From: Candidatus Nealsonbacteria bacterium | GTDB lineage: Bacteria > Patescibacteriota > Minisyncoccia > Minisyncoccales > JAGMDC01 | Assembly (NCBI GenBank): GCA_030612885.1 | Contig: JAUWMZ010000004.1 | Span: 17,631 to 81,630, forward strand | DNA length: 64,000 nt | Reading direction: 5' to 3' | In this document: piece by piece, positions 1-64,000 of the stretch | Numbering within the stretch: the stretch's first letter is position 1 | How the letters are laid out: every line of letters starts with the position of its first letter | The notes under the pieces: model-generated | What the model was told of the DNA's origin: nothing | Seen by the model: only the letters and a program-made list of their open reading frames with translations | Databases searched by the model: none | Made by a program: the position numbers and the translations under genes

Positions 1-1
1 G

Positions 2-214
2 CCTCGCTGGAAAGAAATTGAAAAAGAATATCCTTGGTTAAAAACAGAGTATATTGAAAGAGATGAACATCCAGAGATTGTAGAAAAATACAATCTTTTG
101 GCTATTCCCAGTTTTATCTTCCTTAATAAAAATGGCGAGGAAATTTTAAGATTTTCTAAAATAGTAGAAAAGGATGTTTTAATAAAGGCAATTTTAGAAA
201 ACAAGGACAAATAA
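2..214 (+). CDS. thioredoxin-fold protein, C-terminal part (5' end outside window)
   Basis: Frame-2 ORF open from window edge to TAA 212-214; ...EHPEIVEKYNLLAIPSFIFLNKNGEEILRF... resembles the C-terminal half of a Trx fold. Confidence 0.5.
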   Translation, partial: PRWKEIEKEYPWLKTEYIERDEHPEIVEKYNLLAIPSFIFLNKNGEEILRFSKIVEKDVLIKAILENKDK

Positions 215-216
215 AA

Positions 217-648
217 ATGCCGAGACATATTATTATATTTGGTATTACAGCTATCATTATTACGGTTATTGCCGGCTATTTAATTTATACAAACCAAAAT
301 CCAAACGATCATAACGGAGCTGATTTAGAAACGCTTGTTTTAGACAAAGAAGGGGGGATAGATTTAGACGCTTGTTTGGAGAGAGGTCTTGCTGATAAAA
401 TTATAGTTTTAGAATCAGAATATTGCAGCGCTTGTAAAATTGTTGTTCCCAGACTACAAGAGATTGAAAGAGAATTAGGGAAGGAAATTATTTATTTAGA
501 TTTGTCTAAAGAAAATGATCAGAATAGGGCTAAAGAATTTAAAATTTGGCCTAAATGGACGCCTACTGTTTTAATAAGTTGTGATGTTTTTATTGGCGCT
601 TATTCTAAAGAAAAATATAAAGAAGCAATAGAAAATTTAAGTTATTAA
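217..648 (+). CDS. membrane-anchored thioredoxin-like protein (CxxC)
   Basis: N-terminal TM helix IIIFGITAIIITVIAGYLIY followed by Trx-like domain with CSAC motif (SEYCSACKIVVPRL). Confidence 0.6.
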   Translation: MPRHIIIFGITAIIITVIAGYLIYTNQNPNDHNGADLETLVLDKEGGIDLDACLERGLADKIIVLESEYCSACKIVVPRLQEIERELGKEIIYLDLSKENDQNRAKEFKIWPKWTPTVLISCDVFIGAYSKEKYKEAIENLSY

Positions 649-658
649 AAATTAAGGT

Positions 659-1522
659 ATGGAAAAAAGTAAAATTATCATTGCTCTTTTGATTATTATA
701 GGACTGATAGGTCTTTTTTTCTTAGCTAAACAGGCCTCGCCAGAAACCTTCAAAGAGCTCGGTTTAAATTTGTCTTTACCCTGGTTTACTTTTATTATTG
801 CTATTATTGATGGTTTTAATCCCTGTACTTTATGGGTTTTGACTTTTTTGCTCGTTTTACTAATTTCTGTGTCTGAAACCCCCGAAGCAGAGCAAGCTCG
901 CTACGGGGCAGGCAGAAAAAGGATATTTATTGTTGGTTTAACTTTTGTATCAGTTATTTTTATTGTTTATTTTATGTTTATGACTGCCTGGTTAAATATA
1001 TTTCGTTATATAGGATTCATTGATCCATTAAGAATAATGATTGCCAGTGTAGCTTTGATTGCTGGAGCGATTAATTGCAAGGAGTTTTTCGCTTTTAGAA
1101 AAGGTATAACTTTAATGATACAAGAAAAACATAAACCTCTTTTAATGCAAAAGATAGAAAAAATGAAAGAGGTTATAAGATACGGCTCTCTGCCAGCCCT
1201 AATCACAGCTTCTGTTATACTGGCCTTGTTTTCTTCTTTGGTGGAGCTGCCTTGTACTGCTGGCTGGCCTATAATTTATACAGGTGTATTATCAGCAAAA
1301 GTTTTTGAAGGAACTATTTCTTTTTATATTTATTTATTGTTTTATAATCTTATTTACATCATACCTCTTAGCGCAGTGATATTATTATTTGGCTGGTTTT
1401 TCAAAGGTAAGAAAATTAGCAAAGAGCAAACACAAATAATAAAACTTATTGGCGGAGTAATAATGATTGCTCTGGGAATAATTTTATTAGTCAATCCAGG
1501 ATTATTAATGCTAATGGAGTAA
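659..1522 (+). CDS. CcdA/DsbD-like thiol-disulfide membrane electron transporter
   Basis: Polytopic membrane ORF with two Cys-in-TM motifs (GFNPCTLWVL, ELPCTAGWP); adjacent to two Trx-fold genes. Confidence 0.55.
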   Translation: MEKSKIIIALLIIIGLIGLFFLAKQASPETFKELGLNLSLPWFTFIIAIIDGFNPCTLWVLTFLLVLLISVSETPEAEQARYGAGRKRIFIVGLTFVSVIFIVYFMFMTAWLNIFRYIGFIDPLRIMIASVALIAGAINCKEFFAFRKGITLMIQEKHKPLLMQKIEKMKEVIRYGSLPALITASVILALFSSLVELPCTAGWPIIYTGVLSAKVFEGTISFYIYLLFYNLIYIIPLSAVILLFGWFFKGKKISKEQTQIIKLIGGVIMIALGIILLVNPGLLMLME

Positions 1523-1536
1523 TTCATAACTATTTT

Positions 1537-2265
1537 ATGCTTTTAGAAATCAAAAACTTAAAAGTTTTGGGGAACGGTAAGGAAATATTAAAAGGGATTA
1601 ATCTGAATATAAAGAAAGGAGAGACCCAAGCGCTTTTGGGTCCGAATGCCAGCGGGAAATCCACCCTTGCCCAAATTATTTTAGGAAACCCGAAGTATAA
1701 AATTACAGAAGGCAGGATTTTTTTTAATAAAAAAAATATTACTAAACTTTCTTCTGAAAAACGAGTCAAACTGGGAATTGCTCTAGCTTGGCAAAATCCA
1801 CCAGCTATAAAAGGAGTGAAACTCTCTCAGCTATTAGAGGAAATTTCAGCTTTTAAAGGTTCAATCTCCACATTTTTTAAATTTCAGAAAATTGGTTTTC
1901 AGTTAATAAATAGAGAAGTAAACGTAGATTTATCTGGCGGAGAAAGAAAGATGTCAGAATTATTGCAGGTTTTAAGTCTTAAGCCAAAACTAGTTGTCTT
2001 TGACGAGATTGATTCCGGTTTGGATTTTAAAAAAATAAAAGAGGTATCAGAAATAATAAAAAAAGAACTGCTCGCAAAAGATATTTCAATTCTTTTGATT
2101 ACTCACTCTGGAGAGATTTTAAAATTTTTAAAACCGAATATTACTAATGTAATGGTCGCTGGGAAAATTATTTGTAAAGAAAAAGATTATAAAAAGGTTT
2201 TAAAAACCATTAAAAAATATGGCTATGAAAAATGTAAAAAATGCCGATTATTATCAAATAGATAA
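1537..2265 (+). CDS. sufC: Fe-S cluster assembly ATPase SufC
   Basis: Walker A GPNASGKST, signature LSGGERK, Walker B VVFDEIDSGLD, SufC-like N-terminus. Confidence 0.85.
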   Translation: MLLEIKNLKVLGNGKEILKGINLNIKKGETQALLGPNASGKSTLAQIILGNPKYKITEGRIFFNKKNITKLSSEKRVKLGIALAWQNPPAIKGVKLSQLLEEISAFKGSISTFFKFQKIGFQLINREVNVDLSGGERKMSELLQVLSLKPKLVVFDEIDSGLDFKKIKEVSEIIKKELLAKDISILLITHSGEILKFLKPNITNVMVAGKIICKEKDYKKVLKTIKKYGYEKCKKCRLLSNR

Positions 2266-3130
2266 TAGAATTCCAGAAATTTGCCAGTTGAAAGGAATAG
2301 AAGTTTTATCTGCTAAATTGGCTTGGGAAAAATATAACTGGACTAAAAAATATTTTTTAAAAAAACCAAAACACGGCTACTTTATTTGGGTAAAAAAACA
2401 ACCCCAATTGCCAATTTTTACTTGTATCACCATCGCCAACAAAAATATCAAGCAGGAGCTTCAGAATCTTTTAGTTGTAGAAAAGAATTTAAAAATAAAA
2501 ATTCAGGGAACCTGTAATGCTCTGAAAAGAAATTTGGCTGGGGTTCATCAGGCGAAAGGGAAGATTATTTTAAAACAAGGATCAACTCTTCAATATAGAC
2601 ATATTCATTCTTGGGGAGAAAAGGATATTGTTGAGCCAAATTATGAGTTTTTCTTAGAGAAAAAAGCGAAATTAGATTATAGTTATAAAGTTTTTTCTCC
2701 TCCTAAAAAATTAAAAATGAAGACATTGATTACTCTTTTAGAAGGATCCTCTGCTAATCTGAATATTGTGGGAAAATTTTCTCAAACCAAAACAGAATTT
2801 GAAGAGACATTAATTCTAAAAGAAAAAGGTGCTTCTGGAATAATAAAACTCAGATTGGCGGGAAATAAAAATAGCGAGATTACTGCTTATTCCAAGGTTG
2901 TAGCTCAATCTGAAAGCAAAGGTCATTTGGACTGCCAGGGATTATTAATGAATAAAGATTCAAAAATTTCTTTAATTCCAGAATTGATTTGTAAAAATAA
3001 AAAAGCCCAAATTACTCATGAGGCCTCAATTGGAAAAATTTCCGAGGAGGCATTAAATTATTTGAGAATGCGCGGCTTAAAAGAGAAAGAAGCAATTAAT
3101 CTAATCATTAATGGATTTTTAGAAAATTAA
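2219..3130 (+). CDS. SufB/SufD-family Fe-S assembly protein
   Basis: C-terminal THEASIGKISEEALNYLRMRGLKEKEAINLIINGF matches the SufB/SufD signature; overlaps sufC 3' end. Confidence 0.75.
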   Translation: MAMKNVKNADYYQIDNRIPEICQLKGIEVLSAKLAWEKYNWTKKYFLKKPKHGYFIWVKKQPQLPIFTCITIANKNIKQELQNLLVVEKNLKIKIQGTCNALKRNLAGVHQAKGKIILKQGSTLQYRHIHSWGEKDIVEPNYEFFLEKKAKLDYSYKVFSPPKKLKMKTLITLLEGSSANLNIVGKFSQTKTEFEETLILKEKGASGIIKLRLAGNKNSEITAYSKVVAQSESKGHLDCQGLLMNKDSKISLIPELICKNKKAQITHEASIGKISEEALNYLRMRGLKEKEAINLIINGFLEN

Positions 3131-3132
3131 TT

Positions 3133-3720
3133 ATGGATGTGGAAAAAATAGAAGAAGAACTAAGAAAAATAAAGGATGAAGTTTTACAATGCCAAAAATG
3201 TGTGCTTTATCAAACAAGAATTTTACCTGTTATTGGACAGGGCAACCATCAAGCAAAAATAATGTTTGTCGGCGAAGCGCCTGGTGCGTCAGAGGACAAA
3301 ACTGGTCGGCCCTTTTGCGGAGCAGCTGGTAAGATTTTAGATGAACTATTGGAATCTATTAGTATTAAAAGAGAAGAAGTTTATATTTGTAACATTCTCA
3401 AATGCCGCCCTCCAGCAAATCGCAATCCTAAAACAGAAGAAATAGAGGCTTGTACTCCTTATCTTCTACGACAAATTGAAATTGTAAAACCCAAAGCAAT
3501 CTGCGCTTTGGGTAATTTTTCTACTGCTTTTATTTTTGAAAAATACGGCTTAAGAGATAAAATTGAGGGGATAAGTAAAATTCATGGAAATATTTTTGAG
3601 GCAAAAACTCTATTTGGTTCTCTAAAAATTATTCCTCTTTATCATCCAGCCGTAGCTACCTACAATTCTAATATGAAAGAAATCCTAAAAAAAGATTTCC
3701 GAATTCTTAAGAATCTCTAG
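3133..3720 (+). CDS. uracil-DNA glycosylase, family 4
   Basis: CQKCxL, GEAPGASEDKTGRPFCGAAGKILD and C-terminal HPA motifs typical of family-4 UDG. Confidence 0.85.
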   Translation: MDVEKIEEELRKIKDEVLQCQKCVLYQTRILPVIGQGNHQAKIMFVGEAPGASEDKTGRPFCGAAGKILDELLESISIKREEVYICNILKCRPPANRNPKTEEIEACTPYLLRQIEIVKPKAICALGNFSTAFIFEKYGLRDKIEGISKIHGNIFEAKTLFGSLKIIPLYHPAVATYNSNMKEILKKDFRILKNL

Positions 3721-3730
3721 TAGGCAAATT

Positions 3731-3783
3731 ACAAACACCGGGTGTTTGTTGATGACAAATTAGAACGATCGTTCTAATTTGTC
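3731..3783. terminator. two adjacent hairpins between convergent udg and topA (likely bidirectional terminators)
   Basis: acaaacac-cgg-gtgtttgt (3731-3749) and a perfect 30-nt palindrome gacaaattagaacgatcgttctaatttgtc (3754-3783). Confidence 0.55.
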
Positions 3784-3787
3784 ACAA

Positions 3788-5833
3788 TTATTTTTTGTAG
3801 TCGCACTCTTTATTTGAGCATTTGATTTTGCCTTTTTTTGTTTCTACTAAAAGAGAACCGCATTCAGGACATTTCTCATTAATTGGTTTGTCCCAAAGAG
3901 CAAAATCGCATTTTGGATATTGATTGCAGGCGTAAAATGTTTTTCCTTTTCTAGTTTTCTTCTCTATAATTTCTCCTTTGCCGCATTTAGGACATTTGAT
4001 ATTCAAAGACGGTCTTTCCAATGGTTTAGTGTATCTGCATTTTGGAAAGCTAGAGCAAGCGTAAAATTTTCCATATCTGCTCATTTTTTTTACCAAAGGC
4101 GAACCGCATTTAGGACATTTTTCATTTGTTTTTTCTTCAGCAATTTCTTTTTTAGCTATTTCTTTTTCCTTTACTTTTAAATTTTCTTCAAAAGGCTGAT
4201 AAAATTCTTTTATTACCGAAATCCATTTTCTTTTTCCTTCAGATATTTCATCTAAATCCTTTTCCATTTCCGCTGTAAATTTCATATCTACAATTTTAGG
4301 AAAATGTTTAACCAACAAATCATTAACGATGATTCCTATTTCTGTCGGCTCAAATTTTTTATTTTCATTTTTTTGAACATAATTTCTTTCCTGAATTGTA
4401 GAAATTGTAGGCGCATAAGTTGAAGGCCTGCCAATGCCGTTTTCTTCTAAAACTTTAATTAAGGTTGCCTCTGTATATCTGCCTGGCGGCTGGGTGAAAT
4501 GCTGTGAAGGAAGAAGTTTTAAGAGTTCTAATATCTCATTTATCTCAAGTACGGGCAGTTCGTTTTCTTCGTATTTAATGGAATATACCTTTAAGAATCC
4601 ATCAAATTTAAGTATCTGTCCGGTTGTTCTAAAGATATATTCTTTAGCGCTAATATCTACAGTAGTGGAGTCAAAGAGGGCTTGACTCATTTGACAAGCG
4701 ATAAATCTCCGCCAAATTAAATCATAAAGTCGAAGTTGGTTATCATCTAACTTAGCTTTTATCTCTAGTTTGTCAGGCTCTTTATCAGGATAAGCAGGTC
4801 TTATGGCTTCATGGGCTTCTTGAGCGCCTTTTGCTTTTGTTTTGTATTTCTTCAAAAACCCAGCCCAATATTCTTTTCCGTAATTATCAATGATAAATTT
4901 TCTTGCTCCAAACAAAGACATTTCAGATAGATTTAAAGAATCAGTTCTATGATAGGTAATAAGTCCTTTTTCATAGAGGCCCTGGGCAGTTCTCATTGTC
5001 ATTTTAGCGGGCCAGCGCAATCTTTTCCAGGATTCTTGCTGTAGAGTAGAGGTAGTAAAAGGCGGCAAAGGATTTCTTTTTATTTCTTTTTTTTCAATGT
5101 TTGAAATCTTGTATTCAGCTCCTTTTAAATCCTTAACAATCTTTTCCGTTTCTTTTTTTGTTTTAATTCCCAGTTTCGGAATTACTTTCCCATCTTTTTT
5201 AATAAGCTTTGCCAAGAATTCATTTTTCGCGTTGGTTTTGTGTGATTGAAGCTTTGCTTCAATCAGCCAATATTCTTCTGGCTTGAAATTTTTAATTTCT
5301 CTTTCCCGTTCCACTACCAGACGGACAGTTACCGATTGAACCCTTCCTGCAGAAAGTCCTCGGGCGACTTTTTTCCATAAAAGAGGGGAGAGTTTATAGC
5401 CAACCAAACGGTCTAAAATTCTTCTTGCTTGCTGAGCATTAACCAAATTTATGTCAATTTTTCTTGGATTTTTTAAGGCCTGCTCAATTGCTGATTTGGT
5501 AATTTCGTGAAAGACAATCCTTTGATACTTTTTACCATTTAAATTTAAAATTTGGCTTAGATGATAGGCGATTGCTTCTCCTTCTCTATCTTCATCAGTG
5601 GCCAAAATAAGCAGGTCTGTTTTTTGAGATTCTTTTTTAAGTAATGAAACTGTTTTTCTTGCTTTTAGAGGAATAACATATCTCGGCTTAAAATTTTTCT
5701 CTGTGTCTATTCCTAATTCACTTTTTGGCAAGTCGCGAATATGACCATAAGAAGATAGGACCTTGTATTTAGGTCCTAAAAAATTACTGATAGTCTTAGA
5801 TTTTGTAGGGCTTTCAACGATGACTAATTGCAT
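3788..5833 (-). CDS. topA: DNA topoisomerase I
   Basis: TOPRIM start MQLVIVESPTKSKTI, active-site region ITYHRTDS, C-terminal CxxC...CxxC zinc ribbons. Confidence 0.95.
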   Translation of the reverse strand: MQLVIVESPTKSKTISNFLGPKYKVLSSYGHIRDLPKSELGIDTEKNFKPRYVIPLKARKTVSLLKKESQKTDLLILATDEDREGEAIAYHLSQILNLNGKKYQRIVFHEITKSAIEQALKNPRKIDINLVNAQQARRILDRLVGYKLSPLLWKKVARGLSAGRVQSVTVRLVVEREREIKNFKPEEYWLIEAKLQSHKTNAKNEFLAKLIKKDGKVIPKLGIKTKKETEKIVKDLKGAEYKISNIEKKEIKRNPLPPFTTSTLQQESWKRLRWPAKMTMRTAQGLYEKGLITYHRTDSLNLSEMSLFGARKFIIDNYGKEYWAGFLKKYKTKAKGAQEAHEAIRPAYPDKEPDKLEIKAKLDDNQLRLYDLIWRRFIACQMSQALFDSTTVDISAKEYIFRTTGQILKFDGFLKVYSIKYEENELPVLEINEILELLKLLPSQHFTQPPGRYTEATLIKVLEENGIGRPSTYAPTISTIQERNYVQKNENKKFEPTEIGIIVNDLLVKHFPKIVDMKFTAEMEKDLDEISEGKRKWISVIKEFYQPFEENLKVKEKEIAKKEIAEEKTNEKCPKCGSPLVKKMSRYGKFYACSSFPKCRYTKPLERPSLNIKCPKCGKGEIIEKKTRKGKTFYACNQYPKCDFALWDKPINEKCPECGSLLVETKKGKIKCSNKECDYKK

Positions 5834-6692
5834 AGATATTTCCTCCTAAGTTTCTTACTTTGTTTTGTATCTCCAAATTAGAAAGAGTGCTTGCTACTTT
5901 GGCTGGACCAAGTTCTGTTCTTTCAATTATTTTATCAATATACAATGCTTGTTGAGATAAAGCAACCAAAACGAGTTTTTCTGCTTCATTTTCTCCTTTT
6001 ATCTCTTTTTTGTTGTTTAATTTAAATAGACCAGTGTCTAAATTTAGTTCTTTTAAAATATCTTTGGCATTTTCTACTAGCTTCGCGCCTCGTTTGATTA
6101 AAAAATGGCAGCCTTTAGAATTCTGGGAATAAATGGAGCCGGGCAGAGCAAAAACTTTTCTTCCTTGTTTTCTTGCCCATTCAGCAGTAATCAAGGCGCC
6201 GGATTTTTCTTTTGCCTCCACAACTAAAATACCCAAACTTAAGCCAGAAATTATCCGGTTTCTATTCGGAAAGCTGAATTTAGAACCAGGGGTTCCAGAA
6301 GGGTATTCAGAAATTAAAAGTCCATTCTTTTCTAAAACTTTTTCTACTAACTTTAAATTTGATTGGGGATAAATAGTTTTTTCATCTAAGCCGGTTCCTA
6401 AGACAGCAATTGTTCTTTTTTCTCTTTCTAAAACTCCTGAATGGGCTGCGGTGTCAATTCCTTGAGCAAAACCGCTGACAATGGTTAAGCCAGCCTCACT
6501 TAGATCGCCAGCGATTTCCAAGGCTGCTTGTTTTCCATAAGAAGAACACATTCTGGTTCCAACAATTCCAAAACAGGGCTCTTTAGCAATTATTTTTCCT
6601 CTGTAATAAAGAACCTCTGGCGCGCCTTTAATTTCTTTTAATCGCTTGGGATAATTCTCGTCCTCAATTGAGATGGTTTTTATCTCATTCAT
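5814..6692 (-). CDS. dprA: DNA-processing protein DprA
   Basis: GIVGTRMCSSYGKQAALEIAGDLSEAGLTIVSGFAQGIDTAAH Rossmann-like DprA core. Confidence 0.85.
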   Translation of the reverse strand: MNEIKTISIEDENYPKRLKEIKGAPEVLYYRGKIIAKEPCFGIVGTRMCSSYGKQAALEIAGDLSEAGLTIVSGFAQGIDTAAHSGVLEREKRTIAVLGTGLDEKTIYPQSNLKLVEKVLEKNGLLISEYPSGTPGSKFSFPNRNRIISGLSLGILVVEAKEKSGALITAEWARKQGRKVFALPGSIYSQNSKGCHFLIKRGAKLVENAKDILKELNLDTGLFKLNNKKEIKGENEAEKLVLVALSQQALYIDKIIERTELGPAKVASTLSNLEIQNKVRNLGGNIYAISHR

Positions 6693-6693
6693 T

Positions 6694-7347
6694 TTATTGA
6701 TTAAACTCTGCCATTGCTTTTTCTATGCCTTGTTTTGCCGCCATTTCAATTGCTTGGTAGGTTTTTTCAATTACTTCTTTTAAGATTTTACTTTCTTCTT
6801 TTGAAAATTTTTGAAGAACGAACCCCGCACCAGAAACTTTGTTTCGGTGCGGGACTAGTCCAGCACCGAGCTTTGCTCTGGTGCTGGGTTTTTCTGTATT
6901 CTGTATTCTGTATTCTTGGTTTTTGATTCCTATTCGGAAGCGGACAAAGTTTTTTGTGCCGAGTTCGTCAATAATTGATTGAACTCCTTTGTGTCCGGCT
7001 GAACCGCGATTTTGAACAATTTTCATTTTTCCCAATGGTAAATCCAAATCATCGTGAACCACCAATAAATTGACGAGAAATGTTCTCGTCAATTTAATCA
7101 ATGATAAATTATTAATGATTATTTTGACTGCTTTGCCTGATTCATTCATAAAGGTTTGTGGCTTGGCCAAGATTATCTTTTTGCCATCCATAATACCTTC
7201 TGAAATTTCTGCCTTGAATTTCTTTTTTAATTGCCAATCAGAAAAACCGTGAATTTTCTGAAATTCATCTAAGGCCATAAATCCGACATTGTGCCGAGTT
7301 TTTTGATATTTTTGGCCGGGATTACCTAAACTTACTATAAGAATCAT
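6694..7347 (-). CDS. pth: peptidyl-tRNA hydrolase, with an in-frame palindromic/tandem-repeat segment near the C-terminus
   Basis: MILIVSLGNPGQKYQKTRHNVGF..., VVHDDLDLPLGK, RFRIGI ... FVLQKF; unusual segment encoded by 6824-6913. Confidence 0.9.
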   Translation of the reverse strand: MILIVSLGNPGQKYQKTRHNVGFMALDEFQKIHGFSDWQLKKKFKAEISEGIMDGKKIILAKPQTFMNESGKAVKIIINNLSLIKLTRTFLVNLLVVHDDLDLPLGKMKIVQNRGSAGHKGVQSIIDELGTKNFVRFRIGIKNQEYRIQNTEKPSTRAKLGAGLVPHRNKVSGAGFVLQKFSKEESKILKEVIEKTYQAIEMAAKQGIEKAMAEFNQ

Positions 7348-7369
7348 TATTTTATTATAGCACCCCTTG

Positions 7370-7448
7370 CCCCGTAGTGAAAATTTGACTTATTTCATAA
7401 ATTAAAGTTTTCTGAAAGAAAACTTTTTGTCAAATTTCTACTACGGGG
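7370..7448. mobile_element. 79-bp MITE-like hairpin element with CCCCG termini, flanked by CTTG direct repeat
   Basis: Arms ccccgtagtgaaaatttgac / gtcaaatttctactacgggg (18/20 complementary); inner hairpin aaagttttc-tgaa-agaaaacttt; CTTG at 7366-7369 and 7449-7452. Confidence 0.6.
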
Positions 7449-7486
7449 CTTGTAAAAATAAAAAAACTTGCTAAAATAGAATAAGT

Positions 7487-8047
7487 ATGAAAATATTAAA
7501 AAGTATATTGTCATTTATCTGGGAGATATCTAAAATTGTTATTATTGCTTTGCTGATAGTAATTCCTATCCGCTATTTTATATTCCAGCCATTTTTTGTT
7601 AAAGGCCAATCTATGGAGCCGAATTTTCACAATGGTGATTATTTAATTATTGATGAAATATCTTATCGTTTTTCTGCTCCCGAAAGGGGAGAAGTAGTAG
7701 TTTTCAAATATCCGAATAATCCTTCCCAGCGTTATATTAAAAGAATTATTGGTTTGCCAGGAGAAACAATAAAAATAGAAGATGATAAAGTAAATATTTT
7801 GAACGACGACTGTGAATTTGTGTTATATGAATCAAACTATCTTTCTGACTTTATACAAACGCCGGGAGATATTGTATTTCCATTAGGAGAAAATGAATAT
7901 TTTGTTTTAGGGGATAATAGAAATGCTTCTTTTGATTCCCGAAAATGGGGCGCTCTATCAGAAGAAGATATTATAGGAAGAGTGTTTTTTAGAGCTTGGC
8001 CAGTAAGCGTCTTAGCTAAGATTGAGATACCGGAGTATAACCACTAA
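7487..8047 (+). CDS. lepB: signal peptidase I
   Basis: GQSMEPN (catalytic Ser), RGEVVVF, YIKRIIGLPGETI (Lys box), GDNRNASFDSR. Confidence 0.9.
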   Translation: MKILKSILSFIWEISKIVIIALLIVIPIRYFIFQPFFVKGQSMEPNFHNGDYLIIDEISYRFSAPERGEVVVFKYPNNPSQRYIKRIIGLPGETIKIEDDKVNILNDDCEFVLYESNYLSDFIQTPGDIVFPLGENEYFVLGDNRNASFDSRKWGALSEEDIIGRVFFRAWPVSVLAKIEIPEYNH

Positions 8048-8115
8048 TAAAATCACTAATTTGAATCTCTAATTATCACTAATAATTTATTCGTGAGTAT
8101 TCGTGATTATAGCAA
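8048..8115. repeat. AT-rich word-repeat spacer (CACTAAT / ATTCGTG family)
   Basis: aatcactaat...tatcactaataatttattcgtgagtattcgtgat; same words as the spacers at 42141-42233 and 43559-43648. Confidence 0.6.
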
Positions 8116-8123
8116 ACTTTAGT

Positions 8124-8154
8124 TTGATATATCAAAACTTCGTTTTGTTATAAT
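8124..8154 (+). promoter_or_regulatory. putative sigma70-type promoter of hisS (TTGATA-19-TATAAT) inside palindrome tttgatatatcaaa
   Basis: TTGATA 8124-8129, TATAAT 8149-8154, 12 nt before the GTG start; a near-identical motif recurs at 27709-27739. Confidence 0.4.
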
Positions 8155-8166
8155 TCGTAAATATTT

Positions 8167-9450
8167 GTGGCAAGAAAGCCGAAATTTCAAACTTTAACAG
8201 GAATGCATGATGTTTTACCTGACAAGCAGAAGTATTTTCAAAAGATTTATAATACATCCAAGGATATTGCTAACTTTTGCGGTTTTGAAAAAATTGATAC
8301 GCCCATAATTGAACAGGCTGAACTTTTTGAAAAAGGAACTGGTTTGTCTACTGATATTGTTCAGAAAGAGATGTATAGCTTTAAGACCAAAGGAGGGGAT
8401 TGGGTAACCTTAAGGCCAGAGGGGACCCCGTCCATTGTCAGGGCTTATATTGAACATGGCATGCAGTCTCTTCCTCAACCAGTGAAGCTTTGGTACTCTG
8501 GTCCTTTTTTCCGGCATGAACGTCCCCAGGCTGGCCGTTATAGACAGTTTAATCATATTGGTTTTGAGATATTAGGCGAGAAAAATTCAGTCATTGATGC
8601 TCAAATCATTCAAGTTTTCTATAATATTTTAAAGGAATTAAAGATTAACGATATAATAATAGAGATAAACAGTATTGGAGATTCCCACTGCAGGCCCTAT
8701 TACAAAAAATTGTTAGTAAGTTATTTGAAAAATCGAGAGAGTTTGCTGTGTTCTAATTGTAGAAAGCGACTTAGAGAAAACCCTTTAAGAGTTTTAGATT
8801 GTAAAGAAGAGAGATGCAAGAAAGTAGTCAGTCAAGCACCTCAGATGATTGACCATCTCTGCGATGAGTGTAATCAGCACTTTAAAGAAGTTTTAGAATT
8901 TTTAGATGATATGGAGCTTCCTTATAATCTTAGTCCATATTTAGTTAGAGGTCTTGACTATTATACTAAAACCGTTTTTGAAATATATCAAGATACAGAA
9001 GAAGGCAGAAAGCAGGGCTCTTTAGCGGGTGGAGGAAGATATGATAGATTGGTTAAACTTTTAGGAGGAAGAGATGTACCAGCTTGCGGTGCCGCATTAG
9101 GAGTAGAAAGAATAATGAATGTAATGGAAAATATAGGGGTTCGGCTTCCTCAATCTTCTTCTCCCCGAGTTTTCTTGGCCCAATTAGGCACTCTTTCCAA
9201 GCAAAAGAGTTTGAAACTTTTTGAGGAGTTCAGAAAAGCTAAAATTCCAATAGCTGAATCGTTTAGCAAAGATTCTTTAAAAAGCCAGTTAAGAATAGCT
9301 GATAAAACAGGAGTGGATTATACTTTAATCCTTGGTCAGAAAGAGGTTTTTGAAGGCATAATAATTTTAAGAGAGATGAAAACAGGAAAACAGGAAACCG
9401 TGAAGATAGATAAAATAATTAATACAATGAAAAGGAAACTAAAGAAATAA
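8167..9450 (+). CDS. hisS: histidyl-tRNA synthetase
   Basis: GTG start; GMHDVLP, LRPEGTPSIVRAY, FRHERPQAGRYRQFNHIG class II motifs, GGGRYD. Confidence 0.92.
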   Translation: MARKPKFQTLTGMHDVLPDKQKYFQKIYNTSKDIANFCGFEKIDTPIIEQAELFEKGTGLSTDIVQKEMYSFKTKGGDWVTLRPEGTPSIVRAYIEHGMQSLPQPVKLWYSGPFFRHERPQAGRYRQFNHIGFEILGEKNSVIDAQIIQVFYNILKELKINDIIIEINSIGDSHCRPYYKKLLVSYLKNRESLLCSNCRKRLRENPLRVLDCKEERCKKVVSQAPQMIDHLCDECNQHFKEVLEFLDDMELPYNLSPYLVRGLDYYTKTVFEIYQDTEEGRKQGSLAGGGRYDRLVKLLGGRDVPACGAALGVERIMNVMENIGVRLPQSSSPRVFLAQLGTLSKQKSLKLFEEFRKAKIPIAESFSKDSLKSQLRIADKTGVDYTLILGQKEVFEGIIILREMKTGKQETVKIDKIINTMKRKLKK

Positions 9451-9451
9451 T

Positions 9452-9808
9452 ATGGCTTGTCTTTTTTGTCAAATTATAAATAAAGAGATACCAGCTGATA
9501 TAATGTATGAGGATGAAAAATTTGTAGTTTTCAAGGATATTAAACCAAAAGCTCCTATTCATCTCTTAATTGTTCCTAAGAAACACATTCTATCTGTCCA
9601 ACATTTAGAAATAGAGGATAAAGAGCTAATAGGAGAATTATTTCTTCTGGCCAAAAAAATAGCCCAAGAAAAAGGCATTGCCGGAAAAGGATATAAATTA
9701 GTTTTTTGTGTTGGAAAGGGAGGAGGGCAAACAATAGAACATATCCACCTACATTTACTTGCCGGCTGGAAAACGGCTGAAGAAAGAGATATTCCCGGAA
9801 TGCCATAA
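9452..9808 (+). CDS. HIT-family (HinT-like) nucleotide hydrolase
   Basis: CLFCQII..., histidine triad HIHLHLL. Confidence 0.88.
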   Translation: MACLFCQIINKEIPADIMYEDEKFVVFKDIKPKAPIHLLIVPKKHILSVQHLEIEDKELIGELFLLAKKIAQEKGIAGKGYKLVFCVGKGGGQTIEHIHLHLLAGWKTAEERDIPGMP

Positions 9809-9832
9809 AAAAATCAAAAATTTTAAAAAAAT

Positions 9833-10051
9833 ATGCCTATTCAAATAAAAAAACAACCTAGAGAAAATTCTCAATCTTTAACCAGACGCTTTTCCAGAAG
9901 AATTCAGAAAAGCGGGATTTTGCGTCGGGCAAAAAAAAATAGATTCAGAGAAGAATCAAAAAGCAAACAATTAAGAAAAAGAGCGGCTCTAAGAAAAGAA
10001 GAATTAAAGAAAGAATACGAAGAATTAAGAAAACTTGGTAAAGTAAAGTAG
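9833..10051 (+). CDS. rpsU: 30S ribosomal protein S21
   Basis: 72-aa highly basic ORF, ...ENSQSLTRRFSRRIQKSGILRRAKKNRF... S21-like pattern. Confidence 0.75.
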   Translation: MPIQIKKQPRENSQSLTRRFSRRIQKSGILRRAKKNRFREESKSKQLRKRAALRKEELKKEYEELRKLGKVK

Positions 10052-10071
10052 ATTATCAAAACAGTAAGCAT

Positions 10072-10542
10072 ATGATTGAAATTAATAATCTAACAACCAG
10101 TCCAGTAGATGAGGATTTTTTAAAAAAAAATGCTAAAATGGTCTTAGACGAAGAATTCGCCGTCCGCCAGCTGGCGGAGCGGAAAGAAGAAGCTAATTTA
10201 TCTATTGCTTTTGTGGGTCAGGGAAGAATGAGGGAAATCAATAAGAGATACCGGGGCAAAAATCGGGTTACTGATGTTTTAAGTTTTCCAGAATCCAAGG
10301 TTTTATTACAAAAATTTAAGGTAGGTCCTGCTCAAAAAATTCAGGGCTTAGGGGAAATAATCATTTGTCTGCGTGAAGTTAAAAAAAATGCTAAAAAATT
10401 TAATTCTTCTTTTGAAAAAGAATTAAATAGGGTTTTAATTCATGGGATTCTGCATTTGCTGGGATATGACCACGAGAAAGGCGAAGAGGAGGCCGGGAAG
10501 ATGGAAGAGAAAGAAAAATATTATTTGTCAAAAATATTTTAG
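10072..10542 (+). CDS. ybeY: rRNA maturation endoribonuclease YbeY
   Basis: Zn-binding HGILHLLGYDH; VTDVLSFP motif. Confidence 0.88.
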   Translation: MIEINNLTTSPVDEDFLKKNAKMVLDEEFAVRQLAERKEEANLSIAFVGQGRMREINKRYRGKNRVTDVLSFPESKVLLQKFKVGPAQKIQGLGEIIICLREVKKNAKKFNSSFEKELNRVLIHGILHLLGYDHEKGEEEAGKMEEKEKYYLSKIF

Positions 10543-10548
10543 TTTTTT

Positions 10549-11772
10549 ATGGCAAAAAATCATTTTATCACTGGTTTAGATATAGGAAGCGGTTCTATCA
10601 AAGGTTTGACCGTTTTGAGAAAACAAGATTCTCCAAATTTTGAAGTTTTGGGTAGGTCGGAAAAGTTTTCTTTGGGAATTAGAAAGGGAGCAATAGTTGA
10701 TCCTGAAACAGTTTCTAAAAATATTCGCTGGGTGATAAATCAGCTTGAAAATGAGTCCGGTCAGAAAATTGACGATGTTTATATTAATTTGGGCGGAAGC
10801 CATATTTTTTGTACTCCTTCTCATGGTACTGTGGTTGTTTCTCGGGCTGACCAGAAAATTTCTAAAGAAGACATTGATAGAGTACTTCAATCAGCTCAAG
10901 CATTTTCTTTACCTTTAAATAAGGAAATTATTGAAATTTTCCCTAAAGAATTTATTGTTGATGGAGAAGGAGGGATAAAACAGGTTGAAGGAATGAGGGG
11001 CGTAAAATTGGAAGTAGATGCTTTGGCGATCTGCGCTTTCACTCCTTATTTCAATAATCTAACTAAGGCAGTTTCAAATTCAGATATTCAAGTTGGAGAC
11101 ATTATTCCTTCTGCTTTAGCTTCAGCCAAAGCAGTTCTTACTCCCCACCAAAAAGAATTAGGGGTGGTTTTAATAGACATTGGCGCTGGCACTACCTCAT
11201 TAGCTGTTTATCAAGAAGGAGATTTGATTTATACTGCTGTTTTTCCAATTGGTTCTGCTCATATTACGCAGGACATTGCTATTGGATTACAAACGGACAT
11301 TGATGTTGCCGAGAAAATAAAAAAGCAATTTGGCACTTGTATTTTAAACGGTAGCGGAAGCAATAAAAAAGAAAAAATTTTAGCATCGCAGAACTCTCCT
11401 TTAGTTTTTTCCCGCAAAATGCTGACCAAAATTATTGAAGCAAGGGTCTCGGAAATTTTTAATTTGGTCCAGAAAGAAATAAAAAAGATTACTCCTCAGC
11501 CCCTGCTTCCGGCAGGTATTGTTTTAACCGGCGGCGGGGCGAAAATACCCAGAATTGTAGAGCTGGCTAAAAAAGAATTAAAACTTCCAGCCCGGCGTGG
11601 ATTTCCTCAAGGATTTTCAGAAATAGAAGAGGATTCTTCCTTAAGCGTTGTCTGCGGTTTAGTGTTAGAAGGAGCAGATTGGTCTAAAGAGCCAAGTTTT
11701 TCCGGCTTCAGTGCCGCTGGCAAAGGGATTCTCGGAAAACTCAAAAAGATATTTAAGATTTTTATACCATAA
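10549..11772 (+). CDS. ftsA: cell division protein FtsA
   Basis: Actin-fold motifs GLDIGSGSIKG, LIDIGAGTTSLAV, VLTGGGAKIP; C-terminal amphipathic helix GKLKKIFKIFIP. Confidence 0.92.
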   Translation: MAKNHFITGLDIGSGSIKGLTVLRKQDSPNFEVLGRSEKFSLGIRKGAIVDPETVSKNIRWVINQLENESGQKIDDVYINLGGSHIFCTPSHGTVVVSRADQKISKEDIDRVLQSAQAFSLPLNKEIIEIFPKEFIVDGEGGIKQVEGMRGVKLEVDALAICAFTPYFNNLTKAVSNSDIQVGDIIPSALASAKAVLTPHQKELGVVLIDIGAGTTSLAVYQEGDLIYTAVFPIGSAHITQDIAIGLQTDIDVAEKIKKQFGTCILNGSGSNKKEKILASQNSPLVFSRKMLTKIIEARVSEIFNLVQKEIKKITPQPLLPAGIVLTGGGAKIPRIVELAKKELKLPARRGFPQGFSEIEEDSSLSVVCGLVLEGADWSKEPSFSGFSAAGKGILGKLKKIFKIFIP

Positions 11773-11990
11773 TCTATGCAAAAAAAACGAAAATTTTAAT
11801 TGGGATCTTAATTGGGGTTTTAGTTATAATAATTTTACTCATCGGAATTTTAGCTTGGCGGTATGTACCATTTAGATACCCTATCCCATAAATTTCTAGA
11901 AAATAAATTAAAAATTCGCAAAATTATCAAAGATTGAATAATTTTGAATTTTCGTTTATGCTTTCTACTTTTCGTTTTTCGGAGTAAAAT

Positions 11991-12416
11991 ATGAAAAACT
12001 CTAAAGGCATAAAAAATAATAGTTTCAATAAAAATACCAGATATTGGTTAGATAGTTCTGAAAAAGATTTTCAAGCTGCTCAAAGTTTGTTAAAATCAAA
12101 ACATTATTCTCAATGCTTGTTTTTCTGCCATCTATCTGTGGAAAAATTATTAAAAGGAATTGTTACGCAAACGATAAAAGATTATCCTCCTTTTACGCAC
12201 GATCTGCGAAAATTAGCCAGAATAGCTGGTTTAGATTTGAGTCCCAGTCAGAAGAAAGTTTTAGACAAAATTTTTAGCTTTAATATTGTGGGACGTTACG
12301 CTGGGGCAAAATTAGAATTTTATAAAAAATACAATAAAAAGGAATATGCCCAAAAATATTTGAAGATTACACAAGATTTACTTCTATGGCTAAAAAAAGA
12401 ATCCCCAAAAAAGTAA
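11991..12416 (+). CDS. HEPN-domain protein (TA-like partner of the downstream nucleotidyltransferase)
   Basis: 141-aa helical ORF, ...SQCLFFCHLSVEKLLKGIV...THDLRKLARIAG... typical of HEPN; overlaps next ORF. Confidence 0.7.
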   Translation: MKNSKGIKNNSFNKNTRYWLDSSEKDFQAAQSLLKSKHYSQCLFFCHLSVEKLLKGIVTQTIKDYPPFTHDLRKLARIAGLDLSPSQKKVLDKIFSFNIVGRYAGAKLEFYKKYNKKEYAQKYLKITQDLLLWLKKESPKK

Positions 12417-12718
12417 TTACTGTAGTACAGGGATACGCTAAACGATTGGCAGAAAAAGATAAATTACCAATAAAAAAGGTAATCATTTTTGGTTCCTATG
12501 CCAAAGGAAAACCTCATAAATGGAGCGATGTTGATGTCTGCGTTATTTCACCTAAATTCAAGAGTGGATTTGAAGCATTGCAATTTTTGTTAATAAGAAG
12601 GAATGAACAAGAGGTGATGGCTGGTTTGGAGCCTGTAGGTTTTTCTGATAAAGATTTTAAAGAAGGAAGCAGTTTAATCCAGGAGATTAAAAAAACTGGT
12701 GTAAGAATAAAAGTTTAG
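12386..12718 (+). CDS. minimal nucleotidyltransferase (MNT-type)
   Basis: GSYAKGKPHKWSDVDVCVI = GSxxxGx(n)SDxDxxV Pol-beta NTase motif. Confidence 0.8.
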   Translation: MAKKRIPKKVITVVQGYAKRLAEKDKLPIKKVIIFGSYAKGKPHKWSDVDVCVISPKFKSGFEALQFLLIRRNEQEVMAGLEPVGFSDKDFKEGSSLIQEIKKTGVRIKV

Positions 12719-12754
12719 TTATAAACAATCAAAAATATTTAAGATTTTTATACC

Positions 12755-13696
12755 ATGACAAGTTTAGCTAAAATAAAAGTAATAGGGGTTGGCGGGTCTG
12801 GTTCTAATGCTGTTTCCAGAATGATGAAATGTAAAATTCAAGGCATTGATTTAATTGCCATTAATGCTGATGCCCAAGATTTAAAGCATACTTTTGCCCA
12901 TCAGAAAATTCGTATTGGCAAACAAGTAACTAAGGGTTTAGGTACGGGTATGAATCCAGAAGTGGGAAGGAAAGCAGCTGAAGAAAACAAAGAAGAGATT
13001 GAAAAGGTTTTAAAAGGTTCAGATATGGTTTTTATCACCTGCGGGCTTGGCGGCGGCTGCGGATCCGGCGCTTCTTCAGTAGTGGCTGAGATTGCTAAAA
13101 AGCAAGGGGCTTTGACTATTGCCGTGGTTACCAAGCCATTTTTTTTTGAGGGCAATCAGCGTCAGGCCATAGCTGAAAAAGCATTGAAAAATTTAAGAGA
13201 GAAAGTAGATACTCTGCTTATTATTCCCAATGACAAAGTTCTTTCTTTGATTGATAAAGAAACAACCTTACTCTCTGCTTTTTGGGCCTGCGATGAAGTC
13301 CTTAGAGAAGCGGTTCAGGGAATTTCCGATTTGATTGTTTTTCCCGGTATTATCAATGTTGATTTTGCTGATTTAAAAGCTATTATGAAAAACTCTGGTC
13401 CTGCTTTGTTCGGCATTGGTTATGGAAAAGGAGAAAACAGAATAGAAGAAGCAGTGAACCAGGCTATTAATTCTCCTTTGCTTGATTTCTCAATTCAAGG
13501 AGCGAAAGGCCTTTTATTTAATGTCAGCGGAGGAAGAGATATTAGCTTAGAAGAGGTCAGAAATATTGCCAATATTATTACCAAACATACTAGCCCCAGA
13601 GCAAAAGTAATTTTTGGCGCTGTTCAGGATAAAAATTTATCCAAAGGAGAAATAAAAATTACTGTTATTGCTACTGGGTTTAATAATAATGATTAA
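12755..13696 (+). CDS. ftsZ: cell division GTPase FtsZ (core only, no C-terminal linker/peptide)
   Basis: GVGGSGSNAV, tubulin signature GLGGGCGSGASS, NVDFADL; ORF ends 7 aa after VIATGF. Confidence 0.92.
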   Translation: MTSLAKIKVIGVGGSGSNAVSRMMKCKIQGIDLIAINADAQDLKHTFAHQKIRIGKQVTKGLGTGMNPEVGRKAAEENKEEIEKVLKGSDMVFITCGLGGGCGSGASSVVAEIAKKQGALTIAVVTKPFFFEGNQRQAIAEKALKNLREKVDTLLIIPNDKVLSLIDKETTLLSAFWACDEVLREAVQGISDLIVFPGIINVDFADLKAIMKNSGPALFGIGYGKGENRIEEAVNQAINSPLLDFSIQGAKGLLFNVSGGRDISLEEVRNIANIITKHTSPRAKVIFGAVQDKNLSKGEIKITVIATGFNNND

Positions 13697-14003
13697 TTTA
13701 AATGACCAAAATTTTCAAGAAGAAGTGCTTAATAACGACAAGCCGTTTTTAGTTGATTTTTGGACAGATTGGTGTGTTCCCTGCAAAGTTATTGCTCCTT
13801 TTGTAGAGAAAATTGCTGAAGATTATAAAGATAAGATAAAAGTCGGCAGGCTTAATGTAGATGAAGCCAAACAAACGGCTATTGCTTACGGAATTGAAGC
13901 TATTCCTACCTTAATTATTTTTAAACAAGGTCAGATAGTAGATAGAATAATTGGGGTAGTGCCTGAGCAGGTTTTAATCCAAAAAATAGAACAACATATT
14001 TAA
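13689..14003 (+). CDS. trxA: thioredoxin
   Basis: Start moved to ATG 13689 (MINLNDQNF...); WTDWCVPCK active site; AIPTLIIFKQG. Confidence 0.9.
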   Translation: MINLNDQNFQEEVLNNDKPFLVDFWTDWCVPCKVIAPFVEKIAEDYKDKIKVGRLNVDEAKQTAIAYGIEAIPTLIIFKQGQIVDRIIGVVPEQVLIQKIEQHI

Positions 14004-14074
14004 AATTTTTAAAATTTTTTTGTCTGTAAAGATATCATATATACTGCAGCCGCGGCATATGTGATACAATTTTT

Positions 14075-14344
14075 ATGAACGATAAAGCAGTAGAGAATTT
14101 AATAAAGGATTACAAAAAATACGCTGAAGAAAACGGATTTAAACTAAACTCTGATAAAAAGATAGTAGAGGTTTTAATCAAAAAATTATTAGAAAACGAG
14201 AAAAAGTACGGTGAAAGATATTGTCCTTGCAGATTAATCACTGGTGATTGTGAAAAAGATAAAAAAAAGATTTGCCCTTGTGTTTTTATGGATTCTGAAA
14301 TAAGAAAACAAGGTCATTATTATTGTGATTTGTTTGTAAAATGA
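14075..14344 (+). CDS. ferredoxin-thioredoxin reductase catalytic-subunit-like protein (variant third Cys motif)
   Basis: [10 protein letters not shown]...ICPCVFM...YYCDLF; the CPC/CPC pattern of FTR beta chain, with CHC replaced by YYC. Confidence 0.7.
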   Translation: MNDKAVENLIKDYKKYAEENGFKLNSDKKIVEVLIKKLLENEKKYGERYCPCRLITGDCEKDKKKICPCVFMDSEIRKQGHYYCDLFVK

Positions 14345-15264
14345 GAAAAATTAAGGCATTAGTTTTGTTTTCTGGCGGATTAGATTCAATTTTAGCAGCA
14401 AAGATTTTAATGGAACAAGAAATTAAATTAAAAGGAATAACTTTCAAGAGTTATTTTTTTAATGTAGAGCAGGCAAAAAAAGCTGCTAAACAAATCAAAC
14501 TTCCCTTAAAAATTATTGATTTTTCCAAAGAGCATTTAAAAACAGTAAAAAATCCAAGGCATGGTTACGGAAAAGCAATGAATCCTTGTATTGACTGCCA
14601 TATTTTAATGTTAAAAACCGCTAAAATGATTATGAAAAAAGAAAAGTTTGATTTTATTATTACTGGTGATGTTTTAGGAGAGCGGCCAATGTCTCAAAAC
14701 AAACAGGCCTTAGAGTTGATAGAAAAAGAATCTTCTTTAACCGGATATTTATTACGACCCTTATCTGCTAAGTTATTAAAACCAACTATTCCCGAAAAAC
14801 TGGGCTGGGTAAACAGGGAAAAGCTTTTAGACATTTTTGGCCGTTCGAGAAAAAAACAAATTGCCTTAGCTAAAAAATACAAAATAAAGGAATATCCCAC
14901 GCCAGCTGGCGGCTGTTTATTAACTGATTTGGAATTTGCTAAACGGCTAAGAGAATTATTGAAAATTTATCCAAAATGCACTGGTAATGATATTGAATTA
15001 TTAAGATTAGGACGGCACTTTTTAGAAAATAGAACAAAAATTATAGTGGGAAGGAATGAACAGGAAGATAAAATAATAAAAAGGTTAGCCAAGAGACAGG
15101 ATGTTTTAATAGAAATGAAAAATTATCCTGGTCCCTTAACTTTAATCAGAAGTTATGAAAGAGGAAAAATTTCAAAAAATATTATAAAAAAAGCTCAAAA
15201 GTTGACTCAATATTATTCAACCAAAGCCCGTCACAAAAAAGATATAGAATTTAGTGTTGAATAA
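14341..15264 (+). CDS. PP-loop ATP pyrophosphatase, ThiI/MnmA-like tRNA thiolation-type enzyme
   Basis: PP-loop LFSGGLDS; NPCIDCH; TGDVLGERPMSQ...LLRPL resembles the ThiI AANH domain. Confidence 0.6.
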   Translation: MRKIKALVLFSGGLDSILAAKILMEQEIKLKGITFKSYFFNVEQAKKAAKQIKLPLKIIDFSKEHLKTVKNPRHGYGKAMNPCIDCHILMLKTAKMIMKKEKFDFIITGDVLGERPMSQNKQALELIEKESSLTGYLLRPLSAKLLKPTIPEKLGWVNREKLLDIFGRSRKKQIALAKKYKIKEYPTPAGGCLLTDLEFAKRLRELLKIYPKCTGNDIELLRLGRHFLENRTKIIVGRNEQEDKIIKRLAKRQDVLIEMKNYPGPLTLIRSYERGKISKNIIKKAQKLTQYYSTKARHKKDIEFSVE

Positions 15265-15270
15265 AGCGAA

Positions 15271-15301
15271 ACGAGGTCGGACCTCGTCTTCGTACTTTTT
15301 T
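15271..15301 (+). terminator. intrinsic terminator
   Basis: acgagg-tcgga-cctcgt stem-loop followed by a T-rich run. Confidence 0.55.
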
Positions 15302-15330
15302 ATTTTTAAGAATTAAGATATAATTAAAAA

Positions 15331-16527
15331 ATGACTTTTTCTAATCTAAATTCAGTTTCCTATTTATTTTTCTTCCTGAAAAGAGAATCAGATAGATTTT
15401 TTACCAGTATTGCTATACGAGGTTTTGGGTTTGGAATGATTACTATATTTGTGCCAATTTATATCTATCAACATTTTAATTCTCTCCCTTTAACTTTTTT
15501 ATTCTTCGCCGGAATTTATGGATTGCAAGGAATTTTAATTCCATTTGGCGGTCAAATAATGATGAAAATCGGCCTTAAAAAAGCTATGCTTGTTTCCCTT
15601 CCTTTTTTTTGGGGATTTTATATCTGTCTGCTTTATTTTGATGTCTCTCAGTTATTTATCTTCTTATCTATAATTTTATATGTGTTGGGAATGATTTTTT
15701 TCTGGCCTGCTTATCATACTAATTTTGCTCGGGTCTCTGAAAGAAAAAAATTAGGAAAAGAAGTAGGAAAACTTAATTTTGTAGTTGCTTTGCCAGGAAT
15801 TTTAGCTCCGGCTATTGGCGGAACTATTATTGCTCTTTTTGGCTACCCTACTTTATTCATAACAGTTTTAGCTGTGCTTTTTAGTTCAGCTATTCCTTTA
15901 TTTTTATCAAAAGATATACATCAAGTTTATACTGACTCTTATCTAAAAGCATATCAAAGAATATTTAAAAAAGAAAATAGATATCACAATTTAGCTTTTG
16001 CCATTTTTGGTATAGAGGCAACAATAAATAACTGCATTTGGCCTATATTTTTAGCTATTTTAGCTATCGGCTATATTGCTATTGGAAGCGTGGCTAGCGT
16101 AGCTTTAATGGTCTCTTTATTTTTTACCTTGTATATGGGCAGAATTACCGACCGTCTGAATAAAACCAAACTTTTAGCCCTTGGTTCAGTACTTACTTCC
16201 GGCGCTTGGCTCGGAAAGTTTTTTGTGTTTAGTCCTATTTCCGCTTTTTTAGCTCAAGGATTTTATAGGTTTGCCAGGACATCAGTGGAGATTCCTTTCC
16301 AAACCATTTTATATGAAAAAGCAGAAGACAAAGGCGCAGAAATTGATGAATTTATTATTTATAGAGGAATGGCAATAGCGCTTCCTCGCTGCGCTTTTCT
16401 TATAGTTTTAGCAGGGCTGTCTTTTGTTATTTCTAACATAAACTTTGCTTTTATTTTGGCGGCGGTCTTTTCGTTAGGATTTATATTTATGGGAAAAATC
16501 CCAGAATTAAAATCCTGGCTTAGATAA
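15331..16527 (+). CDS. MFS-like polytopic membrane transporter
   Basis: 398 aa, about 10-12 hydrophobic segments, loop motif GRITDRLNKTK resembling MFS signature. Confidence 0.5.
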   Translation: MTFSNLNSVSYLFFFLKRESDRFFTSIAIRGFGFGMITIFVPIYIYQHFNSLPLTFLFFAGIYGLQGILIPFGGQIMMKIGLKKAMLVSLPFFWGFYICLLYFDVSQLFIFLSIILYVLGMIFFWPAYHTNFARVSERKKLGKEVGKLNFVVALPGILAPAIGGTIIALFGYPTLFITVLAVLFSSAIPLFLSKDIHQVYTDSYLKAYQRIFKKENRYHNLAFAIFGIEATINNCIWPIFLAILAIGYIAIGSVASVALMVSLFFTLYMGRITDRLNKTKLLALGSVLTSGAWLGKFFVFSPISAFLAQGFYRFARTSVEIPFQTILYEKAEDKGAEIDEFIIYRGMAIALPRCAFLIVLAGLSFVISNINFAFILAAVFSLGFIFMGKIPELKSWLR

Positions 16528-16536
16528 TAGTAAAAA

Positions 16537-17049
16537 ATGCTAAATAATATAGATTTTTATATTTTTCAACAGATAAATAATTGGGCTGGTCAATGGGCAT
16601 GGATTGATATGCTCGGTATTTTTTTTGCTAAATATTTTGGATATATTTTAGTTTTTTGTTTATTTTTGTTTTTAATCAAAAATTCCAAAAAGTATTGGCA
16701 AATGGTTTGGCAAGCAATCTTTGCTGGAATTATCTCTCGTTTAGTTTTTACTGAAATTATTCGCTGGATTTTTCCAAAATCCAGACCCTTTATAGAGAAC
16801 AACGTTAATTTATTACTAAATCATACCAATTCTTCTGCTTTTCCCTCTGGCCACGCTGCTTTTTATTTCGCCATATCTTCGGTTATCTATTTTTATAATA
16901 AAAAAATCGGCATATTGTTTTTTACAGCCAGCTTTTTAATTTGTTTAGCCAGAGTTTTTTGCGGCATCCATTGGCCATTAGATATTCTTGCCGGAGTATT
17001 ACTCGGCATTTTCTCCGGCTGGCTAATAATAAAAATTTTCAAGAAATAA
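16537..17049 (+). CDS. PAP2-family phosphatase (undecaprenyl-diphosphatase-like)
   Basis: KSRPF, PSGH, ARVFCGIHWPLD = PAP2 tripartite motif; membrane protein. Confidence 0.8.
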   Translation: MLNNIDFYIFQQINNWAGQWAWIDMLGIFFAKYFGYILVFCLFLFLIKNSKKYWQMVWQAIFAGIISRLVFTEIIRWIFPKSRPFIENNVNLLLNHTNSSAFPSGHAAFYFAISSVIYFYNKKIGILFFTASFLICLARVFCGIHWPLDILAGVLLGIFSGWLIIKIFKK

Positions 17050-17055
17050 TGTCTT

Positions 17056-17074
17056 GCAAACACCCTGTGTTTGT
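17056..17074. other. conserved hairpin ACAAACAC-NNN-GTGTTTGT family, copy 2
   Basis: gcaaacac-cct-gtgtttgt; same stem sequence as 3731-3749 and 53802-53826. Confidence 0.6.
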
Positions 17075-17076
17075 AA

Positions 17077-18192
17077 ATGTGTATGAAAGATTTAAAAGAA
17101 AAAGTTGGACAATTGTTTATTTGTAGAACCCCGGATAATATTGGCCAAATCGAAATGTTTGTAAATGAAAATATTGGCGGATTTATAATTGGTAAGGGTG
17201 GTGAAATCGTTTCTAAAAGTCAATCTACATTAGAAGGGGATAACTTAGAATCGTTAAAACGATTTGTAAAATTATTGAATAGATTATCGCAGAAGAATAA
17301 AAAAATCCCTTTATTTTTGGCAATTGACGGAGAAGGAGGAAAATATTTTAACAGGCTAAAATCTATTTCTGATTATAAATCTCCACGTTTCTATGGAAAG
17401 AAATTTGAAAAAGATGGAAATCTGGAGTTTTTTAAAAGGGAGGTGAAAAAATTTGCAGAGTTAATGAATCAAATTGGATTTAATATAAATTTTGCACCAT
17501 TGGTTGATTGCGCAAAGAAAGGGTATAAGGGATATCTGGCAGAAGAAGGAGTATTTATTAAAAATAAAGACGATTTAATAAAATCTGAGGTTATAGCAGC
17601 AAACAGGTCTTACTCTGATAAAATGGAAACAGTAATCACATTGGGCTTGACTGCAATGCGAATTTTTCAAGAACACAACATTATACCAACATTGAAACAT
17701 TTTCCTTCGTACGGAACCTTAAAGAAGAATCAAAATCCGCATAGAGTTTTAGTAAAATTAAAATTATCTAAAAACGAAATTTTAGCGCAGATTGAGCCAT
17801 ATAAAAAAGCTTTTAAAAATAGGTGCTATGCAATAATGAAAGGACATGTGATAACTTGTCTGGATTGGAATGCACCTGCATCACTTTCAGTTAAAACTGA
17901 TAAATTTCTAAGAGATAAATTAAATTTTGATGGTCTGGCAGTCGTGGATGAGTTACATATGGGTGCGATAAAACAATATTATTCAAGAATGAACTGTGAA
18001 GAAATTCTTAAAAAATCTGCTGTTGATGCCTTAAAAGTTAATGATATTATTTTAACTAGTCATCCAGAAGATTTTATTGTTATGCGGGATGCAATTGTTA
18101 AAGAAGCAAATAAAAATGAAAAATTTTTAGAGAGAGTTAATAAAGTATACAATAAGATATTGTATTATAAAAAAATCATAAATCTGCTATAA
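17077..18192 (+). CDS. glycoside hydrolase family 3-like (NagZ-type) protein
   Basis: LAIDGEGG, NFAPLVD, LKHFPSYG parallel GH3 motifs iDqEGG / aPvlD / KHFPGHG. Confidence 0.6.
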   Translation: MCMKDLKEKVGQLFICRTPDNIGQIEMFVNENIGGFIIGKGGEIVSKSQSTLEGDNLESLKRFVKLLNRLSQKNKKIPLFLAIDGEGGKYFNRLKSISDYKSPRFYGKKFEKDGNLEFFKREVKKFAELMNQIGFNINFAPLVDCAKKGYKGYLAEEGVFIKNKDDLIKSEVIAANRSYSDKMETVITLGLTAMRIFQEHNIIPTLKHFPSYGTLKKNQNPHRVLVKLKLSKNEILAQIEPYKKAFKNRCYAIMKGHVITCLDWNAPASLSVKTDKFLRDKLNFDGLAVVDELHMGAIKQYYSRMNCEEILKKSAVDALKVNDIILTSHPEDFIVMRDAIVKEANKNEKFLERVNKVYNKILYYKKIINLL

Positions 18193-18214
18193 TGATAAAA
18201 AATAATCTAAAAAT

Positions 18215-19135
18215 ATGGCAAAAAAAATGATAATCTTAAAAAGATATATTAAAAACCCTATTCTTAAACCGATAAAAACCCATCATTGGGAAAAATACGT
18301 CTACAACTGCGCTGCAATAATCTTGGATAATAAAGTTCATATAGTTTATAGGGCTTTAGGTAGGGATAGAATATCAAGGTTTGGTTATGCATCAAGTAAA
18401 GATGGTTTTAATATTGATGAAAGGTTAGAGAAACCAATTTTTATCCCAGAGTTAGAATCTGAAAAACCAATGGTAAAGTTCAATAATTCTGGCACTGAGG
18501 ACCCCAGATTAACAAGGATTGGCAACAGAATTTACATGCTTTATGCTGGTGTAAATGGCAGAACAGCCCAATCATCTATAGCTTCAATTGAAGTTGAAGA
18601 TTTTTTACAAAAGAAATGGAAATGGAAAAGGCATGGGGTTCTTTTTCCATATATTGATGATAGAAATGCTGGTTTATTTCCAGAAAAGATAAATGGTAAA
18701 TATGTCCTTTATACAAGGTTTATGCCAAATATTTGGGTGAGTTATTCAAGAGATTTGAAAAACTGGTCAAGACCAAAAATAATAATGAAACCAAGAAAAG
18801 GGATGTGGGATGAGTACAAGATTGGTATAGCCGGACCTCCCATAAAATTGAATAATTCTTGGCTATTGATTTATCATGGAGTTGAACAAAAGCAAGTTGG
18901 AAGAATTTATAGATTAGGATTTGCTTTAATAGATCTTAAAAACCCGGAAAAAATTTTATATAGATGTGAAAAACCAATTTTTGAACCAGTCAAGGATTAT
19001 GAATTAAAAGGACAAGTTCCAAATGTAGTTTTTTCATGCGCTGCTGTTGTAAAAGAAAAGACACTTTTTGTTTATTATGGCGGCGCCGACACTGTAATAG
19101 GGGTAGCTACTGCAGACATTTCTAAACTTCTTTGA
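18215..19135 (+). CDS. GH130-family glycosidase/phosphorylase
   Basis: 5-bladed-propeller-type pattern YNCAAI..., GTEDPRLTRIGNRIYMLY, DDRNAGLFPEKINGKYVLYTR. Confidence 0.65.
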   Translation: MAKKMIILKRYIKNPILKPIKTHHWEKYVYNCAAIILDNKVHIVYRALGRDRISRFGYASSKDGFNIDERLEKPIFIPELESEKPMVKFNNSGTEDPRLTRIGNRIYMLYAGVNGRTAQSSIASIEVEDFLQKKWKWKRHGVLFPYIDDRNAGLFPEKINGKYVLYTRFMPNIWVSYSRDLKNWSRPKIIMKPRKGMWDEYKIGIAGPPIKLNNSWLLIYHGVEQKQVGRIYRLGFALIDLKNPEKILYRCEKPIFEPVKDYELKGQVPNVVFSCAAVVKEKTLFVYYGGADTVIGVATADISKLL

Positions 19136-19149
19136 AAAGAAAAAAAATG

Positions 19150-19175
19150 CGGGAATTGATTTCCCGTTTTTTTTT
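19150..19175. terminator. bidirectional intrinsic terminator
   Basis: cgggaa-ttgat-ttcccg flanked by an A-run upstream and a T-run downstream. Confidence 0.7.
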
Positions 19176-19181
19176 ATTTTG

Positions 19182-19265
19182 TGCCGGGGGTGGGAGTTGA
19201 ACCCACAAGCTCTTGCGAGCAATGGATTTTGAATCCATCGTGTTTACCAATTTCACCACCTCGGC
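19182..19265 (-). tRNA. tRNA-Leu (anticodon CAA)
   Basis: Reverse complement GCCGAGGTGGTGAAATTGGTAAACACGATGGATTCAAAATCCAT..., anticodon loop TTCAAAA, long variable arm GCTC-GCAA-GAGC, T-arm GTGGGTTCAACTCCCAC; one A-C mismatch in acceptor stem. Confidence 0.8.
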
Positions 19266-19329
19266 TTAATTTAACTTTATCAAAAATTTCCCTTTTGTCA
19301 ATTTTGGAATTTTATGCTATATTTTAATA

Positions 19330-20100
19330 ATGGCGCGAATTATAAGTATTTTAAATGCCAAAGGCGGAACCGGGAAAACAACTACCGGAGTCAATCTCCC
19401 AGTTTTTTTGGCGGCGATGGGAAAGAGAGTTTTATTAGTTGATTTTGATCCTCAAGCCAACGCCACTTTTTCTTTAGGGATTGACCCGAGAAAATTACCT
19501 CTTTCTATTTATAATGTTTTGATGGATCAAATTACTCCTTCGGCAATTATCAGGAAGACCTCCTTTTTTGGATATGATATTATGCCGGCTTCTCCGGATC
19601 TGGCCGGAGCTACCGTAGAATTGATAGAAGCGAAAAACCGGGAATTCAAATTAGCTCAAATTTTAAAAAAAGTTGAAGAACCATACGATTTTATCATTAT
19701 TGATTCTCCGCCCAGCTTGGGAATTCTAACCCTTAATACATTAGTCGGCTCCAAGGAGGTTTTAATCCCGGTTCAATGCGAATATCTGGCTCTGGAAGGA
19801 TTAGGACAACTTTTAGATACAATTGCCTTAGTGAAAAATAATCTTGGTCAGGATTTAAAAATTACCGGCGCTTTGTTAACAATGTATAATAGAAAAAATC
19901 GTATTTCCAGAGATGTAGCCAAAGAGGTAAGAAGGAATTTTCCCGGCTATGTCTTTAACAGTATTATTCCCAGAAGCGTGGCTTTGGCTGAAGCGCCCAA
20001 ATACGGCCAGACCATTTTACAATACGCTCCGGTTTCCCAAGCGGCAAAGGCATATAGAGAATTAGCCGAGGAACTAATTAATAAAAACAACAAATTATGA
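19330..20100 (+). CDS. parA: chromosome partitioning ATPase ParA/Soj
   Basis: Deviant Walker A NAKGGTGKTTT; DFDPQANAT; IIDSPPSLG. Confidence 0.92.
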   Translation: MARIISILNAKGGTGKTTTGVNLPVFLAAMGKRVLLVDFDPQANATFSLGIDPRKLPLSIYNVLMDQITPSAIIRKTSFFGYDIMPASPDLAGATVELIEAKNREFKLAQILKKVEEPYDFIIIDSPPSLGILTLNTLVGSKEVLIPVQCEYLALEGLGQLLDTIALVKNNLGQDLKITGALLTMYNRKNRISRDVAKEVRRNFPGYVFNSIIPRSVALAEAPKYGQTILQYAPVSQAAKAYRELAEELINKNNKL

Positions 20101-20993
20101 AACAATCTTTTGGTAAAGGCATAGAATCTTTGATTCCTAAGAAAAAACAAAAAAGCATTGAAAAAGCTGTTAGTAAAAAAGAAGCAGTTTTTTCTATTGA
20201 GATTGAAAAGATAAAATCTAATCCTTATCAGCCAAGAAAAGAATTTAATATGGAGGCCTTAAATTCCTTAGCCGAATCAATCAGGGAGTACGGGATTTTA
20301 CAACCATTAATTGTGACTAAAGTTGAAATAACTAATCCAAATGGTAGAGGTATCAGGACTGAATATCAATTAATTGCCGGTGAAAGGCGGTTAATGGCGT
20401 CAAAGATAGCCGGTTTTAAAGAGGTGCCGGTAATTATAAGAAAACCCACAGATAAGGAAAAGTTAGAGATGTCTTTGATTGAAAATGTACAACGTTTTGA
20501 TTTAAATCCAATAGAAAAAGCCGAAGCATTTAATTATTTACATAAGAAATTTGGTATGACCCATGAAAAAATTAGTGGACTTGCAGGAATAGGCAGGGTA
20601 GCAGTAACTAATCATATCCGACTTTTGGATCTCTCTGAAGAGATAAAAGAAGCGGTTAGAGCAGAAAAAATCAATGAAGGCCAAGCCAGAGCGATTTTAC
20701 TTACTAAAGGACCAAAAAAACAAAAAGCCGTTTTTCAGAAGATATTAAAAGACGGCTTAAATGTTAGAGAATCAGAATATTTTGCTCAAAAACTTAATAT
20801 CTGGAAGCCGATGAAGAATAATTTAAAAATAGGAATTTCTGATGAGATAATAAATTTCGAAATGCAATTCAAGGAAATTTTTGGAGTAACCGCTAAAACT
20901 GTTCGACTGGTCTTGGAAAAAGGCAGACCCAAGTTAACAGTGTTTTTTGATTCTAAGGGTCAGATTAAAAAAATATTAGAAAAATTGAAGTAA
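20097..20993 (+). CDS. parB: chromosome partitioning protein ParB/Spo0J
   Basis: NPYQPRKEF, GILQPLIV, IAGERRLMASK ParB box, HTH region. Confidence 0.9.
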   Translation: MKQSFGKGIESLIPKKKQKSIEKAVSKKEAVFSIEIEKIKSNPYQPRKEFNMEALNSLAESIREYGILQPLIVTKVEITNPNGRGIRTEYQLIAGERRLMASKIAGFKEVPVIIRKPTDKEKLEMSLIENVQRFDLNPIEKAEAFNYLHKKFGMTHEKISGLAGIGRVAVTNHIRLLDLSEEIKEAVRAEKINEGQARAILLTKGPKKQKAVFQKILKDGLNVRESEYFAQKLNIWKPMKNNLKIGISDEIINFEMQFKEIFGVTAKTVRLVLEKGRPKLTVFFDSKGQIKKILEKLK

Positions 20994-21002
20994 AACAAAG
21001 AA

Positions 21003-22754
21003 TCAATCCCAAGTGGCTTTAATAATTTTTTGAGGCCATTTTTCTTTTAATCTTTTTAAATTAGAACAATCAATCTTATGAATAGTGGCTCCTTTGCTTT
21101 TGGTGACATAGCCAATAATTTTATCTCCGGGTTGAGGCAAACAGCATTTCGCTATATTCGTTAACATTCCTTTTTCTCCAGCCAAAGAAACAGATCCTTT
21201 TTTTAATGCTTTTTCTTCTTTTAGTTTCTTTTCTTTCTTAACTGGTATAGGTATAAAAGAGAGAATTTTGGGCAAACTAACCTTTTTCTCTGTTTGTTCT
21301 GTTGGACTGAACCATTTTTTAATTCTAATTTTGGCTAAACTAGTTTTGACAAAATCCAGCCAATCTCTGGAAGGAGTTCTTTTTTTATTGGTGATAATTT
21401 CCACCAAATCACCGCTGTTTAGTTCTTGATTAAGACGGGCTATTTTTCCATTAACTTTTGCTTCTTGGCAATGATTTCCTACTTCTGTATGAATAGCATA
21501 AGCGAAGTCTACTGGGCAGGCATTTTTCGGCAAATCAATAATATCGCCTTTTGGAGTAAAAACAAAAACTCTCTGGCCAAAAAAATCAATTTTCAAGGAC
21601 TCCAAATATCTATCTGGAGAAAATTTCTTGGTTTCTTCCTGCCATTCTCTTAGTTGCTTTAACCAGTAAAGATTGCGTTCCGGTGGCTTACTGACCAATC
21701 TTTTAATATAAGTTTTAAGTCCTTTTTGCTCTGAATAATACCAATGGGCAGCAATACCAAATTCTGCTTCTTTATGCATTTGAGGTGTTCTGATTTGAAT
21801 TTCAATAATTTTATTATCCATACAGGAAATACTAGTATGCAGGGAGCGGTAGCCATTTGGTTTTGGTCGGGCGATATAATCTTTGGTTCGTCCAGGCAAA
21901 GGTTTCCAAATTTTATGAATAATTCCTAATGTTTTATAACAGTCTTCTACGTTTTTAACGATTATTCTTAAAGCAACTAAATCATAAATTTTGTCTAAGT
22001 CATCATTATATCTTTTGAGTTTTTGATAAAGAGAATAATAGTGCTTTGCCCGAGAGTCAATTTGTATAGGTTTAATTTCTTCTTTTTTTAATTCTTGTTT
22101 AATAATAGGAACAAGTTTCTTTAAATAATTTTCTCGTTTTTTATATTTATCTTTAACTTTTGGTAAGAGTTTTTTGTATTCATCTGGGAAAGCGTATGGG
22201 AAAGCAAAATCTTCTAATCTACCTTTAATCTCTCCAATACCCAAGCGGTAGGCAAGAGGAGCATAGATTTCAATTGTTTCTAAGGCAATTCTTTTCGCCT
22301 TATCAGGTCTTAAATAATTTAAACTTTTTAAATTGTGAAGGCGGTCGCACAATTTAATAAAAATTACCCGCACATCCTCTGCCATGGCTAAAAACAGCTT
22401 TCTGAAATTTTCTGCTTGTCTTTCAACACCGTGATATTTAATTTTCCCTAATTTACTAACGCCTTCTACCAAAAGAGCAATTTCTTTGCCAAATTCTTTT
22501 TTAATTTCTTCATCAGTAACAGCAGTATCATCTGGAACGTCATGAAGCAAGCCGGCAGCTATTGTAGTTGGGCACAGCTTTGCTTTTTTCAAACAAATAG
22601 CAGTACGTAAAGGATGAATAATAAAATCATCTCCGGATGCCCTTTTTTGATTTCTATGGGCTTTCTCGGCAAATTGGTATGCCTTTTTAATCAATTTAGG
22701 ATCTTTGCTGTCTTTTATAAGCTCTTGAAATAATCTTTGTTTTTTATTTGACAT
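21003..22754 (-). CDS. rel: bifunctional (p)ppGpp synthetase/hydrolase (RelA/SpoT homolog)
   Basis: HD domain HPLRTA...LLHDVPDDT, synthetase YRSLHTSI...EIQIRT, TGS-like region. Confidence 0.9.
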   Translation of the reverse strand: MSNKKQRLFQELIKDSKDPKLIKKAYQFAEKAHRNQKRASGDDFIIHPLRTAICLKKAKLCPTTIAAGLLHDVPDDTAVTDEEIKKEFGKEIALLVEGVSKLGKIKYHGVERQAENFRKLFLAMAEDVRVIFIKLCDRLHNLKSLNYLRPDKAKRIALETIEIYAPLAYRLGIGEIKGRLEDFAFPYAFPDEYKKLLPKVKDKYKKRENYLKKLVPIIKQELKKEEIKPIQIDSRAKHYYSLYQKLKRYNDDLDKIYDLVALRIIVKNVEDCYKTLGIIHKIWKPLPGRTKDYIARPKPNGYRSLHTSISCMDNKIIEIQIRTPQMHKEAEFGIAAHWYYSEQKGLKTYIKRLVSKPPERNLYWLKQLREWQEETKKFSPDRYLESLKIDFFGQRVFVFTPKGDIIDLPKNACPVDFAYAIHTEVGNHCQEAKVNGKIARLNQELNSGDLVEIITNKKRTPSRDWLDFVKTSLAKIRIKKWFSPTEQTEKKVSLPKILSFIPIPVKKEKKLKEEKALKKGSVSLAGEKGMLTNIAKCCLPQPGDKIIGYVTKSKGATIHKIDCSNLKRLKEKWPQKIIKATWD

Positions 22755-22883
22755 AAAGTTAATAATGTATCATAGCTTAAAAAATGGGTTTTAGCAAGCA
22801 GAATAAACTTGAAATTAAATTGAGATATTATACAATTAAAATAGAAAGGTCGTTAAATTGTAATCCATAATTTTTTTAAAACA

Positions 22884-23285
22884 ATGGCAAAAATTCTTAT
22901 AACTTCAAATGGTTCTGATTTAAATTCTTCGGTTTCACCGGTTTTTGGGAGATGTTCTTATTTTTTGATAATTGATGAAAAAGGAAAGCTAGAAAAAGCC
23001 ATACCAAATACTGGCGTTCAGGCAATAAGAGGCGCAGGCATTGCTGCTGCTCAGACAGTAGTAAGCCAAGGAGCAACAGTAGTTATTACCGGGAATGTCG
23101 GACCTAATGCTTTTGCGGTTTTACAACAATCAGGAGTCAAACTCTATAATGGGGTAGGAATGACTGTCAAAGAAGCATTGGATAAATTTAAAGATAATGA
23201 GTTAACAGAGATTATTACATCAGCTGGCCGTTTTGGCGGTAGAGGAATGGGCGGCGGTATGGGCGGCGGAAGAAGACAGGTTTAA
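22884..23285 (+). CDS. NifX/NifB-C-terminal-like (dinitrogenase FeMo-cofactor-binding family) protein with Gly-rich tail
   Basis: ...VSPVFGRCSYFLIID..., GATVVITGNVGPNAFAVLQQSGVKLY typical of the family; tail GRFGGRGMGGGMGGGRRQV. Confidence 0.7.
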   Translation: MAKILITSNGSDLNSSVSPVFGRCSYFLIIDEKGKLEKAIPNTGVQAIRGAGIAAAQTVVSQGATVVITGNVGPNAFAVLQQSGVKLYNGVGMTVKEALDKFKDNELTEIITSAGRFGGRGMGGGMGGGRRQV

Positions 23286-23308
23286 AATAATTTTAATTTT
23301 AAACTCCT

Positions 23309-24124
23309 ATGAAAAAAATTGCCATCACTGGAGGTAAAGGCGGCACAGGTAAATCAACTGTTGCCGTTTTGTTGACTAATAAATTTTCAAAAAAAGGGAA
23401 AAAAGTAATTCTTTGCGATTGTGATGTGGAGTGTCCTAATGACTATTTGCTAATTGGTCAGAAATTAAAAAAACCAGTTAAAAAAATATTTGCTGAATTT
23501 CCCGAGTTAAATAAAAAGAAATGTCAGAAATGCGGACTTTGTGCCAAGACCTGCCAAAGTAATGCTATTTTTTTAGCACCAGGAAAATATCCGGTATTTA
23601 TTAAAGATTTATGTTCTGCCTGCGGCGCTTGTTGGGCTGTTTGTCCTTATAAAGCCATTAAAGCCAAGAAAGAAGAAGTTGGAAAAATATATTTGCATAA
23701 AATTAAAAGTAGCCTTTACTTAATTACCGGTGTTGCCAAAGCAGGGTTGGAGGAAACAGGGCCGGTTGTTACCCAGCTTAAAGAATTTGCTTTAAATTTC
23801 GCCAAGACAATAAAAGCAGATTATGTTTTATTTGATACTGCGGCTGGTATCCATTGTCCGGTCATCAGCGCTTTATTTGGTTGTGATTTCGCTTATGCTG
23901 TTACAGAACCAACGCCAATGGGCGCTTATGATTTAAATTTAATTTTGGACTTGTGTAAGAAACTTAAAATACCAACTAAAGTAATTATAAATCAAGCAGA
24001 TTTAGGAGATAAAAAGGAAATTAAAAAAATTGCCAGAAAATTTGAAACAAAAATAGTAAAAGAAATTCCTTATTCAAAAAAAATAGTTGATGCCTATTCT
24101 CAGGGCAGATTAAATAAATTATGA
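23309..24124 (+). CDS. MinD/Mrp-superfamily P-loop ATPase with inserted 2x[4Fe-4S] ferredoxin domain
   Basis: GGKGGTGKST Walker A, CDCDVECPN, CQKCGLCAKTC and CSACGACWAVCP cluster motifs. Confidence 0.8.
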   Translation: MKKIAITGGKGGTGKSTVAVLLTNKFSKKGKKVILCDCDVECPNDYLLIGQKLKKPVKKIFAEFPELNKKKCQKCGLCAKTCQSNAIFLAPGKYPVFIKDLCSACGACWAVCPYKAIKAKKEEVGKIYLHKIKSSLYLITGVAKAGLEETGPVVTQLKEFALNFAKTIKADYVLFDTAAGIHCPVISALFGCDFAYAVTEPTPMGAYDLNLILDLCKKLKIPTKVIINQADLGDKKEIKKIARKFETKIVKEIPYSKKIVDAYSQGRLNKL

Positions 24125-24987
24125 AATTTCAATTAGTTGTTACTTCAGGAAAAGGCGGGGTAGGGAAATCAATGCTGTGTTCTGCTTTAGCTATGCTTTT
24201 TAGTAAAAGGAAAAAAGTAGTGGCTGTTGATTGTGATGTTGACGCGCCGAATTTAGCAATATGGCTTAATGAAACAAGGAATTGGCAGAAAATTAAGAAA
24301 ATTTCTACTTCAGCCAAAGCAAAGATTGATTATAAGAAATGTAATGGGTGTGGACTATGCGCAGAACACTGCCGATTTAATGCTATAAAGATGGAAAAAG
24401 GCAAGCCAGTAATAAATCCTTTTTTATGTGAGGGTTGCGCTGCTTGTGAAGTTTTATGTCCTCAAAAAGCCATTAGCTTAAAACCAGTGAAAAATGGTGA
24501 AATAAAAGTTAAAAGAACAAAGTACGGTTTTTTCTTGGTTTCCGGCCAGCTTCTTCCTGGTGAAACCGGTTCTGGAAAAGTAGTAACTGAGATTAAAAAA
24601 GAAGGAGAGAGATTTAAATATGATATAATGATTATAGATTCAGCTCCAGGCACTGGCTGTCCGGTAATTGCTTCTCTGCAAGGTGCTGCCTTTGTTGTTT
24701 TAATCACTGAACCAACTCCTTCCGGGTTTTCTGACCTAAATCGGGTCTTAGAGGTAGTAAATCATTTTAATATGCCTTATAATATAGTAATAAACAAATG
24801 GGATATTAATCCTGATTTAAGCAAGAGAATTGAAAAATGGGCTGGCCCAAGATTTCTGGGCAAGATTTCTTATGACAAAAATATATTTAAAGCTATTTCT
24901 AATTTAACTCCAATTTTAGAAACAAATCTAAAAGCGAAAAAAGAGATTGAAGAGATTTATGGAAAACTACTTAAAAAATTGAATTAG
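24121..24987 (+). CDS. MinD/Mrp-superfamily P-loop ATPase with inserted 2x[4Fe-4S] ferredoxin domain (paralog)
   Basis: SGKGGVGKSM, VDCDVDAPN, CNGCGLCAEHC and CEGCAACEVLCP; ATGA overlap with upstream paralog. Confidence 0.8.
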   Translation: MKFQLVVTSGKGGVGKSMLCSALAMLFSKRKKVVAVDCDVDAPNLAIWLNETRNWQKIKKISTSAKAKIDYKKCNGCGLCAEHCRFNAIKMEKGKPVINPFLCEGCAACEVLCPQKAISLKPVKNGEIKVKRTKYGFFLVSGQLLPGETGSGKVVTEIKKEGERFKYDIMIIDSAPGTGCPVIASLQGAAFVVLITEPTPSGFSDLNRVLEVVNHFNMPYNIVINKWDINPDLSKRIEKWAGPRFLGKISYDKNIFKAISNLTPILETNLKAKKEIEEIYGKLLKKLN

Positions 24988-25126
24988 CCCCTTGACTATG
25001 TATTTTAGTTAATTTAAACTTAAATATAGAGAAATTACCCCCATAAATAAAAAGGAACAGAAAAACAATGGGGAAAAGGTCGAAGAAATCAAAAATATAA
25101 TTATTAATTTTAATATAATTTTAATT

Positions 25127-25294
25127 ATGGCTGAAAAAATTACTGCTTATTGTGTAAAATGTAAAGCAAAAAGAGAAATGAATGATCCGAAAGAAGTTAC
25201 TATGAAAGGAAAAGGAGGAACTAAAAGAAGGGCTATGACTGGAACTTGTCCAAAATGTGGGACAAAGATGTTTAGAATAATGGGAAATAAGTAA
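25127..25294 (+). CDS. small zinc-ribbon protein (55 aa; below the ORF-track size cut-off)
   Basis: Manual translation MAEKITAYCVKCKAKREMNDPKEVTMKGKGGTKRRAMTGTCPKCGTKMFRIMGNK; CxxC...CxxC; the opposing 25147-25377 ORF is spurious. Confidence 0.65.
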   Translation: MAEKITAYCVKCKAKREMNDPKEVTMKGKGGTKRRAMTGTCPKCGTKMFRIMGNK

Positions 25295-25354
25295 GAACCT
25301 GCTTTGCAGAACCTTGATTCCTCCGGAATTAAGAACCTGCTTTGCAGAACCTTG
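25293..25354. repeat. two direct copies of a 24-nt unit aagaacctgctttgcagaaccttg
   Basis: Copies at 25293-25316 and 25331-25354, separated by the small hairpin attcc-tcc-ggaat; a related inverted copy lies at 50437-50466. Confidence 0.8.
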
Positions 25355-25404
25355 TTTTCTTGCGAAAATAAAAGCAAGAATTTTGGAATATTCTAGAATT
25401 TTTT

Positions 25405-25435
25405 AGCCCAATGCCGCTGGAAGCGGCATTGGGCT
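25405..25435. terminator. perfect 14-bp GC-rich hairpin (terminator-like)
   Basis: agcccaatgccgct-gga-agcggcattgggct, downstream of the zinc-ribbon gene. Confidence 0.5.
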
Positions 25436-25463
25436 ATTATTTAATTTGGGTTATCATTAAATA

Positions 25464-26342
25464 ATGAAAAGGTCTAAAAGTTTTGTTTCAGTAATATTGG
25501 GGCTGTTATTTTTAGCAAATATTTTAGCTTATTCATTGGTCTATGATTTAAACAACGCCCGATTACTTGAGGTTACCTTTTTTGATATAGGCCAAGGCGA
25601 TAGTATTTTTATTGAAACACCAGAAGGGCATCAAATTTTAATTGATGGAGGCCCGTCCTCAGCTGTTCTGGAAAAGTTAGCAGAAGAAATGCCTTTTTGG
25701 GACAGAACTATTGATTTAATAATTCTTACTCATCCAGAACATGACCACATAGCCGGCTTGCTCGAGGTTCTGCAGAGATATAAAGTAGAGCAGATTCTAT
25801 GGACCGGCATTAAACGGAATACAGCCGAATATAGAAAGTGGCAGGAGTTAATTAAGAAAGAAGAGGCAGAGGGAGCAAAAATATTTATAGCCCAGTCCGA
25901 TCAAAGAATATTAACGAGAAATGTTCTCGTTAATATTTTATATCCATTTGATAGTTTGGAGGGCCAGGAAGTTAAAAACACCAATAACAGCTCTATCATT
26001 ACTCGTTTAGTTTTTGGAAAAAAATCTTTTATATTTACTGGCGATGCTTACAAATCAATAGAAAGAGAATTAATAGAAAAAGACATTACTTTAAATTCAG
26101 ATGTTTTAAAAGTTGGGCATCATGGAAGCAAGACCTCGTCTTCTGAAGAATTTATACAAGCAGTGAGTCCGGAAATTGCTGTTATCCAATGCGGGAAAGA
26201 TAATCCCTACGGCCATCCTTATCCAGAGACATTGGCAACCCTTGAAAAATTTGGTATAAAGATTTTAAGAACAGATCAAAATGGAGATATTAAAATTGTT
26301 TCTGATGGAAAAAAATATGACATTTCCGATTTTCAAAACTAA
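25464..26342 (+). CDS. ComEC/Rec2-related metallo-beta-lactamase-fold protein
   Basis: N-terminal TM helix; FFDIGQGDSIFIE, THPEHDHIAGL, VGHHGSKTSS. Confidence 0.8.
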   Translation: MKRSKSFVSVILGLLFLANILAYSLVYDLNNARLLEVTFFDIGQGDSIFIETPEGHQILIDGGPSSAVLEKLAEEMPFWDRTIDLIILTHPEHDHIAGLLEVLQRYKVEQILWTGIKRNTAEYRKWQELIKKEEAEGAKIFIAQSDQRILTRNVLVNILYPFDSLEGQEVKNTNNSSIITRLVFGKKSFIFTGDAYKSIERELIEKDITLNSDVLKVGHHGSKTSSSEEFIQAVSPEIAVIQCGKDNPYGHPYPETLATLEKFGIKILRTDQNGDIKIVSDGKKYDISDFQN

Positions 26343-27384
26343 AAAAAGGGGAGTGAATAAAAAGTTTGACCTAACAAATCCAGGACAGCGAATGGAGTAT
26401 TTTCAATTGAAAGCCGGCAAAGAAATAGAAAAAATCAGGCAATACTTAAAAAACAAAACTTTTATTGCTTATTTTTTGGGAAAGAAAAATTCTGGCAAGG
26501 GAACTTATGCTAAAATGTTTGCTGAAGTGGTATGGCCGGAAAAGATATTTCATTTTTCCATAGGAGATATGATAAGAAGAATAGACGGGGAGTTAAAAGA
26601 TGAAGAGAAAAAAAAGCAATTGATTGGTTTTCTGGAAAAAAACTATCGCGGTTGGCTTTCAATTGATAAAATAATTTCTATATTAAAATCAAGAAATACA
26701 AAAGAATTACTGCCAACAGAACTGATTTTAACCTTGATCAAAAGAGAGATAGCTAAGCAAAAAGGAAAAGCTATCTTTATTGACGGCTTTCCTAGAGAAT
26801 TGGACCAAATAGCTTTTTCTTTATTTTTTCGGGATTTAGTTGATTACAGGCAGGACCCGGATATTTTTGTTTTAATTGATGTGCCGGAAAAAGTCATTGA
26901 TGAGAGAATAAAATGGAGAAGGGTTTGTCCGATTTGCCAAACATCAAGAAATTTAAAACTACTGCCTACTTCAAAAATCGGTTACAACAAGGATAAAAAA
27001 GAATTTTTTCTCGTTTGTGATAATCCAAAATGTAAAGGGGCTAAAATGCTTCAGAAAGAGGGAGACGCATTAGGCATAGGACCGATAAAGGAACGTTTAA
27101 ATTTAGATGAGACATTGATTAAAAAGGCATTTTCTTTATATGGCGTTCCTAAAATTTTATTAAGAAATTCCGTTCCAGTGAACAAAGCCAAAGAATTTAT
27201 TGATGACTATGAGGCTACTCCGGAATATAGTTATCAATGGAATGAGAAAAAGAAAAAAGTAAAAATAATTGAAAAGCCATGGGTTGCTCAAGATGAAAAC
27301 AATGTTTCTTCTTACAGCTTGATGCCTCCGCCAGTAGTTTTGTCTTTTATCTCTCAAATAGTTGACGCTTTAAATCTTCGCTGA
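26317..27384 (+). CDS. atypical long adenylate-kinase-family (NMP kinase) paralog
   Basis: P-loop GKKNSGKGTYAKMF, IDGFPRELDQ, Zn-lid-like RRVCPICQ...CDNPKCKG; start placed at ATG 26317. Confidence 0.6.
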   Translation: MTFPIFKTKKRGVNKKFDLTNPGQRMEYFQLKAGKEIEKIRQYLKNKTFIAYFLGKKNSGKGTYAKMFAEVVWPEKIFHFSIGDMIRRIDGELKDEEKKKQLIGFLEKNYRGWLSIDKIISILKSRNTKELLPTELILTLIKREIAKQKGKAIFIDGFPRELDQIAFSLFFRDLVDYRQDPDIFVLIDVPEKVIDERIKWRRVCPICQTSRNLKLLPTSKIGYNKDKKEFFLVCDNPKCKGAKMLQKEGDALGIGPIKERLNLDETLIKKAFSLYGVPKILLRNSVPVNKAKEFIDDYEATPEYSYQWNEKKKKVKIIEKPWVAQDENNVSSYSLMPPPVVLSFISQIVDALNLR

Positions 27385-27392
27385 CGCAGGGG

Positions 27393-27420
27393 TTGACAGA
27401 GTATTTAGAAGATATATAAT
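27393..27420 (+). promoter_or_regulatory. strong sigma70-like promoter (TTGACA-16-TATAAT) with no ORF behind it
   Basis: TTGACA 27393-27398, TATAAT 27415-27420, immediately after the stop codon of the previous gene. Confidence 0.55.
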
Positions 27421-27426
27421 AAAAGT

Positions 27427-27656
27427 GGAAGGGGGATAGAAATTTGGCGGTGCTTCATTAGAAGTTATGTAAGATAATTTTTAACGGAGCCCTGCTAATT
27501 TCTTAAGATTCTGGAACAAAAGTTTTTTCTGGGAGCTATATTTGTATAACCCGTGGGTCATACAAGAAGCACCCACTTGGATAGTTTTTCAGAAATTCTT
27601 TAGAAACGGCAGGGTCTTGAATTTGTTCGCTTTATTATTTAGGCGGATTTTTTTTA
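27427..27656 (+). ncRNA. candidate structured RNA (independent sRNA or long regulatory leader), class unknown
   Basis: No ORF. Long-range pairs ggtgcttc(27449-56)/gaagcacc(27566-73) and ccctgc(27490-95)/gcaggg(27609-14); competing hairpin gtgggt/acccac (27553-58/27571-76); ends in a T8 run. Confidence 0.35.
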
Positions 27657-27708
27657 CAAAAAAATTGAAAAAATAAAAAAATAGAGTTAAACTATAACAA
27701 GCTAAGGC

Positions 27709-27739
27709 TTGATATATCGAATCTTTGATTCGCTATAAT
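27709..27739 (+). promoter_or_regulatory. putative promoter of the ABC/GTPase/FTR operon (TTGATA-19-TATAAT)
   Basis: cttgatatatcgaa...tataatt, 11 nt before ATG 27751; same architecture as 8124-8154. Confidence 0.4.
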
Positions 27740-27750
27740 TAATAAAGATT

Positions 27751-28554
27751 ATGGATGAAGAAATTAAAAAAATTACAATTTTGCCTGGAATAAATAAATT
27801 CGGTAAAAAAGAAAATTTTGAAAAGATTGAAATAAAAAAAGGGCAGGTAATAGCTATTGTTGGCAATACTGGAGCAGGTAAAACACAGCTTCTCTATGAT
27901 ATTGAAAGATTGGCCCAAAAAGATACCAGAAGCAGACGAAAGTTTTTAGTCAATGATAAAATCCCTGATAAAGAAATGAGATTTAATCCGGAGAGAAAGC
28001 TGATCGCTTCGTTGGCTCAAAGCATGAATTTTTTAATGGATATATCTGTCAGGGATTTTCTAAAGCTGCATTTAGAATCTCGCGGAAAAAAAGCAAGACA
28101 AGGGTTGCTTAAAGAAGTAATAAAAGAAGCTAATGAAATTACCGGTGAGGCGATTTCTCCTGAAATGAATTTGCTAAATTTATCTGGAGGACAGAGCAGA
28201 GCATTAATGGTTTCTGATGTGGCAAATATCAGCGTTTCTCCTATTATTTTAATCGATGAAATAGAAAATGCCGGCATCAGAAAAGAAAAGGCGATTGAGA
28301 TTTTAGTAGAAGAGGGCAAAATTGTTTTAATTGTAACTCACGATCCCTCTCTAGCCCTAAACGCTGATAAAAGAATTATTATCAAGAATGGTGGTATTGT
28401 TAAAATTTTGGACACTACTTTAAAAGAAAAGGGTATTGCTTATTATCTTAATTGGATAGAAAATTACAATTTGGAAATTAGAGAAAAAATAAGGCAGGGA
28501 AGAGAAATTAAAAATGTAGAAATATACTGTGAACCGATTAAATTAAAGAAATAA
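27751..28554 (+). CDS. orphan ABC-type ATPase (no permease partner in the operon)
   Basis: Walker A GNTGAGKT, signature LSGGQSRAL, Walker B ILIDEIENAG, H-loop VTHD. Confidence 0.8.
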   Translation: MDEEIKKITILPGINKFGKKENFEKIEIKKGQVIAIVGNTGAGKTQLLYDIERLAQKDTRSRRKFLVNDKIPDKEMRFNPERKLIASLAQSMNFLMDISVRDFLKLHLESRGKKARQGLLKEVIKEANEITGEAISPEMNLLNLSGGQSRALMVSDVANISVSPIILIDEIENAGIRKEKAIEILVEEGKIVLIVTHDPSLALNADKRIIIKNGGIVKILDTTLKEKGIAYYLNWIENYNLEIREKIRQGREIKNVEIYCEPIKLKK

Positions 28555-28559
28555 AACTC

Positions 28560-29372
28560 ATGAAATTTGTAATTTTTGCCGGAACTCCCGGCTCAGGCAA
28601 GACCAGCATCATTAAATATATAGTTCAAGAATTAAAGGAGAATTTTAAATTATTCTTTGCTAAATTTGACTGTCTGCAAACATCAGATGACGAACGTATT
28701 AAGCAAGAATATAAAATTCCAACTGTTAAAAAATTGGCTGGAGAGCTTTGCCCCGACCATTACACGGCCTTAGAGATCCCTAAAATCGTCAAAGAAAACC
28801 AAGATAAAGATGTTATTATTTTAGAAACTGCCGGCTTATGTCTCCGTTGTTCCCCTTATATTAAGGAGGGTTTAGGAATTAATGTTTTGGATATTACTTC
28901 AGGAGACCCTTCTCGTTATGGTCCGATTTTAACACAAGCAGATGTTGTGGCTGTCAGCAAAGGCGATTTGATTTCTCAAGCAGAAAGAGAAATTTTTAGA
29001 GCGAAGATTTTAAAAGTTAACCCTAAAGCAAAAATAGTAGAAGTTAACGGACTTACTGGAGAAGGCGCTATTGATGTTGCAGAATTCATAAAGTTGTCTT
29101 CTCATATTGAAAATAAAAAACTTCGCCTCAAACATTCTATGCCTTCGGCAGTTTGCGGTTACTGCTATGGAAATAAAATAATTGATGAAAAAGAAGTGCA
29201 TCAAAGGTATTTGGCGGGAAAAGAATTGAAAAAACTAATTCCTAACTTAAATTGCGGAAAATGCGGGTTTAAATCTTGTAACGAGTTTATCAGAGCGGTT
29301 TTAGATAAGAAAGTAAAAAAAGAACAATGTCCATTTATTAAACAAAAGGTTGTAACTATTAAGAAACTATGA
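28560..29372 (+). CDS. G3E-family (HypB/UreG/CooC-like) P-loop GTPase fused to a C-terminal RnfB-type Fe-S domain
   Basis: [20 protein letters not shown] (cf. HypB ENVGNLVCP), SKGD; C-terminal [12 protein letters not shown]...CPF cysteine cluster. Confidence 0.65.
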
Positions 29373-29881
29373 CAGAAGAAAAACAAGAATTTGAGAAACT
29401 ATTCAAAGAATATCAAGACTACGCCAAAAAGAATGGCATTTGTTTGAATCCGGATAGAAAAATAACAGAGAGTTTGATCAAGGGTTTGATAGAGCGAGAG
29501 AGGAAGTATGGCGAAAGATATTGTCCTTGCCGCCGAGTTACAGGGAATAGAAAAAAAGACAAAAAAATTATCTGTCCTTGTGTTTATTATAAAAAAGAAA
29601 TTGAAGAACAAGGATATTGCCATTGTTTTTTATTTGTAAGTCCTACACCAGAGGCATTAGCTCATAAGGCAGAGAAAGATAATTTCAAAAATATGAATAG
29701 ATTTGAAGTAAATAAATCAAAATGCGCTGGTTGCGGCGCTTGTATCAAAATTTGTCCTTTTGGGGCAATTAAAATTGGAGAGGACGGAAAAGCGATTATA
29801 GACAAAAACAAATGTCAGGGTTGCGGTAAATGTAAAGAAATTTGTCCTTTTAATGCTGTAGAAACAGAGAAAGATAAATAA
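29369..29881 (+). CDS. ferredoxin-thioredoxin-reductase catalytic-domain / 2x[4Fe-4S] ferredoxin fusion
   Basis: [10 protein letters not shown]-x14-CPCVYY-x10-CHCFLF (complete FTR beta motif) followed by [12 protein letters not shown] and [12 protein letters not shown]. Confidence 0.8.
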
Positions 29882-29893
29882 ATTTCAAATTCG

Positions 29894-29920
29894 AAAACCG
29901 CTGATTAATCAGCGGTTTTT
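29894..29920. terminator. intrinsic terminator (bidirectional)
   Basis: aaaaccgctgat-ta-atcagcggttttt perfect palindrome with flanking A/T runs. Confidence 0.8.
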
Positions 29921-29924
29921 AATG

Positions 29925-30002
29925 TGGTCGGGGCACTGGGATTTGAACCCAGAAATCACACGCACCCCATGCGTGTATGTTATCCAATTACACTATGCCC
30001 CG
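29925..30002 (-). tRNA. tRNA-Pro (anticodon GGG), CCA encoded
   Basis: Reverse complement CGGGGCATAGTGTAATTGGATAACATACACGCATGGGGTGCGTG...CTGGGTTCAAATCCCAGTGCCCCGACCA; anticodon loop ATGGGGT. Confidence 0.85.
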
Positions 30003-30013
30003 AGATAGTTTAA

Positions 30014-30235
30014 TCACTTTAATTTAGAAAGTGTCTTTATACACTTAGCGCAGGCCAAGATTCTTTTGCCGGCAAATTTGCGGAAAGCTTTTTTTTCTAC
30101 ATCAATAGGAACTTTGACCCATTGGAGATTGGGGTATTTTCTTTTTTTGGGAGTAGGATTATACTTGCCCCTAAGTTTATTCAACTTCCGAGCCATTAAT
30201 CCTGTTTTTTGACAAATCGTACATTGTTTAGCCAT
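30014..30235 (-). CDS. rpmB: 50S ribosomal protein L28
   Basis: 73-aa basic ORF MAKQCTICQKTG...NPTPKKRKYPNLQWVKV... L28-like N-terminal pattern with extra Cys pair. Confidence 0.75.
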   Translation of the reverse strand: MAKQCTICQKTGLMARKLNKLRGKYNPTPKKRKYPNLQWVKVPIDVEKKAFRKFAGKRILACAKCIKTLSKLK

Positions 30236-30362
30236 AGTAATTCTATCTTAATATCTTTTTATAGATTTGGCAAGAGTTATTTTATTTGCTACACTATAAC
30301 TACTACACTATAACTATATAATAATTTTTCACTTTTCACTTTTAATTTAAACGATAGCGAAT

Positions 30363-31004
30363 ATGGACCCTTTAACTTTAATTTTAATCATTATCATATT
30401 TCTTTTTTCTGTTGTTATCCATGAAGTGGCTCACGGAACAATGGCAAATATCTTAGGAGATCCAACTGCCAAATATGCTGGGCGGCTTACTTTAAATCCT
30501 TTGAAGCATTTGGATCTTTTTGGCTCTATTATCGTGCCCGGTATTCTTATTTTAACCAGTATGGCCGTAGGGGGAGGTATTATTTTCGGTTGGGCAAAGC
30601 CAGTTCCTATTAATCCCTATAATTTCCGAGACCAAAAATATGGTTCAGCTAAAACAGCCCTTGCCGGTCCGGCAGCTAATATTCTCCTGGCTTTAGTTTT
30701 CGGGCTGTTAATAAGATTTTTGCCTTTTGGAACAGGTTTATTCTCCCAAAATTTGATTTTTGTTTTTGGTTTTATTGTCTGGGTAAATTTACTTTTGGCA
30801 GTATTTAATCTTTTACCAATTCCACCCTTAGACGGTTCTCATATTCTTTTTGCTTTTTTACCCCAGAGTATGGAGAAGCTAAAAATCATTTTGGCCCAGT
30901 ATGGTTTATTTATTTTACTTTTTGTTATTTTCTTTTTACTTCATTGGATTATACCAGCAATTAACTATTTATTTTATTTAATCGTCGGCGTTCCATTTTT
31001 TTAA
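30363..31004 (+). CDS. site-2 protease-family (M50) membrane metalloprotease
   Basis: HEVAHG and NLLPIPPLDG motifs in a polytopic membrane protein. Confidence 0.85.
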   Translation: MDPLTLILIIIIFLFSVVIHEVAHGTMANILGDPTAKYAGRLTLNPLKHLDLFGSIIVPGILILTSMAVGGGIIFGWAKPVPINPYNFRDQKYGSAKTALAGPAANILLALVFGLLIRFLPFGTGLFSQNLIFVFGFIVWVNLLLAVFNLLPIPPLDGSHILFAFLPQSMEKLKIILAQYGLFILLFVIFFLLHWIIPAINYLFYLIVGVPFF

Positions 31005-31040
31005 TCTAAGCTAGAGGTTAAAGATAGTATAGAAAATCTG

Positions 31041-31078
31041 TTGCAACAAATAGATACGATCGTACTAGTTTGTTGCAA
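31041..31078. other. 38-nt hairpin with CGATCG-centred palindrome
   Basis: ttgcaacaaa-tagatacgatcgtactag-tttgttgcaa; the central tacgatcgta resembles the core of the 3754-3783 palindrome. Confidence 0.6.
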
Positions 31079-31127
31079 ATCTTATTTTGTATTATAGTAT
31101 ATATACGTTTTATTAGTATTTATTACT

Positions 31128-31751
31128 ATGAAAAAAAATAAACATTCTAAATATTTGTTCCAAAGAAAAAAAGCAAGTTTTGCCCAAAGACTTTTTAGAG
31201 ATGGATTAAATGTATCAGGTTACATATTACTTACCATTAAAGATTTTAAAGAGGATTTTTATAAAGTATTTTTGGCAGAACTTCCAGATAGTTATCCGGG
31301 ATTTAAATTAATGAAAGTAATGTTTGGGTATAATTCTAAAAAAAAGTTTGAAAAAAAGATTATTAATGCGAATATTTCTCGGCTTAAAAAACAAGGGCTT
31401 ATAACAGAAGATAAAGATAGAGAATTTCGGCTTACTATTAAAGGAGAAGAAATGGTTACTTACATCAAAGACAGACACTCTATTTTAGAAAAACCCTGGG
31501 ATAAAAAAATCAGGGTAGTAGTATTTGATATTCCGGAAAAAGAAAAACGTTTGAGACAATGGCTTCGCGCAGAATTAGGATTATTAGCATTTAAACCACT
31601 TCAAAAAAGTGTTTATATTGGTAAATATCCAATTCCTGAGGATCTTTATCAGGACTTAATTAAAAATGATATTTTCAATAATGTCCATATTTTTACTGTA
31701 AACAAAGCTGACAAACAAAAAAAATTAATTCAATTATTAGAAAAAGGATAA
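31128..31751 (+). CDS. PaaX-like regulator (winged helix + Cas2-fold-like C-terminal domain)
   Basis: ISRLKKQGLI...RLTIKGEEMV (wHTH) and WDKKIRVVVFDIPEKEKRLRQWLRAELGLLAFKPLQKSVYI (PaaX/Cas2-like ferredoxin fold). Confidence 0.55.
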   Translation: MKKNKHSKYLFQRKKASFAQRLFRDGLNVSGYILLTIKDFKEDFYKVFLAELPDSYPGFKLMKVMFGYNSKKKFEKKIINANISRLKKQGLITEDKDREFRLTIKGEEMVTYIKDRHSILEKPWDKKIRVVVFDIPEKEKRLRQWLRAELGLLAFKPLQKSVYIGKYPIPEDLYQDLIKNDIFNNVHIFTVNKADKQKKLIQLLEKG

Positions 31752-31888
31752 TTTTCCAAACTTATTAGTGGTAGACATGGAAGTTTTTCCAGTAAACATT
31801 GTCAAAAAAGGAAGTATTGAAGAGTGTCTCCAATTTCTGAAGGACAATAGACAAACTCCGGAGATATAATATGGGTATTCTTCGCAAT

Positions 31889-31920
31889 GGGGGTGTTTCG
31901 TTTTTCACCCTTTATTTTTT
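31889..31920 (+). terminator. intrinsic terminator
   Basis: gggggtg-tttcgttttt-caccc followed by tttatttttttt. Confidence 0.6.
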
Positions 31921-31949
31921 TTGACTTTTATTTCAAGATTTGATATGCT
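31921..31949 (+). promoter_or_regulatory. putative promoter of the str operon (TTGACT-17-TATGCT)
   Basis: TTGACT 31921-31926, TATGCT 31944-31949, upstream of rpsL. Confidence 0.4.
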
Positions 31950-32006
31950 TTAATATAAGCACAGAATGCTTTATTAATTTTGAATTTTGATTTTTGAATT
32001 TTTATC

Positions 32007-32435
32007 ATGCCTACAATCCATCAACTAATTAAAAAGAAGAGAAAAACGACTAAAAAAGCCAATAAAAGGCCTGCTTTGAGTTTTGGTTTTAATGTTTTAA
32101 AGAATAGGCCTAAGAAATATTTCTCTCCTTTTAAAAGAGGAGTTTGTCTTAAGGTCTTTACCGTCACTCCCAGGAAGCCGAATTCTGCTTTAAGGAAAGT
32201 AGCCAGAGTCCGGCTAAGTAATGGATCGGAAGTTACGGCATATATTCCTGGTGTTGGCCATAACCTGCAAGAGCATTCAGTTATTTTAATCAGAGGAGGA
32301 AGAGTTAAGGATTTACCGGGAGTAAGATATCATGTGGTTCGCGGTGTTCTTGACACTGGCGGAGTAGAAGAAAGAAAACAAGGAAGGAGCAAATATGGAA
32401 CGAAGAAAAAGAAAGCTTCAGCCCCAAAAGCTTAA
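32007..32435 (+). CDS. rpsL: 30S ribosomal protein S12
   Basis: [10 protein letters not shown]..., [44 protein letters not shown]. Confidence 0.97.
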
Positions 32436-32442
32436 ATAAATT

Positions 32443-32904
32443 ATGCGTAAAAAAGTAAAAAAAAGAGAAATTTTGCCTGATTCTGTTTATGATAATATTA
32501 TGGTTTCCCAGTTTATTAATCAGGTAATGCGTAGAGGTAAAAAAACAACTGCCAGAAAGATTATTTATGGCACTTTTGATATTATTAAAGAAAAAACAAA
32601 GAAAGAACCTTTAGATGTTTTTGATTTAGCTATCCAAAATGCTTCTCCTTTACTTGAAGTAAAATCAAAAAGAATTGGAGGAGCTGTTTATCAAGTTCCC
32701 AGAGAGGTAAAAGGAGAAAGAAAAATAAGCTTGGCTATGCGCTGGATTATTTCTGCTGCCAAATCAAAAAAAGGAAAATCAATGAAAGAGAAGTTAGCTG
32801 AAGAATTAATTGCGGCCTCCAAAAACGAGGGGACAACTATCAAAAAGAAGAACGACACTCATCGTATGGCAGAGGCGAACCGCGCTTTTGCTCACTTTGC
32901 CTAA
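32443..32904 (+). CDS. rpsG: 30S ribosomal protein S7
   Basis: ILPDSVYDN..., [24 protein letters not shown]. Confidence 0.97.
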
Positions 32905-32906
32905 GA

Positions 32907-32990
32907 ATCATTTTAACATTCAATCATTTTAACATATTAACATAATTCAAATTCAGAATGTTAACATGTTAATATGTTTACATGATGGAA
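32907..32990 (+). repeat. hairpin spacer, TTAACAT/ATGTTAA word family
   Basis: aacatattaacat (32931-43) pairs perfectly with atgttaatatgtt (32966-78); shares a 21-nt core aattcaaattcagaatgttaa with 35303-35323. Confidence 0.75.
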
Positions 32991-33132
32991 ACCTTGGATT
33001 TTATTTTCTCTTTTATATTAGTATTACTTTTAATATACCTTTTATTAGTATCGATTTGGTAAAAATTTGTTTTGTTATTTAATAAAAGGTTAATTCATTG
33101 GTAAATAAATAAAAAACTTTTAACTTAAACAT

Positions 33133-35238
33133 ATGAGACAGTATCCAATTGAGAGAACAAGAGACATCGGTATTATCGCCCACATTGACGCTGGTAAGAC
33201 AACCGTTTCAGAACGGGTGCTTTTTTATACTGGAATTTCCCACAAAATTGGCGAGGTTCATAAAGGAGAAGCAATTATGGATTGGATGGAACAAGAAAAA
33301 GAGAGGGGGATTACTATTACTTCAGCTGCCACAACTTGTTTCTGGTCGCCAGAAAAGTATACAACAAAAGAGAAAACCCAGGAATATAGGATTAATATTA
33401 TTGATACTCCTGGCCATATTGATTTTACAGCTGAAGTTCAGCGCTCCCTTAGAGTTTTAGATGGAGCCGTAGTGGTTTTTGACGGAGTAGCCGGAGTAGA
33501 ACCTCAGTCAGAGACAGTTTGGCGTCAGGCGGACAAATTTAAAGTTCCCAGAATTTGCTTTATAAACAAGTTAGATAGAATAGGAGCTGATTTTGAGAAA
33601 AGTTTTAATTCAATTGGCCAAAAACTTTCTCCCAATGCTATAGCTATGCAAATACCTATTGGTGCTGAAGATAAACTTGAAGGGGTAATTGATTTAATGA
33701 AAATGAAAGCCCTGAAGTTTGAAGGCGAGCTTGGTGAAAAAGTAGTAGAAGAAGAAATTCCTCAAGATTTGAAAAAAAAAGCAAAAGAATGGCGGAAAAA
33801 AATGGTAGAGAAAATTGCTAGCGAAGATGAAAAACTTTTAGAAAAATACTTGGCTGAAAAAGAAATTTCAGAGAAAGAATTAAGAGAAGTTTTAAGAAAG
33901 GCCTGTATAAATTATAGGCTTATTCCAGTATTTTGCGGTTCAGCTTTAAAAAACAAAGGCGTTCAGCCGCTTTTGGATGCTGTTATTTATTATCTTCCTT
34001 CTCCTGTTGAGCTTCCGCCAATAGTTGGTAAAAATCCTAGAACCAATGAGGAAATGGAGAGAAAATCTGACGACAACGAGCCATTTACCGCTTTAGCTTT
34101 TAAGGTTGCCGCTGATCCTTATGTAGGAACTTTAACTTATTTTAGAGTTTATTCAGGCCGTTTGAAAAAAGGTTCTTATGCTTTAAATACTACTACTGGA
34201 GAAAAGGAACGATTAGGCAGAATTTTAAGAATGCATGCTGCTGAGAGGGAAGAAGTAGATGAGCTTTTTGCCGGTGATATTGCTGCTACTGTCGGCCTTA
34301 AAAAAACTAGTACTGGCCATACCTTATGCGATGAGGATCACCCTATTGTTTTAGAGGAAATTACTTTTCCAGAACCAGTTATTTCTATTAGAATTGAACC
34401 GAAAACCAAAGCTGACCAAGAAAAAATGGGTTTAGCCATGAAAAAATTATCAGAGGAAGATCCTACTTTTAGAATAAAAAGTGATGAAGAAACCGGCGAA
34501 ACCATTATTTCTGGCATGGGCGAACTTCATCTTGATATACTTTGCGACCGGATGAAAAGAGAATTTAAAGTTGAAGCAAATATGGGCAGGCCCCAGGTTG
34601 CTTATAAAGAAACAATTAGAACAGAAGCAGAAGCAGAAGGCAAATATATCCGCCAGTCAGGCGGCCGGGGCCAGTATGGCCATGTCTGGCTTCGTATAGA
34701 ACCGAAAGAGAAAGGAGAGGGTTTTGAATTTATTAATGAGATTAAAGGAGGAGTTATTCCCCGTGAATTTATTCCGGCCGTAGAAAAAGGAGTAAAAGAA
34801 GCAAAAGAAAAAGGAGTAGTTGCCGGTTATCCAGTGATAGACGTTTCTATTACTCTTTATGACGGCTCTTTTCATGAGGTTGATTCTTCGGAAATAGCTT
34901 TTAAAATTGCTGCTTCTATTGCTTTTCAAGCAGTAACCAAGAGAGCAAAGCCAGTACTCCTTGAGCCAATTATGAAATTAGAAGTAGTTATTCCTGAAGA
35001 TTTCTTGGGAGACGTAATTGGGGATTTAAGTTCCAGAAGAGGAAAAATAGAAGAAACCCAGGAGCGATTAAATATGAAAGTAATTGATGCCAAAATTCCT
35101 TTGGCAGAAATGTTTGGTTATGCTACTTCTCTCCGTTCTTTAACAGAAGGGAGAGGAACATTTACTATGGAATTTGACCATTACGAACCAGTGCCGGAAA
35201 ATATTAGTCAAGAAATTATAGAAGGCAAAAGAAAATAA
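33133..35238 (+). CDS. fusA: elongation factor G
   Basis: [35 protein letters not shown]. Confidence 0.97.
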
Positions 35239-35273
35239 TTTGATTTTTGTGGAGGAGTTTGCTAAAGTAAATA

Positions 35274-35350
35274 ATCATATTAACATACTAACATATTAAC
35301 AAAATTCAAATTCAGAATGTTAAAACGTTTGAATGTTAAAATGTTGAAAT
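35274..35350 (+). repeat. hairpin spacer, TTAACAT/ATGTTAA word family
   Basis: catattaacatactaacatattaac...gaatgttaaaacgtttgaatgttaaaatgttg. Confidence 0.75.
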
Positions 35351-35351
35351 A

Positions 35352-35642
35352 ATGACCTTAGATGAAATCAAAAATTTAATAGCATTAGATGGGGGAAAGT
35401 TTATTATTGTGGAAAATGGACAACCAGTGCTAATGATAATGAGCTTTAATGATTATAAAGAGATAATATGGAATTCTGAAAAAATTTCTTCCCAGCAATC
35501 AGATTCTAATTCTGAAAAAGAAATCCCAAAAGCTCAAGAAGTTCAAGGATTTAATTCAGAGAGCGATAACGAATATGCAGAGGTAAATGAGAGAACTCCC
35601 CAATCAGAAGAATCGTTAAAGATTGAGGATTTGCCGGTTTAG
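35352..35642 (+). CDS. orphan Phd/YefM-like antitoxin-domain protein with acidic tail
   Basis: GGKFIIVENGQPVLMIMSFNDYKEI resembles the Phd/YefM N-terminal domain; no toxin gene adjacent; inserted between fusA and tuf. Confidence 0.45.
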   Translation: MTLDEIKNLIALDGGKFIIVENGQPVLMIMSFNDYKEIIWNSEKISSQQSDSNSEKEIPKAQEVQGFNSESDNEYAEVNERTPQSEESLKIEDLPV

Positions 35643-35667
35643 AAACCCTTAATGAAAACCCTTGACC

Positions 35668-35695
35668 TTGACTTTTTTTTTGTTTTTAATAGAAT
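35668..35695 (+). promoter_or_regulatory. putative tuf promoter (TTGACT-16-TAGAAT)
   Basis: TTGACT 35668-35673, TAGAAT 35690-35695; places the following hairpin spacer in the tuf 5' UTR. Confidence 0.4.
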
Positions 35696-35699
35696 AAAT

Positions 35700-35786
35700 A
35701 ATATAATCTTATAACAACATACTAACGTATTAACATATTAACAAAAATTAGTGTTAAAATGTTAAAATGTTAAAATGTTAAAGTGA
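35700..35786 (+). repeat. hairpin spacer, TTAACAT/ATGTTAA word family
   Basis: caacatactaacgtattaacatattaac...gtgttaaaatgttaaaatgttaaaatgttaaag, ending 3 nt before the tuf ATG. Confidence 0.75.
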
Positions 35787-35789
35787 TTT

Positions 35790-36989
35790 ATGGCTGAGAA
35801 AGAAAAATTTGAAAGAGGAAAAACTCATCTTAATATTGGGACTATCGGTCACGTAGACCATGGTAAAACCACGCTTACAGCAGCTATTCTGCATGTTTTA
35901 AAGTTGAAAGGCTTTAAAGCATCGGAGAAAGCAGTAGAGCAGATTGATTCTGCTCCAGAAGAAAAAGCGCGTGGTTTAACTATTAATATTTCCCATTTAG
36001 AGTATGAAACAGAAAAGAGGCACTATGCGCATATTGATTGTCCTGGACACGCTGATTATATTAAAAATATGGTTACCGGTGCCGCGCAGATGGATGGAGC
36101 CATTTTGGTTGTTTCGGCTGCTGATGGTGTTATGCCTCAAACCAGAGAGCATATTTTGCTTGCTCGCCAAGTAGGATTATCTCATATAGTAGTATTTTTG
36201 AATAAATGTGATACCGTAGATGACCCTGAGATAATTGATTTAGTTGAGTCAGAAGTAAAAGAGCTTTTAAAAAAATATGAATTTCCAGGAGATGAAATTC
36301 CTGTTATTCGCGGTTCCGCTATTAAATCCCTTGATGCAAAGTCAGCTGATGATGAAGCAGCCAAACCAATTTTGGATTTAGCTAAAGCAGTAGATGATTA
36401 CTTTCCTGAACCAACTCGAGATATTGATAAACCATTTTTAATGGCTATTGAGGATGTTTTCTCTATTGCTGGAAGAGGAACTGTTGCTACTGGCAGGATT
36501 GAGCGAGGAATAGTTCATCCAAACGATGATGTAGAAATTGTTGGTTTTAAGCCTACCCAGAAAACAGTAGCAGTGAGCGTAGAAATGTTTAATAAGATAC
36601 TTGACGAAGGAAGAGCTGGTGATAATGTTGGAATTTTACTTCGCGGCCTTAAAAAAGAAGATGTGGAAAGAGGACAAGTTTTAGCAAATCCCGGCAGCAT
36701 TACTCCTCATACTGAATTTGACAGTGAAATTTATGTCCTGACCAAAGAAGAAGGTGGAAGACATTCTCCTTTCTTTGCCGGTTATAAGCCACAATTCTAT
36801 ATTCGAACGACTGATGTTACCGGAGATGTTGCCTTACCAGAAGGGACAGAGATGGTTATGCCCGGAGATACTGTTAATCTAAAAATTAAATTGATTGCTC
36901 CAATTGCTCTTGAAGAAAAACAAAGATTTGCTATCAGGGAAGGAGGTAAGACCGTAGGAGCAGGAGTAGTAACGAAGATAATTAAGTAA
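35790..36989 (+). CDS. tuf: elongation factor Tu
   Basis: [22 protein letters not shown], canonical EF-Tu throughout. Confidence 0.98.
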
Positions 36990-37117
36990 AATTTTCAATT
37001 TTCAATTTTTATTCAATTTTCAATTCTTTAATTTTCAATTAGAAATTAGAAATTAGAAATTGATTGAAAATTAGAAATTAGAAATTGAAAATTAATTCGT
37101 TGTTCTTTTGAGATAAG
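36990..37117 (+). repeat. hairpin spacer, ATTTTCAATT / AATTAGAAAT word family
   Basis: 5' half tandem attttcaatt units, 3' half tandem agaaatt / aattgaaaatt units. Confidence 0.8.
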
Positions 37118-37456
37118 ATGACTACAAAGAAAAAAGCAGATGAAATTGAAATAAAGCCCAAGTTAAGGATAAAATTACGGGCTTATGACCATAAGGTTAT
37201 TGATAATAGCGCTCGACAAATTGTTGAGGCGGCTCTGCGCTATGGTGTTGAAGTTTTTGGACCAATTCCTTTACCGACTGAAATACACAAATATACAGTC
37301 AATAGAGCTTCTTTTATTCATAAAGACAGCCGGGAGCAGTTTGAAATGAGAGTTCATAAACGGTTGATTGACATACTTAATCCCAATCCGAAAGTCATTG
37401 ATGCTTTGACTAGCTTGACTCTTCCAGCTGGGGTAGAAATTGAAATCAAGATGTAA
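37118..37456 (+). CDS. rpsJ: 30S ribosomal protein S10
   Basis: [21 protein letters not shown]..., GPIPLPT. Confidence 0.96.
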
Positions 37457-37462
37457 TATTAT

Positions 37463-37642
37463 CAACGAATTTACCAATCCTTTACGAATATACGAATATT
37501 TATATCATAAAACATGGTTTTTCTTTCTAAAACATTTATATTTTAGTAAAATTAATTAAGGGAAATAACCTACGGGTGTCGGGTTAACCCGACATTTTTT
37601 AATTCTATTCGTAAATTCGTATAAAATTTGTTATTCGTTGAT
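37463..37642 (+). repeat. long-range inverted repeat spacer, ACGAAT/ATTCGT word family, enclosing a terminator hairpin
   Basis: atcaacgaat...tacgaatatacgaata (5') versus tattcgtaaattcgtata...ttattcgttgat (3'); the 3' arm abuts the rplC ATG. Confidence 0.7.
37578..37600 (+). terminator. intrinsic terminator-like hairpin between rpsJ and rplC
   Basis: gtcgggttaacccgac (perfect palindrome) followed by attttttt. Confidence 0.6.
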
Positions 37643-37646
37643 TGTT

Positions 37647-38243
37647 ATGAAGTTTATCTTAGGAAAAAAATTAGAAATGTCTCAGTTTTTTAATGAAAAA
37701 GGAAAGGTTATTCCAGTAACCTTAATTGAAGCCGGACCTTGTTATGTCGCTCAAGTAAAGAATAAGGAAAAAGATAAATACGAAGCGGTTCAGCTTGGTT
37801 TTGAAAAAATACTTAAAAAGAAGAAAATAAAAAAAACAATGAAAGGAAAAGAATATAGATATTTAAGAGAGTTTAAAAATGGTAAAGAATACAAGATAGG
37901 GGACGAAATTAATGTTTCGCTTTTTCAAGAAGGAGATAAAGTAAAAATTTCTGGAATTTCTAAAGGAAAAGGATTTCAGGGGGCAGTGAAAAGATGGGGA
38001 TTTCATGGAAGAAATGCTACTCACGGAGTTAAGCATGAGCAAAGAACCCTGGGTTCAGTAGGAAGTGCTTATCCGGAAAGAGTAATCAAAGGAAAAAAAA
38101 TGCCCGGCAGAATGGGAGCCGAGAGAGTGACAGTTAAAAATTTAAAAATAGCGAAAGTTGATAAAGAAAATAACTTATTGGCAGTTGAAGGAGCAGTGCC
38201 AGGAAGACGCGGGACACTACTTGAAATACGTTCGGGAATATAG
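37647..38243 (+). CDS. rplC: 50S ribosomal protein L3
   Basis: Start moved to ATG 37647 (MKFILGKKLEM); SKGKGFQGAVKRWGF; last codons and TAG lie in a repeat-element terminus. Confidence 0.95.
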   Translation: MKFILGKKLEMSQFFNEKGKVIPVTLIEAGPCYVAQVKNKEKDKYEAVQLGFEKILKKKKIKKTMKGKEYRYLREFKNGKEYKIGDEINVSLFQEGDKVKISGISKGKGFQGAVKRWGFHGRNATHGVKHEQRTLGSVGSAYPERVIKGKKMPGRMGAERVTVKNLKIAKVDKENNLLAVEGAVPGRRGTLLEIRSGI

Positions 38244-38248
38244 GCAAT

Positions 38249-38396
38249 CGCTCGGAAAGTAATTTTTAGGAGACGCTCATTCGCTTCCAGCGAGCGAATT
38301 CGCTCAGTTCTCGGCAAAATTCGAGCACTCAAGATGTTGAGTGCTCGACCAAGCAATTTTGCCTCGAGGTGCTCCATAAAAATTACTTTCCTCGCT
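38249..38396. mobile_element. GC-rich ~148-nt multi-stem repeat element, copy A (MITE-like / structured RNA)
   Basis: About 95% identical to 58959-59108. 15-bp outer stem ggaaagtaattttta/taaaaattactttcc; hairpins attcgct/agcgaat and cgagcactcaa/ttgagtgctcg; ggcaaaatt/aattttgcc. Confidence 0.8.
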
Positions 38397-38481
38397 TAAA
38401 TATTTTTGTGAAACTTGTTGCCTCGCTTTTCAGAAAGATTAGAAAATAAAAAAAAATCGGCAACATTACAACATTATAACA

Positions 38482-39135
38482 ATGCCAACCATTCCAGTTT
38501 ACAATCAAAAAGGTGAAGAAACAGGAAAAACAGAATTACCTTCTGAGATATTTGAGGTTGCTTTTAGTCCTGATTTGGTTCATCAGGTTGTTGTTTCGCA
38601 AATGGCAAATCGAAGGCAGGTTAGCGCTCATACTAAAGACAGAAGTGAAGTGCGCGGAGGAGGCAAAAAACCCTGGCGGCAAAAAGGAACCGGAAGAGCA
38701 AGACATGGCTCTATCCGTTCACCTTTATGGAAGGGAGGAGGCGTAACATTTGGTCCGACTAAAGAGAGAAATTTTAAAAAAATAATTCCTAAAAAAATAA
38801 AAAGAAAAGCTCTTTTTATGGTTTTAAGCCAAAAGAAGAAAGATAATGAATTGGTTGTCTTAGATGAGTTGAAGATTGAGAAACCAGAGACAAAAATAAT
38901 GAAAGGAATAATCCAGAATCTGAAATCAAAAATTAAAAACATAAAAACAGAAAGTTTTCTAATCACTTTGCCAAAAATGGATAAGAATATCATTTTATCA
39001 ACCAGAAACATTCCTAAAATAGATACAATTCAAGCAAAAGAATTAAATTGTCTTGATATTTTAAATTATAAATACTTAATGCTTCCTAAAGAAGCAGTTG
39101 AAGTAATAAAAACTACGTTTTTAAAATCCCAATAA
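38482..39135 (+). CDS. rplD: 50S ribosomal protein L4
   Basis: VSAHTKDRSEVRGGGKKPWRQKGTGRARHGSIRSPLWKGGG. Confidence 0.96.
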   Translation: MPTIPVYNQKGEETGKTELPSEIFEVAFSPDLVHQVVVSQMANRRQVSAHTKDRSEVRGGGKKPWRQKGTGRARHGSIRSPLWKGGGVTFGPTKERNFKKIIPKKIKRKALFMVLSQKKKDNELVVLDELKIEKPETKIMKGIIQNLKSKIKNIKTESFLITLPKMDKNIILSTRNIPKIDTIQAKELNCLDILNYKYLMLPKEAVEVIKTTFLKSQ

Positions 39136-39263
39136 CCTATAATAATTTTCAATTTTCAATTTTCAATTTTCATTCAATTTTCAATTTAATAATTTTCAAT
39201 TAGAAATTAAAGAATTAGAAATTTATTAGAAATTAGAAATTAGAAATTAGAAATTTAAAACCT
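39136..39263 (+). repeat. hairpin spacer, ATTTTCAATT / AATTAGAAAT word family
   Basis: aattttcaattttcaattttcaattttcatt...attagaaattagaaattagaaattagaaattt. Confidence 0.8.
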
Positions 39264-39704
39264 GTGGCTTTACTTGATATCTTCAAAAGGAAGAAGAAAA
39301 AGGAAGAGAAAATTGAACCCGTAAAAAAGAAAGAAGAGGAGGCGAAAGAACCTCCTAAAGTTAGTGTTTCAAAACCCAAGCCCGCTTTCGTTAAAGCTAC
39401 GGCGGGCAGGGAAAAAAAGATTGATTTGGCTTGGAAGATTTTAGAGACACCTCATATTTCTGAAAAAGCCACTGATTTAACAAAGCAGAACAAATATGTT
39501 TTTAGGGTTTTTCCTAAATCAAATAAAAAAGAGATAAAAAAAGCAGTGGAAGATGTTTACGGGATAGATGTTTTAGATGTTAGAACTATTAAAATTCCCA
39601 GAAAGAAGAAGATGAGAGGCAGGGTTTCTGGCTGGAAAAAGGGCTATAAAAAAGCAATTGTGAAAATAAAAGAAGGCCAGAAGATAGAACTGTTACCTCG
39701 ATAA
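39264..39704 (+). CDS. rplW: 50S ribosomal protein L23 with Lys-rich N-terminal extension (GTG start)
   Basis: Core ILETPHISEKATDL...YVFRV; about 55-aa extension containing the KATAG hairpin insert. Confidence 0.9.
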   Translation: MALLDIFKRKKKKEEKIEPVKKKEEEAKEPPKVSVSKPKPAFVKATAGREKKIDLAWKILETPHISEKATDLTKQNKYVFRVFPKSNKKEIKKAVEDVYGIDVLDVRTIKIPRKKKMRGRVSGWKKGYKKAIVKIKEGQKIELLPR

Positions 39705-39708
39705 ACCT

Positions 39709-40539
39709 ATGAAAAAATATAAACCAACAACACCGGGAAGGAGAGGAATGACTAAAACAGATTCTTCTTTTTTAACTAAGAAAAAACCTGAAAAAGGTTT
39801 GCTTTCAGCAATCAGAAAAAGGGGAGGAAGAAATTTAGAAGGAAGAATTACAATCAGGCATCGGGGCGGCGGAGCGAAAAGAATGTATAGACATACTGAT
39901 TTTGGCCAAGAGAAAATTGATATTCCGGCAAAGGTTATTGCTTTAGAGTATGATCCTAACCGTTCTGCTTTTATTGCTCTTTTGGAATATCAAGACAAAG
40001 AGAAAAGATATATTTTGGCTCCCCAAGGATTAAAAAAGGGCGATGAAATAATGATTTCAGAAAAAACAGAACTTAAGCCGGGAAATAGAATGAAATTAAA
40101 AAATATTCCAGTCGGAACTTTGGTCTATAATGTTGAGCTTGAGCTAAACAAAGGAGGAATTATTGTAAAAGGAGCAGGCACTACAGCAAAGGTTTTAGCT
40201 CAAGAAGGAGGGTACACTCATCTTGTTCTTCCTTCTTCTGAAATTAGGAAAGTGTCCAGAGAATGTTTTGCTTCAATAGGCATAGTTTCAAACCCTGAAC
40301 ATAGATATGTCACAATAGGAAAGGCAGGCAGAACACGTCATAAGGGTAAAAGATCCCATGTCAGAGGTACGGCAATGAATCCTGTAGATCATCCACATGG
40401 CGGTGGAGAAGGGAGAACCGGGATTGGGATGAAGCATCCTAAAACTCCTTGGGGCAAGCCGGCCTTAGGAGTAAAAACAAGAAAGAAAAAATGGACAGAC
40501 AAGCTTATTATTAAAAGAAGAAAGAAGAAAAAGAAATAA
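39709..40539 (+). CDS. rplB: 50S ribosomal protein L2
   Basis: GRNLEGRITIRHRGGG, GTAMNPVDHPHGGGEG. Confidence 0.97.
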   Translation: MKKYKPTTPGRRGMTKTDSSFLTKKKPEKGLLSAIRKRGGRNLEGRITIRHRGGGAKRMYRHTDFGQEKIDIPAKVIALEYDPNRSAFIALLEYQDKEKRYILAPQGLKKGDEIMISEKTELKPGNRMKLKNIPVGTLVYNVELELNKGGIIVKGAGTTAKVLAQEGGYTHLVLPSSEIRKVSRECFASIGIVSNPEHRYVTIGKAGRTRHKGKRSHVRGTAMNPVDHPHGGGEGRTGIGMKHPKTPWGKPALGVKTRKKKWTDKLIIKRRKKKKK

Positions 40540-40548
40540 TAAATAAAT

Positions 40549-40866
40549 ATGGCAAGAAGTCTTAAAAAAGGTCCTTATGTGGACCAAAAATTATTAAAAA
40601 AAATGGGCAGATTTAAGAAAGGCGATAAAGCGATTATTAAGACCTGGGCAAGAAGTTGTACTATATCTCCAGAAATGGTTGGTTTTACTTTTGGCGTCCA
40701 TAACGGTAAGGAACATATTCCTGTCTTTGTTAGCGAAGATATGGTAGGTCATAAACTGGGAGAATTTGCTCCAACTAAAAAATTTACGAGACACGGAGGA
40801 AAAATGCAAAAAGAACAGGAAATGAAAGTCAAAGAACAAGAAAAAGAAAAAACAAAAACATCTTAA
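40549..40866 (+). CDS. rpsS: 30S ribosomal protein S19 (Lys/Glu-rich C-terminal extension)
   Basis: [39 protein letters not shown]. Confidence 0.96.
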
Positions 40867-40916
40867 CATTTCCAAATTTATTATTTGTTAGTATGTTAAA
40901 ATGTTAGCATGTTTAT
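40867..40916 (+). repeat. short spacer of the TTAACAT/ATGTTAA word family
   Basis: ttgttagtatgttaaaatgttagcatgtttat directly before the rplV ATG. Confidence 0.55.
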
Positions 40917-41453
40917 ATGCCTATTACAGCGAGATTAAAGTATCTTCATATTGCTCCGAGAAAAGTTCGTTTAGTAACTGATTTGATTCGCGGAAAAACG
41001 GTTGAGGAAGCTCAAAAGATTTTGAATTTTAGTTCGAATAGAGCTTCTCAGCCATTATTGAAATTACTTAAATCCTGTATAGCTAATGCCAAAAATAATT
41101 TTCAAATTGAGCAAGAAAACCTTTTTATATTAAAGATTTTTGTTGATGAAGGACCAAAACTAAAAAGATGGCATGCTCAATCAAGAGGTCGGGCTGCTGA
41201 AATTCAAAAAAAGAGTTCCCATATTTCTTTAGAAATAAGTGAGATTAAAAAGAAAACTAAAAAAATTAAAAAGGTAGCAAAAACAAAAGAAAAAATTGTT
41301 GAAAAGAAATCCTCTCTTGCTGAAGTTAAGGGAGACAAGGTAGACAAAGAAGCTCCAAAAATAGAAAAACCAAAAACAATCATTAGGAAAGAGAGACCTG
41401 TGCCCAAAATAAAACAAACCATGAAGAGAGTATTTAGGCGAAAAGCCTTTTAA
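40917..41453 (+). CDS. rplV: 50S ribosomal protein L22 with ~70-aa Lys-rich C-terminal extension
   Basis: LHIAPRKVRLVTDLIRGK..., RGRAAEIQKKSSHI then KKKTKKIKKVAKTKEK... Confidence 0.93.
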   Translation: MPITARLKYLHIAPRKVRLVTDLIRGKTVEEAQKILNFSSNRASQPLLKLLKSCIANAKNNFQIEQENLFILKIFVDEGPKLKRWHAQSRGRAAEIQKKSSHISLEISEIKKKTKKIKKVAKTKEKIVEKKSSLAEVKGDKVDKEAPKIEKPKTIIRKERPVPKIKQTMKRVFRRKAF

Positions 41454-41456
41454 ATT

Positions 41457-42140
41457 ATGTCTCATAGAGTTCATCCAAAAGCATACAGATTGAGAGAAAC
41501 AAACGACTGGGATTCTCGATGGCAAACTAAAAGAAATCTCCCGGAATATTTAAAGGAGGATTTTATAATAAGAGAGTTTTTAGAAAAAAAATTGAAAGAT
41601 TCCGGAGTTCAGAGTATTGAAATTGAAAGATTTTCCGGTAAAGTCAATGTTATTATTAATACTTCAAAACCAGGTTTTATTATTGGTCGTGGCGGAAAAG
41701 GAGCAGAAGATATTAAAAGAGATTTAGAGAAAAAAATCATTAAAAGTTATAAATTATCTATTAATAAAAAGAAAATAACTTCTTTGTCTCAAGAAAAAAA
41801 AGAGATGAGAATTGAAATTAGAGAGATAAGAAATCCTTGGGCACATTCAAGAATTATTGCTCAATGGATTGCTCAACAAATTGAAAAAAGAATGCGTTAT
41901 CGGAGAACGCTTAAACAGGCATTAAGCAAGGTTATGGTAAATAAAGAAATAAAAGGAGTGAGAGTAGAAGTTTCTGGTCGTTTAGACGGAACTAAAATTG
42001 CTCGGCGAGAATGGCTTCATGTTGGTCATCTTCCTCGTCAAACTTTAAGAGCAAAGATTGATTATGGAACAGCAACGGCCCACTGTACTTATGGAGCAGT
42101 AGGAGTGAAAGTTTGGGTATACAAAGGCGAACAGTTTTAA
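41457..42140 (+). CDS. rpsC: 30S ribosomal protein S3
   Basis: HRVHPKAYRL, KH domain GFIIGRGGKGAEDIK, GRLDGTKIARREW. Confidence 0.96.
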   Translation: MSHRVHPKAYRLRETNDWDSRWQTKRNLPEYLKEDFIIREFLEKKLKDSGVQSIEIERFSGKVNVIINTSKPGFIIGRGGKGAEDIKRDLEKKIIKSYKLSINKKKITSLSQEKKEMRIEIREIRNPWAHSRIIAQWIAQQIEKRMRYRRTLKQALSKVMVNKEIKGVRVEVSGRLDGTKIARREWLHVGHLPRQTLRAKIDYGTATAHCTYGAVGVKVWVYKGEQF

Positions 42141-42233
42141 TCCACGAATAAAATCACGAATAAAAGAATCACTAATTATCACGAATAATTATTAGTGAAT
42201 ATTCGCGATTAAAATTAGTGATTTATTAGTGGT
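42141..42233 (+). repeat. hairpin spacer, CACGAAT/CACTAAT versus ATTAGTG/ATTCGCG word family
   Basis: ccacgaataaaatcacgaataaaagaatcactaattatcacgaataa | ttattagtgaatattcgcgattaaaattagtgatttattagtgg. Confidence 0.75.
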
Positions 42234-42638
42234 ATGTTGATGCCGAAAAAAATTAAACATCGTAAATGGCGAAAAGGCCGTTCAAAGGGGATAGAAAGGC
42301 GAGGAACTGAACTATCTTTTGGTAGTTATGGTTTAAAAGTTTTAGAAAAGAAATGGATTACTGCTCGTCAGATCGAGGCAGCTCGCCGAGCGATTATTAG
42401 ATATTTAAGAAAAGGAGGAAAACTTTGGATAAGAATTTTTCCAGATAAACCTATAACTAAAAAAGGAACAGAAGTTCCTATGGGCGGAGGTAAGGGAAGT
42501 GTAGAGTATTATGCTTTTCCAATAAAACCAGGCAGAATTATTTTTGAATTAGAAGGAATAAAAGAAGAAATGGCTAAGGAAGCTTTTAAAAGAGCAACAG
42601 ATAAATTGCCAGTAAAAACAAAATTTATCAAGCGATAG
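42234..42638 (+). CDS. rplP: 50S ribosomal protein L16
   Basis: [36 protein letters not shown]. Confidence 0.96.
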
Positions 42639-42647
42639 AAAAACTTT

Positions 42648-42830
42648 ATGAAGACAAAAGAGCTACAACAAAAATCCCAATCAGAACTTCAGCATATTTT
42701 AATAAAAAATCGTGAGAAGTTACGACAGTTGCGTTTTGATTTAGCTTCTGGTAAGGTTAAAAATGTTAGAGAAATTCGAAAAATTAAAAAAGAAATTGCT
42801 CAAACATTAACAATTTTAAAGCAACAGTAA
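42648..42830 (+). CDS. rpmC: 50S ribosomal protein L29
   Basis: 60 aa, ELQ...[26 protein letters not shown]. Confidence 0.9.
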
Positions 42831-42831
42831 C

Positions 42832-43062
42832 ATGAAAAAAGAATTAAAAGGAACAGTTGTTTCTAATAAAATGTCAAAAACTATAGTAGTAGAAGTGGAA
42901 AGGATAAAAGTTCATCCTAAATACAAGAGAAGATATAAAGTACACAAAAAATACAAAGCCCACAATGAAAAGGGAGAGTTTAAGGTAGGAGACAAAGTAA
43001 TTATTGAAGAATGCCGGCCATTATCTAAAGAGAAGAAGTGGAGAGTTATAAAAAAGGTTTAA
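42832..43062 (+). CDS. rpsQ: 30S ribosomal protein S17
   Basis: [20 protein letters not shown]...HPKYKR...HNE...[14 protein letters not shown]. Confidence 0.94.
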
Positions 43063-43186
43063 AATTTTCAATTATTTAATTTTCAATTTTCATTAAATTT
43101 TCAATTATTTAATTTTCAATTAAATAAAAATTAGAAATTGAATCATTAGAAATTTAATAGAAATTAGAAATTAGAAATTTCACATT
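43063..43186 (+). repeat. hairpin spacer, ATTTTCAATT / AATTAGAAAT word family
   Basis: aattttcaattatttaattttcaattttcatt...attagaaattgaatcattagaaatttaatagaaattagaaattagaaattt. Confidence 0.8.
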
Positions 43187-43558
43187 GTGATTCAGCCACA
43201 GACAATGTTAAAAATAGTAGACAATACTGGAGCTAAAATTGCTCAGTGTTTTAAGGTACTTGGCGGAACACGGAGAAGATATGCTCAAATCGGAGATATA
43301 GTTGTAGTTGCCGTAAAAAAAGCAGAACCGAGAAAAGCTGTTAAAAAACACGATAAAGTAAGAGCAGTAATTGTTAGGCAAAAAAAGGCATATAGACGTT
43401 CAGACGGCTCCTATATTCGTTTTGATGATAATGCAGCAGTTATTCTTGAAGGTACTAGTAAAGAGCCGAAAGGGGGAAGAATTTTAGGACCAGTGGCTCG
43501 AGAAATAAAAGAGAAAGGATTTGAGAAAATAGCTGGAATGGCAAAAGACATGGTCTAA
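43187..43558 (+). CDS. rplN: 50S ribosomal protein L14 (GTG start)
   Basis: MIQPQTMLKIVDNTGAK..., IRFDDNAAVIL. Confidence 0.96.
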   Translation: MIQPQTMLKIVDNTGAKIAQCFKVLGGTRRRYAQIGDIVVVAVKKAEPRKAVKKHDKVRAVIVRQKKAYRRSDGSYIRFDDNAAVILEGTSKEPKGGRILGPVAREIKEKGFEKIAGMAKDMV

Positions 43559-43648
43559 CCACTAATATTTACTAATTTTAATCACGAATACTCACTAATA
43601 ATTTATTAGTGATAATTAGTAATTTTTATTCGCGATTTTATTAGCGGT
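43559..43648 (+). repeat. hairpin spacer, CACTAAT/CACGAAT word family
   Basis: ccactaatatttactaattttaatcacgaatactcactaataa | ttattagtgataattagtaatttttattcgcgattttattagcgg. Confidence 0.75.
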
Positions 43649-43972
43649 ATGAAGATTAAAAAAGGTGACACAGTATTAATCATTTCAGGTAAAGACCGAG
43701 CCAGAAAAGGCAAGGTTCTTCAGGTTATCCCTAAAGAAGAAAAGGTTTTGGTTGAAGGTATTAATATAAGAAAAAAAAGTGTTAAACCAAAAAAAAGCGG
43801 AGAAAAAGGACAAATAGTAGAAATGCCCGGTCCAATTTCTGTTTCAAATTTGAAACTTATTTGTCCGAAATGTAAAAAAGCAACAAGGATAGAGTATAAA
43901 ATAATAAAATCGAAAGATGCGAGTAAGAAAACAAAAATAAGAATATGCAAAAAATGCCAATCAGAAATATGA
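43649..43972 (+). CDS. rplX: 50S ribosomal protein L24 with C-terminal Cys4 zinc ribbon
   Basis: KOW motif KKGDTVLIISGKDRARKGKV; CPKCKK...CKKC. Confidence 0.93.
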   Translation: MKIKKGDTVLIISGKDRARKGKVLQVIPKEEKVLVEGINIRKKSVKPKKSGEKGQIVEMPGPISVSNLKLICPKCKKATRIEYKIIKSKDASKKTKIRICKKCQSEI

Positions 43973-44523
43973 TTAAACTAAAAGACAAATATATTAAAGA
44001 AGCAATACCGGCTATGAAAGAAAAATTCGGTTATAAAAACAGTATGGCTGTTCCTAAAATTGAGAAAGTAGTGATTAATAATAGTTTTGGCAGGATGATA
44101 ATGGATAAAACATCTGATGAGAAAAAGAAAATTAAAGAAGCAATTATACAAGATTTGTCTTTAATCTGCGGTCAACGTCCAGTTTTAACTAAATCAAAAA
44201 AGTCCATTTCTACTTTTAAAGTTCGTGAAGGTATGGAAATTGGGGCAAAAGTTACTTTGAGAAAGAAAAAAATGTATGATTTTTTAGATAGGTTAATTCA
44301 TATTACTTTTCCTCGCTCTCGTGATTTTCGAGGCATTGACTCTAAATCAATTGATGAAAAAGGAAATTTAACCATTGCTATTAAGGAACATATTTCTTTT
44401 CCAGAAGTATCGCCAGAGAAGACAAGATTTCTTTTCGGGTTTGAGATAACTGTGGTAACTACTGCCAAAAATAAAAAACAGGGATTAGAATTATTAAAAT
44501 TGTTGGGATTCCCAATAAAATAA
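43969..44523 (+). CDS. rplE: 50S ribosomal protein L5
   Basis: Start placed at ATG 43969 (ATGA overlap with rplX stop); MIKLKDKYIKE..., FRGI...DEKGNLTIAIKEHISFPE. Confidence 0.94.
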   Translation: MIKLKDKYIKEAIPAMKEKFGYKNSMAVPKIEKVVINNSFGRMIMDKTSDEKKKIKEAIIQDLSLICGQRPVLTKSKKSISTFKVREGMEIGAKVTLRKKKMYDFLDRLIHITFPRSRDFRGIDSKSIDEKGNLTIAIKEHISFPEVSPEKTRFLFGFEITVVTTAKNKKQGLELLKLLGFPIK

Positions 44524-44535
44524 CTCTACGAAATA

Positions 44536-44721
44536 ATGGCGACAAAATCTCAAATTGAAAAATCAGAGAAAAAACCTAAGTTTAGTTCCCGAATTGTTCG
44601 GAGATGTTTTAGGTGTGGCAGAAAAAGAGGATATATGAGAAAATTTGGATTGTGTCGGATTTGTTTTCGGGAAATGGCAAACCAGGGCTTGATACCGGGA
44701 GTAAAAAAGTCGTCTTGGTAA
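44536..44721 (+). CDS. rpsN: 30S ribosomal protein S14, type Z (zinc-binding)
   Basis: 61 aa, CFRCGR...CRICFRE, ends KSSW. Confidence 0.95.
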
Positions 44722-44849
44722 AAATCCAAATTACAAAATCCAAATGTCAAATCAAATCCAAAATCCAAATGTCAAAAAAAGAGTTTTAGTTATTTGATAT
44801 TTAGTCATTTGACATTGAATTGACATTTGAGCTTTGACATTTGACATTC
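44722..44849. repeat. ~128-nt hairpin spacer, AAATCC/CAAATGTC versus GACATTTG word family; inverted copy of 49431-49556
   Basis: 44722-44780 is the exact reverse complement of 49498-49556 (59 nt); the rest matches apart from one 7-nt unit. Confidence 0.9.
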
Positions 44850-44855
44850 ACAATT

Positions 44856-45245
44856 ATGACTGATCCAATAGCCGATATGTTCAACAGAATAAAAAATGCT
44901 CAAGCCGTATTAAAACCTACGGTGAGTATTCCTTTTTCAAATTTAAAATATGAAATTGCTAAAATTTTAGAGAAAGAAAAATATATCAAAAAAATAGAGA
45001 AAAAGAGAAGAAAGATAGAAAAGACAATAGAAATTTCTCTTAAATATAATAAAAATATTCCGGCTATTGTTGAATTGCGAAGAGTTTCAAAATCAGGACA
45101 GAGAATTTATCTTCCAGTTCAGAAAATCAAGAGAGTAAAAGGAGGATTTGGTTCAGCCATTATTTCTACATCAAAGGGTTTAATGACAAATAGAGAAGCA
45201 AGAAAAAATAAGTTAGGCGGAGAGGTTATTTGCGAAATGTGGTAA
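44856..45245 (+). CDS. rpsH: 30S ribosomal protein S8
   Basis: Start moved to ATG 44856 (MTDPIADMFNRIKNA); the upstream 5 codons in the ORF track lie in the repeat. Confidence 0.95.
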   Translation: MTDPIADMFNRIKNAQAVLKPTVSIPFSNLKYEIAKILEKEKYIKKIEKKRRKIEKTIEISLKYNKNIPAIVELRRVSKSGQRIYLPVQKIKRVKGGFGSAIISTSKGLMTNREARKNKLGGEVICEMW

Positions 45246-45277
45246 TTTCCTTGCTTAAAATTTTAACTATTAAATTT

Positions 45278-45859
45278 ATGAGTCGTATTGGGAAAAAACC
45301 AATTGAAATACCAGAGGGGGTGGAAATAAAAATAGAGGATGGAAAAGTAGTAGTAAAAGGTCCCAAAGGCGAACTTTCTAAGGAAATTCGACCTGAAATT
45401 AGGGTTGAAATAAAAAATGAAGAACTTTATGTTTTTCCTAAAAAAGAAATTCAAGAAAACTCTGTTGTAAAAAAAGATTCAGGAAAGACAAAACAAATAA
45501 GGGCATTTTGGGGTTTAACTAGATCTTTTTTAGCTAATATGATAAAAGGAGTTGTTCAGGGTTATGAAAAGAAACTGGAAATACAAGGTTTAGGGTATAA
45601 AGCTTCTTTAGAAGGAAATGATTTAATATTAAACATCGGTTTTAGCCACCCCAAAAAAATTGAGACGCCAGAAGGCATAAAACTATCAGTAGAGAAAAAT
45701 ATTATTATTATTTCAGGTTTTGATAAAGAATTAGTAGGGAGAGTGGCTGCTGGAATAAGAAAAGTTAGGCCGCCAGAGCCGTATAAAGGAAAGGGAATCA
45801 GATATGTTGGTGAAGTTGTTAGAAAGAAAGTAGGAAAAAAGGCAGCAACCGCCGAGTAA
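45278..45859 (+). CDS. rplF: 50S ribosomal protein L6
   Basis: Start moved to ATG 45278 (MSRIGKKPIEIPEGV); PEPYKGKGIRY. Confidence 0.95.
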   Translation: MSRIGKKPIEIPEGVEIKIEDGKVVVKGPKGELSKEIRPEIRVEIKNEELYVFPKKEIQENSVVKKDSGKTKQIRAFWGLTRSFLANMIKGVVQGYEKKLEIQGLGYKASLEGNDLILNIGFSHPKKIETPEGIKLSVEKNIIIISGFDKELVGRVAAGIRKVRPPEPYKGKGIRYVGEVVRKKVGKKAATAE

Positions 45860-45861
45860 GT

Positions 45862-46034
45862 CGCTCGGGAATATAGTTTTTAGAAAATTTGCTCGGCAAC
45901 AAAGTTTCAAAGTACCGACCCTCAAAATCCCAGCGAGATTTTGGGGTCTAAGTTCTCAACGGCTGGCTTCTCGCTTCACTCGGAGACCATGCCCAGCCGC
46001 CTCCGAAGTTTACTTTGAAACTTATTGCCTCGCT
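45862..46034. mobile_element. GC-rich multi-stem repeat element, divergent copy C (same termini, different interior)
   Basis: Termini cgctcggg... and ...ttgcctcgct; stems aagtttcaaagta/tactttgaaactt, gaccctcaaaatc/gattttggggtc, ggctgg/cccagcc. Confidence 0.65.
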
Positions 46035-46081
46035 TAATTTTATTTGTAATTCGTTTTCATTCGTAAGAATATTAAAATACA

Positions 46082-46474
46082 ATGTTAAAGAAACAAGAAA
46101 AACGTGTAAGGCGCCATAAGAGAGTAAGAGCGAAAATATTTGGGACTGGTAGCATTCCTCGACTTTGTGTTTTTAGGTCAAACAAACATATTTATGTGCA
46201 GGTGATTGACGATGATAAAGGAAAAACTTTAGTTACGGCGAGCGATCAGGAGATAAAAAAGTTAAAAATTAAAAGTTCAAAGTTGAAAGAGAAAGAAGAA
46301 GAGAAAATAAGAACAGGTAAAATTGAGGTTGCTTATGAGATTGGGAAGTTAATTGCTGAAAAAGCCCTGAAAAATAAAATTAAAAAAGTTGTCTTTGACA
46401 GAGGAGGATACCGATACCATGGGAGAGTTAAAGCGCTTGCAGAAGGGGCGAGGGAAGCTGGATTAGTGTTTTAA
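46082..46474 (+). CDS. rplR: 50S ribosomal protein L18
   Basis: [59 protein letters not shown]. Confidence 0.95.
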
Positions 46475-46508
46475 ACCAGTTTAAAATTTTCAATCGTAAA
46501 TTAGTATT

Positions 46509-47003
46509 ATGTTTAAACAAAGAGAAAAACCAAAAGATGAGTTTGAATCCAAGTTGTTAGATTTAACTCGAGTAAGCAGGATGACATCCGGTGGACGTCG
46601 GCTTCGGTTCCGAGCCCTTATAGTGGTTGGTAACAAAAAAGGAAAAGTTGGAATAGGAGTTGCTAAAGGTAAAGATGTGGCTCAATCTATTGAAAAAGCC
46701 ACTCGTTTAGCAAAGAAAAATTTAATTGAGGTTCCAATTGAAGACGGAACTATTTTTTATGAAGTTGTGTCTAAGTTTGGAGCAGCTAAAGTTTTACTTA
46801 GACCTCAAAGAAAAACAAGAGGATTGGTTGCTGGCGGCACTGTTCGGGTAATTTGCGATTTAGCTGGAATTAAAAATATTTCTTCAAAGATTCTCGGAAG
46901 GACGGGAAATAAGTTAAATAACGCTAAAGCAACAATTGAAGCATTAGAGAAATTAAAAACTAAAAGCAAACATGCAATTACACCAACTACATCCAAAGCA
47001 TAA
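46509..47003 (+). CDS. rpsE: 30S ribosomal protein S5
   Basis: RVSRMTSGGRRLRFRALIVVGNKKGKVGIGVAKGKDV. Confidence 0.95.
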   Translation: MFKQREKPKDEFESKLLDLTRVSRMTSGGRRLRFRALIVVGNKKGKVGIGVAKGKDVAQSIEKATRLAKKNLIEVPIEDGTIFYEVVSKFGAAKVLLRPQRKTRGLVAGGTVRVICDLAGIKNISSKILGRTGNKLNNAKATIEALEKLKTKSKHAITPTTSKA

Positions 47004-47400
47004 ATCAAAAAGGAAAAAAAGAATTGGCCGTGGTGGTAAACGCGGTACTTATTCTGGTCGTGGAGTAAAGGGGCAAAAATCGCGTTCTGGAAGAAAGTTA
47101 GAGCCGATTATCCGAGGATTAATTAAAAGATATCCTAAGTTAAGAGGATATAAGTTTAAGGAATGGAAAACCAGGCCAGCTGTGGTTAATGTTGGCAGTT
47201 TAAAGAAATTTAAAACTGGAGAAAAAATTAATCCATCTGCCTTGCTTGAAAAGAAAATAATTCCTAAAATAAAAGGAAGAATGCCAAAAGTAAAAATTTT
47301 AGGGAAAGGGAAACTGACAAAAGCCTTAACTATAGAGGGTTGTGAAGTTTCCAAAAGCGCCACAGAAAAAATTGAGAAAGCTGGCGGCAGAATTGTATAA
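46972..47400 (+). CDS. rplO: 50S ribosomal protein L15
   Basis: KRIGRGGKRGTYSGRGVKGQKSRSG; overlaps the rpsE 3' end, so there is no room for rpmD (L30). Confidence 0.94.
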   Translation: MQLHQLHPKHKSKRKKRIGRGGKRGTYSGRGVKGQKSRSGRKLEPIIRGLIKRYPKLRGYKFKEWKTRPAVVNVGSLKKFKTGEKINPSALLEKKIIPKIKGRMPKVKILGKGKLTKALTIEGCEVSKSATEKIEKAGGRIV

Positions 47401-47408
47401 CATACAAT

Positions 47409-48710
47409 ATGAATTGGCTCAACAAAATAATCCAAATATTTAAAATAAAAGATTTGCGCAAAAAGATAATTTTTGTCTTGTTCATTTTTGCTGTTTTTCG
47501 ATTGATGGCGAATATCCCAATTCCGGGAGTAAATCTTGAAAATTTAAGAATGTTTTTTGCCAGCAATGAAAGTTTAAGTTTATTAAACTTGTTTACCGGC
47601 GGCGCATTGGAAAGATCTTCTATAGTAATGCTTGGGTTAGGGCCTTATATTACCGCTGTTATTATTCTTCAGCTTTTAACAATGATTTTTCCCCAATTGG
47701 AAAGAATGTACAAAGAAGAAGGAGAACAGGGCAGGCAAAAATTTAATCAGTTTGGAAGAATGTTAACTGTTCCTTTGGCGGCTATGCAAGGATTTGCAAT
47801 GTTGACCTTGCTTCAACGCCAGAGTCCGCCTGTAGTTGAATTTTCTTCTCCTGTTATGCTTTTTGCCGCTATTTTAAGCATTACTGCCGGAGCAGTATTT
47901 TTGATGTGGTTAGGAGAATTGATTACTGAAAAAGGAATTGGCAATGGCGTTTCTCTTTTAATTTTTGCTGGCATTATTGCTGCTTTTCCAATGTCTATTT
48001 ATCAAAGTTATTTTGACATTGAATCAAGTCCTGAAAAAACCTTTGCCTACCTTTTTTTCTTTATCTTAGCTTTAGTTATAATTTTCGGCGTTGTCTTAGT
48101 TAATGAAGCAAGAAGAAATATCCCTGTCTCTTACGCTAAGAGAGTAAGAGGAATGAAAATGTATGGCGGCGTTTCTACTTATTTACCTTTAAATCTTAAT
48201 CCGGCCGGGGTTATTCCTATTATTTTTGCTCTTTCTATTATGCTTTTTCCAGGAATGATTGCCAGCTTCTTGGGAGGAGCTGGGGGAGTTGTTGGCAGTA
48301 TTGCTCAAGCTGTTGGAGGTTTTTTTGACCCTCAAAGAAATCTTCTGGGCTATGGGATTTTCTATTTTCTTTTAGTGGTTCTATTTACCTTTTTCTATAC
48401 AGCAGTAACTTTTGACCCTAAGGCAATCTCTACTAATTTACAAAAAATGGGCGGGTTTGTGCCTGGTATTAGGCCAGGTTCTTCCACTGCTATCTTTTTG
48501 AAATATATTTTAAATAGGATCCTGCTCTTCGGAGCTTTATTTTTAGGAACAATTGCCGTAATGCCTTTTATGGTTAGCGCTATTACTAGTATTCAGACAT
48601 TTACTTTCTTAATAGGAGGAACATCTTTATTGATTATAGTGGCAGTAGTTTTAGAAACAGTAAAACAAATTAAAGCCCAGTTGCAGATGAGGGACTATGA
48701 TACGTTTTAA
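47409..48710 (+). CDS. secY: preprotein translocase subunit SecY
   Basis: 10-TM protein; MLGLGPYITAVIILQLL, GELITEKGIGNGVSLLIF. Confidence 0.96.
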   Translation: MNWLNKIIQIFKIKDLRKKIIFVLFIFAVFRLMANIPIPGVNLENLRMFFASNESLSLLNLFTGGALERSSIVMLGLGPYITAVIILQLLTMIFPQLERMYKEEGEQGRQKFNQFGRMLTVPLAAMQGFAMLTLLQRQSPPVVEFSSPVMLFAAILSITAGAVFLMWLGELITEKGIGNGVSLLIFAGIIAAFPMSIYQSYFDIESSPEKTFAYLFFFILALVIIFGVVLVNEARRNIPVSYAKRVRGMKMYGGVSTYLPLNLNPAGVIPIIFALSIMLFPGMIASFLGGAGGVVGSIAQAVGGFFDPQRNLLGYGIFYFLLVVLFTFFYTAVTFDPKAISTNLQKMGGFVPGIRPGSSTAIFLKYILNRILLFGALFLGTIAVMPFMVSAITSIQTFTFLIGGTSLLIIVAVVLETVKQIKAQLQMRDYDTF

Positions 48711-48783
48711 TGTCATTTTAACATTTTTTTAATTTATTTTTTGTTAATATGTTAACATATTAGTATATTAAGATGATTTTTTT
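48711..48783 (+). repeat. spacer of the TTAACAT/ATGTTAA word family
   Basis: tgtcattttaacattttttt...ttgttaatatgttaacatattagtat. Confidence 0.6.
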
Positions 48784-49482
48784 ATGAACAAGCCATTGAA
48801 TTTTACTTTCATAGGGAGATCTGGTTCAGGAAAAGGAACCCAGGCAAAACTTTTAATAAAGCACTTTGGAAATCTATTATATGTTTCCACTGGTGATTTA
48901 TTTAGAGATTTATCTAAAGCCAATACAGATACAAGCATAAGAGTTCAAAAAATAATAGAAGAAGGAGGTTTGCCGTTTGATGATTTAGCAGCTGCTTTAT
49001 GGATGCATAAACTTGCTTATAATCTTAAAGAAAATGAAGGATTTATTCTTGATGGCGCTCCTCGCAGAGTAAATGAAGCTCAAACATTAGACAGATATTT
49101 AGATTTTTTAGAAAGAAAAGAAACCTGTTTTAATTTGTTAATTGATATTTCCAGGCAGGAAGCATTTGACCGTTTATCAAAAAGACGAATTTGTAAGAAC
49201 TGTGGTCGTTTAATTCCTTGGGTTGGTGAGTTTAAAAAAATAAAAGTTTGCGACAAATGCGGAGGAGAATTAATTACTCGTGCTGATGATACGTCGGAAG
49301 CAATAAATAATAGATTAGATTATTACGAAGAGAGAGTAGCTCCAACTGTAAAATATTATGAAGAGCAAGACAGGTTGATAAAAATTAATGGCGAGCAATC
49401 TATAGAAGATGTTTTTAAAGAGATTCTAGAAAATGTCAAATGTCAAAGCTCAAATGTCAATTCAATGTCAAACGTCAAATGA
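48784..49482 (+). CDS. adk: adenylate kinase (zinc-lid type) with repeat-derived C-terminal tail
   Basis: GRSGSGKGTQAKLL, LDGAPRRVNEAQ, CKNCGR...CDKCGG; last ~17 codons (ENVKCQSSNVNSMSNVK) are encoded by the 49431-49556 repeat. Confidence 0.93.
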   Translation: MNKPLNFTFIGRSGSGKGTQAKLLIKHFGNLLYVSTGDLFRDLSKANTDTSIRVQKIIEEGGLPFDDLAAALWMHKLAYNLKENEGFILDGAPRRVNEAQTLDRYLDFLERKETCFNLLIDISRQEAFDRLSKRRICKNCGRLIPWVGEFKKIKVCDKCGGELITRADDTSEAINNRLDYYEERVAPTVKYYEEQDRLIKINGEQSIEDVFKEILENVKCQSSNVNSMSNVK

Positions 49483-49556
49483 CTAAATGTCAAATTATTT
49501 TTTTGACATTTGGATTTTGGATTTGATTTGACATTTGGATTTTGTAATTTGGATTT
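49431..49556. repeat. ~126-nt hairpin spacer, inverted copy of 44722-44849
   Basis: See 44722-44849; overlaps the adk 3' end and generates the spurious MDFGFDLTFGFCNLD N-terminus of the map ORF. Confidence 0.9.
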
Positions 49557-49563
49557 ATTAGCG

Positions 49564-50328
49564 ATGATTTTTATTAAAACTCCAGAGGAGATTAAAATAA
49601 TGGCTGAAGCAGGTAAAATCCTGGCAAAGATTATGAAACAGTTAATGGGGATGGTGGAGCCGGGAATTACCACTAAAGAACTCAATATGGCTGCAGAAAG
49701 CCATATTTTTAAGTTCGGAGCAGAACCGGGGTTTAAGGGTCCTATTTCTAAAGGTTACGGTGGTTTTCCAACTGCTTTATGTTCTTCGGTCAATCAGGTA
49801 ATCGTTCATGGAGTCCCTTCAAGTTATAAATTGAAACAAGGAGATATTTTGTCTTTGGATTTAGGATTAAGATGGAAAGGATATTTTGCTGATATGGCAG
49901 TAACAGTACCAGTAGGAGAGATTTCTCCAGAAGCTCAAAGATTGATTAAAGTAACAAAAAAAGCTTTGAAAAGAGGAATTAAAAAAGTTAGACCAGGAAA
50001 TACATTTGGTGATATTGGAAATACAATTCAAAGATATGTTGAATCACAAGGGTTTAATGTTGTGCGCGAGCTTTGCGGACACGGCATTGGCAAGGGATTA
50101 CATGAAGATCCGCAAATCTTGAATTACGGCAAACGCCATACCGGTCCAAAAATTAAGCCGAGTATGGTTTTTTGCTTAGAACCAATGGTGACAACAGGGG
50201 ATTGGCGTATAAAAAAATCCAAAGATGATAACGGTTTTGAGACCACTGACGGCTCCTTATCTGCGCATTTTGAACACCAAATGGCTGTCACTGAAACCGG
50301 AGTTAAGGTGTTGACAGAATTGGAATAA
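49564..50328 (+). CDS. map: methionine aminopeptidase, type I
   Basis: Start moved to ATG 49564 (MIFIKTPEEIKIM); VHGVPS, DMAVTVPVG, GHGIGKGLHEDP, LEPM. Confidence 0.94.
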   Translation: MIFIKTPEEIKIMAEAGKILAKIMKQLMGMVEPGITTKELNMAAESHIFKFGAEPGFKGPISKGYGGFPTALCSSVNQVIVHGVPSSYKLKQGDILSLDLGLRWKGYFADMAVTVPVGEISPEAQRLIKVTKKALKRGIKKVRPGNTFGDIGNTIQRYVESQGFNVVRELCGHGIGKGLHEDPQILNYGKRHTGPKIKPSMVFCLEPMVTTGDWRIKKSKDDNGFETTDGSLSAHFEHQMAVTETGVKVLTELE

Positions 50329-50380
50329 TGAGTAATATCAAAATATTTTTAGGACAAATAAATCTCCCAAATTTTAAATG

Positions 50381-50417
50381 GGGTAAAAGCGCATTCGCTT
50401 GAGCCCTTTATTTTTTT
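50381..50417 (+). terminator. intrinsic terminator after map
   Basis: ggg...aagcg-catt-cgctt...ccc stem followed by tttattttttt. Confidence 0.6.
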
Positions 50418-50436
50418 GAGCGAAGCGAGAAAAATC

Positions 50437-50466
50437 AAGGTTCTTGAGCAAAGCGAAAGGTTCTTA
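50437..50466. repeat. inverted relative of the 25293-25354 unit
   Basis: caaggttcttgagcaaagcgaaaggttctta versus reverse complement of the 25293 unit caaggttctgcaaagcaggttctt. Confidence 0.55.
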
Positions 50467-50528
50467 ATTTATTCCAAAAATTGTGCTATACTAAAAAAAG
50501 TTATAAGTTTCAAGTTTTAAAATTTATT

Positions 50529-50915
50529 ATGGCATTACCAAAATTCTTACAACCATTTTTGCCGTCTTATGATATTTCTAAGATGGATTTAGATGATCTT
50601 TATGATAAAAAATTAATCATAGAGGCGGTTTTAAATCAGGGAACAACAAAAGAAATAAAATGGCTATTTGTGACTTATAGTACTCGGGAGATTAAAAATG
50701 TTTTAAAAAATCCAAGCCGTGGTTGCTGGAATCCAAGAGTGCTTAATTTTTGGACAAAATTTTTTAGAATTAAAATTAACCCGATTATTTATGAAATAGC
50801 TATTTTAGACTTAAATCCTAATCCGAAAAAAAGAGAAAGATGGTTTAAGTTTATTAGAAAGAATGCCTCAAAAGAAACTTTAAAAAGATGGCAGGAATTA
50901 GGTATCTTAAGATAA
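50529..50915 (+). CDS. hypothetical protein, putative cognate antitoxin of the downstream AbiEii-like NTase
   Basis: Start moved to ATG 50529 (MALPKFLQPFLPSYD); 3-nt gap to the AbiEii-like gene; no domain recognised with confidence. Confidence 0.4.
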   Translation: MALPKFLQPFLPSYDISKMDLDDLYDKKLIIEAVLNQGTTKEIKWLFVTYSTREIKNVLKNPSRGCWNPRVLNFWTKFFRIKINPIIYEIAILDLNPNPKKRERWFKFIRKNASKETLKRWQELGILR

Positions 50916-50918
50916 TCT

Positions 50919-51566
50919 ATGAAAGAATTTATTCTTAATTGGAATCAAAAAAAGATATTAAAAAATATTTCTTTTTTAAAAAAAGATAAATTTTATCTTG
51001 CCGGAGGTACGGCATTGGCTTTACATTTTGGCCATCGAACTTCTCACGATTTAGATTTTTATACACCAAAACATTTCAGCTCTCAAACTATTTATAAAAG
51101 ATTCCAAAAAATATTTGAAAAAGAAAAAATATCTGATCCAGACATTTTAGAAGATACTTTAAAATTTAAATTAAATATTACCGATATTTCTTTTTTTAGA
51201 TATCCCTATGACTTAATTCAACCCTTAATTTCTTATCAGTCGGTTAACCTAGTCAGTCCTGAGGATATTATAGCCATGAAAATGGAGGCAATAATCGGTA
51301 GAGGATTAAAAAGAGATTTTGTTGATATTTATTTTGCTCTAGAAAAATATGGCATAAAGAAAATATTAAATTTTTATAAAAAGAAATATCCTGAGATTTT
51401 TAATGAATATAATTGTCTTACTAGTTTAACTTATTTTGAAGATGCTGAAAAAAAAGAACAAGGAAGAAAAAGAATTTATCTTTACGATAATGTTGAATGG
51501 AAAAATATAAAAGAATATATTGAGAGAGAAATTAAGAAATATCAATTAAACCAGATTAAAAAATAA
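50919..51566 (+). CDS. AbiEii/AbiGii-family nucleotidyltransferase toxin-like protein
   Basis: FYLAGGTALALHFGHRTSHDLDFYT and EDIIAMKMEAIIGRGLKRDFVDIYF are typical of the DUF1814/AbiEii NTase fold. Confidence 0.7.
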   Translation: MKEFILNWNQKKILKNISFLKKDKFYLAGGTALALHFGHRTSHDLDFYTPKHFSSQTIYKRFQKIFEKEKISDPDILEDTLKFKLNITDISFFRYPYDLIQPLISYQSVNLVSPEDIIAMKMEAIIGRGLKRDFVDIYFALEKYGIKKILNFYKKKYPEIFNEYNCLTSLTYFEDAEKKEQGRKRIYLYDNVEWKNIKEYIEREIKKYQLNQIKK

Positions 51567-51567
51567 T

Positions 51568-52302
51568 ATGGAAAATCAAGACACCTATCTATCAGTTATC
51601 ATTCCTGCTTATAAAGAAGGAAAAAGGATTGTAAAAACATTAAAAGAAATTGACAAGTATTTATCAAAACAGGCATATGCTTATGAAATTATTGTAGTTA
51701 ATGACGGTTCGCCTGACAAAACTGCTGAGGTTGTAAGAAAAGTAATTCCTGAAATTAAGAATTTGCGGATGATTGATAATAAAGAAAATCACGGCAAGGG
51801 ATACGTAGTTAGACAGGGATTAATAGAGTCAAAAGGAAAATACAGAATTTTTACTGATGCTGATAATTCCACCTCAATTGACCAGATAGAAAAGATGTGG
51901 CCAGAATTTCAAAATGGTTGTGAAGTAGTGATTGGTTCGCGGGATATTAAAGGAGCGGTCATAGCTGTTCCACAGTCCTGGTGGCGGATAACACTTGGTA
52001 ATATCTTTAATTTAATTGTTCAGATTATTTCCGGACTTTTTGGAATATGGGATACTCAATGCGGTTTTAAGGGTTTTACTAAAAAAGCAGTTCAAGATAT
52101 TTTTCCGAGATGTAAAATCAATCGTTTTGCTTTTGATGTGGAAGTATTGGTTTTAGCTAAAAAGCTTGGTTATAAAATAAAAGAAATTCCAGTGGTTTGG
52201 ATAAATGATCAAGCAAGCACAGTAGGATTTAAGTCAATGGTAAAAATGTTGATTGAAGTATTTCAAATTAGATGGAATTTGATTAGACATAAATATGTTT
52301 AA
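51568..52302 (+). CDS. family 2 glycosyltransferase (dolichyl/polyprenyl-phosphate glycosyltransferase-like)
   Basis: LSVIIPAYKE, VVNDGSPDKT, DADNS. Confidence 0.85.
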   Translation: MENQDTYLSVIIPAYKEGKRIVKTLKEIDKYLSKQAYAYEIIVVNDGSPDKTAEVVRKVIPEIKNLRMIDNKENHGKGYVVRQGLIESKGKYRIFTDADNSTSIDQIEKMWPEFQNGCEVVIGSRDIKGAVIAVPQSWWRITLGNIFNLIVQIISGLFGIWDTQCGFKGFTKKAVQDIFPRCKINRFAFDVEVLVLAKKLGYKIKEIPVVWINDQASTVGFKSMVKMLIEVFQIRWNLIRHKYV

Positions 52303-53335
52303 AAGCAAAAAATTAAAGTTTCCATCAGAACTTCGTTTTGATTTAGCCAGCAAGGATTGGGTTGTTATTGCTACTGGCAGAGCGCGGAGACCGGAGACAT
52401 TTAAAAAAGAAAGAAGAAAAATAGAAAAGGTTTCTAAAAAAGATTGTCCTTTTTGTCAAATTCATACTCAAGAAAAACCAACATTAGTGTTTTATAACGG
52501 AAAAAAGATTATTTTTAAACCAGGAGACAAAATTCCCAAGAACTGGACTACTATGGTGGTTCCTAATAAATATCCTGCTTTTATTCCTAATTCAAGAATA
52601 GATAAACATATTGAAGGGGGCTTATATGAGAAAATGAACGCAGTGGGTTTTCACGAGGTAGTGGTTACTCGAGACCATAGCAAACAGATGGCTCAATTTT
52701 CAATAAAGCAGATTAAAGAGGTAATAGATGTTTATCAACAAAGATATTTAGGTCTGATGAAAGAAAAGTTTGTCAATTATGTCTCCGTTTTTCATAACCA
52801 CGGTATAGAGTCAGGCGCTTCAATCGCTCATCCTCATTCTCAAATTATAACTACGCCTCTTATTGATACTGATTTAAAGAAAGCTATACGTAATTCTAAA
52901 AAATATCTCAGAGCTCATAAAAAATGCCTTTACTGTTTGATGGGAGAATGGGAAAGAAAAACTAAAGAAAGGGTAGTTTTTGAAAACAAGGATTTTTTAG
53001 TCATTTGTCCTTTTGCTTCTAAAATGGCTTTTGAAATTATTATTACTCCTAAAAAACACCTTTCTTATTTTGAAAGAATTACTGAAGAAGAAAAATCACA
53101 GTTAGCCGAGGCATTTCAAAAAGCCTTGAGCAAGCTTTATAAAGGTTTAAATGATCCAGCTTACAATTTTTATCTCCATACTGCTCCTTGCGATGGAAAA
53201 GATTATGGTTATTATCACTGGCATTGGACTATTTTACCGAAAACTTCAACCTGGGCCGGGTTTGAAATCGGCACCAGAATGGAGATTTCTACTATTGAGC
53301 CGGAAAAGGCAGCAGAGTATTTAAAAAAACAATGA
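52295..53335 (+). CDS. galT: galactose-1-phosphate uridylyltransferase (HIT superfamily)
   Basis: CPFCQ zinc motif; active site HPHSQI; second half-domain with HWHW. Confidence 0.8.
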   Translation: MFKSKKLKFPSELRFDLASKDWVVIATGRARRPETFKKERRKIEKVSKKDCPFCQIHTQEKPTLVFYNGKKIIFKPGDKIPKNWTTMVVPNKYPAFIPNSRIDKHIEGGLYEKMNAVGFHEVVVTRDHSKQMAQFSIKQIKEVIDVYQQRYLGLMKEKFVNYVSVFHNHGIESGASIAHPHSQIITTPLIDTDLKKAIRNSKKYLRAHKKCLYCLMGEWERKTKERVVFENKDFLVICPFASKMAFEIIITPKKHLSYFERITEEEKSQLAEAFQKALSKLYKGLNDPAYNFYLHTAPCDGKDYGYYHWHWTILPKTSTWAGFEIGTRMEISTIEPEKAAEYLKKQ

Positions 53336-53790
53336 TTTTAGAAATAAAAACATTCTTATTGGCAATGATGCCGATAGGCGAACTTCGGATATCTATCCCT
53401 TATGCATTAGAAGTGTATGATTTATCACTTTGGTCAGCTTATTTTTTTTCTGTTATTGGCAACTTAATTCCAGCTATTTTTCTACTTTGGTTTTTAGGGC
53501 CTGTTTCTAAGTACTTAAGTCATCACTTTTATTCCTTTAATCGTTTTTTTGCCTGGCTTTTTGAAAGAAATAGAAAAAATCACAGTAATAAGTTTAAAAA
53601 TTGGAAAGAACTGGCTTTAGTTATTTTAGTAGCTATTCCTCTTCCATTCACTGGCGCCTGGACTGGTTCAATCTGCGCTTTTATTTTTAGAATTCCCTTT
53701 AAAACAGCTCTGCCGTTGATATTTTTAGGAATACTAATCGCCGGCATATTAGTTTCTTTACTAAGCTTAGGCCTATTTCAATTTATTTAA
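53332..53790 (+). CDS. small membrane protein (putative small multidrug export / COG2426-like)
   Basis: 152 aa, 4 TM segments, N-terminal LLAMMPIGELRISIPYAL motif. Confidence 0.5.
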   Translation: MILEIKTFLLAMMPIGELRISIPYALEVYDLSLWSAYFFSVIGNLIPAIFLLWFLGPVSKYLSHHFYSFNRFFAWLFERNRKNHSNKFKNWKELALVILVAIPLPFTGAWTGSICAFIFRIPFKTALPLIFLGILIAGILVSLLSLGLFQFI

Positions 53791-53801
53791 TTTAAATCAT
53801 T

Positions 53802-53826
53802 CATACAAACACCAGGTGTTTGTATG
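53802..53826. other. conserved hairpin ACAAACAC-NNN-GTGTTTGT family, copy 3
   Basis: catacaaacac-cag-gtgtttgtatg (11-bp stem). Confidence 0.6.
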
Positions 53827-53833
53827 AAGTTCT

Positions 53834-56224
53834 ATGAAAAAATCAGAAAAACTTATACTTTGGTACAGAGAAATCTCTAAAGATGATGTTGCTTTGGTTG
53901 GCGGGAAAAATGCTTCTCTGGGAGAGATGTTTTCGCAACTCACAAAAAAGGGAATTAACATTCCTGATGGTTTTGTTTTAACTTCAAAGGCATACTGGCA
54001 TTTCTTAAAAAAGAATCAGATTAACGAACAAATAAAAAAAATATTTAAGAATTTTAATCCAAAAAGTTTGAGTTCTTTAGAAAAAACCGGCAGAGATGCA
54101 AGGCAATTAATTTTAAAGTCTGAATTTCCACAGGACTTAAAAAAAGAGATTCTGGAAAATTATAGAAAGTTGTCTAAAAAATATAATAAAGGGAATGTCG
54201 ATGTCGCTGTAAGAAGTTCGGCCACTGCGGAAGACCTGCCAAGCGCGAGTTTTGCCGGCCAACATGAGACTTACTTGAATATTTCTGGCAGCGAAGAATT
54301 ATTAAAAGCCATTAAAAAATGTATGGCTTCTTTGTTTACTGATAGAGCCATTGCCTATCGTGATGAGAAAGGTTTTAATCACTTAAAAATTGCTTTATCT
54401 GTTGGAGTTCAAAAAATGATCAGGTCAGACATAGCTTCTTCTGGTATAATGTTTACCTTAGATACTGAAACTGGATTTCAAAATGTGGTTTTAATTAATT
54501 CTATCTATGGAATAGGAGAAATGATAGTTAAAGGGAAAATCACGCCTGATGAATTTTATGTTTTTAAGCCAACCCTTCGGCAGGCTCAGGGCAAGCTTTA
54601 CGAACCAATAATTTCAAAAAATTTGGGAAGGAAGAATAAACAATATATCTATAATAAAAATGGCGGATTGAAAGAAATTAAGGTTCCTCAAAACAAGCAA
54701 TTAAAATTTTCTTTAACTGATGACGAAATTTTATACTTAGCTAACTGGGCTTGTCAAATTGAAGAGCATTACAAAATGCCCCAAGATATTGAATGGGCAA
54801 AAGACGGAAAAACCGGAAAGTTATTTATTGTTCAAGCAAGGCCGGAGACAGTTCATACCTCTGAAGTTAAAAAAGTTTATGAAGAATATAGAATTCAAAC
54901 AAAGAAAAAGCCGATTTTAGAAGGAATTGCTGTTGGAAATAAAATCGGTCAGGGAAAAACAAGAATTGTTTCTAATATTTCAAAAATTAGTCAATTCAGA
55001 AAGGGAGAGGTTTTGGTAACCAAAATCACAGATCCGGACTGGGTTCCGATAATGCGGCTCGCTTCGGCTATTGTTACTGATGAAGGCGGCAAGACCTGCC
55101 ATTCTGCTATAGTGGCCCGGGAATTAGGAATACCCTGTATTGTTGGAACAAAAACCGCTACAAAAGTCTTGAAAAACGATCAAGATATAACCATTGATTG
55201 TACACAAGGATTAGAAGGAAGAATATTTTTAGGAAAAATTTCTTTTGAAATTAAAAAATATAATTTGAGAAAGATTCCCAAATTAAAAACAAAGATCATG
55301 CTCAACATCGGAGCGCCAGACATTGCTTTTAAGACTTCATTTTTGCCGAATGACGGAGTAGGATTAGCTAGAGAAGAGTTTATTATTGCGGAAAAAATTA
55401 GAATTCATCCCTTGGCTCTTTATCACTTTAAAGAATTAGAAGACAAAACATTAAAGAAAAAAATTGAGAAAATAAGCGTTGGATACAAAGATAAAAAGCA
55501 ATATTTTGTTGATAAGTTGGCAGAGGGAGTGGCGACAATTGCGGCAGCGTTTTATCCTAAAGAAGTAATTTTGAGATTTTCTGATTTTAAAAGCAATGAA
55601 TATAGAAATTTAATAGGCGGCGAACTTTTTGAGCAAGAAGAAGCAAATCCAATGCTGGGATTCAGGGGCGCCTGCCGTTATTTAGATAAAGAATTTCAGC
55701 CGGCCTTTCAAATGGAATGCCAGGCAATTAAAAAAGCAAGAGAAGAATTCGGCTTAAAAAATATCACTTTAATGGTTCCTTTTTGCCGAACAGTAGAGGA
55801 GGGGAAAAAAGTTTTAGATTTAATGAAAAAGTTTGGTTTGGAAAAAGGAAAAGATGGCTTAAAAGTCATTGTAATGTGCGAAATTCCTTCCAATGTTATT
55901 TTAGCAGATGAATTTTTAGACATTTTTGACGGGATGTCAATCGGTTCAAACGACCTTACTCAGTTATCATTAGGAATGGATAGGGACAATGCGCGGATTG
56001 CTCATATTACTGATGAGAGAAATCCGACTATTAAAAAAATGCTTTCAAAAGTGATTTATTTATGCCGCCAAAAGAAAAAATATTGCGGAATCTGCGGTGA
56101 AGCTCCTAGTACATATCCGGAATTTGCTGAATTTTTAGTTAAAGAAGGGATAGAAAGCATTTCTTTAAATCCAGACACTGTTATCAAAACAATTTTAAAC
56201 TTGGCAAAAAAGAAAAAAAAGTGA
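53834..56224 (+). CDS. ppsA: phosphoenolpyruvate synthase
   Basis: VGGKNASLGEM, VAVRSSATAEDLPSASFAGQHETYLN, phospho-His region TDEGGKTCHSAIVARELGIP, GSNDLTQ. Confidence 0.95.
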   Translation: MKKSEKLILWYREISKDDVALVGGKNASLGEMFSQLTKKGINIPDGFVLTSKAYWHFLKKNQINEQIKKIFKNFNPKSLSSLEKTGRDARQLILKSEFPQDLKKEILENYRKLSKKYNKGNVDVAVRSSATAEDLPSASFAGQHETYLNISGSEELLKAIKKCMASLFTDRAIAYRDEKGFNHLKIALSVGVQKMIRSDIASSGIMFTLDTETGFQNVVLINSIYGIGEMIVKGKITPDEFYVFKPTLRQAQGKLYEPIISKNLGRKNKQYIYNKNGGLKEIKVPQNKQLKFSLTDDEILYLANWACQIEEHYKMPQDIEWAKDGKTGKLFIVQARPETVHTSEVKKVYEEYRIQTKKKPILEGIAVGNKIGQGKTRIVSNISKISQFRKGEVLVTKITDPDWVPIMRLASAIVTDEGGKTCHSAIVARELGIPCIVGTKTATKVLKNDQDITIDCTQGLEGRIFLGKISFEIKKYNLRKIPKLKTKIMLNIGAPDIAFKTSFLPNDGVGLAREEFIIAEKIRIHPLALYHFKELEDKTLKKKIEKISVGYKDKKQYFVDKLAEGVATIAAAFYPKEVILRFSDFKSNEYRNLIGGELFEQEEANPMLGFRGACRYLDKEFQPAFQMECQAIKKAREEFGLKNITLMVPFCRTVEEGKKVLDLMKKFGLEKGKDGLKVIVMCEIPSNVILADEFLDIFDGMSIGSNDLTQLSLGMDRDNARIAHITDERNPTIKKMLSKVIYLCRQKKKYCGICGEAPSTYPEFAEFLVKEGIESISLNPDTVIKTILNLAKKKKK

Positions 56225-56239
56225 TATAATAATATAAAT

Positions 56240-57127
56240 ATGGAAAAAACATTAACATTAAAAGAATATGTGAAGAAAAACGATAAAGAAATAGCAGGTT
56301 TGATTGTAAAAATGGCTGATATTGCAGAAAGAATAAGCCAGGAGCTTCCATACAGACGCGGCAAGGCAGACACAAAAAATGTGTTTGGCGAAACACAATT
56401 AGTTGCGGATAAATGGACGGATAAATTTATTATTGGTGAATTTCGCAAATCAAGATTAGTTAAAACAATGAAATCAGAGGAGCAGGGAGAAATAGTTAAG
56501 TTGAATGATAATGGAATTTTTAACATAACATTGGATCCATTAGACGGTTCTTCAAATATGAAAAGCAATAATTTAGTTGGCACAATATTTGGTATATATA
56601 AAAAAGATTTACCAACTCAAGGGAAAAATCAGATAGGCGCCGCGTATATTTTATATGGGCCCGTGATGTCCTTAGTTTACGCAACTAAAAATAGTGTTAA
56701 TAAATTTTTTTATACTAAAAAAGGATTTATTTTGAAACAAAAAAATATAAAACTTCCGGAGCCAGGTATATTATATGGAATTGGCGGGTTACGCAAGGAC
56801 TGGCTTCCCAAATTCAGAAAATATATTGAGGGGCTGGAAGCAAAAGGATATAAATTAAGATATGGCGGTTCGTTTGTCGGGGATTTTAATCAGGTTCTTC
56901 ATTATGGCGGAATTTTCGCTTATCCGGCGCTTATAAACAAGCCAAACGGAAAGTTAAGGTTGTCGGCCGAGAGCAATCCAATGTCATATATTATAAAGCA
57001 AGCGGGCGGTGCTTCAACTAATGGCGCAGGGTCAATATTAGATATTGAACCGGAAAGTATTAATCAAAGAATTCCAACTTATGTTGGTAATAAAGGTCTC
57101 ATTAAAAATTTAGAAAAAATATTATAA
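56240..57127 (+). CDS. fbp: fructose-1,6-bisphosphatase, class 1
   Basis: NVFGETQLVADKW, SEEQGE, DPLDGSSNMKSNNLVGTIFGIY, YGGSFVGDFNQVL. Confidence 0.85.
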   Translation: MEKTLTLKEYVKKNDKEIAGLIVKMADIAERISQELPYRRGKADTKNVFGETQLVADKWTDKFIIGEFRKSRLVKTMKSEEQGEIVKLNDNGIFNITLDPLDGSSNMKSNNLVGTIFGIYKKDLPTQGKNQIGAAYILYGPVMSLVYATKNSVNKFFYTKKGFILKQKNIKLPEPGILYGIGGLRKDWLPKFRKYIEGLEAKGYKLRYGGSFVGDFNQVLHYGGIFAYPALINKPNGKLRLSAESNPMSYIIKQAGGASTNGAGSILDIEPESINQRIPTYVGNKGLIKNLEKIL

Positions 57128-57129
57128 TT

Positions 57130-58041
57130 ATGGAAAAAACAATTAAAGCACCTTTGGACGTTCCAAAGGCAATGCGAAAAAAATATATTCAGAATTATTT
57201 GAATATAACACGCAATTCCGGCAGAATAATGCTTTTTGCCGGAGATCAGAAAATAGAGCATTTGAACAAAGATTTTTATGGCGAAGGAATACATCCTGAT
57301 GATGCTAATCCAGAGCATTTTTTCCGAATTGCAAGCAAGGCAAAAATTGGAGTGTTTGCTGCGCAACTCGGGCTGATTGCCAGATACGGCGCTGATTATA
57401 AAAATATTCAGTATCTTGTAAAACTTAATTCAAAAACTAATCTTATTAAAACAGAACAGAGAGATCCGTATAGCGGGAAAATCACTGATATTGATGAAGT
57501 TGTTGAATTTCAAAAAAATTCTGGTTTAAAGATAGTTGCTGTTGGCTATACAATTTATTTAGGAAGTGAATATGAAGTAGAAATGTTGAGCGAAGCATCG
57601 CGAATGGTTTATGAGGCGCATAAACAAGGCCTTTTAACAGTTCTTTGGATATACCCGCGAGGTAAAGCAGTAAAAGATGAAAAAGACCCGCATTTAATCG
57701 CTGGCGCAACAGGAGTGGCTGCTTGTTTAGGCAGTGATTTTGTTAAGATTAATTATCCTAAGAAGGAAGGCGAGGAATCAAAGGAGTTATTAAAGGAGGC
57801 AATTCAATCAGCAGGCAGAACAGGTGTTGTATGTGCTGGTGGTTCTTCGATAGATGTTAAAGTGTTTTTACAACGGTTGTATGATCAAATTAAGGTTGGA
57901 GCATGCGGAAATGCAACTGGAAGGAATATTCATCAAAAAGGACTTAAAGAAGCAGTAGTAATGTGTAATGCAATTTATGCTATTACTGTTGAAAATAAGA
58001 CAGTTGATGACGCTTTAAAAATTTACAATCAAATTGTCTAA
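57130..58041 (+). CDS. class I fructose-bisphosphate aldolase (DhnA/FbaB family)
   Basis: FAGDQKIEH, YLVKLNSKT, DFVKINYP (Schiff-base Lys region), AGGS. Confidence 0.7.
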   Translation: MEKTIKAPLDVPKAMRKKYIQNYLNITRNSGRIMLFAGDQKIEHLNKDFYGEGIHPDDANPEHFFRIASKAKIGVFAAQLGLIARYGADYKNIQYLVKLNSKTNLIKTEQRDPYSGKITDIDEVVEFQKNSGLKIVAVGYTIYLGSEYEVEMLSEASRMVYEAHKQGLLTVLWIYPRGKAVKDEKDPHLIAGATGVAACLGSDFVKINYPKKEGEESKELLKEAIQSAGRTGVVCAGGSSIDVKVFLQRLYDQIKVGACGNATGRNIHQKGLKEAVVMCNAIYAITVENKTVDDALKIYNQIV

Positions 58042-58090
58042 TAGTTTTCTTGACTTTTTTGGTCATATTCTGATAGAATATATGAGCATT

Positions 58091-58306
58091 ATGGCAAAGA
58101 TTATTTTAGATAAATCAAAGTGTGTTGGGTGCGGGGTTTGTCAGGCGGTCTGCCCGAAATATTTTGAATTGGGCCAAGACGGCAAATCTAAACTTAAAAA
58201 AGGAAAAAACAACTCAGATAAAGAGGAATTAGAAATAGACGAAATTGACTGTGCTCAAGAAGCAGCAGAATCCTGCCCAGCGCAATGCATTCATATTGAA
58301 AATTAA
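58091..58306 (+). CDS. small [4Fe-4S] ferredoxin
   Basis: Start placed at ATG 58091 (MAKIILDKSKCVGCGVCQAVCP...SCPAQCIHIE). Confidence 0.8.
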   Translation: MAKIILDKSKCVGCGVCQAVCPKYFELGQDGKSKLKKGKNNSDKEELEIDEIDCAQEAAESCPAQCIHIEN

Positions 58307-58307
58307 T

Positions 58308-58973
58308 ATGCTTAGTTTATCTGCTAAAATTAGAAAAGAAGAAAAACCAAGTGTCCTTAGAAGTAAGGGTCTTTTGCCCGCGGTTCTATATGGTCCCAAG
58401 ATTAAAAACTTTTCTTTACAGATAGATGAGAAAGAATTTGAAAAAATTTTTAAAGAAGCAGGCGAGAGCTCATTGATTAAATTAAAAGTTGATGAAAATG
58501 AATTCTTGATTTTAATTCACGATTTCCAAAAAGACCCATTAAAAGGAAATTTTATCCATATTGATTTTTATCAACCTGCTCTTGACGAAGAGACCGAAGC
58601 TACCGTGCCTTTGGAGTTTATAGGTGAAGCACCGGCAGTGAAAGAATTAGCAGGAACATTAGTTAAAAATATTAAAGAATTAGAGGTAAAAGCTTTGCCT
58701 CAAAATCTTCCTCATGATATTAAAGTTAATGTGGAAAGTTTAAAAACCTTTGAAGACAGTATTACAGTAAAGGATTTAAAAATTCCAGAAGGAGTAAAAA
58801 TATCAAAAGAGCCGGAGGAAGTCATAGCTTTAGTTACTCCGCCAGAAAAGGTAGAGGAAGAATTAGAAAAGCCAGTTGAGGAAAAAGTAGAGGAGGTGGA
58901 GAAAGTAGGCGAGAAGGAAAAAGAGGAGAAGAAAGAGGAGGAAGGAAAAGAAGAAATCCGCTCGGAAAAGTAA
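58308..58973 (+). CDS. rplY: 50S ribosomal protein L25/Ctc-type with Glu/Lys-rich tail
   Basis: Start placed at ATG 58308 (MLSLSAKIRKEE...LRSKGLLPAVLYG); last 5 codons and stop lie inside repeat copy B. Confidence 0.88.
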   Translation: MLSLSAKIRKEEKPSVLRSKGLLPAVLYGPKIKNFSLQIDEKEFEKIFKEAGESSLIKLKVDENEFLILIHDFQKDPLKGNFIHIDFYQPALDEETEATVPLEFIGEAPAVKELAGTLVKNIKELEVKALPQNLPHDIKVNVESLKTFEDSITVKDLKIPEGVKISKEPEEVIALVTPPEKVEEELEKPVEEKVEEVEKVGEKEKEEKKEEEGKEEIRSEK

Positions 58974-59108
58974 TTTTTAGGAGACGCTCGTTCGCTTCCA
59001 GCGAGCGAACTCGCTCAGCTCTCGGCAAAATTCGAGCACTCAATGTTTTGAGTACTCGACCAAGCAATTTTGCCTCGAGGTGCTCCATAAAAACTACTTT
59101 TCCTCGCT
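58959..59108. mobile_element. GC-rich ~150-nt multi-stem repeat element, copy B
   Basis: Collinear with 38249-38396; differences include a compensatory A-T to G-C pair swap and paired 1-nt indels in the outer stem. Confidence 0.8.
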
Positions 59109-59117
59109 TTATTCTTA

Positions 59118-60521
59118 ATGTTTTTTCGCATTTCCAAATCTATAATCTTATTTATCCTTATTTCGGTTTTACTATTGCCGAGTTTTTTTCTATTGGCTGA
59201 GGAAGATTTAGAAAAAGAATGTCAGATAGAAAATATTGAGAAGAAAGAAAACGAGCTTTCCAAGGAAGATTACGAAGCTTTTTTAAAGAAATGCGAAGCA
59301 TATTTTGTAGAAAAAAGCAAAGAGATTGAAAAGGATATCAATAAAACCGAAGCAGAGAAAAAGACATTACAAAATAAAGTTTATACCTTAAAAAACAAAA
59401 TTAAAAATTTAAATTATAAAATCAATCAGAGCAACCTAATAATAAAAGACCTTGGTTTACAAATTGGAGATACCCAGTCTTCAATAGATGAAACAGGTTT
59501 AGATATAGAAGATTTAAAACAAAGATTAGCAAAACTTCTGCGGCTTATCTATGAAGAAGACCAAAAATCCCTGATTGAAATTTTTCTTTCTGAAGAGGAA
59601 ATTTCTGATTTCTTTGATAATTTGGTAGCATTAGAAATACTTAATTCTGAGAATCAAGAAATTTTAGATAATATTAAAAGTTTAAAATCTTATTTAGAAA
59701 ATCAAAAAATATCCTTGGATGAAGAAAAGGAAGACAGAGAAAATACTCTTGCTGTTTATGATTTACAAAAACAAGAAAATGCAGAAATAAAAGCAGAACA
59801 AGAATATTTTCTTAAGTTAACAGAAAAAGAATATCAAAAGTATATTGCAGAGAAAGAAGAGACAGATAAAACTGCTTCTGAAATAAGGGCTCGAATTTTT
59901 GAATTAGTTGGTATTACCGAAGCTCCTCCTACTTTTGGAGAAGCGTATGAACTTGCTAAGTATGTTCAAGGCATCACAGGAATTCGTCCTGCATTTTTGT
60001 TGGCAATTTTAACACAGGAATCAAATATTGGCAAAAATGTCGGCCAGTGTTATTTGAAAAATACAAAAACAGGTGAGGGGATTTATATTAAAACAGGGAA
60101 CACAGCTCATAAAACAATGAGCCCTAAAAGTATTCCCAAATTTTTAAACATTACCAAAGATTTAGGAAGAGACCCTTATAAAACTCCTGTTTCCTGCTGT
60201 ATGTATTACAAAGGCGAGCCCTATGGCTGGGGAGGGGCAATGGGTCCAGCCCAATTTATTCCTTCCACTTGGGTTTTATATCAAGACAAAATAAGAGCAG
60301 TTACTGGAACTACTCCTGATCCTTGGAATATAAAAGACGCTTTTTTAGCGTCTGGTATTTATCTGAAAGAATTGGGTGGCAGTAAAAATGAATTTAGGGC
60401 AGCTATGCATTATTTTTCCGGAAGCACTTGGACTAAATACGAAGAATTTTACGGAAGGTCTGTAGTATCCTTAGCTAATAGGTATGAAAAAGATATTGCC
60501 AAGCTTGAAAGCGCAAAGTAA
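59118..60521 (+). CDS. secreted coiled-coil protein with C-terminal MltB-like lytic transglycosylase domain
   Basis: N-terminal signal/TM; long heptad-rich region; LLAILTQESNIG (catalytic Glu) and GAMGPAQFIPSTW. Confidence 0.75.
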   Translation: MFFRISKSIILFILISVLLLPSFFLLAEEDLEKECQIENIEKKENELSKEDYEAFLKKCEAYFVEKSKEIEKDINKTEAEKKTLQNKVYTLKNKIKNLNYKINQSNLIIKDLGLQIGDTQSSIDETGLDIEDLKQRLAKLLRLIYEEDQKSLIEIFLSEEEISDFFDNLVALEILNSENQEILDNIKSLKSYLENQKISLDEEKEDRENTLAVYDLQKQENAEIKAEQEYFLKLTEKEYQKYIAEKEETDKTASEIRARIFELVGITEAPPTFGEAYELAKYVQGITGIRPAFLLAILTQESNIGKNVGQCYLKNTKTGEGIYIKTGNTAHKTMSPKSIPKFLNITKDLGRDPYKTPVSCCMYYKGEPYGWGGAMGPAQFIPSTWVLYQDKIRAVTGTTPDPWNIKDAFLASGIYLKELGGSKNEFRAAMHYFSGSTWTKYEEFYGRSVVSLANRYEKDIAKLESAK

Positions 60522-60525
60522 AAAT

Positions 60526-61287
60526 TTAATTTTTTAGATTTTTTTCTAAAGTTTTAATCATTTTATCTAATTCTCCATTCATAATTTTTTCAATATGATG
60601 CCAGGATTTCTTGATACGATGGTCAGTAATACGGTCTTGAGGAAAATTATAAGTTCTAATTTTCTCTGCTCTCATTGCCAAGCCAATTTGGGCTTTTCTT
60701 TTTCCTCCAATCGTTTCTTCCTGTTCTCTTTGTTTTTTTTCTAAAAGCCGGGCCTCTAAAACACTCAAAGCATTTTCTTTATTTTCTAACTGGTTTCTTT
60801 CTGTTTGCGATGTAACTACTATTCCAGTAGGCAGGTGAGTGATTCTAATTGCCGTTTCTCTTTTATTGACGTTTTGTCCTCCTGGTCCAGATGATTTATA
60901 AATGTCAATTTTTAAATCTTTTGGATCTATTTTAATTTGAGTTTTTTTTGATTTTGGCAGAACAGCTACAGTCGCTGTAGAGGTATGGGTTCTTCCTCCT
61001 TTTTCGGTTTTTGGAATTCTTTGAATTCTATGAACCCCTCCTTCGTATTTTATTTTAGACCAAACATCTCCATTTTTTAATTCAAAGGTTATCTGTTTAT
61101 ATCCTCCTAATTCTGTTTTTTGAGAATCCAGAATTTTTTGCTTCCAGCCCTGATTCTGGGCATATCTTGTATACATTCTGAATAAATTAGCTGCAAATAA
61201 AGCCGCTTCTTCTCCGCCAGTACCAGCTCGAATTTCTATAATTACATCTTTTGGCTCTTCTTGAATTGTTGATTCTATACTTTCCAT
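60526..61287 (-). CDS. prfA: peptide chain release factor 1 lacking N-terminal domain 1
   Basis: PKT (PxT) codon-recognition motif in RIPKTEKGGRTHTS, GGQ in SSGPGGQNVNK; protein starts ~15 aa before IEIRAGTGGEEA. Confidence 0.85.
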   Translation of the reverse strand: MESIESTIQEEPKDVIIEIRAGTGGEEAALFAANLFRMYTRYAQNQGWKQKILDSQKTELGGYKQITFELKNGDVWSKIKYEGGVHRIQRIPKTEKGGRTHTSTATVAVLPKSKKTQIKIDPKDLKIDIYKSSGPGGQNVNKRETAIRITHLPTGIVVTSQTERNQLENKENALSVLEARLLEKKQREQEETIGGKRKAQIGLAMRAEKIRTYNFPQDRITDHRIKKSWHHIEKIMNGELDKMIKTLEKNLKN

Positions 61288-61291
61288 TGCT

Positions 61292-61516
61292 TTACTTTTT
61301 CTTTCTTTTTCTTTCTTTTTTGGCCAGCCGTTTTCTAAATTTTTCAACTCTTCCGGCAGTATCTACCATTTTCTCTTTCCCAGTATAAAAAGGATGACAT
61401 TGAGAACAAACCTCAATTTCAATGAGTTCTTTTGTTGAGCCAACAGTAAAGCTATTTCCGCAAGCACAACGCACTTGTGTGTTTGGGTAGTATTTAGGAT
61501 GTATATCTTTTTTCAT
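61292..61516 (-). CDS. rpmE: 50S ribosomal protein L31
   Basis: [10 protein letters not shown]...CACGN...[11 protein letters not shown]. Confidence 0.95.
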
Positions 61517-61562
61517 GGTATTTTCATCTTAACAAAAAGTTTTTAAAAAAGCAAGAATTTCA

Positions 61563-61595
61563 ATAAAAAAATAGAGGTGAAATAATATACACCTC
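61563..61595 (-). terminator. intrinsic terminator of the small ORF
   Basis: gaggtg/cacctc stem followed (minus strand) by a T-run. Confidence 0.6.
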
Positions 61596-61602
61596 AAATA
61601 TT

Positions 61603-61803
61603 TTATACTAAAGACGACAACACATAGTTTCCGCAAATCTGACCTATGCTTATGCCTGTGCCTGTGCAAGGTTTTTCTGAATTAACATTCAGAATCTTTC
61701 CTTGCTTTTCTAAAGAAAGTAGCTCTTCTTTAATGCCTTTTTTACTTAGTTTTTCCAGTTTAGCCATTACTTCCAAAATTTCTTTTTCTGTTTCCGAACC
61801 CAT
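61603..61803 (-). CDS. small hypothetical protein (66 aa) with strong Shine-Dalgarno site
   Basis: AAGGAGGTGAT 8 nt upstream of ATG 61803; helical N-half, C-terminal PCTGTGISIGQICGNYVLSSLV; own terminator. The 151-aa ORF-track version is over-extended. Confidence 0.5.
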   Translation of the reverse strand: MGSETEKEILEVMAKLEKLSKKGIKEELLSLEKQGKILNVNSEKPCTGTGISIGQICGNYVLSSLV

Positions 61804-62047
61804 TTTCATCACCTCCTTTTTTTTCATTCTTTCTTTCATACCCTTCACAATACCGAGTATCGTGCAGAATTGGTATATTATATAATTTACATCTTCCGCC
61901 AAAACTATACTTGCAACTATAACATAATACGGCCATTTTTTTTCATTTCCTTTTTCTTTTTTATTCCACTCAATTTTCAAGGTGCGAGACCTATCATTTA
62001 ATTGTATATCCTTTCTACCAAACCAGACAAAAAAGTCAACATCTTGA

Positions 62048-62215
62048 CCCCGCACCAATTTTGCGTTCCGATTTGCACTTTACTTACAATAATAACAAAA
62101 ATAAGTTAAACTTCCGCGGCACACTTAACACGAATAGTGTTGTCCGCCTTTGGCGGACTGGGCTATTCGCCCTTCGTGTGCCGCTAATGAACTCTATGGC
62201 AAAATTGGTGCGGGG
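62048..62215. mobile_element. 168-bp MITE-like element: 17-bp perfect terminal inverted repeats, TTGA target duplication, internal four-way junction
   Basis: ccccgcaccaattttgc (62048-64) / gcaaaattggtgcgggg (62199-215); TTGA at 62044-47 and 62216-19; inner stems 62116-24/62176-84, 62127-41, 62142-58, 62160-72. Confidence 0.7.
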
Positions 62216-62244
62216 TTGATTATTTTTTAAAGTGATGATATATT
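62216..62244 (+). promoter_or_regulatory. putative rpsB promoter (TTGATT-17-TATATT)
   Basis: The -35 overlaps the right TTGA flank of the MITE; the -10 ends 9 nt before ATG 62254 (near-leaderless). Confidence 0.4.
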
Positions 62245-62253
62245 AAAGCTATT

Positions 62254-63066
62254 ATGACGGATAAAAAAGAAACCAAAAAGAAACAAAAAGAAGAAAAAGA
62301 AACTAAACCCGCCTCCGCTAAAGCTACGGCGGGCAAGGAAGAAAAAAAAGTTGAAGTAAAGAAAGTTCCTAAGAAGGAAACTGATTTTAAAATTGATACA
62401 GATAAAATGCTGGAAGCCGGAGTTCATTTTGGCCATCGGACTTCCCGACTCCATCCCAAAATGGAACCATATTTAGCTGGTGTCAAGAATACGGTTCATA
62501 TTATTGATTTAGAAAAAACAGCGGAAAAATTAAAAGAAGCCTTGAAATTCATTCAAGAAATTGTTTCTGAAAATAAGGTTTTGCTTTTAGTAGGGACAAA
62601 AATTCAGATTAAAGATTTAGTTGGGGAAACTGCTCAAGAATGTGAATTACCTTATGTTAACGAAAGATGGCTAGGCGGCACCCTGACTAATTTTGAAGTA
62701 ATTTCAAAAAGAGTTGGATACTTAAAAGAAATAGAGGAAAAGAAAGCAAGCGGAGCATGGGAAAAATACACAAAAAAGGAAAGGATTAAAATGAATAGGG
62801 AATATCAGAATTTAAAAACAAAATTTGAAGGCATTAAAACACTCTCCAGAGTTCCTGATGCTATGTTTGTTTTAGATATAAGAAAGGATGATTTAGCAGT
62901 GAAAGAAGCCAGAATGAAAGGGATAAAAGTAATTGCTGTTTGTGATACTAATACTGATCCAAGTTTAGTTGATTATCCTATTCCAGCAAATGATGACGCT
63001 ATCTCTTCGGTGAAGTATATTCTTGAAAAAGTTAAGGAAGCGATACTCAAAGCAAAGGCGAAATAA
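62254..63066 (+). CDS. rpsB: 30S ribosomal protein S2 with ~50-aa Lys-rich N-terminal extension
   Basis: MLEAGVHFGHRTSRLHPKM core; extension contains the KATAG hairpin insert. Confidence 0.93.
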   Translation: MTDKKETKKKQKEEKETKPASAKATAGKEEKKVEVKKVPKKETDFKIDTDKMLEAGVHFGHRTSRLHPKMEPYLAGVKNTVHIIDLEKTAEKLKEALKFIQEIVSENKVLLLVGTKIQIKDLVGETAQECELPYVNERWLGGTLTNFEVISKRVGYLKEIEEKKASGAWEKYTKKERIKMNREYQNLKTKFEGIKTLSRVPDAMFVLDIRKDDLAVKEARMKGIKVIAVCDTNTDPSLVDYPIPANDDAISSVKYILEKVKEAILKAKAK

Positions 63067-63070
63067 TTTA

Positions 63071-63096
63071 CTCCATAAAAATTATTTTTCCTCGCT
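63071..63096. repeat. 3'-terminal remnant of the GC-rich repeat element
   Basis: ctccataaaaattatttttcctcgct versus the copy A end ctccataaaaattactttcctcgct. Confidence 0.6.
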
Positions 63097-63112
63097 CATT
63101 CTATTTTATATT

Positions 63113-63697
63113 ATGATTACTATTCAATTACTCAAACAACTTCGTGAAGAAACTGATGTTTCTGTTACAGAATGTAAAAAGGCATTAGAAGAATCTAAGG
63201 GCGATATTGGATTAGCCAAGGAAATTTTAAGAAAGTGGGGTAAGGATTTAGCAGGAAAAAAATCAGAGAGAGAAGTTAAGCAAGGAATAATTGAAAGTTA
63301 TATTCATCCCAATAAAAAGGTTGGGGCAGTGTTGAAAATTCTTTGTGAAACTGATTTTGTAGCAAAATCAGAACAATTTCAGCAATTAGCTCATGAAATT
63401 TGTCTTCAGATTGTTGCTTCCAAGCCCCTGTTTTTAAAAGATGAAGATATCCCGGAAGATTTTTTAGATGGAGAAAAAAAGATTTATCAGGAGCAGTTTA
63501 AAGATTCTGGAAAGCCGCAAAAGATTATAGACGGGATAATAGAAGGAAAACTAAAAAAGTATAAAAAAGAAGTTTCATTGTTGTCTCAAGCATGGATAAA
63601 AGACGAAACAAAGACAATTAAAGATCTTATTGATGAATACGTTGCTAAATTGGGAGAGAATATTGTGCTAGAACAATTTAGACGCTACGAAATCTAA
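63113..63697 (+). CDS. tsf: elongation factor Ts (short form)
   Basis: Start moved to ATG 63113 (MITIQLLKQLREETDVSVTECKKALEES); UBA-like N-domain, ILCETDFVAK. Confidence 0.9.
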   Translation: MITIQLLKQLREETDVSVTECKKALEESKGDIGLAKEILRKWGKDLAGKKSEREVKQGIIESYIHPNKKVGAVLKILCETDFVAKSEQFQQLAHEICLQIVASKPLFLKDEDIPEDFLDGEKKIYQEQFKDSGKPQKIIDGIIEGKLKKYKKEVSLLSQAWIKDETKTIKDLIDEYVAKLGENIVLEQFRRYEI

Positions 63698-63701
63698 AAA
63701 T

Positions 63702-64000
63702 ATGGCAGGATTAATCGCAACAATAATTTTATTCAGTAGCTTGTCGGGTATGGCAGTAATCTTATTTCGGAAGATTCCTGTTTTAGTTGAACTAACGTCT
63801 ATTCCGGAAAAAGAGCAGGAAGGATTGTTTTTGGGAGTAAAAAGAAAAATTAAAGAATTAGATTTTTTTGAAATTTTTGATTTTAAAAATTTTTTACAAA
63901 AGCTTCTTATGCGAATTCGCATTTTGACTTTAAAAATTGAAAACAGAATCAATAAACCATTAGAAGGATTGCATCAGAAAGAAAGAATTAAAAATGATGT
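63702..64000 (+). CDS. hypothetical membrane-anchored protein, 3' end outside window
   Basis: ATG 63702, open to window end; MAGLIATIILFSSLSGMAVILF TM helix. Confidence 0.4.
   Translation, partial: MAGLIATIILFSSLSGMAVILFRKIPVLVELTSIPEKEQEGLFLGVKRKIKELDFFEIFDFKNFLQKLLMRIRILTLKIENRINKPLEGLHQKERIKND

Follow-up and report, generated by a model that had tools for sequence, protein, structure and literature searches.

A HEPN/MNT module beside a surface-protein gene remnant at the duplicated ftsA-ftsZ junction of a Patescibacteria strain

How did accessory genes come to lie between ftsA and ftsZ, two essential division genes that overlap by stop and start codon in relatives, and how did both genes stay whole? 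We examined this question in a 64,000-nucleotide stretch of a Candidatus Nealsonbacteria contig (the window), in which the ftsZ ATG lies 983 nt past the ftsA stop and 36 nt past the stop of an MNT gene (Table 1). The host genome was read as Parcubacteria (Minisyncoccales-like). The original prediction, made from the window alone, was that a module had recently been inserted exactly at this junction and had duplicated it.

Table 1 Features at the ftsA-ftsZ junction of the window
Feature	Positions	Strand	Description
ftsA	10549-11772	+	Intact; ends ...KLKKIFKIFIP and TAA; Pfam FtsA, SHS2_FTSA, MreB_Mbl
Left repeat copy	11749-11770 (26 nt from 11745, 1 mismatch)	+	Last 7 ftsA codons and T of the stop
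5' remnant of membrane-anchored surface-protein gene	11776-11891	+	Read from translations and anchor similarity
3' remnant of the same surface-protein family	11958-11987	+	Last 9 codons and stop, MLSTFRFSE
HEPN gene (PF05168, Class II)	11991-12416	+	141 aa; GGAG upstream; Pfam 69.7 bits, E 3e-19
MNT gene (PF01909, NTP_transf_2; Polbeta)	12386-12718	+	110 aa; Pfam 49.8 bits, E 5e-13
Spacer TTATAAACAATCAAAA	12719-12734		MNT stop to right repeat
Right repeat copy	12735-12756	+	Duplicate of the ftsA 3' end, non-coding here; spans -20 to +2 relative to ftsZ
ftsZ	12755-13696	+	Intact, 313 aa; Pfam FtsZ

The predicted FtsA and FtsZ proteins were 94% and 93% identical, respectively, to those of the closest relative, L001, and no exact copy of the window FtsA was on record. 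G+C content was 26-31% in the insert vs 35-43% in ftsA and ftsZ. The perfect 22-nt direct repeat said to flank the insert, ATATTTAAGATTTTTATACCAT, was confirmed, with two exact copies in the window and no third copy there at up to 3 mismatches. Dinucleotide-preserving shuffles gave an expectation of 0.01 copies, and two or more copies occurred in 0 of 100 shuffles. Ungapped extension lengthened the repeat to 26 nt with 1 mismatch (11745-11770 vs 12731-12756). The left copy encodes the FtsA end (K)IFKIFIP, followed by a TAA stop, and the right copy leads into the CCATGA of the empty site and holds the ftsZ ATG at 12755. As predicted, the 22-mer is not a common word: beyond the two copies in the window, each relative locus has one degenerate form of it, at the ftsA end. 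An 81% look-alike at 54037, within a PPDK gene, was put down to chance.

Relatives were expected to show an empty site with an ATGA overlap. Such a site was found in L001 and nine contigs with the same FtsA (94% FtsA identity to the window), in L045 (89%), in L003 (77%), and in L048 and L049 (57%); in L069 (77%) the site was also empty, with the overlap TAATG. Alignment of the window with L001 gave two blocks that overlap by exactly the 26-nt target (L001 5197-5222), and the insert boundaries were clean against this relative, with a 26-nt target duplication. These results bear out an insertion exactly at the ftsA-ftsZ junction and a duplication of that junction. Because short repeats can lead assembly graphs astray and the contig comes from a metagenome-assembled genome, a chimeric join of a strain's ftsA-ftsZ region with unrelated DNA via a short repeat had to be considered. 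We regard such an artefact as extremely improbable: when the strain was traced in other assemblies via its HEPN protein, two more assemblies, ERZ4220366 and ERZ4219663, both from other samples, contained the same locus at 100% identity, and one of them spans both insert junctions. Moreover, ftsA and ftsZ are both in frame, and an analogous island in an 84% relative, L002, was reproduced in three assemblies.

The claim that the insertion is recent held only in part, as the only bound on its age is that it does not greatly predate the split from L001. Both repeat copies carry the window-specific variant AAGATT and differ at no more than 1 position, against about 2.4-3.2 differences expected if the duplication were as old as that split. 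As a dating test this is weak (P = 0.09 for 0 differences in 22 nt and P = 0.22 for at most 1 in 26 nt, at the age of the L001 split). The same counts bear on another history, in which the island was ancestral to the clade and the direct repeats recombined precisely in the ATGA relatives, removing it. Such recombination would restore the exact ATGA junction, and the window and L002 share segments at the same site while the nearest relative, L001, is empty. However, independent precise losses would be needed in the 94% and 89% lineages and also, unless the island originated later, in both 77% lineages and the 57% lineage; an age beyond the L001 split would call for many more differences between the repeat copies; and the ftsZ of L002 has a history different from that of its ftsA, which allows lateral acquisition. 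We consider ancestral presence followed by loss decidedly unlikely.

We then characterised the inserted genes. The HEPN and MNT genes overlap by 31 nt, and both products exceeded the Pfam cut-offs (22 bits for PF05168 and 21 bits for PF01909). The HEPN gene lies upstream, and the order HEPN-MNT was the same in all homologous pairs examined. PF05168 was the only Pfam match of the HEPN protein, which had no NCBIfam match; a single-sequence search of the PDB with this protein returned no match, and the family profile returned only weak matches to classical HEPN proteins. Its AlphaFold2 model (pLDDT 87.7) has the classical HEPN four-helix fold, with 1UFB (TM 0.70/0.77), 1WOL, the sacsin HEPN domain 3O10, 2HSB and 1O3U as the top Foldseek matches, and a TM of only about 0.5 to HepT 7BXO. 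The RNase motif Rx4-6H (RX4HXY) was absent from the HEPN protein and from its 28-member family alignment, in which W19, D26, H47, E51, K52, K55, F97, N98, R102, Y103 and W133 are invariant (R102-Y103 in 28/28 sequences). The MNT protein carries G36-S37-YAKGKPHKWS-D48-V49-D50, in agreement with the motif GSX10DXD as defined for MNT proteins (PMC7641770). It scored 32.4 bits against the NCBIfam MntA equivalog, below the cut-off of 60, and matched MntA 5YEP and HI0073 weakly in the PDB. The candidate families in PADLOC were PDC-S09 and PDC-M05A.

The original prediction had called the pair type VII toxin-antitoxin-like; the HEPN and MNT-type nucleotidyltransferase assignments stood (PF05168, PF01909), but the likeness to type VII did so only partly, as the HEPN protein is without the RNase motif by which HepT toxins of type VII are defined. 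In common with HepT/MntA are the MNT fold, GSX10DXD and an adjacent HEPN-fold partner, and nucleotidylation of a tyrosine is plausible. In contrast to HepT/MntA, the HEPN protein belongs to PF05168, not to PF01934 (DUF86) or PF08780, and lacks Rx4-6H; its predicted fold is nearer to TT1696, ST0689 and AF0298 than to HepT; the MNT protein falls short of the MntA cut-off; and the gene order is reversed, MNT being upstream in HepT/MntA. Class II HEPN/MNT (PF05168 with PF01909) was defined by Yao et al. 2020 (PMC7641770), who report no biochemical study of this class, toxicity having been shown for no Class II pair. The window pair resembles it in a PF05168 HEPN protein without RX4HXY but with a conserved tyrosine, an adjacent MNT protein with GSX10DXD, and sizes below 150 aa for both; it stands apart from the class as described in forming a Patescibacteria subfamily, with HEPN upstream and the 31-nt gene overlap. 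On sequence grounds, the pair is a Class II HEPN/MNT module and not canonical type VII HepT/MntA, because the HEPN protein lacks the Rx4-6H RNase motif. By analogy with HepT/MntA, a possible target of nucleotidylation by the MNT protein is the invariant Tyr103 of its HEPN partner. As predicted, the cassette also occurs elsewhere: pairs with 60-77% identical HEPN proteins were found in unrelated contexts, often mobile. No relatives of the HEPN family were found in IMG/VR.

A small transmembrane ORF had also been predicted upstream of the pair, and this was not upheld, as the frame has no start codon of its own. The ATG at 11776 reads MQKKRKF and a stop, one base off the transmembrane frame (...KILIGILIGVLVIIILLIGILAWRYVPFRYPIP and a stop, ending at 11891) across an A8 run at 11780-11787. 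We read 11776-11891 as a pseudogene; the transmembrane frame would be regained by a -1 slip on A_AAA_AAA. Over 30 aa, the frame-corrected peptide shares 53% identity with the N-terminal anchor of P0207 (L084), a member of a Patescibacteria surface-protein family with an N-terminal anchor, DETADWKTYRNEEYGFEIKYP modules and a C-terminal NQMLSTFRFLE (PF18933 in some members). The C-terminus of the family, ...NQ(M/I)LSTFRFLE, corresponds to the 3' remnant, which aligned with the gene 3' ends in L067 and L002 (local alignment z = 10.6 and 11.2, respectively; 0/500 shuffles as good). The window thus keeps the anchor and the last 9 codons, with the middle absent and the start frameshifted, and its surface-protein gene is, by its reading frames, a remnant and not a functional member. 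Orthology of the window and L002 surface-protein genes is not claimed, the similarity of their anchors being marginal (z = 3.9). A tie of the family to ftsA/ftsZ was rejected; two other members adjoin pilM/pilN-like genes and a restriction-modification cluster. The HEPN gene has a chimeric 5' end, since its opening 8 codons (MKNSKGIK, 11991-12014) agree with the beginning of a 70-aa gene of the L002 island instead of with the HEPN family. To judge from these alignments, the insert is a composite of a decayed gene remnant and a HEPN gene with a chimeric 5' end, not a bare cassette. As an addiction- or defence-type module, the HEPN/MNT pair probably stabilises the island during the decay of the surface-protein gene.

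The L002 island occupies the same junction in the same orientation with different contents, namely a surface-protein gene of the same family, also frameshifted, and a FicA/Fic-like pair, in which a small protein with TMKLEG is followed by a Fic-domain protein with HPFNDYNGRTAR. TMKLEG fits the motif [S/T]xxxE[G/N]. The L002 cargo matches FicT/FicA (VbhT/VbhA-type), is absent from the window and represents an alternative occupant of the same site. Common to both islands are the surface-protein gene's 3' end and the opening 8 codons of the gene that follows. The segments that point to a common ancestry of the islands are short, comprising 39 nt (z about 11) and TTATAAA, found in the window spacer and 3' of the last cargo gene of L002. 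The L002 duplication is ATGACA(A) only, 6-7 nt, and also spans the overlap, at junction positions that differ from those of the window. Sites at which the window agreed with L001 against L002, or with L002 against L001, numbered 160:33 in ftsA and 43:38 in ftsZ (Fisher p = 8e-7), and 50:8 in the last 300 nt of ftsA vs 14:22 in the first 300 nt of ftsZ (p = 3e-6), in a comparison of six sequences. These patterns point to a phylogenetic breakpoint at the ftsA/ftsZ junction, which could stem from recombination unrelated to the island. We infer that the junction is a strain-variable recombination hotspot with a history, not the mark of one simple hit, and that the window island represents one of its states. 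With anchors that are barely alignable (z = 3.9) and duplications that differ, the two islands may instead stem from separate hits.

A HEPN-MNT cassette also lies in L067, where it is inserted between HIT and a 72-aa gene, with no target duplication found at that site; the order there is HEPN-MNT-surface-protein gene, vs surface-protein gene-HEPN-MNT in the window. Homology of the two loci past the MNT stop into ftsZ was dismissed as a product of lenient blastn scoring, as the alignment shares only TTAT after the stop. The L067 arrangement, a circular permutation of one unit relative to the window, is what a site-specific integrative element could leave, in which the 22-mer would be the att core of a small circle and of the ftsA 3' end, integrated and excised by a recombinase encoded elsewhere. 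The perfect, sharply bounded 22-bp repeats around the insert, the regenerated ftsA 3' end and the filling of the same junction in two lineages (window and L002) speak for such an element. Against it, the L067 insertion has no repeat, the L002 repeat has only 6-7 nt at other junction positions, neither the insert nor the 30 largest window ORFs include an integrase, the cassette is homologous to other HEPN-MNT loci only within its two coding regions and lacks conserved ends, and the predicted circle junction was not found in IMG/VR. A site-specific element is, in our view, unlikely.

The search of the insert and of these 30 ORFs was equally negative for a resolvase and a transposase, and the insert contains the gene remnant, HEPN and MNT only. 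DprA is present among the window ORFs. Target duplications of IS elements, transposons and MITEs typically measure 2-14 bp. An IS, transposon or MITE was rejected for the present insert, which has no terminal inverted repeats pairing its ends and a duplication of 22-26 bp. Among integrative elements, those that insert at the 3' end of a gene, classically a tRNA gene, bring along a duplicate of it. The insert resembles them in being flanked by direct repeats of the target 3' end and in leaving the target gene intact; unlike them, the window unit measures about 1 kb and is without an integrase or conserved ends.

The comparisons show a lineage-specific accessory insertion of 964 bp at the ftsA/ftsZ junction, consisting of the remnant and an intact Class II HEPN/MNT module. 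The reading of it that we favour, and consider likely, is a hotspot island without a dedicated recombinase. Because the division genes overlap (ATGA) in relatives, an insertion would be viable only with the overlap duplicated. The duplication covers 22-26 bp of the ftsA 3' end, the left copy retaining the FtsA C-terminal codons and gaining TAA, and the right copy retaining the native upstream sequence and the ftsZ ATG. Illegitimate or short-homology recombination without a dedicated recombinase most likely founded the island, in that a small circle entered by a Campbell-type single crossover or replication switched template, and selection would then have retained only products that regenerate both gene ends. 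One filled site is the basis for the duplication event, and a 22-bp identical core is also left by site-specific integration. The HEPN/MNT cargo was probably swapped into a resident island by recombination, because the window and L002 islands share the surface-protein 3' end and the 8 codons. Homologous recombination, for which ftsA and ftsZ would serve as the flanking arms, probably carries islands from strain to strain. A bolder version, which we rate as a long shot, makes the junction an integrase-free landing pad, where toxin-antitoxin or defence cargo is exchanged 3' of a conserved leader and expressed by operon read-through, and where the repeats allow reversible, precise excision. The leader in that version is the surface-protein gene 3' end with the MKNSKxIK start. 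If it were true, FtsA:FtsZ coupling would be a switchable, strain-variable trait.

For the operon, the insertion has foreseeable consequences. The insert is probably read through from ftsA, because it is co-oriented with the operon and no terminator-like site was found in it, and the stop/start translational coupling of ftsZ to ftsA would be lost. An RNA stem pairing the MNT 3' end with the right repeat, as a fold of the ftsZ leader, was not significant (z = -1.1; 27/200 shuffles folded as well), and an Rfam scan of 11400-13000 gave only a below-threshold snoRNA match, taken as chance. The co-oriented, terminator-free and tight packing of the pair between ftsA and ftsZ would also suit a takeover by the host, with HEPN/MNT as a regulatory part of the division operon that tunes FtsZ synthesis, for instance, or arrests division under stress; both genes of the pair are intact while the adjoining surface-protein gene has decayed. 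Nevertheless, the nearest relatives manage without the pair, homologous pairs occur in unrelated, often mobile contexts, and another strain (L002) has a Fic module at the same site. We judge a regulatory role in division very improbable.

Makarova, Wolf and Koonin 2009 (PMC2701414) described recent insertions of MNT-HEPN modules into conserved operons; in Thermus thermophilus, for example, the module lies in the lysine-biosynthesis operon of HB8 and is missing from that of HB27. The window matches these cases in having a two-gene HEPN/MNT module in a housekeeping operon of one strain that is missing from the syntenic locus of close relatives. It differs from them in its target, the overlapping stop and start codons of two essential division genes, in the 22-26 bp target duplication, in the decayed passenger gene alongside and in the second cargo at the same site in another strain. 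The event is genuine and neat and of a kind already known, with no new mechanism or system. For Class II HEPN/MNT modules, which are uncharacterised, it supplies a well-documented instance of turnover. It also constitutes a clean natural experiment, in which accessory DNA entered the narrowest conceivable site, a 4-nt stop/start overlap, and the only visible scar is the duplication that rebuilt both gene ends, and it illustrates a general rule, that an insertion between overlapping genes must duplicate the overlap to survive. For reduced-genome Patescibacteria, the locus suggests that ftsZ stays functional with its ftsA overlap broken by 1-1.6 kb, as two independent lineages retain an intact gene.

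The insertion at the window locus is real and specific to its lineage, and it is accompanied by a duplication of 22-26 bp. The original prediction of a cassette inserted between the copies of a 22-nt direct repeat at the ftsA-ftsZ junction was correct, and the interpretation given with it is supported. The 22-mer ATATTTAAGATTTTTATACCAT occurred at two sites only, with no third match in the window at ≤3 mismatches; the expected number of copies was 0.01, and two copies arose in 0 of 100 dinucleotide-preserving shuffles. Ungapped, the repeat extends to 26 nt with one mismatch, and its left copy is the 3′ end of ftsA. Relatives (Parcubacteria/Minisyncoccales MAGs) were retrieved with the FtsA protein as query. 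The empty site with an ATGA overlap, which had been predicted, was present in L001 and nine contigs sharing its FtsA (94% FtsA identity), L045 (89%), L003 (77%), and L048 and L049 (57%), and the insert was likewise absent from L069 (77%), which has a TAATG overlap. A degenerate form of the repeat was found once per relative locus and twice in the window's strain only. In blastn of the window against L001, the two alignment blocks overlapped by exactly 26 nt (L001 5197-5222), indicating that the two sequences are distinguished here by a clean insertion and a target duplication of 26 nt. The 100% identical filled locus was recovered in two further assemblies from other samples, ERZ4220366 and ERZ4219663, with both junctions spanned in one. 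The G+C content of the insert was 26-31%, compared with 35-43% in ftsA and ftsZ.

Coordinates of features in the window and in related loci
Locus	Feature	Position	Details	Pfam
Window	Topoisomerase I gene	3791-5833 (-)	few kb upstream of ftsA	
Window	DprA gene	5817-6692 (-)	few kb upstream of ftsA	
Window	lepB-hisS intergenic region	8040-8172		
Window	ftsA	10549-11772	ends ...KIFKIFIP, stop TAA	FtsA
Window	Repeat, left copy	11749-11770	26-nt form 11745-11770	
Window	Slippery heptamer A_AAA_AAA	11781-11787		
Window	-35/-10-like site	11915-11942		
Window	Surface-protein gene 3′ remnant	11958-11987	encodes MLSTFRFSE and stop	
Window	HEPN gene	11991-12416		PF05168
Window	Minimal nucleotidyltransferase (MNT) gene	12386-12718		PF01909
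Window	Repeat, right copy	12735-12756	26-nt form 12731-12756	
Window	ftsZ	ATG at 12755	right repeat copy runs into CCATGA holding the ATG	FtsZ
Window	8-nt motif arrays	32903-32994, 35269-35361, 35711-35795, 40870-40926, 48726-48781		
Window	54-70 nt element, further copies	42187-42224, 43571-43648		
Window	65-73 nt inverted repeat	44722-44848, 49432-49556		
L002	Surface-protein gene	5218-5938	also in L081-L083	
L002	397-aa Glu_synthase/FMN_dh-type gene	7783-8976	L081 8283-9476	
L067	13-nt direct repeat and enclosed segment	1310-1373	HIT-HEPN interval	
L050	ftsA, 144-aa gene, 817-aa ORF	3634-6530		

The insert is composite. Its short 3′ remnant codes for a C-terminal sequence conserved in a large family of membrane-anchored Patescibacteria proteins, which have an N-terminal anchor, DETADWKTYRNEEYGFEIKYP modules and a C-terminal ...NQMLSTFRFLE, with a PF18933 match in some members. 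The remnant DNA significantly matched the 3′ end of the surface-protein gene with z = 10.6 (L067, a locus with a homologous HEPN-MNT pair) and 11.2 (L002, a relative with 84% FtsA identity). The "small TM ORF" of the original prediction did not hold up as a gene: the TM frame (...KILIGILIGVLVIIILLIGILAWRYVPFRYPIP and stop, ending at 11891) lacks an in-frame start, and the sole ATG (11776) reads MQKKRKF and stop, one base out of frame across a run of eight A's. After frame correction, the anchor peptide shared 53% identity over 30 residues with that of P0207, a family member encoded in L084. With the C-terminal codons and the frameshifted anchor both matched, the window keeps only the two ends of a surface-protein gene, whose start is frameshifted. 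Within the A run lies a classical -1 slippery heptamer, the run being identical in three assemblies; slippage from the ATG at 11776 would yield a 38-aa membrane peptide, MQKKTKILIG...RYPIP.

The HEPN-MNT pair is intact, with a 31-nt gene overlap. The first 8 HEPN codons (MKNSKGIK) correspond to those opening an unrelated 70-aa gene of the L002 island, and likeness to the HEPN family starts only after codon 8, giving a chimeric HEPN 5′ end. The pair had been described as type VII-like. The MNT carries the motif GSX10DXD (G36-S37...D48-V49-D50), the Rx4-6H motif is absent from the HEPN protein, and an NCBIfam search of the pair gave no HepT match and an MntA score of 32 bits against a cut-off of 60. 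Invariant residues in 28 HEPN family members were W19, D26, H47, E51, K52, K55, F97, N98, R102, Y103 and W133. The closest structures to the HEPN AlphaFold2 model (pLDDT 88) were the classical HEPN proteins TT1696, ST0689 and AF0298 and the sacsin HEPN domain, and TM scores to HepT structures were only about 0.5. The pair has the features of the "Class II HEPN/MNT" modules defined by Yao et al. 2020 (PMC7641770), which combine PF05168 and PF01909, lack RX4HXY, conserve a tyrosine and were biochemically unstudied as of 2020. Such modules were first predicted to be mobile toxin-antitoxin-like pairs by Makarova et al. 2009, who already noted their strain-specific insertion into operons (PMC2701414). 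The family comprises 1,869 clusters at 50% identity (E ≤ 0.001). Pairs with 60-77% identical HEPN were found in unrelated contexts, adjoining type IV secretion-like genes (L071-L074), AAA_14 and NYN genes (L075) or a NERD gene (L076), and nucleotide homology among HEPN-MNT loci stops at the limits of both coding regions.

The ftsA-ftsZ junction is probably a hotspot. In L002, a 1.6-kb island occupies the same junction in the same orientation, and was seen in three assemblies. Ahead of ftsZ, it carries a frameshifted surface-protein gene of the same family, the 70-aa gene and a gene for a Fic-domain protein. TMKLEG in the 70-aa protein agrees with the inhibitory motif of FicA-type proteins. The L002 target duplication is ATGACA(A) only and, as in the window, spans the overlap. 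Alignment of L002 to the L067 surface-protein gene begins at the second ATG of L002, so the upstream ATGACA is an ftsZ-derived copy. A 39-nt segment that runs from the 3′ end of the surface-protein gene into the start of the following one is common to the islands of the window and L002, and in both of them TTATAAA follows the final cargo gene. L067/L068 contain the closest HEPN homologue (77%). There, a HIT gene and a 72-aa gene enclose HEPN-MNT together with a full-length surface-protein gene, at a site in the same syntenic block that lies two genes upstream of ftsA; target duplication was absent from this insertion in L067.

Several further differences were observed in these loci. A frameshift where the membrane anchor ends splits the L002 surface-protein gene, which also has a TAA before its last 9 codons (MLSTFKFLE and stop), both lesions occurring in three assemblies. 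Between ftsZ and the thioredoxin gene, L002 has a 397-aa gene with stop/start overlap on both sides, absent from the window and L001, which is another tightly packed gene-content difference adjoining ftsZ. In L067, a perfect 13-nt direct repeat, CAAATGAAAAATT, flanks a 38-nt G+C-rich segment. In L050, a relative with 57% FtsA identity, downstream of ftsA lie a 144-aa gene and an 817-aa ORF whose product, judged by eye, resembles a P-loop ATPase, and ftsZ is absent within 3.1 kb.

In ftsA, L002 is a clear outgroup to the window and L001: the two shared a base against L002 at 160 sites, the window and L002 against L001 at 33, and L001 and L002 against the window at 50. The corresponding ftsZ counts were 43, 38 and 40, the three sequences being equidistant (160:33 against 43:38, Fisher p = 8e-7). 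The first two patterns changed from 50:8 in the last 300 nt of ftsA to 14:22 in the first 300 nt of ftsZ (p = 3e-6). In the downstream thioredoxin gene L002 is distant again (72%, versus 89% for L001). These results indicate that the ftsZ beside the island has a history unlike that of ftsA, as would be expected had the island region been exchanged through homologous recombination. The DprA gene in the window would fit a capacity for natural transformation and DNA acquisition by recombination.

In site-specific or reversible models, ...CAATCAAAA-22-mer-AATCTATGC... is the predicted circle junction. The insert showed neither terminal inverted repeats nor conserved cassette ends, and the window's 30 largest ORFs included no recombinase. 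Short-homology or illegitimate recombination probably founded the island, either by a Campbell-type crossover involving a small circle or by template switching during replication. At the ftsA/ftsZ overlap, only insertions duplicating the overlap would keep both essential genes intact, which would explain the presence of a duplication in both junction islands and its absence from the L067 insertion. Later cargo swapping and transfer by homologous recombination would account for the breakpoint and for the chimeric start of the HEPN gene. The insertion had also been called recent; only loose limits can be set on when the duplication arose: 0-1 differences separate the repeat copies, against 2.4-3.2 expected if the duplication were as old as the L001 split (P = 0.09-0.22).

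Other repeats were observed in the window. Between lepB and hisS, the window has about 100 nt more than L001. This intergenic region contains a 54-70 nt element, repeated directly and inverted at 81-94% identity, which resembles a small MITE-like intergenic repeat. A motif with an 8-nt period (TGTTAAAA/ATGTTAAC) forms intergenic arrays in both orientations flanking EF-G, EF-Tu and ribosomal-protein genes. Some 4.6 kb including secY are enclosed by an inverted repeat of 65-73 nt whose arms are up to 97% complementary.

The insert is co-oriented with the division operon and contains no terminator-like site, which makes it likely that transcription continues from ftsA through to ftsZ. The -35/-10-like site is a candidate for an internal start. 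As predicted, the cassette appears to uncouple ftsA and ftsZ, the stop/start overlap being replaced by gaps of 218 nt (ftsA stop to HEPN start) and 36 nt (MNT stop to ftsZ start). The retained ftsA-derived leader appears not to be essential for ftsZ, because L002 has TTATAAAGATTT alone upstream. In both islands, only the toxin-antitoxin-like pairs are intact and the surface-protein genes are decaying, a pattern that would fit stabilisation of the islands by an addictive module. Strain-specific HEPN/MNT insertion into an operon is a known phenomenon, of which this case is a well-resolved example of modest novelty; the instructive twists here are an essential-gene overlap as target, a long target duplication, and cargo at the site that varies between strains.

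Follow-up and report, generated by a model that had tools for sequence, protein, structure and literature searches.

The window analysed here, a stretch of 64,000 nt from Candidatus Nealsonbacteria bacterium (assembly GCA_030612885.1, contig JAUWMZ010000004.1, positions 17,631–81,630), contains an operon of three genes, all on the + strand, that encode in this order an ABC ATPase (27751–28554, 267 residues), a G3E GTPase ending in a PF04060 Fe-S tail (28560–29372, 270 residues) and a fusion of an FTR-B domain to a 2x[4Fe-4S] ferredoxin (29369–29881, 170 residues). The ORF coordinates bear out the co-directional arrangement that had been proposed, with a gap of 5 nt between the ABC ATPase and GTPase genes and an overlap of 4 nt between the GTPase and FTR-ferredoxin genes. 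Profile searches against Pfam placed every domain that the original prediction had assigned to the three proteins above its cut-off, with cobW/HypB, PF04060, FeThRed_B and Fer4 all matched, and the motifs it had quoted (a run of 21 residues and CGKCGFKSC...C) were all found.

The operon had been described as following a promoter-bearing, structured non-coding region. The region is real: a perfect promoter at 27393–27420 drives a structured stretch of about 230 nt. This stretch has its own intrinsic terminator (27625–27648 plus a T-run), placed about 95 nt before the ABC ATG, and it is absent 5' of the operon in all 31 related loci and in the closest relatives (L114–L116). It is therefore a separate, terminator-ended neighbouring unit that lies outside the operon, and the reading of it as a conserved leader was rejected. 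Two other readings of the region were also rejected, as a decayed CsoR/Trx remnant (tblastn gave no match) and as a known RNA family (no Rfam match reached the gathering threshold, and a search to E ≤ 10 gave noise only). Because of this terminator, the operon needs a promoter downstream of 27625–27648. A candidate, TTGATA-19 nt-TATAAT (27709–27739, + strand), was read directly from the sequence and is, on a weak call, the probable promoter of the operon itself. It holds a 6-bp inverted repeat, CGAATC-ttt-GATTCG (27718–27732), and its 19-nt spacer exceeds the limits of the promoter scan, the output of which does not include this site.

The ABC ATPase matches PF00005 (ABC_tran) with 42.7 bits (cut-off 25) and displays the Walker A motif GNTGAGKT (residues 38–45), Gln90, the signature LSGGQ (144–148), the Walker B motif ILIDE (166–170) and His197. 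The catalytic motifs are invariant across the family (Gly38–Thr45, Gln90, Leu144–Gln148, Asp169–Glu170 and His197), and the protein also has a C-terminal helix (224–248) and an invariant Cys260. The gene is flanked in the window by no permease or binding-protein gene, in agreement with the proposal of an ATPase with all its motifs and without a membrane or substrate-binding partner, and no permease is consistently found next to the ABC–GTPase pair in about 110 loci. All NCBIfam transporter equivalogs score far under their cut-offs. The AF2 model (pLDDT 84.7) shows a generic NBD fold, and SmsC (9h78) comes second in the fold search, at a rank that does not set it apart from transporter NBDs. 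No SufC model appears among the 25 best NCBIfam matches, MJ0035 scores 36.8 bits against the ABC ATPase, no better than transporter NBDs, and no SufB-like gene or SufB/IscU-type scaffold was seen in the loci. A SufC/SmsC identity was rejected, since neither sequence nor fold similarity is distinctive.

The G domain of the second protein (28560–29114, + strand) matches PF02492 (cobW/HypB/UreG) with 44.8 bits (cut-off 20.7). Its motifs are Walker A GTPGSGKT (residues 8–15), CPDH (64–67), ETAGLCLRC (89–97) and SKGD (133–136). GTPGSGKT and ETAG (89–92) are invariant across the family; the G4 motif reads SKGD here and [ST]KxD in relatives, with Lys134 and Asp136 invariant and the Asn of NKxD replaced. 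Cys64, His67, Cys94 and Cys97 are invariant in the family, and Cys64, His67 and Cys97 align with the interface metal-site motifs (CH, NLxCP) of the HypB structures 2wsm and 2hf8, which are also the sequence matches of the GTPase in the PDB. The motifs CPDH, ETAGLCxRC and CxxCxG are kept in representatives at only 32–47% identity. In the Foldseek search UreG (4hi0_E, 5xkt_A) and HypB (2wsm_A, 2hf8) come on top, with target-normalised TM-scores of 0.64–0.74; in the model used, the G domain has a pLDDT of about 85–95 and the C-terminal half is of low confidence.

Judged by curated cut-offs, this GTPase falls outside all four G3E subfamilies known so far. It scores 63.9 bits against hypB (TIGR00073, cut-off 121.2) and 24.4 bits against UreG (TIGR00101, cut-off 204.2), and for COG0523 the values are 17.6 against TIGR02475 (cut-off 332) and 15.5 against ZigA (cut-off 600). 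Pfam gives no CobW_C match and the motif is CLRC instead of CxCC. The loci contain no urease genes, and no hyp or [NiFe]-hydrogenase family occurs among the recurrent neighbours in the 30 + 81 loci compared. A canonical HypB, UreG or COG0523 identity was rejected on these cut-offs, motifs and context.

Two further cysteine-containing elements follow the G domain. An invariant CxxC (C199-G-Y-C202; 29154–29165, + strand) is placed in a flexible linker with pLDDT <50; CxxCxG is a family signature, retained in most tail-less relatives too, and the linker motif was found in 11 of the 13 distant GTPase representatives examined and in A5. The C-terminus is occupied by a putative [4Fe-4S] domain (29241–29336, + strand; PF04060, E = 2e-10, 40.6 bits, cut-off 23), in which Cys232, Cys235, Cys240 and Cys257 are all invariant, so that the proposed RnfB-type Fe-S domain is upheld. 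This tail resembles the N-terminal domains of RnfB, CdhE and MobB/FeS and the N-terminus of CFeSP (4djd), and in one locus (L050) it is encoded by a separate gene straight after a tail-less GTPase.

The third protein joins a domain like the FTR catalytic subunit (residues 8–101; PF02943, FeThRed_B, 92.4 bits, cut-off 22) to a 2x[4Fe-4S] ferredoxin (residues 112–167; Fer4, 60.4 bits). The motif CPC-x14-CPC-x12-CHC is complete, as had been stated, with the spacing before CHC being x12 and not the x10 originally given. The fusion is predicted to be a self-contained ferredoxin:disulfide reductase, and no candidate for a variable (FTR-A) subunit was found in the operon. The nearest structures are 4tpu (the FDR of M. 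acetivorans, 1.5e-19) and 7pwe; the M. acetivorans FDR is itself a precedent for an FTR-like enzyme that carries an electron-carrier domain by fusion (PDB 4tpu; PMC6262447). About 7 of 120 FTRB relatives have the domain order of the window protein, and many are Trx-FTRB fusions, which makes thioredoxin the likely FTR substrate. The fusion is colinear with the separate FTRB and ferredoxin genes of L114 and appears to be a rare local joining of two adjacent genes. Trx adjoins the ABC–GTPase pair in 16–17 of the 30 Fe-S-tailed loci; in the window the sole Trx lies 14 kb away, and a second Trx-FTRB-like pair is found at 13668–14344.

The gene neighbourhood holds in CPR, DPANN archaea and TM6, so that the conditions named with the original prediction as refuting it did not materialise. 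The ABC ATPase and GTPase genes are adjacent in all 30 non-redundant Fe-S-tailed CPR/DPANN/TM6 loci and in 76 of 81 loci of a tail-less sister clade, cultured Fusobacterium included (metagenomes were scanned with an alignment of 6 sequences). In two lineages (P0365 and P0371) both are fused into one polypeptide, whose ABC part is 43–47% identical to the window ABC ATPase. This obligate pairing is far beyond chance. The pair is much better conserved than its operon partners: median identities are 78% for the ABC ATPase, 82% for the GTPase, 61% for FTRB and 64% for the ferredoxin, and nucleotide identity is 83% for ABC/GTPase versus 72–75% for the operon partners. A ferredoxin gene lies ≤1.5 kb from the pair in 26 of the 30 Fe-S-tailed loci (in the window it is fused to FTR), FTR-B is present in 16 and Trx in 17; most sister-clade loci have neither ferredoxin nor PF04060, FTR-B occurs in none of them and Trx in 4 of 81. 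Whenever a locus has FTRB, the gene lies within the operon, right after the GTPase or the ferredoxin, in lineages as far apart as DPANN archaea and CPR. The system of three genes originally proposed is in this way reduced to an invariant core of ABC ATPase and GTPase; the ferredoxin goes with the Fe-S-tailed form, and FTR-B and Trx are found in about half of the loci. In the closest relatives there are also a CsoR-like regulator, a Trx and an extra ferredoxin, all of them lost from the window. Plasmid or phage carriage as a vector of horizontal transfer was rejected, as the search gave just HypB-level matches, apart from one Fusobacterium chromosome wrongly labelled a plasmid.

An ORP-like trio (22884–24987) sits 2.8 kb upstream of the operon. 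By Pfam it consists of a NifX/Nitro_FeMo-Co protein (22884–23285) and two ATPases of MinD type that each contain a 2x[4Fe-4S] ferredoxin insertion (23309–24124 and 24121–24987), all on the + strand. At the level of domains these three correspond to Desulfovibrio Orp8, Orp3 and Orp4; the ORP proteins are of Fe-S and metal-sulfide type (PMC6345978). The combination that marks an ORP complex, an Orp8-type protein encoded together with Orp3/Orp4-type proteins, is thus present at the domain level; Orp5 and MrpORP were not found in the window. NifX-like or MinD-Fer4 genes of ORP type lie ≤8 kb from the pair in 12 of 30 loci; in L008 and L023–L025 the two sets of genes are interleaved. The trio is a likely functional companion of the operon and possibly a client or carrier of the chaperone discussed below.

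Other recurrent neighbours include a NifS-type cysteine desulfurase (TIGR03402, 5e-93), encoded directly 3' of the GTPase in one high-GC lineage; apparent GTPase–cysteine desulfurase fusions (P0443 type) are regarded as adjacent genes only, since gene calls in the high-GC metagenomes are frameshifted. In the sister clade, a hybrid-cluster protein (HCP; 871 bits, cut-off 367) is encoded downstream in 8–9 loci and Crp/Fnr regulators in 6–8, and a cytoplasmic SBP_bac_6-like protein fused to DUF1858, annotated as an HCP-associated redox-disulfide domain, precedes the pair in 68 of 81 loci and matches no solved structure at E ≤ 1e-3. The CsoR-like regulators contain two conserved Cys and no conserved His, and therefore look thiol/persulfide-sensing, as CstR is, rather than Cu-sensing. 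CDF, ZIP or ABC-3 metal transporters are encoded ≤8 kb away in 10 of 30 CPR-type loci, with ABC-3 permeases in 6, each accompanied by its own ZnuC-like ATPase. In 27 sister-clade loci the next gene on the 3' side of the operon encodes a small Zn-ribbon protein resembling HypA (E 1e-4, below threshold). ZnuA/ZnuC/ZnuB genes adjoin the pair in Fusobacterium, an adjacency largely specific to this genus (ZnuC-like genes in about 7–8 of 81 sister-clade loci). No hydrogenase, urease, nitrile hydratase or B12-mutase was seen among the recurrent neighbour families of the approximately 110 loci.

The explanation that we tentatively prefer treats the ABC ATPase and G3E GTPase as the two NTPases of a single conserved chaperone. 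Its cargo would be a Cys-ligated metal centre, most probably a cluster of Fe-S type or the iron and sulfur precursors of one, which it would assemble, repair or insert into a client protein; the ORP-like NifX and MinD-Fer4 proteins may be candidates for this client. The metallocentre-maturation role of the original prediction survives as the best reading of the recurrent Fe-S and iron companions, as a function that we infer, and with a core narrower than three genes. In this scenario the GTPase would dimerise on GTP, as HypB and UreG do, holding the metal or cluster at an interface made of Cys64, His67, Cys94 and Cys97, and the flexible CxxC (Cys199/Cys202) could take it over or pass it onward. 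The ABC dimer would contribute ATP-driven clamping or conformational work, like SufC/SmsC on their scaffolds. In the CPR/DPANN form, low-potential electrons would presumably run from the 2x[4Fe-4S] ferredoxin via the fused PF04060 domain and drive reductive chemistry, for example the coupling of clusters or the reduction of persulfide or metal. The FTR module, here with its own ferredoxin, would reduce thioredoxin and/or disulfides or persulfides of the chaperone CxxC, keeping the thiolate ligands competent. Against an Fe-S chaperone stand the modelled ABC fold, which is generic and not specifically SufC/SmsC-like, the lack of a SufB/IscU-type scaffold in the loci, the low confidence of the modelled C-terminal half of the GTPase, the HCP, NifS and ORP associations, each confined to a minority of loci, and the characterised G3E chaperones, all of which handle Ni, Zn, Co, Fe2+ or cobalamin and not Fe-S clusters (PMC9164220).

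The Znu/ZIP/CDF neighbours and the HypA-like zinc ribbon would suit delivery of a single ion equally well. The GTPase could be a metallochaperone for Ni, Zn, Co or Fe2+ like HypB, UreG and COG0523, with the ABC ATPase as an accessory and the redox proteins merely protecting thiolate ligands. HypB and UreG are its closest relatives by sequence and fold and the HypB-type Cys/His/Cys site is conserved; Znu genes in Fusobacterium, the Zn-ribbon gene of 27 sister-clade loci and the transporters at 10 of 30 CPR-type loci point in the same direction. However, the HypB, UreG, CobW and ZigA cut-offs are missed by wide margins, the HypA match is under threshold, none of the expected metalloenzymes recurs nearby, and the obligate electron input by ferredoxin and PF04060 and the adjacency of NifS and HCP are left unexplained, which makes single-ion delivery rather unlikely. 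A role for the FTR-ferredoxin protein (with Trx elsewhere) as a general ferredoxin-dependent thioredoxin system, for instance for ribonucleotide reductase or peroxiredoxins, co-transcribed with the ABC–GTPase pair in a loose stress regulon and mechanistically independent of it, is held to be unlikely as well. The patchy occurrence of FTRB and Trx, their near absence from the sister clade, the stand-alone FTRB and Trx-FTRB fusions common in the same organisms, the second Trx-FTRB-like pair of the window and the thiol-type CsoR-like regulator would all agree with it, and an FTR-like FDR serves general Trx/RNR reduction in Methanosarcina, according to work cited in PMC6262447. On the other hand, FTRB keeps its fixed place in the operon from DPANN to CPR, the FTR-ferredoxin gene overlaps that of the GTPase by 4 nt, and the Fe-S-tailed GTPase is hardly ever without ferredoxin, the electron donor of FTR.

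The nearly obligate ferredoxin and PF04060 input is also what suggests an NTP-driven activator of low-potential electron transfer, in which a GTPase dimer with a [4Fe-4S] cluster bridging its CxxC pairs would use GTP, and ATP through the ABC ATPase, to drive electrons from ferredoxin into a client metalloenzyme, in the manner of NifH/BchL. The invariant CxxC that immediately follows Walker B, where the dimer interface is predicted, resembles that of SIMIBI ATPases of the NifH type, and PF04060 domains are the electron entry in RnfB and in the corrinoid Fe-S protein. The tail-less sister clade is mostly devoid of ferredoxin and PF04060, no candidate reductase client is conserved beside the pair and G3E proteins acting in this way are unreported (PMC9164220), and such an activator seems improbable. 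Least probable is a cryptic importer: the ABC protein would power a permease for a metal or solute whose gene lies elsewhere, with the GTPase loading the metal once it is imported. The solute-binding-like protein ahead of the pair in most sister-clade loci and the ABC-3 permeases near it in 6 CPR-type loci would fit; the former has DUF1858 at its N-terminus, where a signal peptide would be expected, and the latter bring their own ZnuC-like ATPase. The large majority of the loci have no adjacent permease, and in two lineages the ABC domain is fused to a soluble GTPase.

Returning to the two-NTPase chaperone, a broader and more doubtful formulation would place the GTPase–ABC pair at the centre of a so far unrecognised machine, widespread among anaerobes, that builds or repairs Fe-S-type centres, hybrid clusters included. 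The GTPase would define a fifth G3E subfamily with an obligate soluble ABC partner, which in CPR, DPANN and Dependentiae would draw on ferredoxin directly by way of its [4Fe-4S] tail, with a ferredoxin:disulfide reductase of its own in support. G3E GTPases are model metallochaperones. A compact, strongly conserved fifth subfamily, always paired and sometimes fused with a membrane-less ABC ATPase and in CPR/DPANN coupled to ferredoxin, FTR and thioredoxin, would extend the known ways of nucleotide-driven metal-centre delivery. If so, retention of the pair at about 80% identity in lineages of ultra-small symbionts from the two domains would be the sign of a function that matters to these reduced genomes and has been shared horizontally, and the module, kept at this level by minimal genomes, would open metallocofactor biogenesis in CPR/DPANN to study. 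The hypothesis is directly testable, since the sister form is present in genetically tractable Fusobacterium, beside the hybrid-cluster protein in some genomes, and the module may be relevant to how HCP matures and to the physiology of nitrosative stress. A literature search found no description of a system of G3E GTPase, ABC ATPase and FTR, in line with the original claim that the combination is undescribed, and earlier mention of the ABC clade or of FTR-ferredoxin fusions is possible. Reviews of the G3E family name only four subfamilies, none with an ABC ATPase partner or built-in electron input (PMC9164220).

Among known systems, HypB and UreG share with the window GTPase the fold, the G1/G3 motifs and the Cys...His plus Cys motifs of the interface metal site (CPDH here, CPH in UreG, CH in HypB). 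They differ from it in that the window protein has an extra Cys, giving CxxC after Walker B, an additional C-terminal CxxC, the PF04060 tail and [ST]KxD as G4, and no hyp/ure genes or Ni enzymes nearby; an obligate ABC ATPase partner is a feature of this family and of no described G3E subfamily (PMC9164220). SufBC2D and SmsCB resemble the system in their soluble ABC ATPase without membrane domain, Cys-rich partner proteins and Fe-S context, but here there is no SufB/SmsB-type scaffold, the partner is a GTPase, and the ABC protein is as close to transporter NBDs as to SmsC. The Desulfovibrio ORP complex has its likeness in the NifX-like (Orp8-type) and two MinD-ferredoxin (Orp3/Orp4-type) proteins upstream; ORP clusters as described lack the G3E GTPase, ABC ATPase and FTR, whereas the window lacks Orp5, MrpORP and sigma-54 control. 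A precedent for the fusion of a SIMIBI P-loop NTPase to PF04060 is provided by the MobB/FeS proteins (NCBIfam PRK14494), in which the NTPase is MobB and not G3E and just the Fe-S domain matches, a molybdopterin context being absent here; the N-terminal domains of RnfB and CFeSP show PF04060 as an electron-entry module. The archaeal FDR (FTR-like plus rubredoxin, 4tpu) has the same complete CPC/CPC/CHC motif in a single subunit with a fused electron carrier, which in the window is a C-terminal 2x[4Fe-4S] ferredoxin instead of rubredoxin, encoded within the putative chaperone operon.

The operon comprises three genes on the forward strand of the window (GC content about 33%), encoding an ABC ATPase of 267 aa (27751–28554), a GTPase of 270 aa (28560–29372) that begins after a 5-nt gap, and a 170-aa fusion of a ferredoxin:thioredoxin reductase catalytic subunit (FTR-B) with a 2x[4Fe-4S] ferredoxin (Fd) (29369–29881), whose gene overlaps that of the GTPase by 4 nt. 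The original prediction of three co-directional genes with this spacing is borne out exactly by the ORF positions, and profile searches confirmed its domain assignments, each exceeding the Pfam curated cut-off: ABC_tran in the first protein, cobW/HypB/UreG and PF04060 'FeS' in the second, and FeThRed_B with two Fer4 units in the third. The FTR motif had been given a final spacing of x10 and has to be corrected to CPC-x14-CPC-x12-CHC. NCBIfam matches the Fe-S tail of the GTPase to domains that stand at the N-terminus of RnfB, CdhE and 'MobB/FeS' proteins.

A closer look at the GTPase places the Walker A motif at residues 8–15, and aligns CPDH (64–67) with the Cys-His motif, and C97 with the Cys motif, of the interface site in archaeal HypB; C94 makes an additional CxxC with C97. 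C199 and C202 sit in a flexible linker of low confidence in the AF2 model, and the PF04060 pattern is formed by C232, C235, C240 and C257. All ten cysteines and H67 are invariant. The closest folds to the AF2 G domain are UreG and HypB, and in NCBIfam the protein is nearest HypB (63.9 bits vs a cut-off of 121.2), with UreG, CobW and ZigA scores far below that. The ABC protein has the complete set of catalytic motifs, with a long helix towards the C-terminus. Its fold is of a generic kind: SmsC comes second in the fold search but cannot be told apart from transporter nucleotide-binding domains.

Relatives of the GTPase are abundant (1969 detectable), and the best 120 of them (75–100% identity), all with cobW and FeS, come from sources labelled CPR3, Wolfebacteria, 'Babeliales' and one archaeon; relatives of the ABC protein follow the same pattern. 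Species-representative genomes and assemblies yielded 30 non-redundant loci of this Fe-S-tailed clade, labelled Saccharibacteria/Parcubacteria/Patescibacteria, CPR3, TM6 GW2011_GWF2_28_16, Iainarchaeum and other archaea, along with a few doubtfully labelled MAGs. The predicted neighbourhood recurs here: the ABC gene adjoins the GTPase gene in 30/30 loci, a 2x[4Fe-4S] ferredoxin (fused in the window) lies within 1.5 kb in 26/30 and FTR-B within 8 kb in 16/30. Since gene context is kept and the profiles pass, neither a loss of neighbourhood nor a lack of domain support was found. Within 8 kb there are also thioredoxin (Trx, 17/30), NifX-like or MinD-Fer4 genes (12/30) and a CsoR-family regulator (9/30); DUF134 occurs in nine loci and a CDF, ZIP or ABC-3 metal transporter in ten. 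One locus, L024, is a small metal island ordered DUF5320, NifX, NifX, Fd, ABC, GTPase, 66-aa ORF, Fd, ZIP, MinD-Fer4, CDF, pyruvoyl arginine decarboxylase, ZnuC-like, ABC-3, DUF134 and YibE/F. The ABC protein and the GTPase are far better conserved (median identity to the window proteins 78% and 82%) than their operon partners (FTR-B 61%, Fd 64%).

The fuller operons (loci L003, L005–L007, L009, L012, L013, L016, L031, L114 and L116) are headed by a CsoR-like gene upstream of Trx. These regulators (PF02583) have exactly two conserved cysteines (30 and 59 in L003), and none of their histidines is conserved. A two-Cys pattern is that of CstR-like thiol or persulfide sensing, and Cu(I) sensors have a C-H-C pattern; the regulators would thus more readily be sensors of thiols or persulfides than of Cu(I).

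In an archaeal MAG (GCA_043801855.1, locus L001, 5204–6795) the pair is 75–77% identical to that of the presumably CPR-derived window; in other DPANN loci (L029, L030) it is merely 53–66% identical. The L001 value, together with about 80% identity over many CPR classes, suggests recent horizontal spread of the pair, cross-domain included, or else mis-binning.

The closest relatives of the operon, L114 and L116 (83% nucleotide identity across ABC and GTPase), have the order CsoR-like, Trx, ABC, GTPase-FeS, Fd, FTR-B, Fd, and relative to them the window operon is a derived form, in which the regulator, Trx and the first Fd are lost. The FTR-Fd fusion lines up with the FTR-B gene of L114 and the Fd gene trailing it, which are separate there; only about 7 of 120 FTR relatives show this FTR-Fd order. 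Trx-FTR-B fusions are numerous among the same 120, which identifies thioredoxin as the probable usual substrate of FTR. Fusion of an electron-carrier domain to an FTR-like enzyme has precedent (PMC6262447): the nearest solved structure, M. acetivorans FDR (4tpu, E = 1.5e-19), joins an FTR-like core to a rubredoxin. Elsewhere in the window lies a second thioredoxin (13668–14003, +), which may be the partner of the FTR-Fd fusion, and after it an FTR-B-like gene standing alone (14075–14344, +). With HYYC as third motif in place of CHC, the product of this gene is short of the His and of one Cys predicted to bind the cluster; as an FTR it may be atypical or degenerate. Downstream of the operon lie a tRNA-Pro (GGG), a 73-aa L28-like gene and an M50 peptidase (29925–31004). 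The same block stands inverted upstream of the operon in L114 (1037–2076), which implies an inversion with breakpoints at the places where the CsoR-like and Trx genes were lost.

The probable operon promoter (TTGATA at 27709–27714, TATAAT at 27734–27739, +) has a 19-nt spacer. Between the hexamers lies a perfect 6-bp inverted repeat, CGAATC-ttt-GATTCG (27718–27732, +), which could be an operator and is so short that chance is conceivable in AT-rich DNA. Further upstream, a perfect sigma-70 consensus promoter, TTGACA-16-TATAAT (12/12), marks the start of 27393–27656 (+); the following ~230 nt have a strong predicted fold (MFE -69.1 kcal/mol, z = -4.13), closed by an intrinsic terminator (27625–27648) and a T-run. 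This stretch gave no Rfam match and no protein remnant, and none of the relatives has a counterpart beside the operon. Originally described as a promoter-bearing structured region ahead of the operon, it appears to be a separate unit, a candidate independent small RNA; a lineage-specific attenuator-type leader is less likely. It is preceded by a 367-aa adenylate-kinase-like ORF (ADK, E = 1e-11; 26281–27384, +), whose long N-terminal extension shares 62 nt with the metallo-beta-lactamase gene before it; the annotated start probably lies too far upstream. An ORP (orange protein)-like trio at 22884–24987 (+), formed by a NifX/Nitro_FeMo-Co protein and two ATPases of MinD type that each carry a 2x[4Fe-4S] ferredoxin insertion, is the domain-level counterpart of Desulfovibrio Orp8, Orp3 and Orp4; in L008 and L023–L025, genes of these families are intermingled with the ABC-GTPase pair.

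When 1.84 billion cluster representatives were searched exhaustively, the GTPase family proved compact (26 representatives at E <= 1e-30, 150 at E <= 1e-10), a single representative covering the entire Fe-S-tailed clade. Most others are tail-less proteins of about 230 aa that retain CPDH, E[ST]AGLCxRC and [ST]KxD, mostly with a C-terminal CxxCxG. GTPase and ABC are fused into one protein in two of the representatives, P0365 (613 aa) and P0371 (509 aa), the ABC half being 43–47% identical to the window protein; this is Rosetta-stone evidence for joint action of GTPase and ABC. Cultured Fusobacterium vincentii has a homologue without the tail (43% identity), encoded between DUF1858-SBP_bac_6 and, after it, the ABC ATPase, with ZnuA/ZnuC/ZnuB genes adjoining, and a metagenome scan added 80 sister-clade loci, 71–99% identical to the Fusobacterium GTPase. 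In these 81 loci ABC adjoins the GTPase in 76, the DUF1858-SBP gene lies upstream in 68, a hybrid-cluster protein (HCP; NF003658, 871 bits vs 367) downstream in 8–9, and a Crp/Fnr-type regulator is found in 6–8. Directly 3' of the ABC gene, 27/81 carry an 80-aa Cys-rich zinc-ribbon protein (e.g. L054 4722–4964) with sub-threshold HypA zinc-ribbon likeness (E = 1e-4); a DUF5679 zinc ribbon in the window (25127–25294) also gave a faint HypA match (E = 0.006). A high-GC lineage has the order ABC, GTPase, NifS-type cysteine desulfurase (TIGR03402, 5e-93, partial sequence); apparent GTPase-desulfurase fusions there were frameshifted gene calls and were counted as adjacency only. Besides a DUF1858-SBP-type operon, the contig of L050 (4409–7463, -) holds another pair, ordered ABC, tail-less GTPase, 219-aa protein, PHO4-family permease. 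The 219-aa protein has an N-terminal PF04060 domain and about 170 unassigned C-terminal residues, and this separate gene beside the GTPase indicates that the Fe-S domain is a genuine recurring partner of the family.

The best-supported reading, held at slightly under even chances, is that ABC and GTPase form a two-NTPase metallocentre chaperone. The GTPase would carry a metal or cluster at a Cys-rich, GTP-gated dimer interface, and the ABC dimer would do mechanical work powered by ATP. Electrons from ferredoxin would, in the CPR/DPANN form, enter via the PF04060 cluster, and FTR, with or without Trx, would keep thiols reduced or resolve persulfides. Five lines of context speak for an Fe-S-type or iron centre: adjacency to NifS, adjacency to HCP and DUF1858, the ORP-type NifX/MinD-Fer4 companions, the input of electrons, and a regulator of thiol type; ORP proteins are Fe-S and metal-sulfide proteins (PMC6345978).

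The main rival, rather improbable in our estimate, is classical delivery of a single ion (Ni, Zn, Co or Fe2+), which is supported by G3E precedent (PMC9164220), by the ribbon protein with HypA likeness and by the metal transporters nearby. Next, and also unlikely, FTR and Trx would be merely co-regulated stress genes, as their presence in only about half of the loci would allow. Minor alternatives are an electron injector driven by NTP in the manner of NifH, and a cryptic importer; no consistent permease neighbour of the ABC gene was seen across the loci examined, and ABC-3 permeases near the pair bring their own ZnuC-like ATPase. Against these, the two-NTPase chaperone remains our preferred reading; that the module is a new metallocluster biogenesis or repair pathway is more doubtful.

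In public databases the proteins of the module bear generic names only. No description of it was found in the literature on FTR-like enzymes, CPR/DPANN, ORP and Fe-S biogenesis, nor in that on HCP/HcpR, G3E, COG0523 and Fusobacterium; some earlier mention is conceivable. Reviews recognize four G3E subfamilies, UreG, HypB, MeaB and COG0523 (PMC9164220). The present GTPases miss the curated cut-offs of those tested, have their own signature and an obligate ABC partner, and we rate them as a putative new G3E chaperone subfamily with its own system architecture.

Follow-up and report, generated by a model that had tools for sequence, protein, structure and literature searches.

Gene order and hairpin spacers of the ribosomal-protein cluster

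The window (the whole 64-kb stretch of DNA that was analysed) contains a ribosomal-protein cluster whose gene order, based on the Pfam annotation of a contig from the same strain and of relatives, is S12, S7, EF-G, orf96, EF-Tu, S10, L3, L4, L23, L2, S19, L22, S3, L16, L29, S17, L14, L24, L5, S14, S8, L6, L18, S5, L15, SecY, Adk and Map. The genome is small and of the Parcubacteria type (candidate phyla radiation).

AT-rich spacers made of word arrays are found at 13 of the 27 junctions from rpsL to map, and one further copy lies outside the cluster. These elements, 50–180 bases long in the cluster, have a 5′ half that consists of a 7–8-nt word in tandem and a 3′ half that is a near-complementary array. 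A previous sequence-only reading had listed 14 intervals, all of which contain paired word arrays as described. Its claim that the 3′ array is the complement of the 5′ word is true only approximately: AATTTTC and AGAAATT form, per 7-mer, five Watson–Crick pairs, one G–U pair and one C–A mismatch, while CATATTAA and TGTTAAAA have a single A–A mismatch per 8-mer. The features are listed below, where z compares the fold of each element with 200 dinucleotide shuffles.

8041..8112, plus strand: C4, C-type copy outside the cluster with a degenerate 3′ end, lepB/hisS; z −1.1
32907..32990, plus strand: A1, TTAACAT/ATGTTAA with an 8-nt period, rpsG/small ORF that precedes fusA; z −3.0
35274..35350, plus strand: A2, A-type, fusA/orf96; z −1.5, weak
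35668..35695, plus strand: promoter-like TTGACT-16-TAGAAT preceding the tuf leader hairpin, matching the consensus at 10 of 12 positions
35700..35786, plus strand: A3, A-type, in the leader of tuf, with 10 nt between its end and the ATG; z −4.1
36990..37097, plus strand: B1, AATTTTC/AGAAATT with a 7-nt period, tuf/rpsJ; z −2.1
37463..37642, plus strand: C1, composite, rpsJ/rplC; z −5.1
38248..38400, plus strand: GC-richer, MITE-like palindromic element of about 150 nt in the rplC/rplD spacer; z of the spacer −7.6
39144..39258, plus strand: B2, B-type, rplD/rplW (GTG start); z −2.2
40867..40916, plus strand: A4, degenerate A-type with an array in the 3′ arm only, rpsS/rplV; z −1.4, not significant
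42142..42233, plus strand: C2, CACGAAT-CACTAAT/ATTAGTG, rpsC/rplP; z −5.3
43063..43183, plus strand: B3, B-type, rpsQ/rplN (GTG start); z −4.7
43559..43647, plus strand: C3, C-type, rplN/rplX; z −3.9
44722..44848, plus strand: D1, AAATCC-AAATGTC/GACATTT with a 7-nt period, rpsN/rpsH; z −3.1
45860..46081, plus strand: GC-richer palindromic element of a second subfamily, rplF/rplR spacer; z −3.6 sense, −5.1 antisense
48711..48783, plus strand: A5, degenerate A-type, secY/adk; z −1.3, not significant
49431..49556, minus strand: D2, inverted copy of D1, adk/map; z −5.9

The spacers had been expected to fold better than dinucleotide-shuffled controls. This is so for ten of the 14 elements taken individually (z from −2.1 to −5.9), but not for A2, A4, A5 and C4. 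The 5′ arm of A4 and A5 is degenerate. The folds are only moderately stable (around −0.1 to −0.3 kcal/mol per nt), and an Rfam search of the hairpin elements returned no match. C1 is nested: its outer CGAAT/ATTCG arms (37463–37499 and 37606–37642) surround a GC-rich, terminator-like hairpin (37574–37597). In relatives, a GC-rich element adjoins C arms in L084, and A arms contain an insert in L279.

The elements are concentrated in the cluster, where 13 of 27 junctions are occupied versus 1 of 51 outside (Fisher p = 1e-6). A detector that searches for a tandem array pairing with the next tandem array finds 10.9 per 100 kb in the window and 0.62 per 100 kb across 80 ribosomal-cluster loci from diverse bacteria. 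The words accumulate in the cluster spacers, and none of 70 hairpins lies inside a 100-codon frame, so that the hairpins are strictly intergenic. Two independent assemblies from the same strain match the window at 100% identity, over 13.2 and 3.9 kb, which shows that the hairpin spacers are not an assembly artefact. The closest known kind of element is the cyanobacterial heptamer-repeat hairpin, long known, which the elements of the window resemble; the ribosomal cluster of a Microcoleus cyanobacterium has the same hairpin pattern.

Copying and turnover among relatives

Copies at different junctions are homologous over their whole length. B1, B2 and B3 align from end to end, with irregularities common to all. 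C2, C3 and C4 can be aligned and have their termini in common (CCACGAAT...ATTAGTGG in C2, which ends 1 nt before the rplP ATG); C4, whose neighbours lepB and hisS were named via Pfam, matches the C family with an nhmmer E value of 1e-16. D2 repeats D1 in reverse complement, with arms that are 100% identical and loops that differ. The first 52 nt of D2 are also the last ~16 codons of adk, and the resulting Adk tail, NVKCQSSNVNSMSNVK, is missing in three orthologues: D2 was inserted without regard to the reading frame. The families extend to other genomes (B to L255 and L280, C to L084), and irregular stretches of B3 recur in the B elements of L280 and L255.

In relatives whose L2 is 75–91% identical, the orthologous junctions are often empty or differently filled. 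Where the window holds elements of 90–130 nt, L085, L083 and L278 have 0–20 nt or an ATGA overlap. In L083 and L085, the spacer is 39 nt at the A2 junction, 8–20 nt at that of C2, 2–3 nt at that of C3 and 2–8 nt at that of A5. The same two genomes have an ATGA stop/start overlap at the B3 junction, where the window has TAA, the element and GTG. At the B2 junction, L278, L085 and L083 have an ATGA overlap or a single nucleotide; that of B1 measures 11–49 nt in L278, L083, L085 and L279 and contains a C-type element in L084. Both B1 and B2 are missing from L278, whose L2 is 91% identical. At the A4 junction relatives have 4–16 nt, and L084 has an ACATAAC/GTTACGT hairpin. A1, whose 3′ end overlaps the ATG of the small ORF (32982–33062), has an orthologous A-type copy in L084 and none in L083 or L085. 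The inner hairpin of C1 is conserved at S10|L3 in L083, L084, L278 and L279 (five genomes with the window), while the outer arms are missing in L083 and L279.

In L083, L084, L279 and L280, hairpins also fill junctions where the window is compact (L2|S19, L22|S3, L24|L5 and S8|L6); among these four genomes, C replaces B at tuf|S10 and L4|L23. In some relatives an AAATCC-type element replaces the A-type at the tuf leader. In L083, rpsH is flanked by near-identical hairpin copies, and L085 is almost free of the hairpins. The single orientation relative to transcription that had been noted is kept in the window but broken in relatives. Related elements are spread genome-wide, in both orientations: 47 A-type hairpins were obtained from metagenomes, and most of them are located between non-ribosomal genes (++ in 12 cases, −− in 18, convergent in 6 and divergent in 5). 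Across 45 related loci, non-seed hairpins amount to 3.28 per 10 kb inside and 0.41 outside ribosomal clusters (p = 3e-7), an enrichment of about 8-fold.

These alignments show that whole units were copied to new junctions, in either orientation. Elements were also gained and lost, and one family took the place of another, within the time since genomes with 75–91% identical L2 diverged. The sequence-only reading had offered, as one of two interpretations, a population of mobile hairpins with gene junctions as targets, and this is well supported by the empty orthologous junctions, the homologues of whole elements, the families found in other genomes, the two orientations and the strictly intergenic location. 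Against it, comparison of the element junctions defined neither a target-site duplication nor a consistent target motif, and no transposase, recombinase or RAYT-like gene was found in the 64-kb window or among the Pfam-annotated neighbours in relatives.

RNA context and origin of the spacers

In 9 of 9 genomes, the leader of tuf contains a word-array hairpin, of A-type in seven and of AAATCC-type in L084 and L280, and a consensus structure was derived for it. This occupancy, whatever the word, suggests that the hairpin has a function there. A TTGACT...TAnAAT motif upstream of tuf is also conserved in the nine genomes. As the sequence-only reading had remarked, Shine–Dalgarno sites are few: an SD-like tetramer precedes 4 of 79 genes, versus a background of 10%. 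The 3′ arms lower the predicted accessibility of positions −20 to −6, and the start codon is not occluded.

We consider it probable that the spacers are several families of small non-coding, non-autonomous fold-back repeat elements that colonise gene junctions. The arms would change their number of words and homogenise by replication slippage, which would account for a single mismatch that is repeated all along an arm. Survival would be limited to insertions placed precisely where the stop codon of one gene gives way to the start codon of the next; at former ATGA overlaps, the end of the element would provide the TAA stop while a GTG start remains. Since they lie inside operons, the elements should be co-transcribed, giving AU-rich hairpins 0–25 nt upstream of the next start codon. 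By folding back, the insert would hold the upstream stop near the downstream start in space, which may be why it is tolerated in an organism that lacks SD sites, and whose initiation is probably coupled or driven by leader accessibility. The hairpins may also, like REP elements, block 3′ exonucleases or serve as processing sites, and that of the tuf leader, at least, is apparently kept by selection. Purely deleterious or neutral selfish DNA would not be expected to be enriched 8-fold in a cluster that is essential and highly expressed, nor to occupy the tuf leader constantly.

These last observations could also mean that the hairpins are mainly selected RNA devices, for segmental mRNA stability, processing, or the tuning or coupling of initiation without SD sites; the sequence families would then be interchangeable modules and mobility merely their supply. 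The uneven occupancy of junctions inside and outside the cluster, the persistence of the tuf hairpin despite word replacement, the similar punctuation of the Microcoleus S10/spc cluster by heptamer hairpins, the lack of SD sites and the position of the 3′ arms, which cover −20 to −6 and spare the start codon, all agree with this possibility, which we nevertheless hold to be rather unlikely. The sense strand has no folding advantage (21 versus 19 of 40 hairpins, Wilcoxon p = 0.64), despite strand differences of up to 17 kcal/mol for individual elements, and D1 even folds better in antisense (−35.1 versus −25.7). The 5′ arm of D2 is translated as the Adk tail, so that the full D2 hairpin cannot persist on translated mRNA. 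Together with the rapid turnover, this is evidence against a general strand-specific role at the RNA level. The two orientations, the near absence of the hairpins from L085, the four copies that fold no better than shuffles and the lack of an Rfam match weigh in the same direction.

Colonisation by fold-back elements also has to be distinguished from growth in place, in which a short palindrome expands at each junction by slippage and quasi-palindrome correction, with no transfer. The mismatches that are periodic within one arm, the different word numbers of orthologous copies (A1 in the window and L084, A3 in the window and L083) and the precedent of the Nostoc trnL P6b stem, where 7-nt indels affect one or both sides (PMC4476775), are what such a process would give. 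We find it very unlikely, since irregular segments and termini recur in copies at different junctions, the B elements of L280 and L255 have irregular stretches in common with B3, the arms of D1 and D2 are identical in opposite orientations, and ATGA overlaps contain no seed palindrome; the comparisons already suggest that copies group by family across junctions and genomes and not by junction. It is still less probable that the arrays are iteron-like sites on double-stranded DNA, in inverted blocks, whose binding protein, of the nucleoid, partition or regulatory kind, would organise the strongly transcribed ribosomal region. The fixed 7–8-bp period and the two inverted blocks would fit, and binding of a protein to the heptamer repeats of Nostoc has been speculated upon (bioRxiv 10.1101/2022.06.06.494920). 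However, there are at least six word families, which are unrelated, occur together and swap at the same junction; this is hard to reconcile with a single sequence-specific binder. A 7–8-bp period puts successive sites on different faces of the helix, no candidate protein was identified, and the tuf leader already suggests that the complementarity of the arms is conserved and not the identity of the word.

The least probable explanation, in our opinion, is that the hairpins are terminators or attenuators that divide the supercluster into many transcription units. The best terminator-like site of the cluster is the GC-rich stem with its T-run inside C1, conserved in five genomes, and a promoter-like site precedes the tuf hairpin; however, the word-array stems are AU-rich with no consistent U-tract, the terminator scan matches only the inner hairpin of C1 and part of D2, promoter-like sites are not enriched (71 versus 59 ± 9), and most spacers have no promoter to restart the transcription of essential genes. 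The attenuation or termination role considered in the sequence-only reading is not supported, apart from this separate GC-rich hairpin. Its two-way interpretation is supported in part: well for the mobile population, and the elements may in addition have a function at the RNA level.

GC-richer palindromic elements

The spacers 38244–38481 and 45860–46081 each hold a GC-richer palindromic element, unlike the word hairpins. The first, with termini GCTCGGAAAGTAATTTTTAGGAG...CTCCATAAAAATTACTTTCCTCGC, is closely similar over its full length to 58955–59110 and to positions 12666–12817 of L084, at S3|L16; it is of a different class and has the same junction behaviour as the word hairpins. The second aligns with a copy found at L3|L4 in L278.

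Word-array hairpins of the ribosomal-protein supercluster

The supercluster lies on the + strand from rpsL (32007) to map (50328), in a window of 33% GC; its genes were identified by way of an identical contig and of relatives, both annotated with Pfam. The sequence-only reading had described many of its spacers as long hairpins built from short AT-rich words, and this description is borne out: reading of the sequence, Tandem Repeats Finder (TRF) and an inverted-repeat search all agree. In spacers of 50–190 nt, the 5' half is a tandem array of a 7–8-nt word and the 3' half an array of a nearly complementary word, and in the MFE structures array pairs with array, with complementarity at 5–7 of the 7–8 positions of each unit.

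Word-array hairpins of the window: words, TRF period, junction (gene names joined by a dash) and, in brackets, fold z score against 200 dinucleotide shuffles
Family A, TTAACAT/ATGTTAA, period 8: A1, rpsG–small ORF (−3.0); A2, fusA–orf96 (−1.5); A3, tuf leader (−4.1); A4, rpsS–rplV (−1.4); A5, secY–adk (−1.3)
Family B, AATTTTC/AGAAATT, period 7: B1, tuf–rpsJ (−2.1); B2, rplD–rplW (−2.2); B3, rpsQ–rplN (−4.7)
Family C, CAC[GT]AAT/ATT[AC]GTG, period 8–12 nt: C1, rpsJ–rplC (−5.1); C2, rpsC–rplP (−5.3); C3, rplN–rplX (−3.9); C4, lepB–hisS, outside the supercluster (−1.1)
Family D, AAATCC-AAATGTC/GACATTT, period 7: D1, rpsN–rpsH (−3.1); D2, adk–map (−5.9)

The arms are not the exact complements that had been described. 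Each B unit forms five Watson–Crick pairs, a G-U pair and a C-A mismatch; in many A units there is one A-A mismatch, and the identical mismatch is repeated in each unit of an arm. The simplest explanation for this periodicity is replication slippage, which would homogenise each array faster than the complementarity of the arms is maintained.

The elements are small (50–180 nt), without coding capacity, and have terminal inverted repeats; the word hairpins are 11–26% GC. The termini are TCATNTNAACAT...ATGTTAANATGA in the A family, of which A4 and A5 are degenerate, and CCAC[GT]AAT...ATTAG[TC]GG is common to C2, C3 and C4. D1 and D2 are one element in opposite orientations, with arms 100% identical and different loops, while C1 consists of a C-type arm pair enclosing a GC-rich hairpin followed by a T-run (37574–37597).

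Against dinucleotide-shuffled controls, the check that the sequence-only reading had proposed, the fold energy is individually significant in 10 of the 14 spacers. Word occurrences in the window are concentrated in the spacers of the cluster, 13 of whose 27 junctions are occupied, compared with 1 of the 51 other junctions of the window (p = 1e-6). We also ran a detector that requires one TRF array to be base-paired, in the MFE structure, to the TRF array that follows it. Its yield per 100 kb is 10.9 matches for the window and 12.5 for six close relatives, against only 0.62 for 80 ribosomal-cluster loci from diverse bacteria. An assembly artefact is ruled out, since the window is identical to two independent assemblies; one of these breaks exactly at B2 and B3, as is expected of real repeats. 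CRISPR and TIGR guide arrays are also ruled out, the 7–8-mers being contiguous and without unique spacers.

Turnover and copying at gene junctions

The ribosomal clusters of relatives were reached via homologues of L2 and contig look-ups. The nearest homologues of the L2 of the window are named Candidatus Parcubacteria or Patescibacteria. The identity of L2 to that of the window is 91% for locus L278, 89% for L084, 85% for L083, 82% for L085 and 75% for both L279 and L280. An L2 peptide-pattern search of genome contigs gave no close relative among the best matches listed, which are 54–66% identical.

Nearly all junctions of L085 are compact, with ATGA stop/start overlaps at the positions of B2 and B3. 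The L4–L23 spacer of L083 is 1 nt long and its S17–L14 junction is an ATGA overlap; L278 also has an overlap at L4–L23 (its locus does not cover S17–L14). At these two junctions the window has TAA, the element and GTG. Replacement of ATGA overlaps by this arrangement accounts for the two GTG starts and the common junction sequence that had been noted from the sequence. B1 is missing in L278 as well, and the absence of B1 and B2 from this locus implies that both are younger than the 91% split. Hairpins of relatives, for their part, occupy junctions at which the window has compact spacing (L2–S19, L22–S3, L24–L5, S8–L6 and S12–S7). Families also replace each other: at tuf–S10 and L4–L23, where the window has B elements, L084 has C-type ones, and L083 contains a new family, AAAGTTA/ACTTTTAA. 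At the strain level, the sole contigs of the same species are identical to the window and give no filled/empty pair.

Copying involves whole elements. The alignment of B1, B2 and B3 extends over their full length and includes shared irregularities, such as TTTTCATTCAATTTTC, and a B-family profile finds further copies in L280 (three) and in the metagenome contig L255. Two near-identical A copies flank rpsH in L083, which also contains two near-identical copies of another family (E), and the C family is also present in L084. The insertion site of D2 is the end of adk: the 5' arm of D2 encodes the last ~16 residues of Adk (NVKCQSSNVNSMSNVK), a tail that is missing in three orthologues. Nested elements are found in C1, at S3–L16 of L084 and in the tuf leader of L279. 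That the elements are mobile is shown by comparison of sequences.

Regarding the mechanism of movement, no consistent target-site duplication or target motif was found when filled and empty junctions, or the flanks of D1 and D2, were compared, in AT-rich DNA that could hide a 2-nt TA duplication. No transposase, recombinase or RAYT-type gene occurs among the proteins of the window (Pfam) or the annotated neighbours in relatives, and no parent insertion sequence was identified, the transposase search having covered the 64-kb window.

The 14 copies in 64 kb are accompanied by further copies on many related contigs. A metagenome scan with a two-armed A-type core as the query returned more than 120 stretches, 47 of which are true word-array hairpins. 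Only about 8 of these 47 A-type hairpins lie next to ribosomal-cluster genes; the others lie between other genes, mostly filling the entire spacer. Their orientation with respect to the flanking genes is ++ in 12 cases, −− in 18, convergent in 6 and divergent in 5. None of 70 detector matches in the metagenome loci is inside a 100-codon frame, and more than one family is present on eleven contigs. Among the 45 loci that contain a true hairpin, non-seed hairpins are 8-fold denser inside than outside ribosomal clusters (3.28 vs 0.41 per 10 kb; p = 3e-7). The arrays of A words in viral contigs are unrelated: they are direct repeats with 0–1 arm words upstream and no complementary 5' array.

Other features are found at the junctions of the window.

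Other junction features of the window
About 30340–30362 and 50395–50460: sites of a motif, GAGCGAAGCGA(A/G) or GCGATAGCGAA
32982–33062 (+): small hydrophobic ORF, MMETLDFIFSFILVLLLIYLLLVSIW, in the rpsG–fusA gap
35352–35642 (+): 96-aa ORF in the fusA–tuf gap
37574–37597 (+): GC-rich stem and T-run at rpsJ–rplC
38248–38400: GC-richer element, after rplC
45860–46081: GC-richer element, related subfamily, after rplF
50481–51566 (+): DUF6922 protein and AbiEii-type nucleotidyltransferase toxin pair, directly after map and before a glycosyltransferase gene
58955–59110: GC-richer element, after rplY (L25)
About 63067–63100: GC-richer element, partial copy, after rpsB

The spacers 38244–38481 and 45860–46081 hold a distinct, GC-richer palindromic element. 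This second class of junction element is about 150 nt long and MITE-like, with termini GCTCGGAAAGTAATTTTTAGGAG...CTCCATAAAAATTACTTTCCTCGC; a closely similar copy lies at a different junction (S3–L16) in L084, and others are found in contig L182 and in L278 and L279. The cluster also collects small mobile genes, as indicated by the DUF6922/AbiEii pair (in L083 and L085 the glycosyltransferase gene directly follows map), by HigB-like genes inserted between rpsG and fusA in L083 and by a GIY-YIG gene between rplN and rplX in L280.

The ORF at whose start codon A1 ends is kept in L083, L084 and L085, where the changes are synonymous, and is therefore probably a real gene for a membrane micro-protein. 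The position of the 96-aa ORF is kept in all relatives (80–116 aa); it has no Pfam match in the window, and weak or faint matches to PhdYeFM antitoxins in relatives. In L278 the L2–S19 junction, 9 nt long in the window, contains a 47-nt unit, GAACCTCCGCTTTCAGCGAAGAACCTTGATTACTATGTAATTAA, three times in tandem (6329–6480), a further type of repeat at a junction.

RNA-level tests and possible roles of the hairpins

Selection on the sense-strand RNA would lead to G-U pairs that favour the sense strand. No folding advantage of the sense strand is seen among 40 hairpins from 7 genomes (sense better in 21, antisense in 19; p = 0.64), which rules out such a G-U asymmetry; for single elements, the sense and antisense energies are up to 17 kcal/mol apart. 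Searched with Rfam 15 at the gathering threshold, the window gives only two tRNAs, and an E-value scan of 31700–50600 gives only a chance match of D1 to a plant miRNA precursor (28.5 bits vs a gathering score of 90). A promoter/terminator scan detected no enrichment of promoter-like sites. The same scan led us to reject the word hairpins as intrinsic terminators, since it matches only 37574–37597, inside C1, and the centre of D2. The stem at 37574–37597 is kept in L083, L084, L278 and L279 and absent from L085; it may be an attenuator or a terminator inside the S10 operon.

The scarcity of Shine–Dalgarno (SD) sites that had been noted was confirmed: the organism makes no use of them, and an SD-like tetramer is found in 4 of 79 genes, vs a background of 10%. 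The positions −20 to −1 upstream of the starts are ~85–90% A+T, and A is favoured at −3. The predicted accessibility at −20 to −6 is lower for genes that follow a hairpin (0.33 vs 0.55, p = 0.007), and that of the start codon does not differ with or without a preceding hairpin. Hairpin loops and the stretches immediately before start codons are recurrent sites of the motif GAGCGAAGCGA(A/G) or GCGATAGCGAA, often after TTTTCACTTTTAA, in the window and also in L083 (10925–10944, 11870–11891, 17525–17546) and L084 (about 10885–10900); the GCGAAGC that it contains is a known mini-hairpin of very high stability.

The region upstream of tuf has the same organization in 9 of 9 genomes, with a conserved promoter-like TTGACT...TAnAAT and, downstream of it, a word-array hairpin whose end lies a few nt before the ATG. 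The hairpin is present even in L085. Its word family varies: it is A-type in 7 genomes, and of the AAATCC type (AAATCCT/TTTAGGA) in L084 and L280. The structure is conserved, and double changes occur in only 3 of 23 pairs. The alignment of the repeats is ambiguous, and this covariation is not strong evidence by itself. The tuf-leader hairpin looks to be maintained by selection on its structure.

The best-supported explanation is that the spacers are several families of small fold-back repeat elements that colonise gene junctions, the ribosomal supercluster being a hotspot for them. The elements would be co-transcribed, and tolerated in intercistronic positions or, at some of these, put to use; they may affect mRNA stability or translational coupling. 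A mainly functional reading of the hairpins keeps an appreciable probability because of the enrichment in ribosomal clusters and the invariably occupied tuf leader. If the hairpins do affect coupling or mRNA stability, they would bear on how the synthesis of ribosomal proteins is balanced in SD-lacking organisms.

We consider it rather unlikely that the word-array hairpins are a dedicated intercistronic device of SD-lacking bacteria with heptamer repeats, and not merely tolerated selfish DNA. In one version, the fold-back would set the upstream stop beside the downstream start, so that a terminating ribosome could re-initiate across the stem (a prokaryotic 'shunt'), or else the hairpin would determine segmental half-lives within the 17-kb ribosomal mRNA. 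In another, the hairpins of Patescibacteria and cyanobacteria would be written or moved by a common machinery that prefers highly transcribed operons. The constant occupation of the tuf leader, the ~8-fold ribosomal enrichment and the pattern of the ribosomal cluster of Microcoleus, a cyanobacterium, are compatible with such a device.

Comparison with known repeat systems

Heptamer repeats in filamentous cyanobacteria have long been known. The words of the window are unrelated to the STRR1–3 units CCCCAGT, TTGGTCA and CAACAGT, and homology in sequence to cyanobacterial units was neither found nor expected. The resemblance is one of organization: in both cases, tandem 7-nt units pair with near-complementary units on the other arm, the length changes by gain or loss of whole units, and a given site can switch from one motif class to another. 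In the Nostoc tRNA-Leu(UAA) intron, for instance, the P6b stem-loop consists of repeats of either of two 7-nt motifs (TDNGATT, NNTGAGT); one class has repeatedly taken the place of the other in related strains, and indels the size of a unit affect one arm or both (PMC4476775). Regulatory roles have been suggested, and are unproven, for direct heptamer arrays in Nostoc (bioRxiv 10.1101/2022.06.06.494920). The S10/spc cluster of Microcoleus contains heptamer-array hairpins at L3–L4, L23–L2, S3–L16 and S8–L6, and cyanobacteria account for most of the few matches of our detector in the set of 80 diverse loci. The elements of the window differ in that their host belongs to another phylum (Patescibacteria/CPR, not a filamentous cyanobacterium), their words are AT-rich, their periods can be 8 (A) or 8–12 (C), the occupancy of one operon is much higher (about half of the junctions) and copies at different junctions are shown to be whole-element homologues.

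REPINs are described as inverted doublets that form ~100-nt hairpins and evolve in the genome as mobile units (PMC3116915). Like the elements of the window, REPs, BIMEs and REPINs are extragenic, often intercistronic, hairpin-forming, multicopy and non-autonomous. Upstream mRNA segments are reportedly stabilised by intercistronic REPs (Newbury et al. 1987), and REPs are not known to be concentrated in ribosomal-protein operons. In contrast to REPs, whose core is ~25 nt (~20–40 nt in doublets), the arms in the window are tandem 7–8-nt words without a unique core of that type, several unrelated families occur side by side, and no RAYT is seen in the 64 kb.

Bacterial MITEs (Correia, RUP, Nezha) are also small (75–180 nt) and non-coding, with terminal inverted repeats and several similar copies at unrelated sites; their presence likewise varies between the orthologous sites of relatives, and they insert at gene ends, at times changing the C-terminus of a protein. 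Unlike them, the window element is an inverted repeat throughout, which is itself internally tandem-repetitive, with neither a detected target-site duplication nor an identified parent insertion sequence. The eukaryotic Foldback (FB) transposons end in long inverted repeats, each a series of short tandem sub-repeats, and snap back into hairpins; they are kilobase-scale and sometimes coding, and the likeness is in architecture only, with no relationship implied. The TAACTGA repeats of Beggiatoaceae and cyanobacteria are tandem heptamers, nearly all intergenic, oriented with the downstream gene, often ending 1 nt before its start codon and usually without a recognisable SD; the repeats are direct and predicted to lack structure, with a single inverted case in 170 sets (PMC4679880), whereas the arrays of the window are always paired with a complementary array.

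What is known is the heptamer hairpins of cyanobacteria and REPIN- or MITE-like repeats; the other phylum and the unusual density are new, and our literature search found no description of such elements in Patescibacteria. The cyanobacterial phenomenon now has a counterpart in a very distant second phylum, and in the same genomic setting, which gives a comparative handle on its role. CPR genomes are small and compact and str/S10/spc is among the most conserved bacterial gene arrangements, yet half of its junctions are filled with fold-back repeats that turn over rapidly: even this operon is, in some lineages, a hotspot for small mobile DNA. Repeat insertions account for the GTG starts of rplW and rplN, the repeat-encoded tail of Adk and the assembly breaks within ribosomal clusters, which matter for the quality of MAGs and for ribosomal-protein phylogenies.

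Last, some of the matches to B words in a scan of viral sequences are in contigs of 55% GC full of other heptamer hairpins, which is a lead and not a relationship. Four such contigs (L111, L112, L133 and L139, from IMG/VR and classed as viral) contain dense sets of heptamer-array hairpins belonging to several families (TTGGAAA/AATTTCT, AGCCGTT/TAGCTAA, GGTTCAG/AACCCTTG), with up to 10 hairpins in 14 kb, some of them in back-to-back chains.
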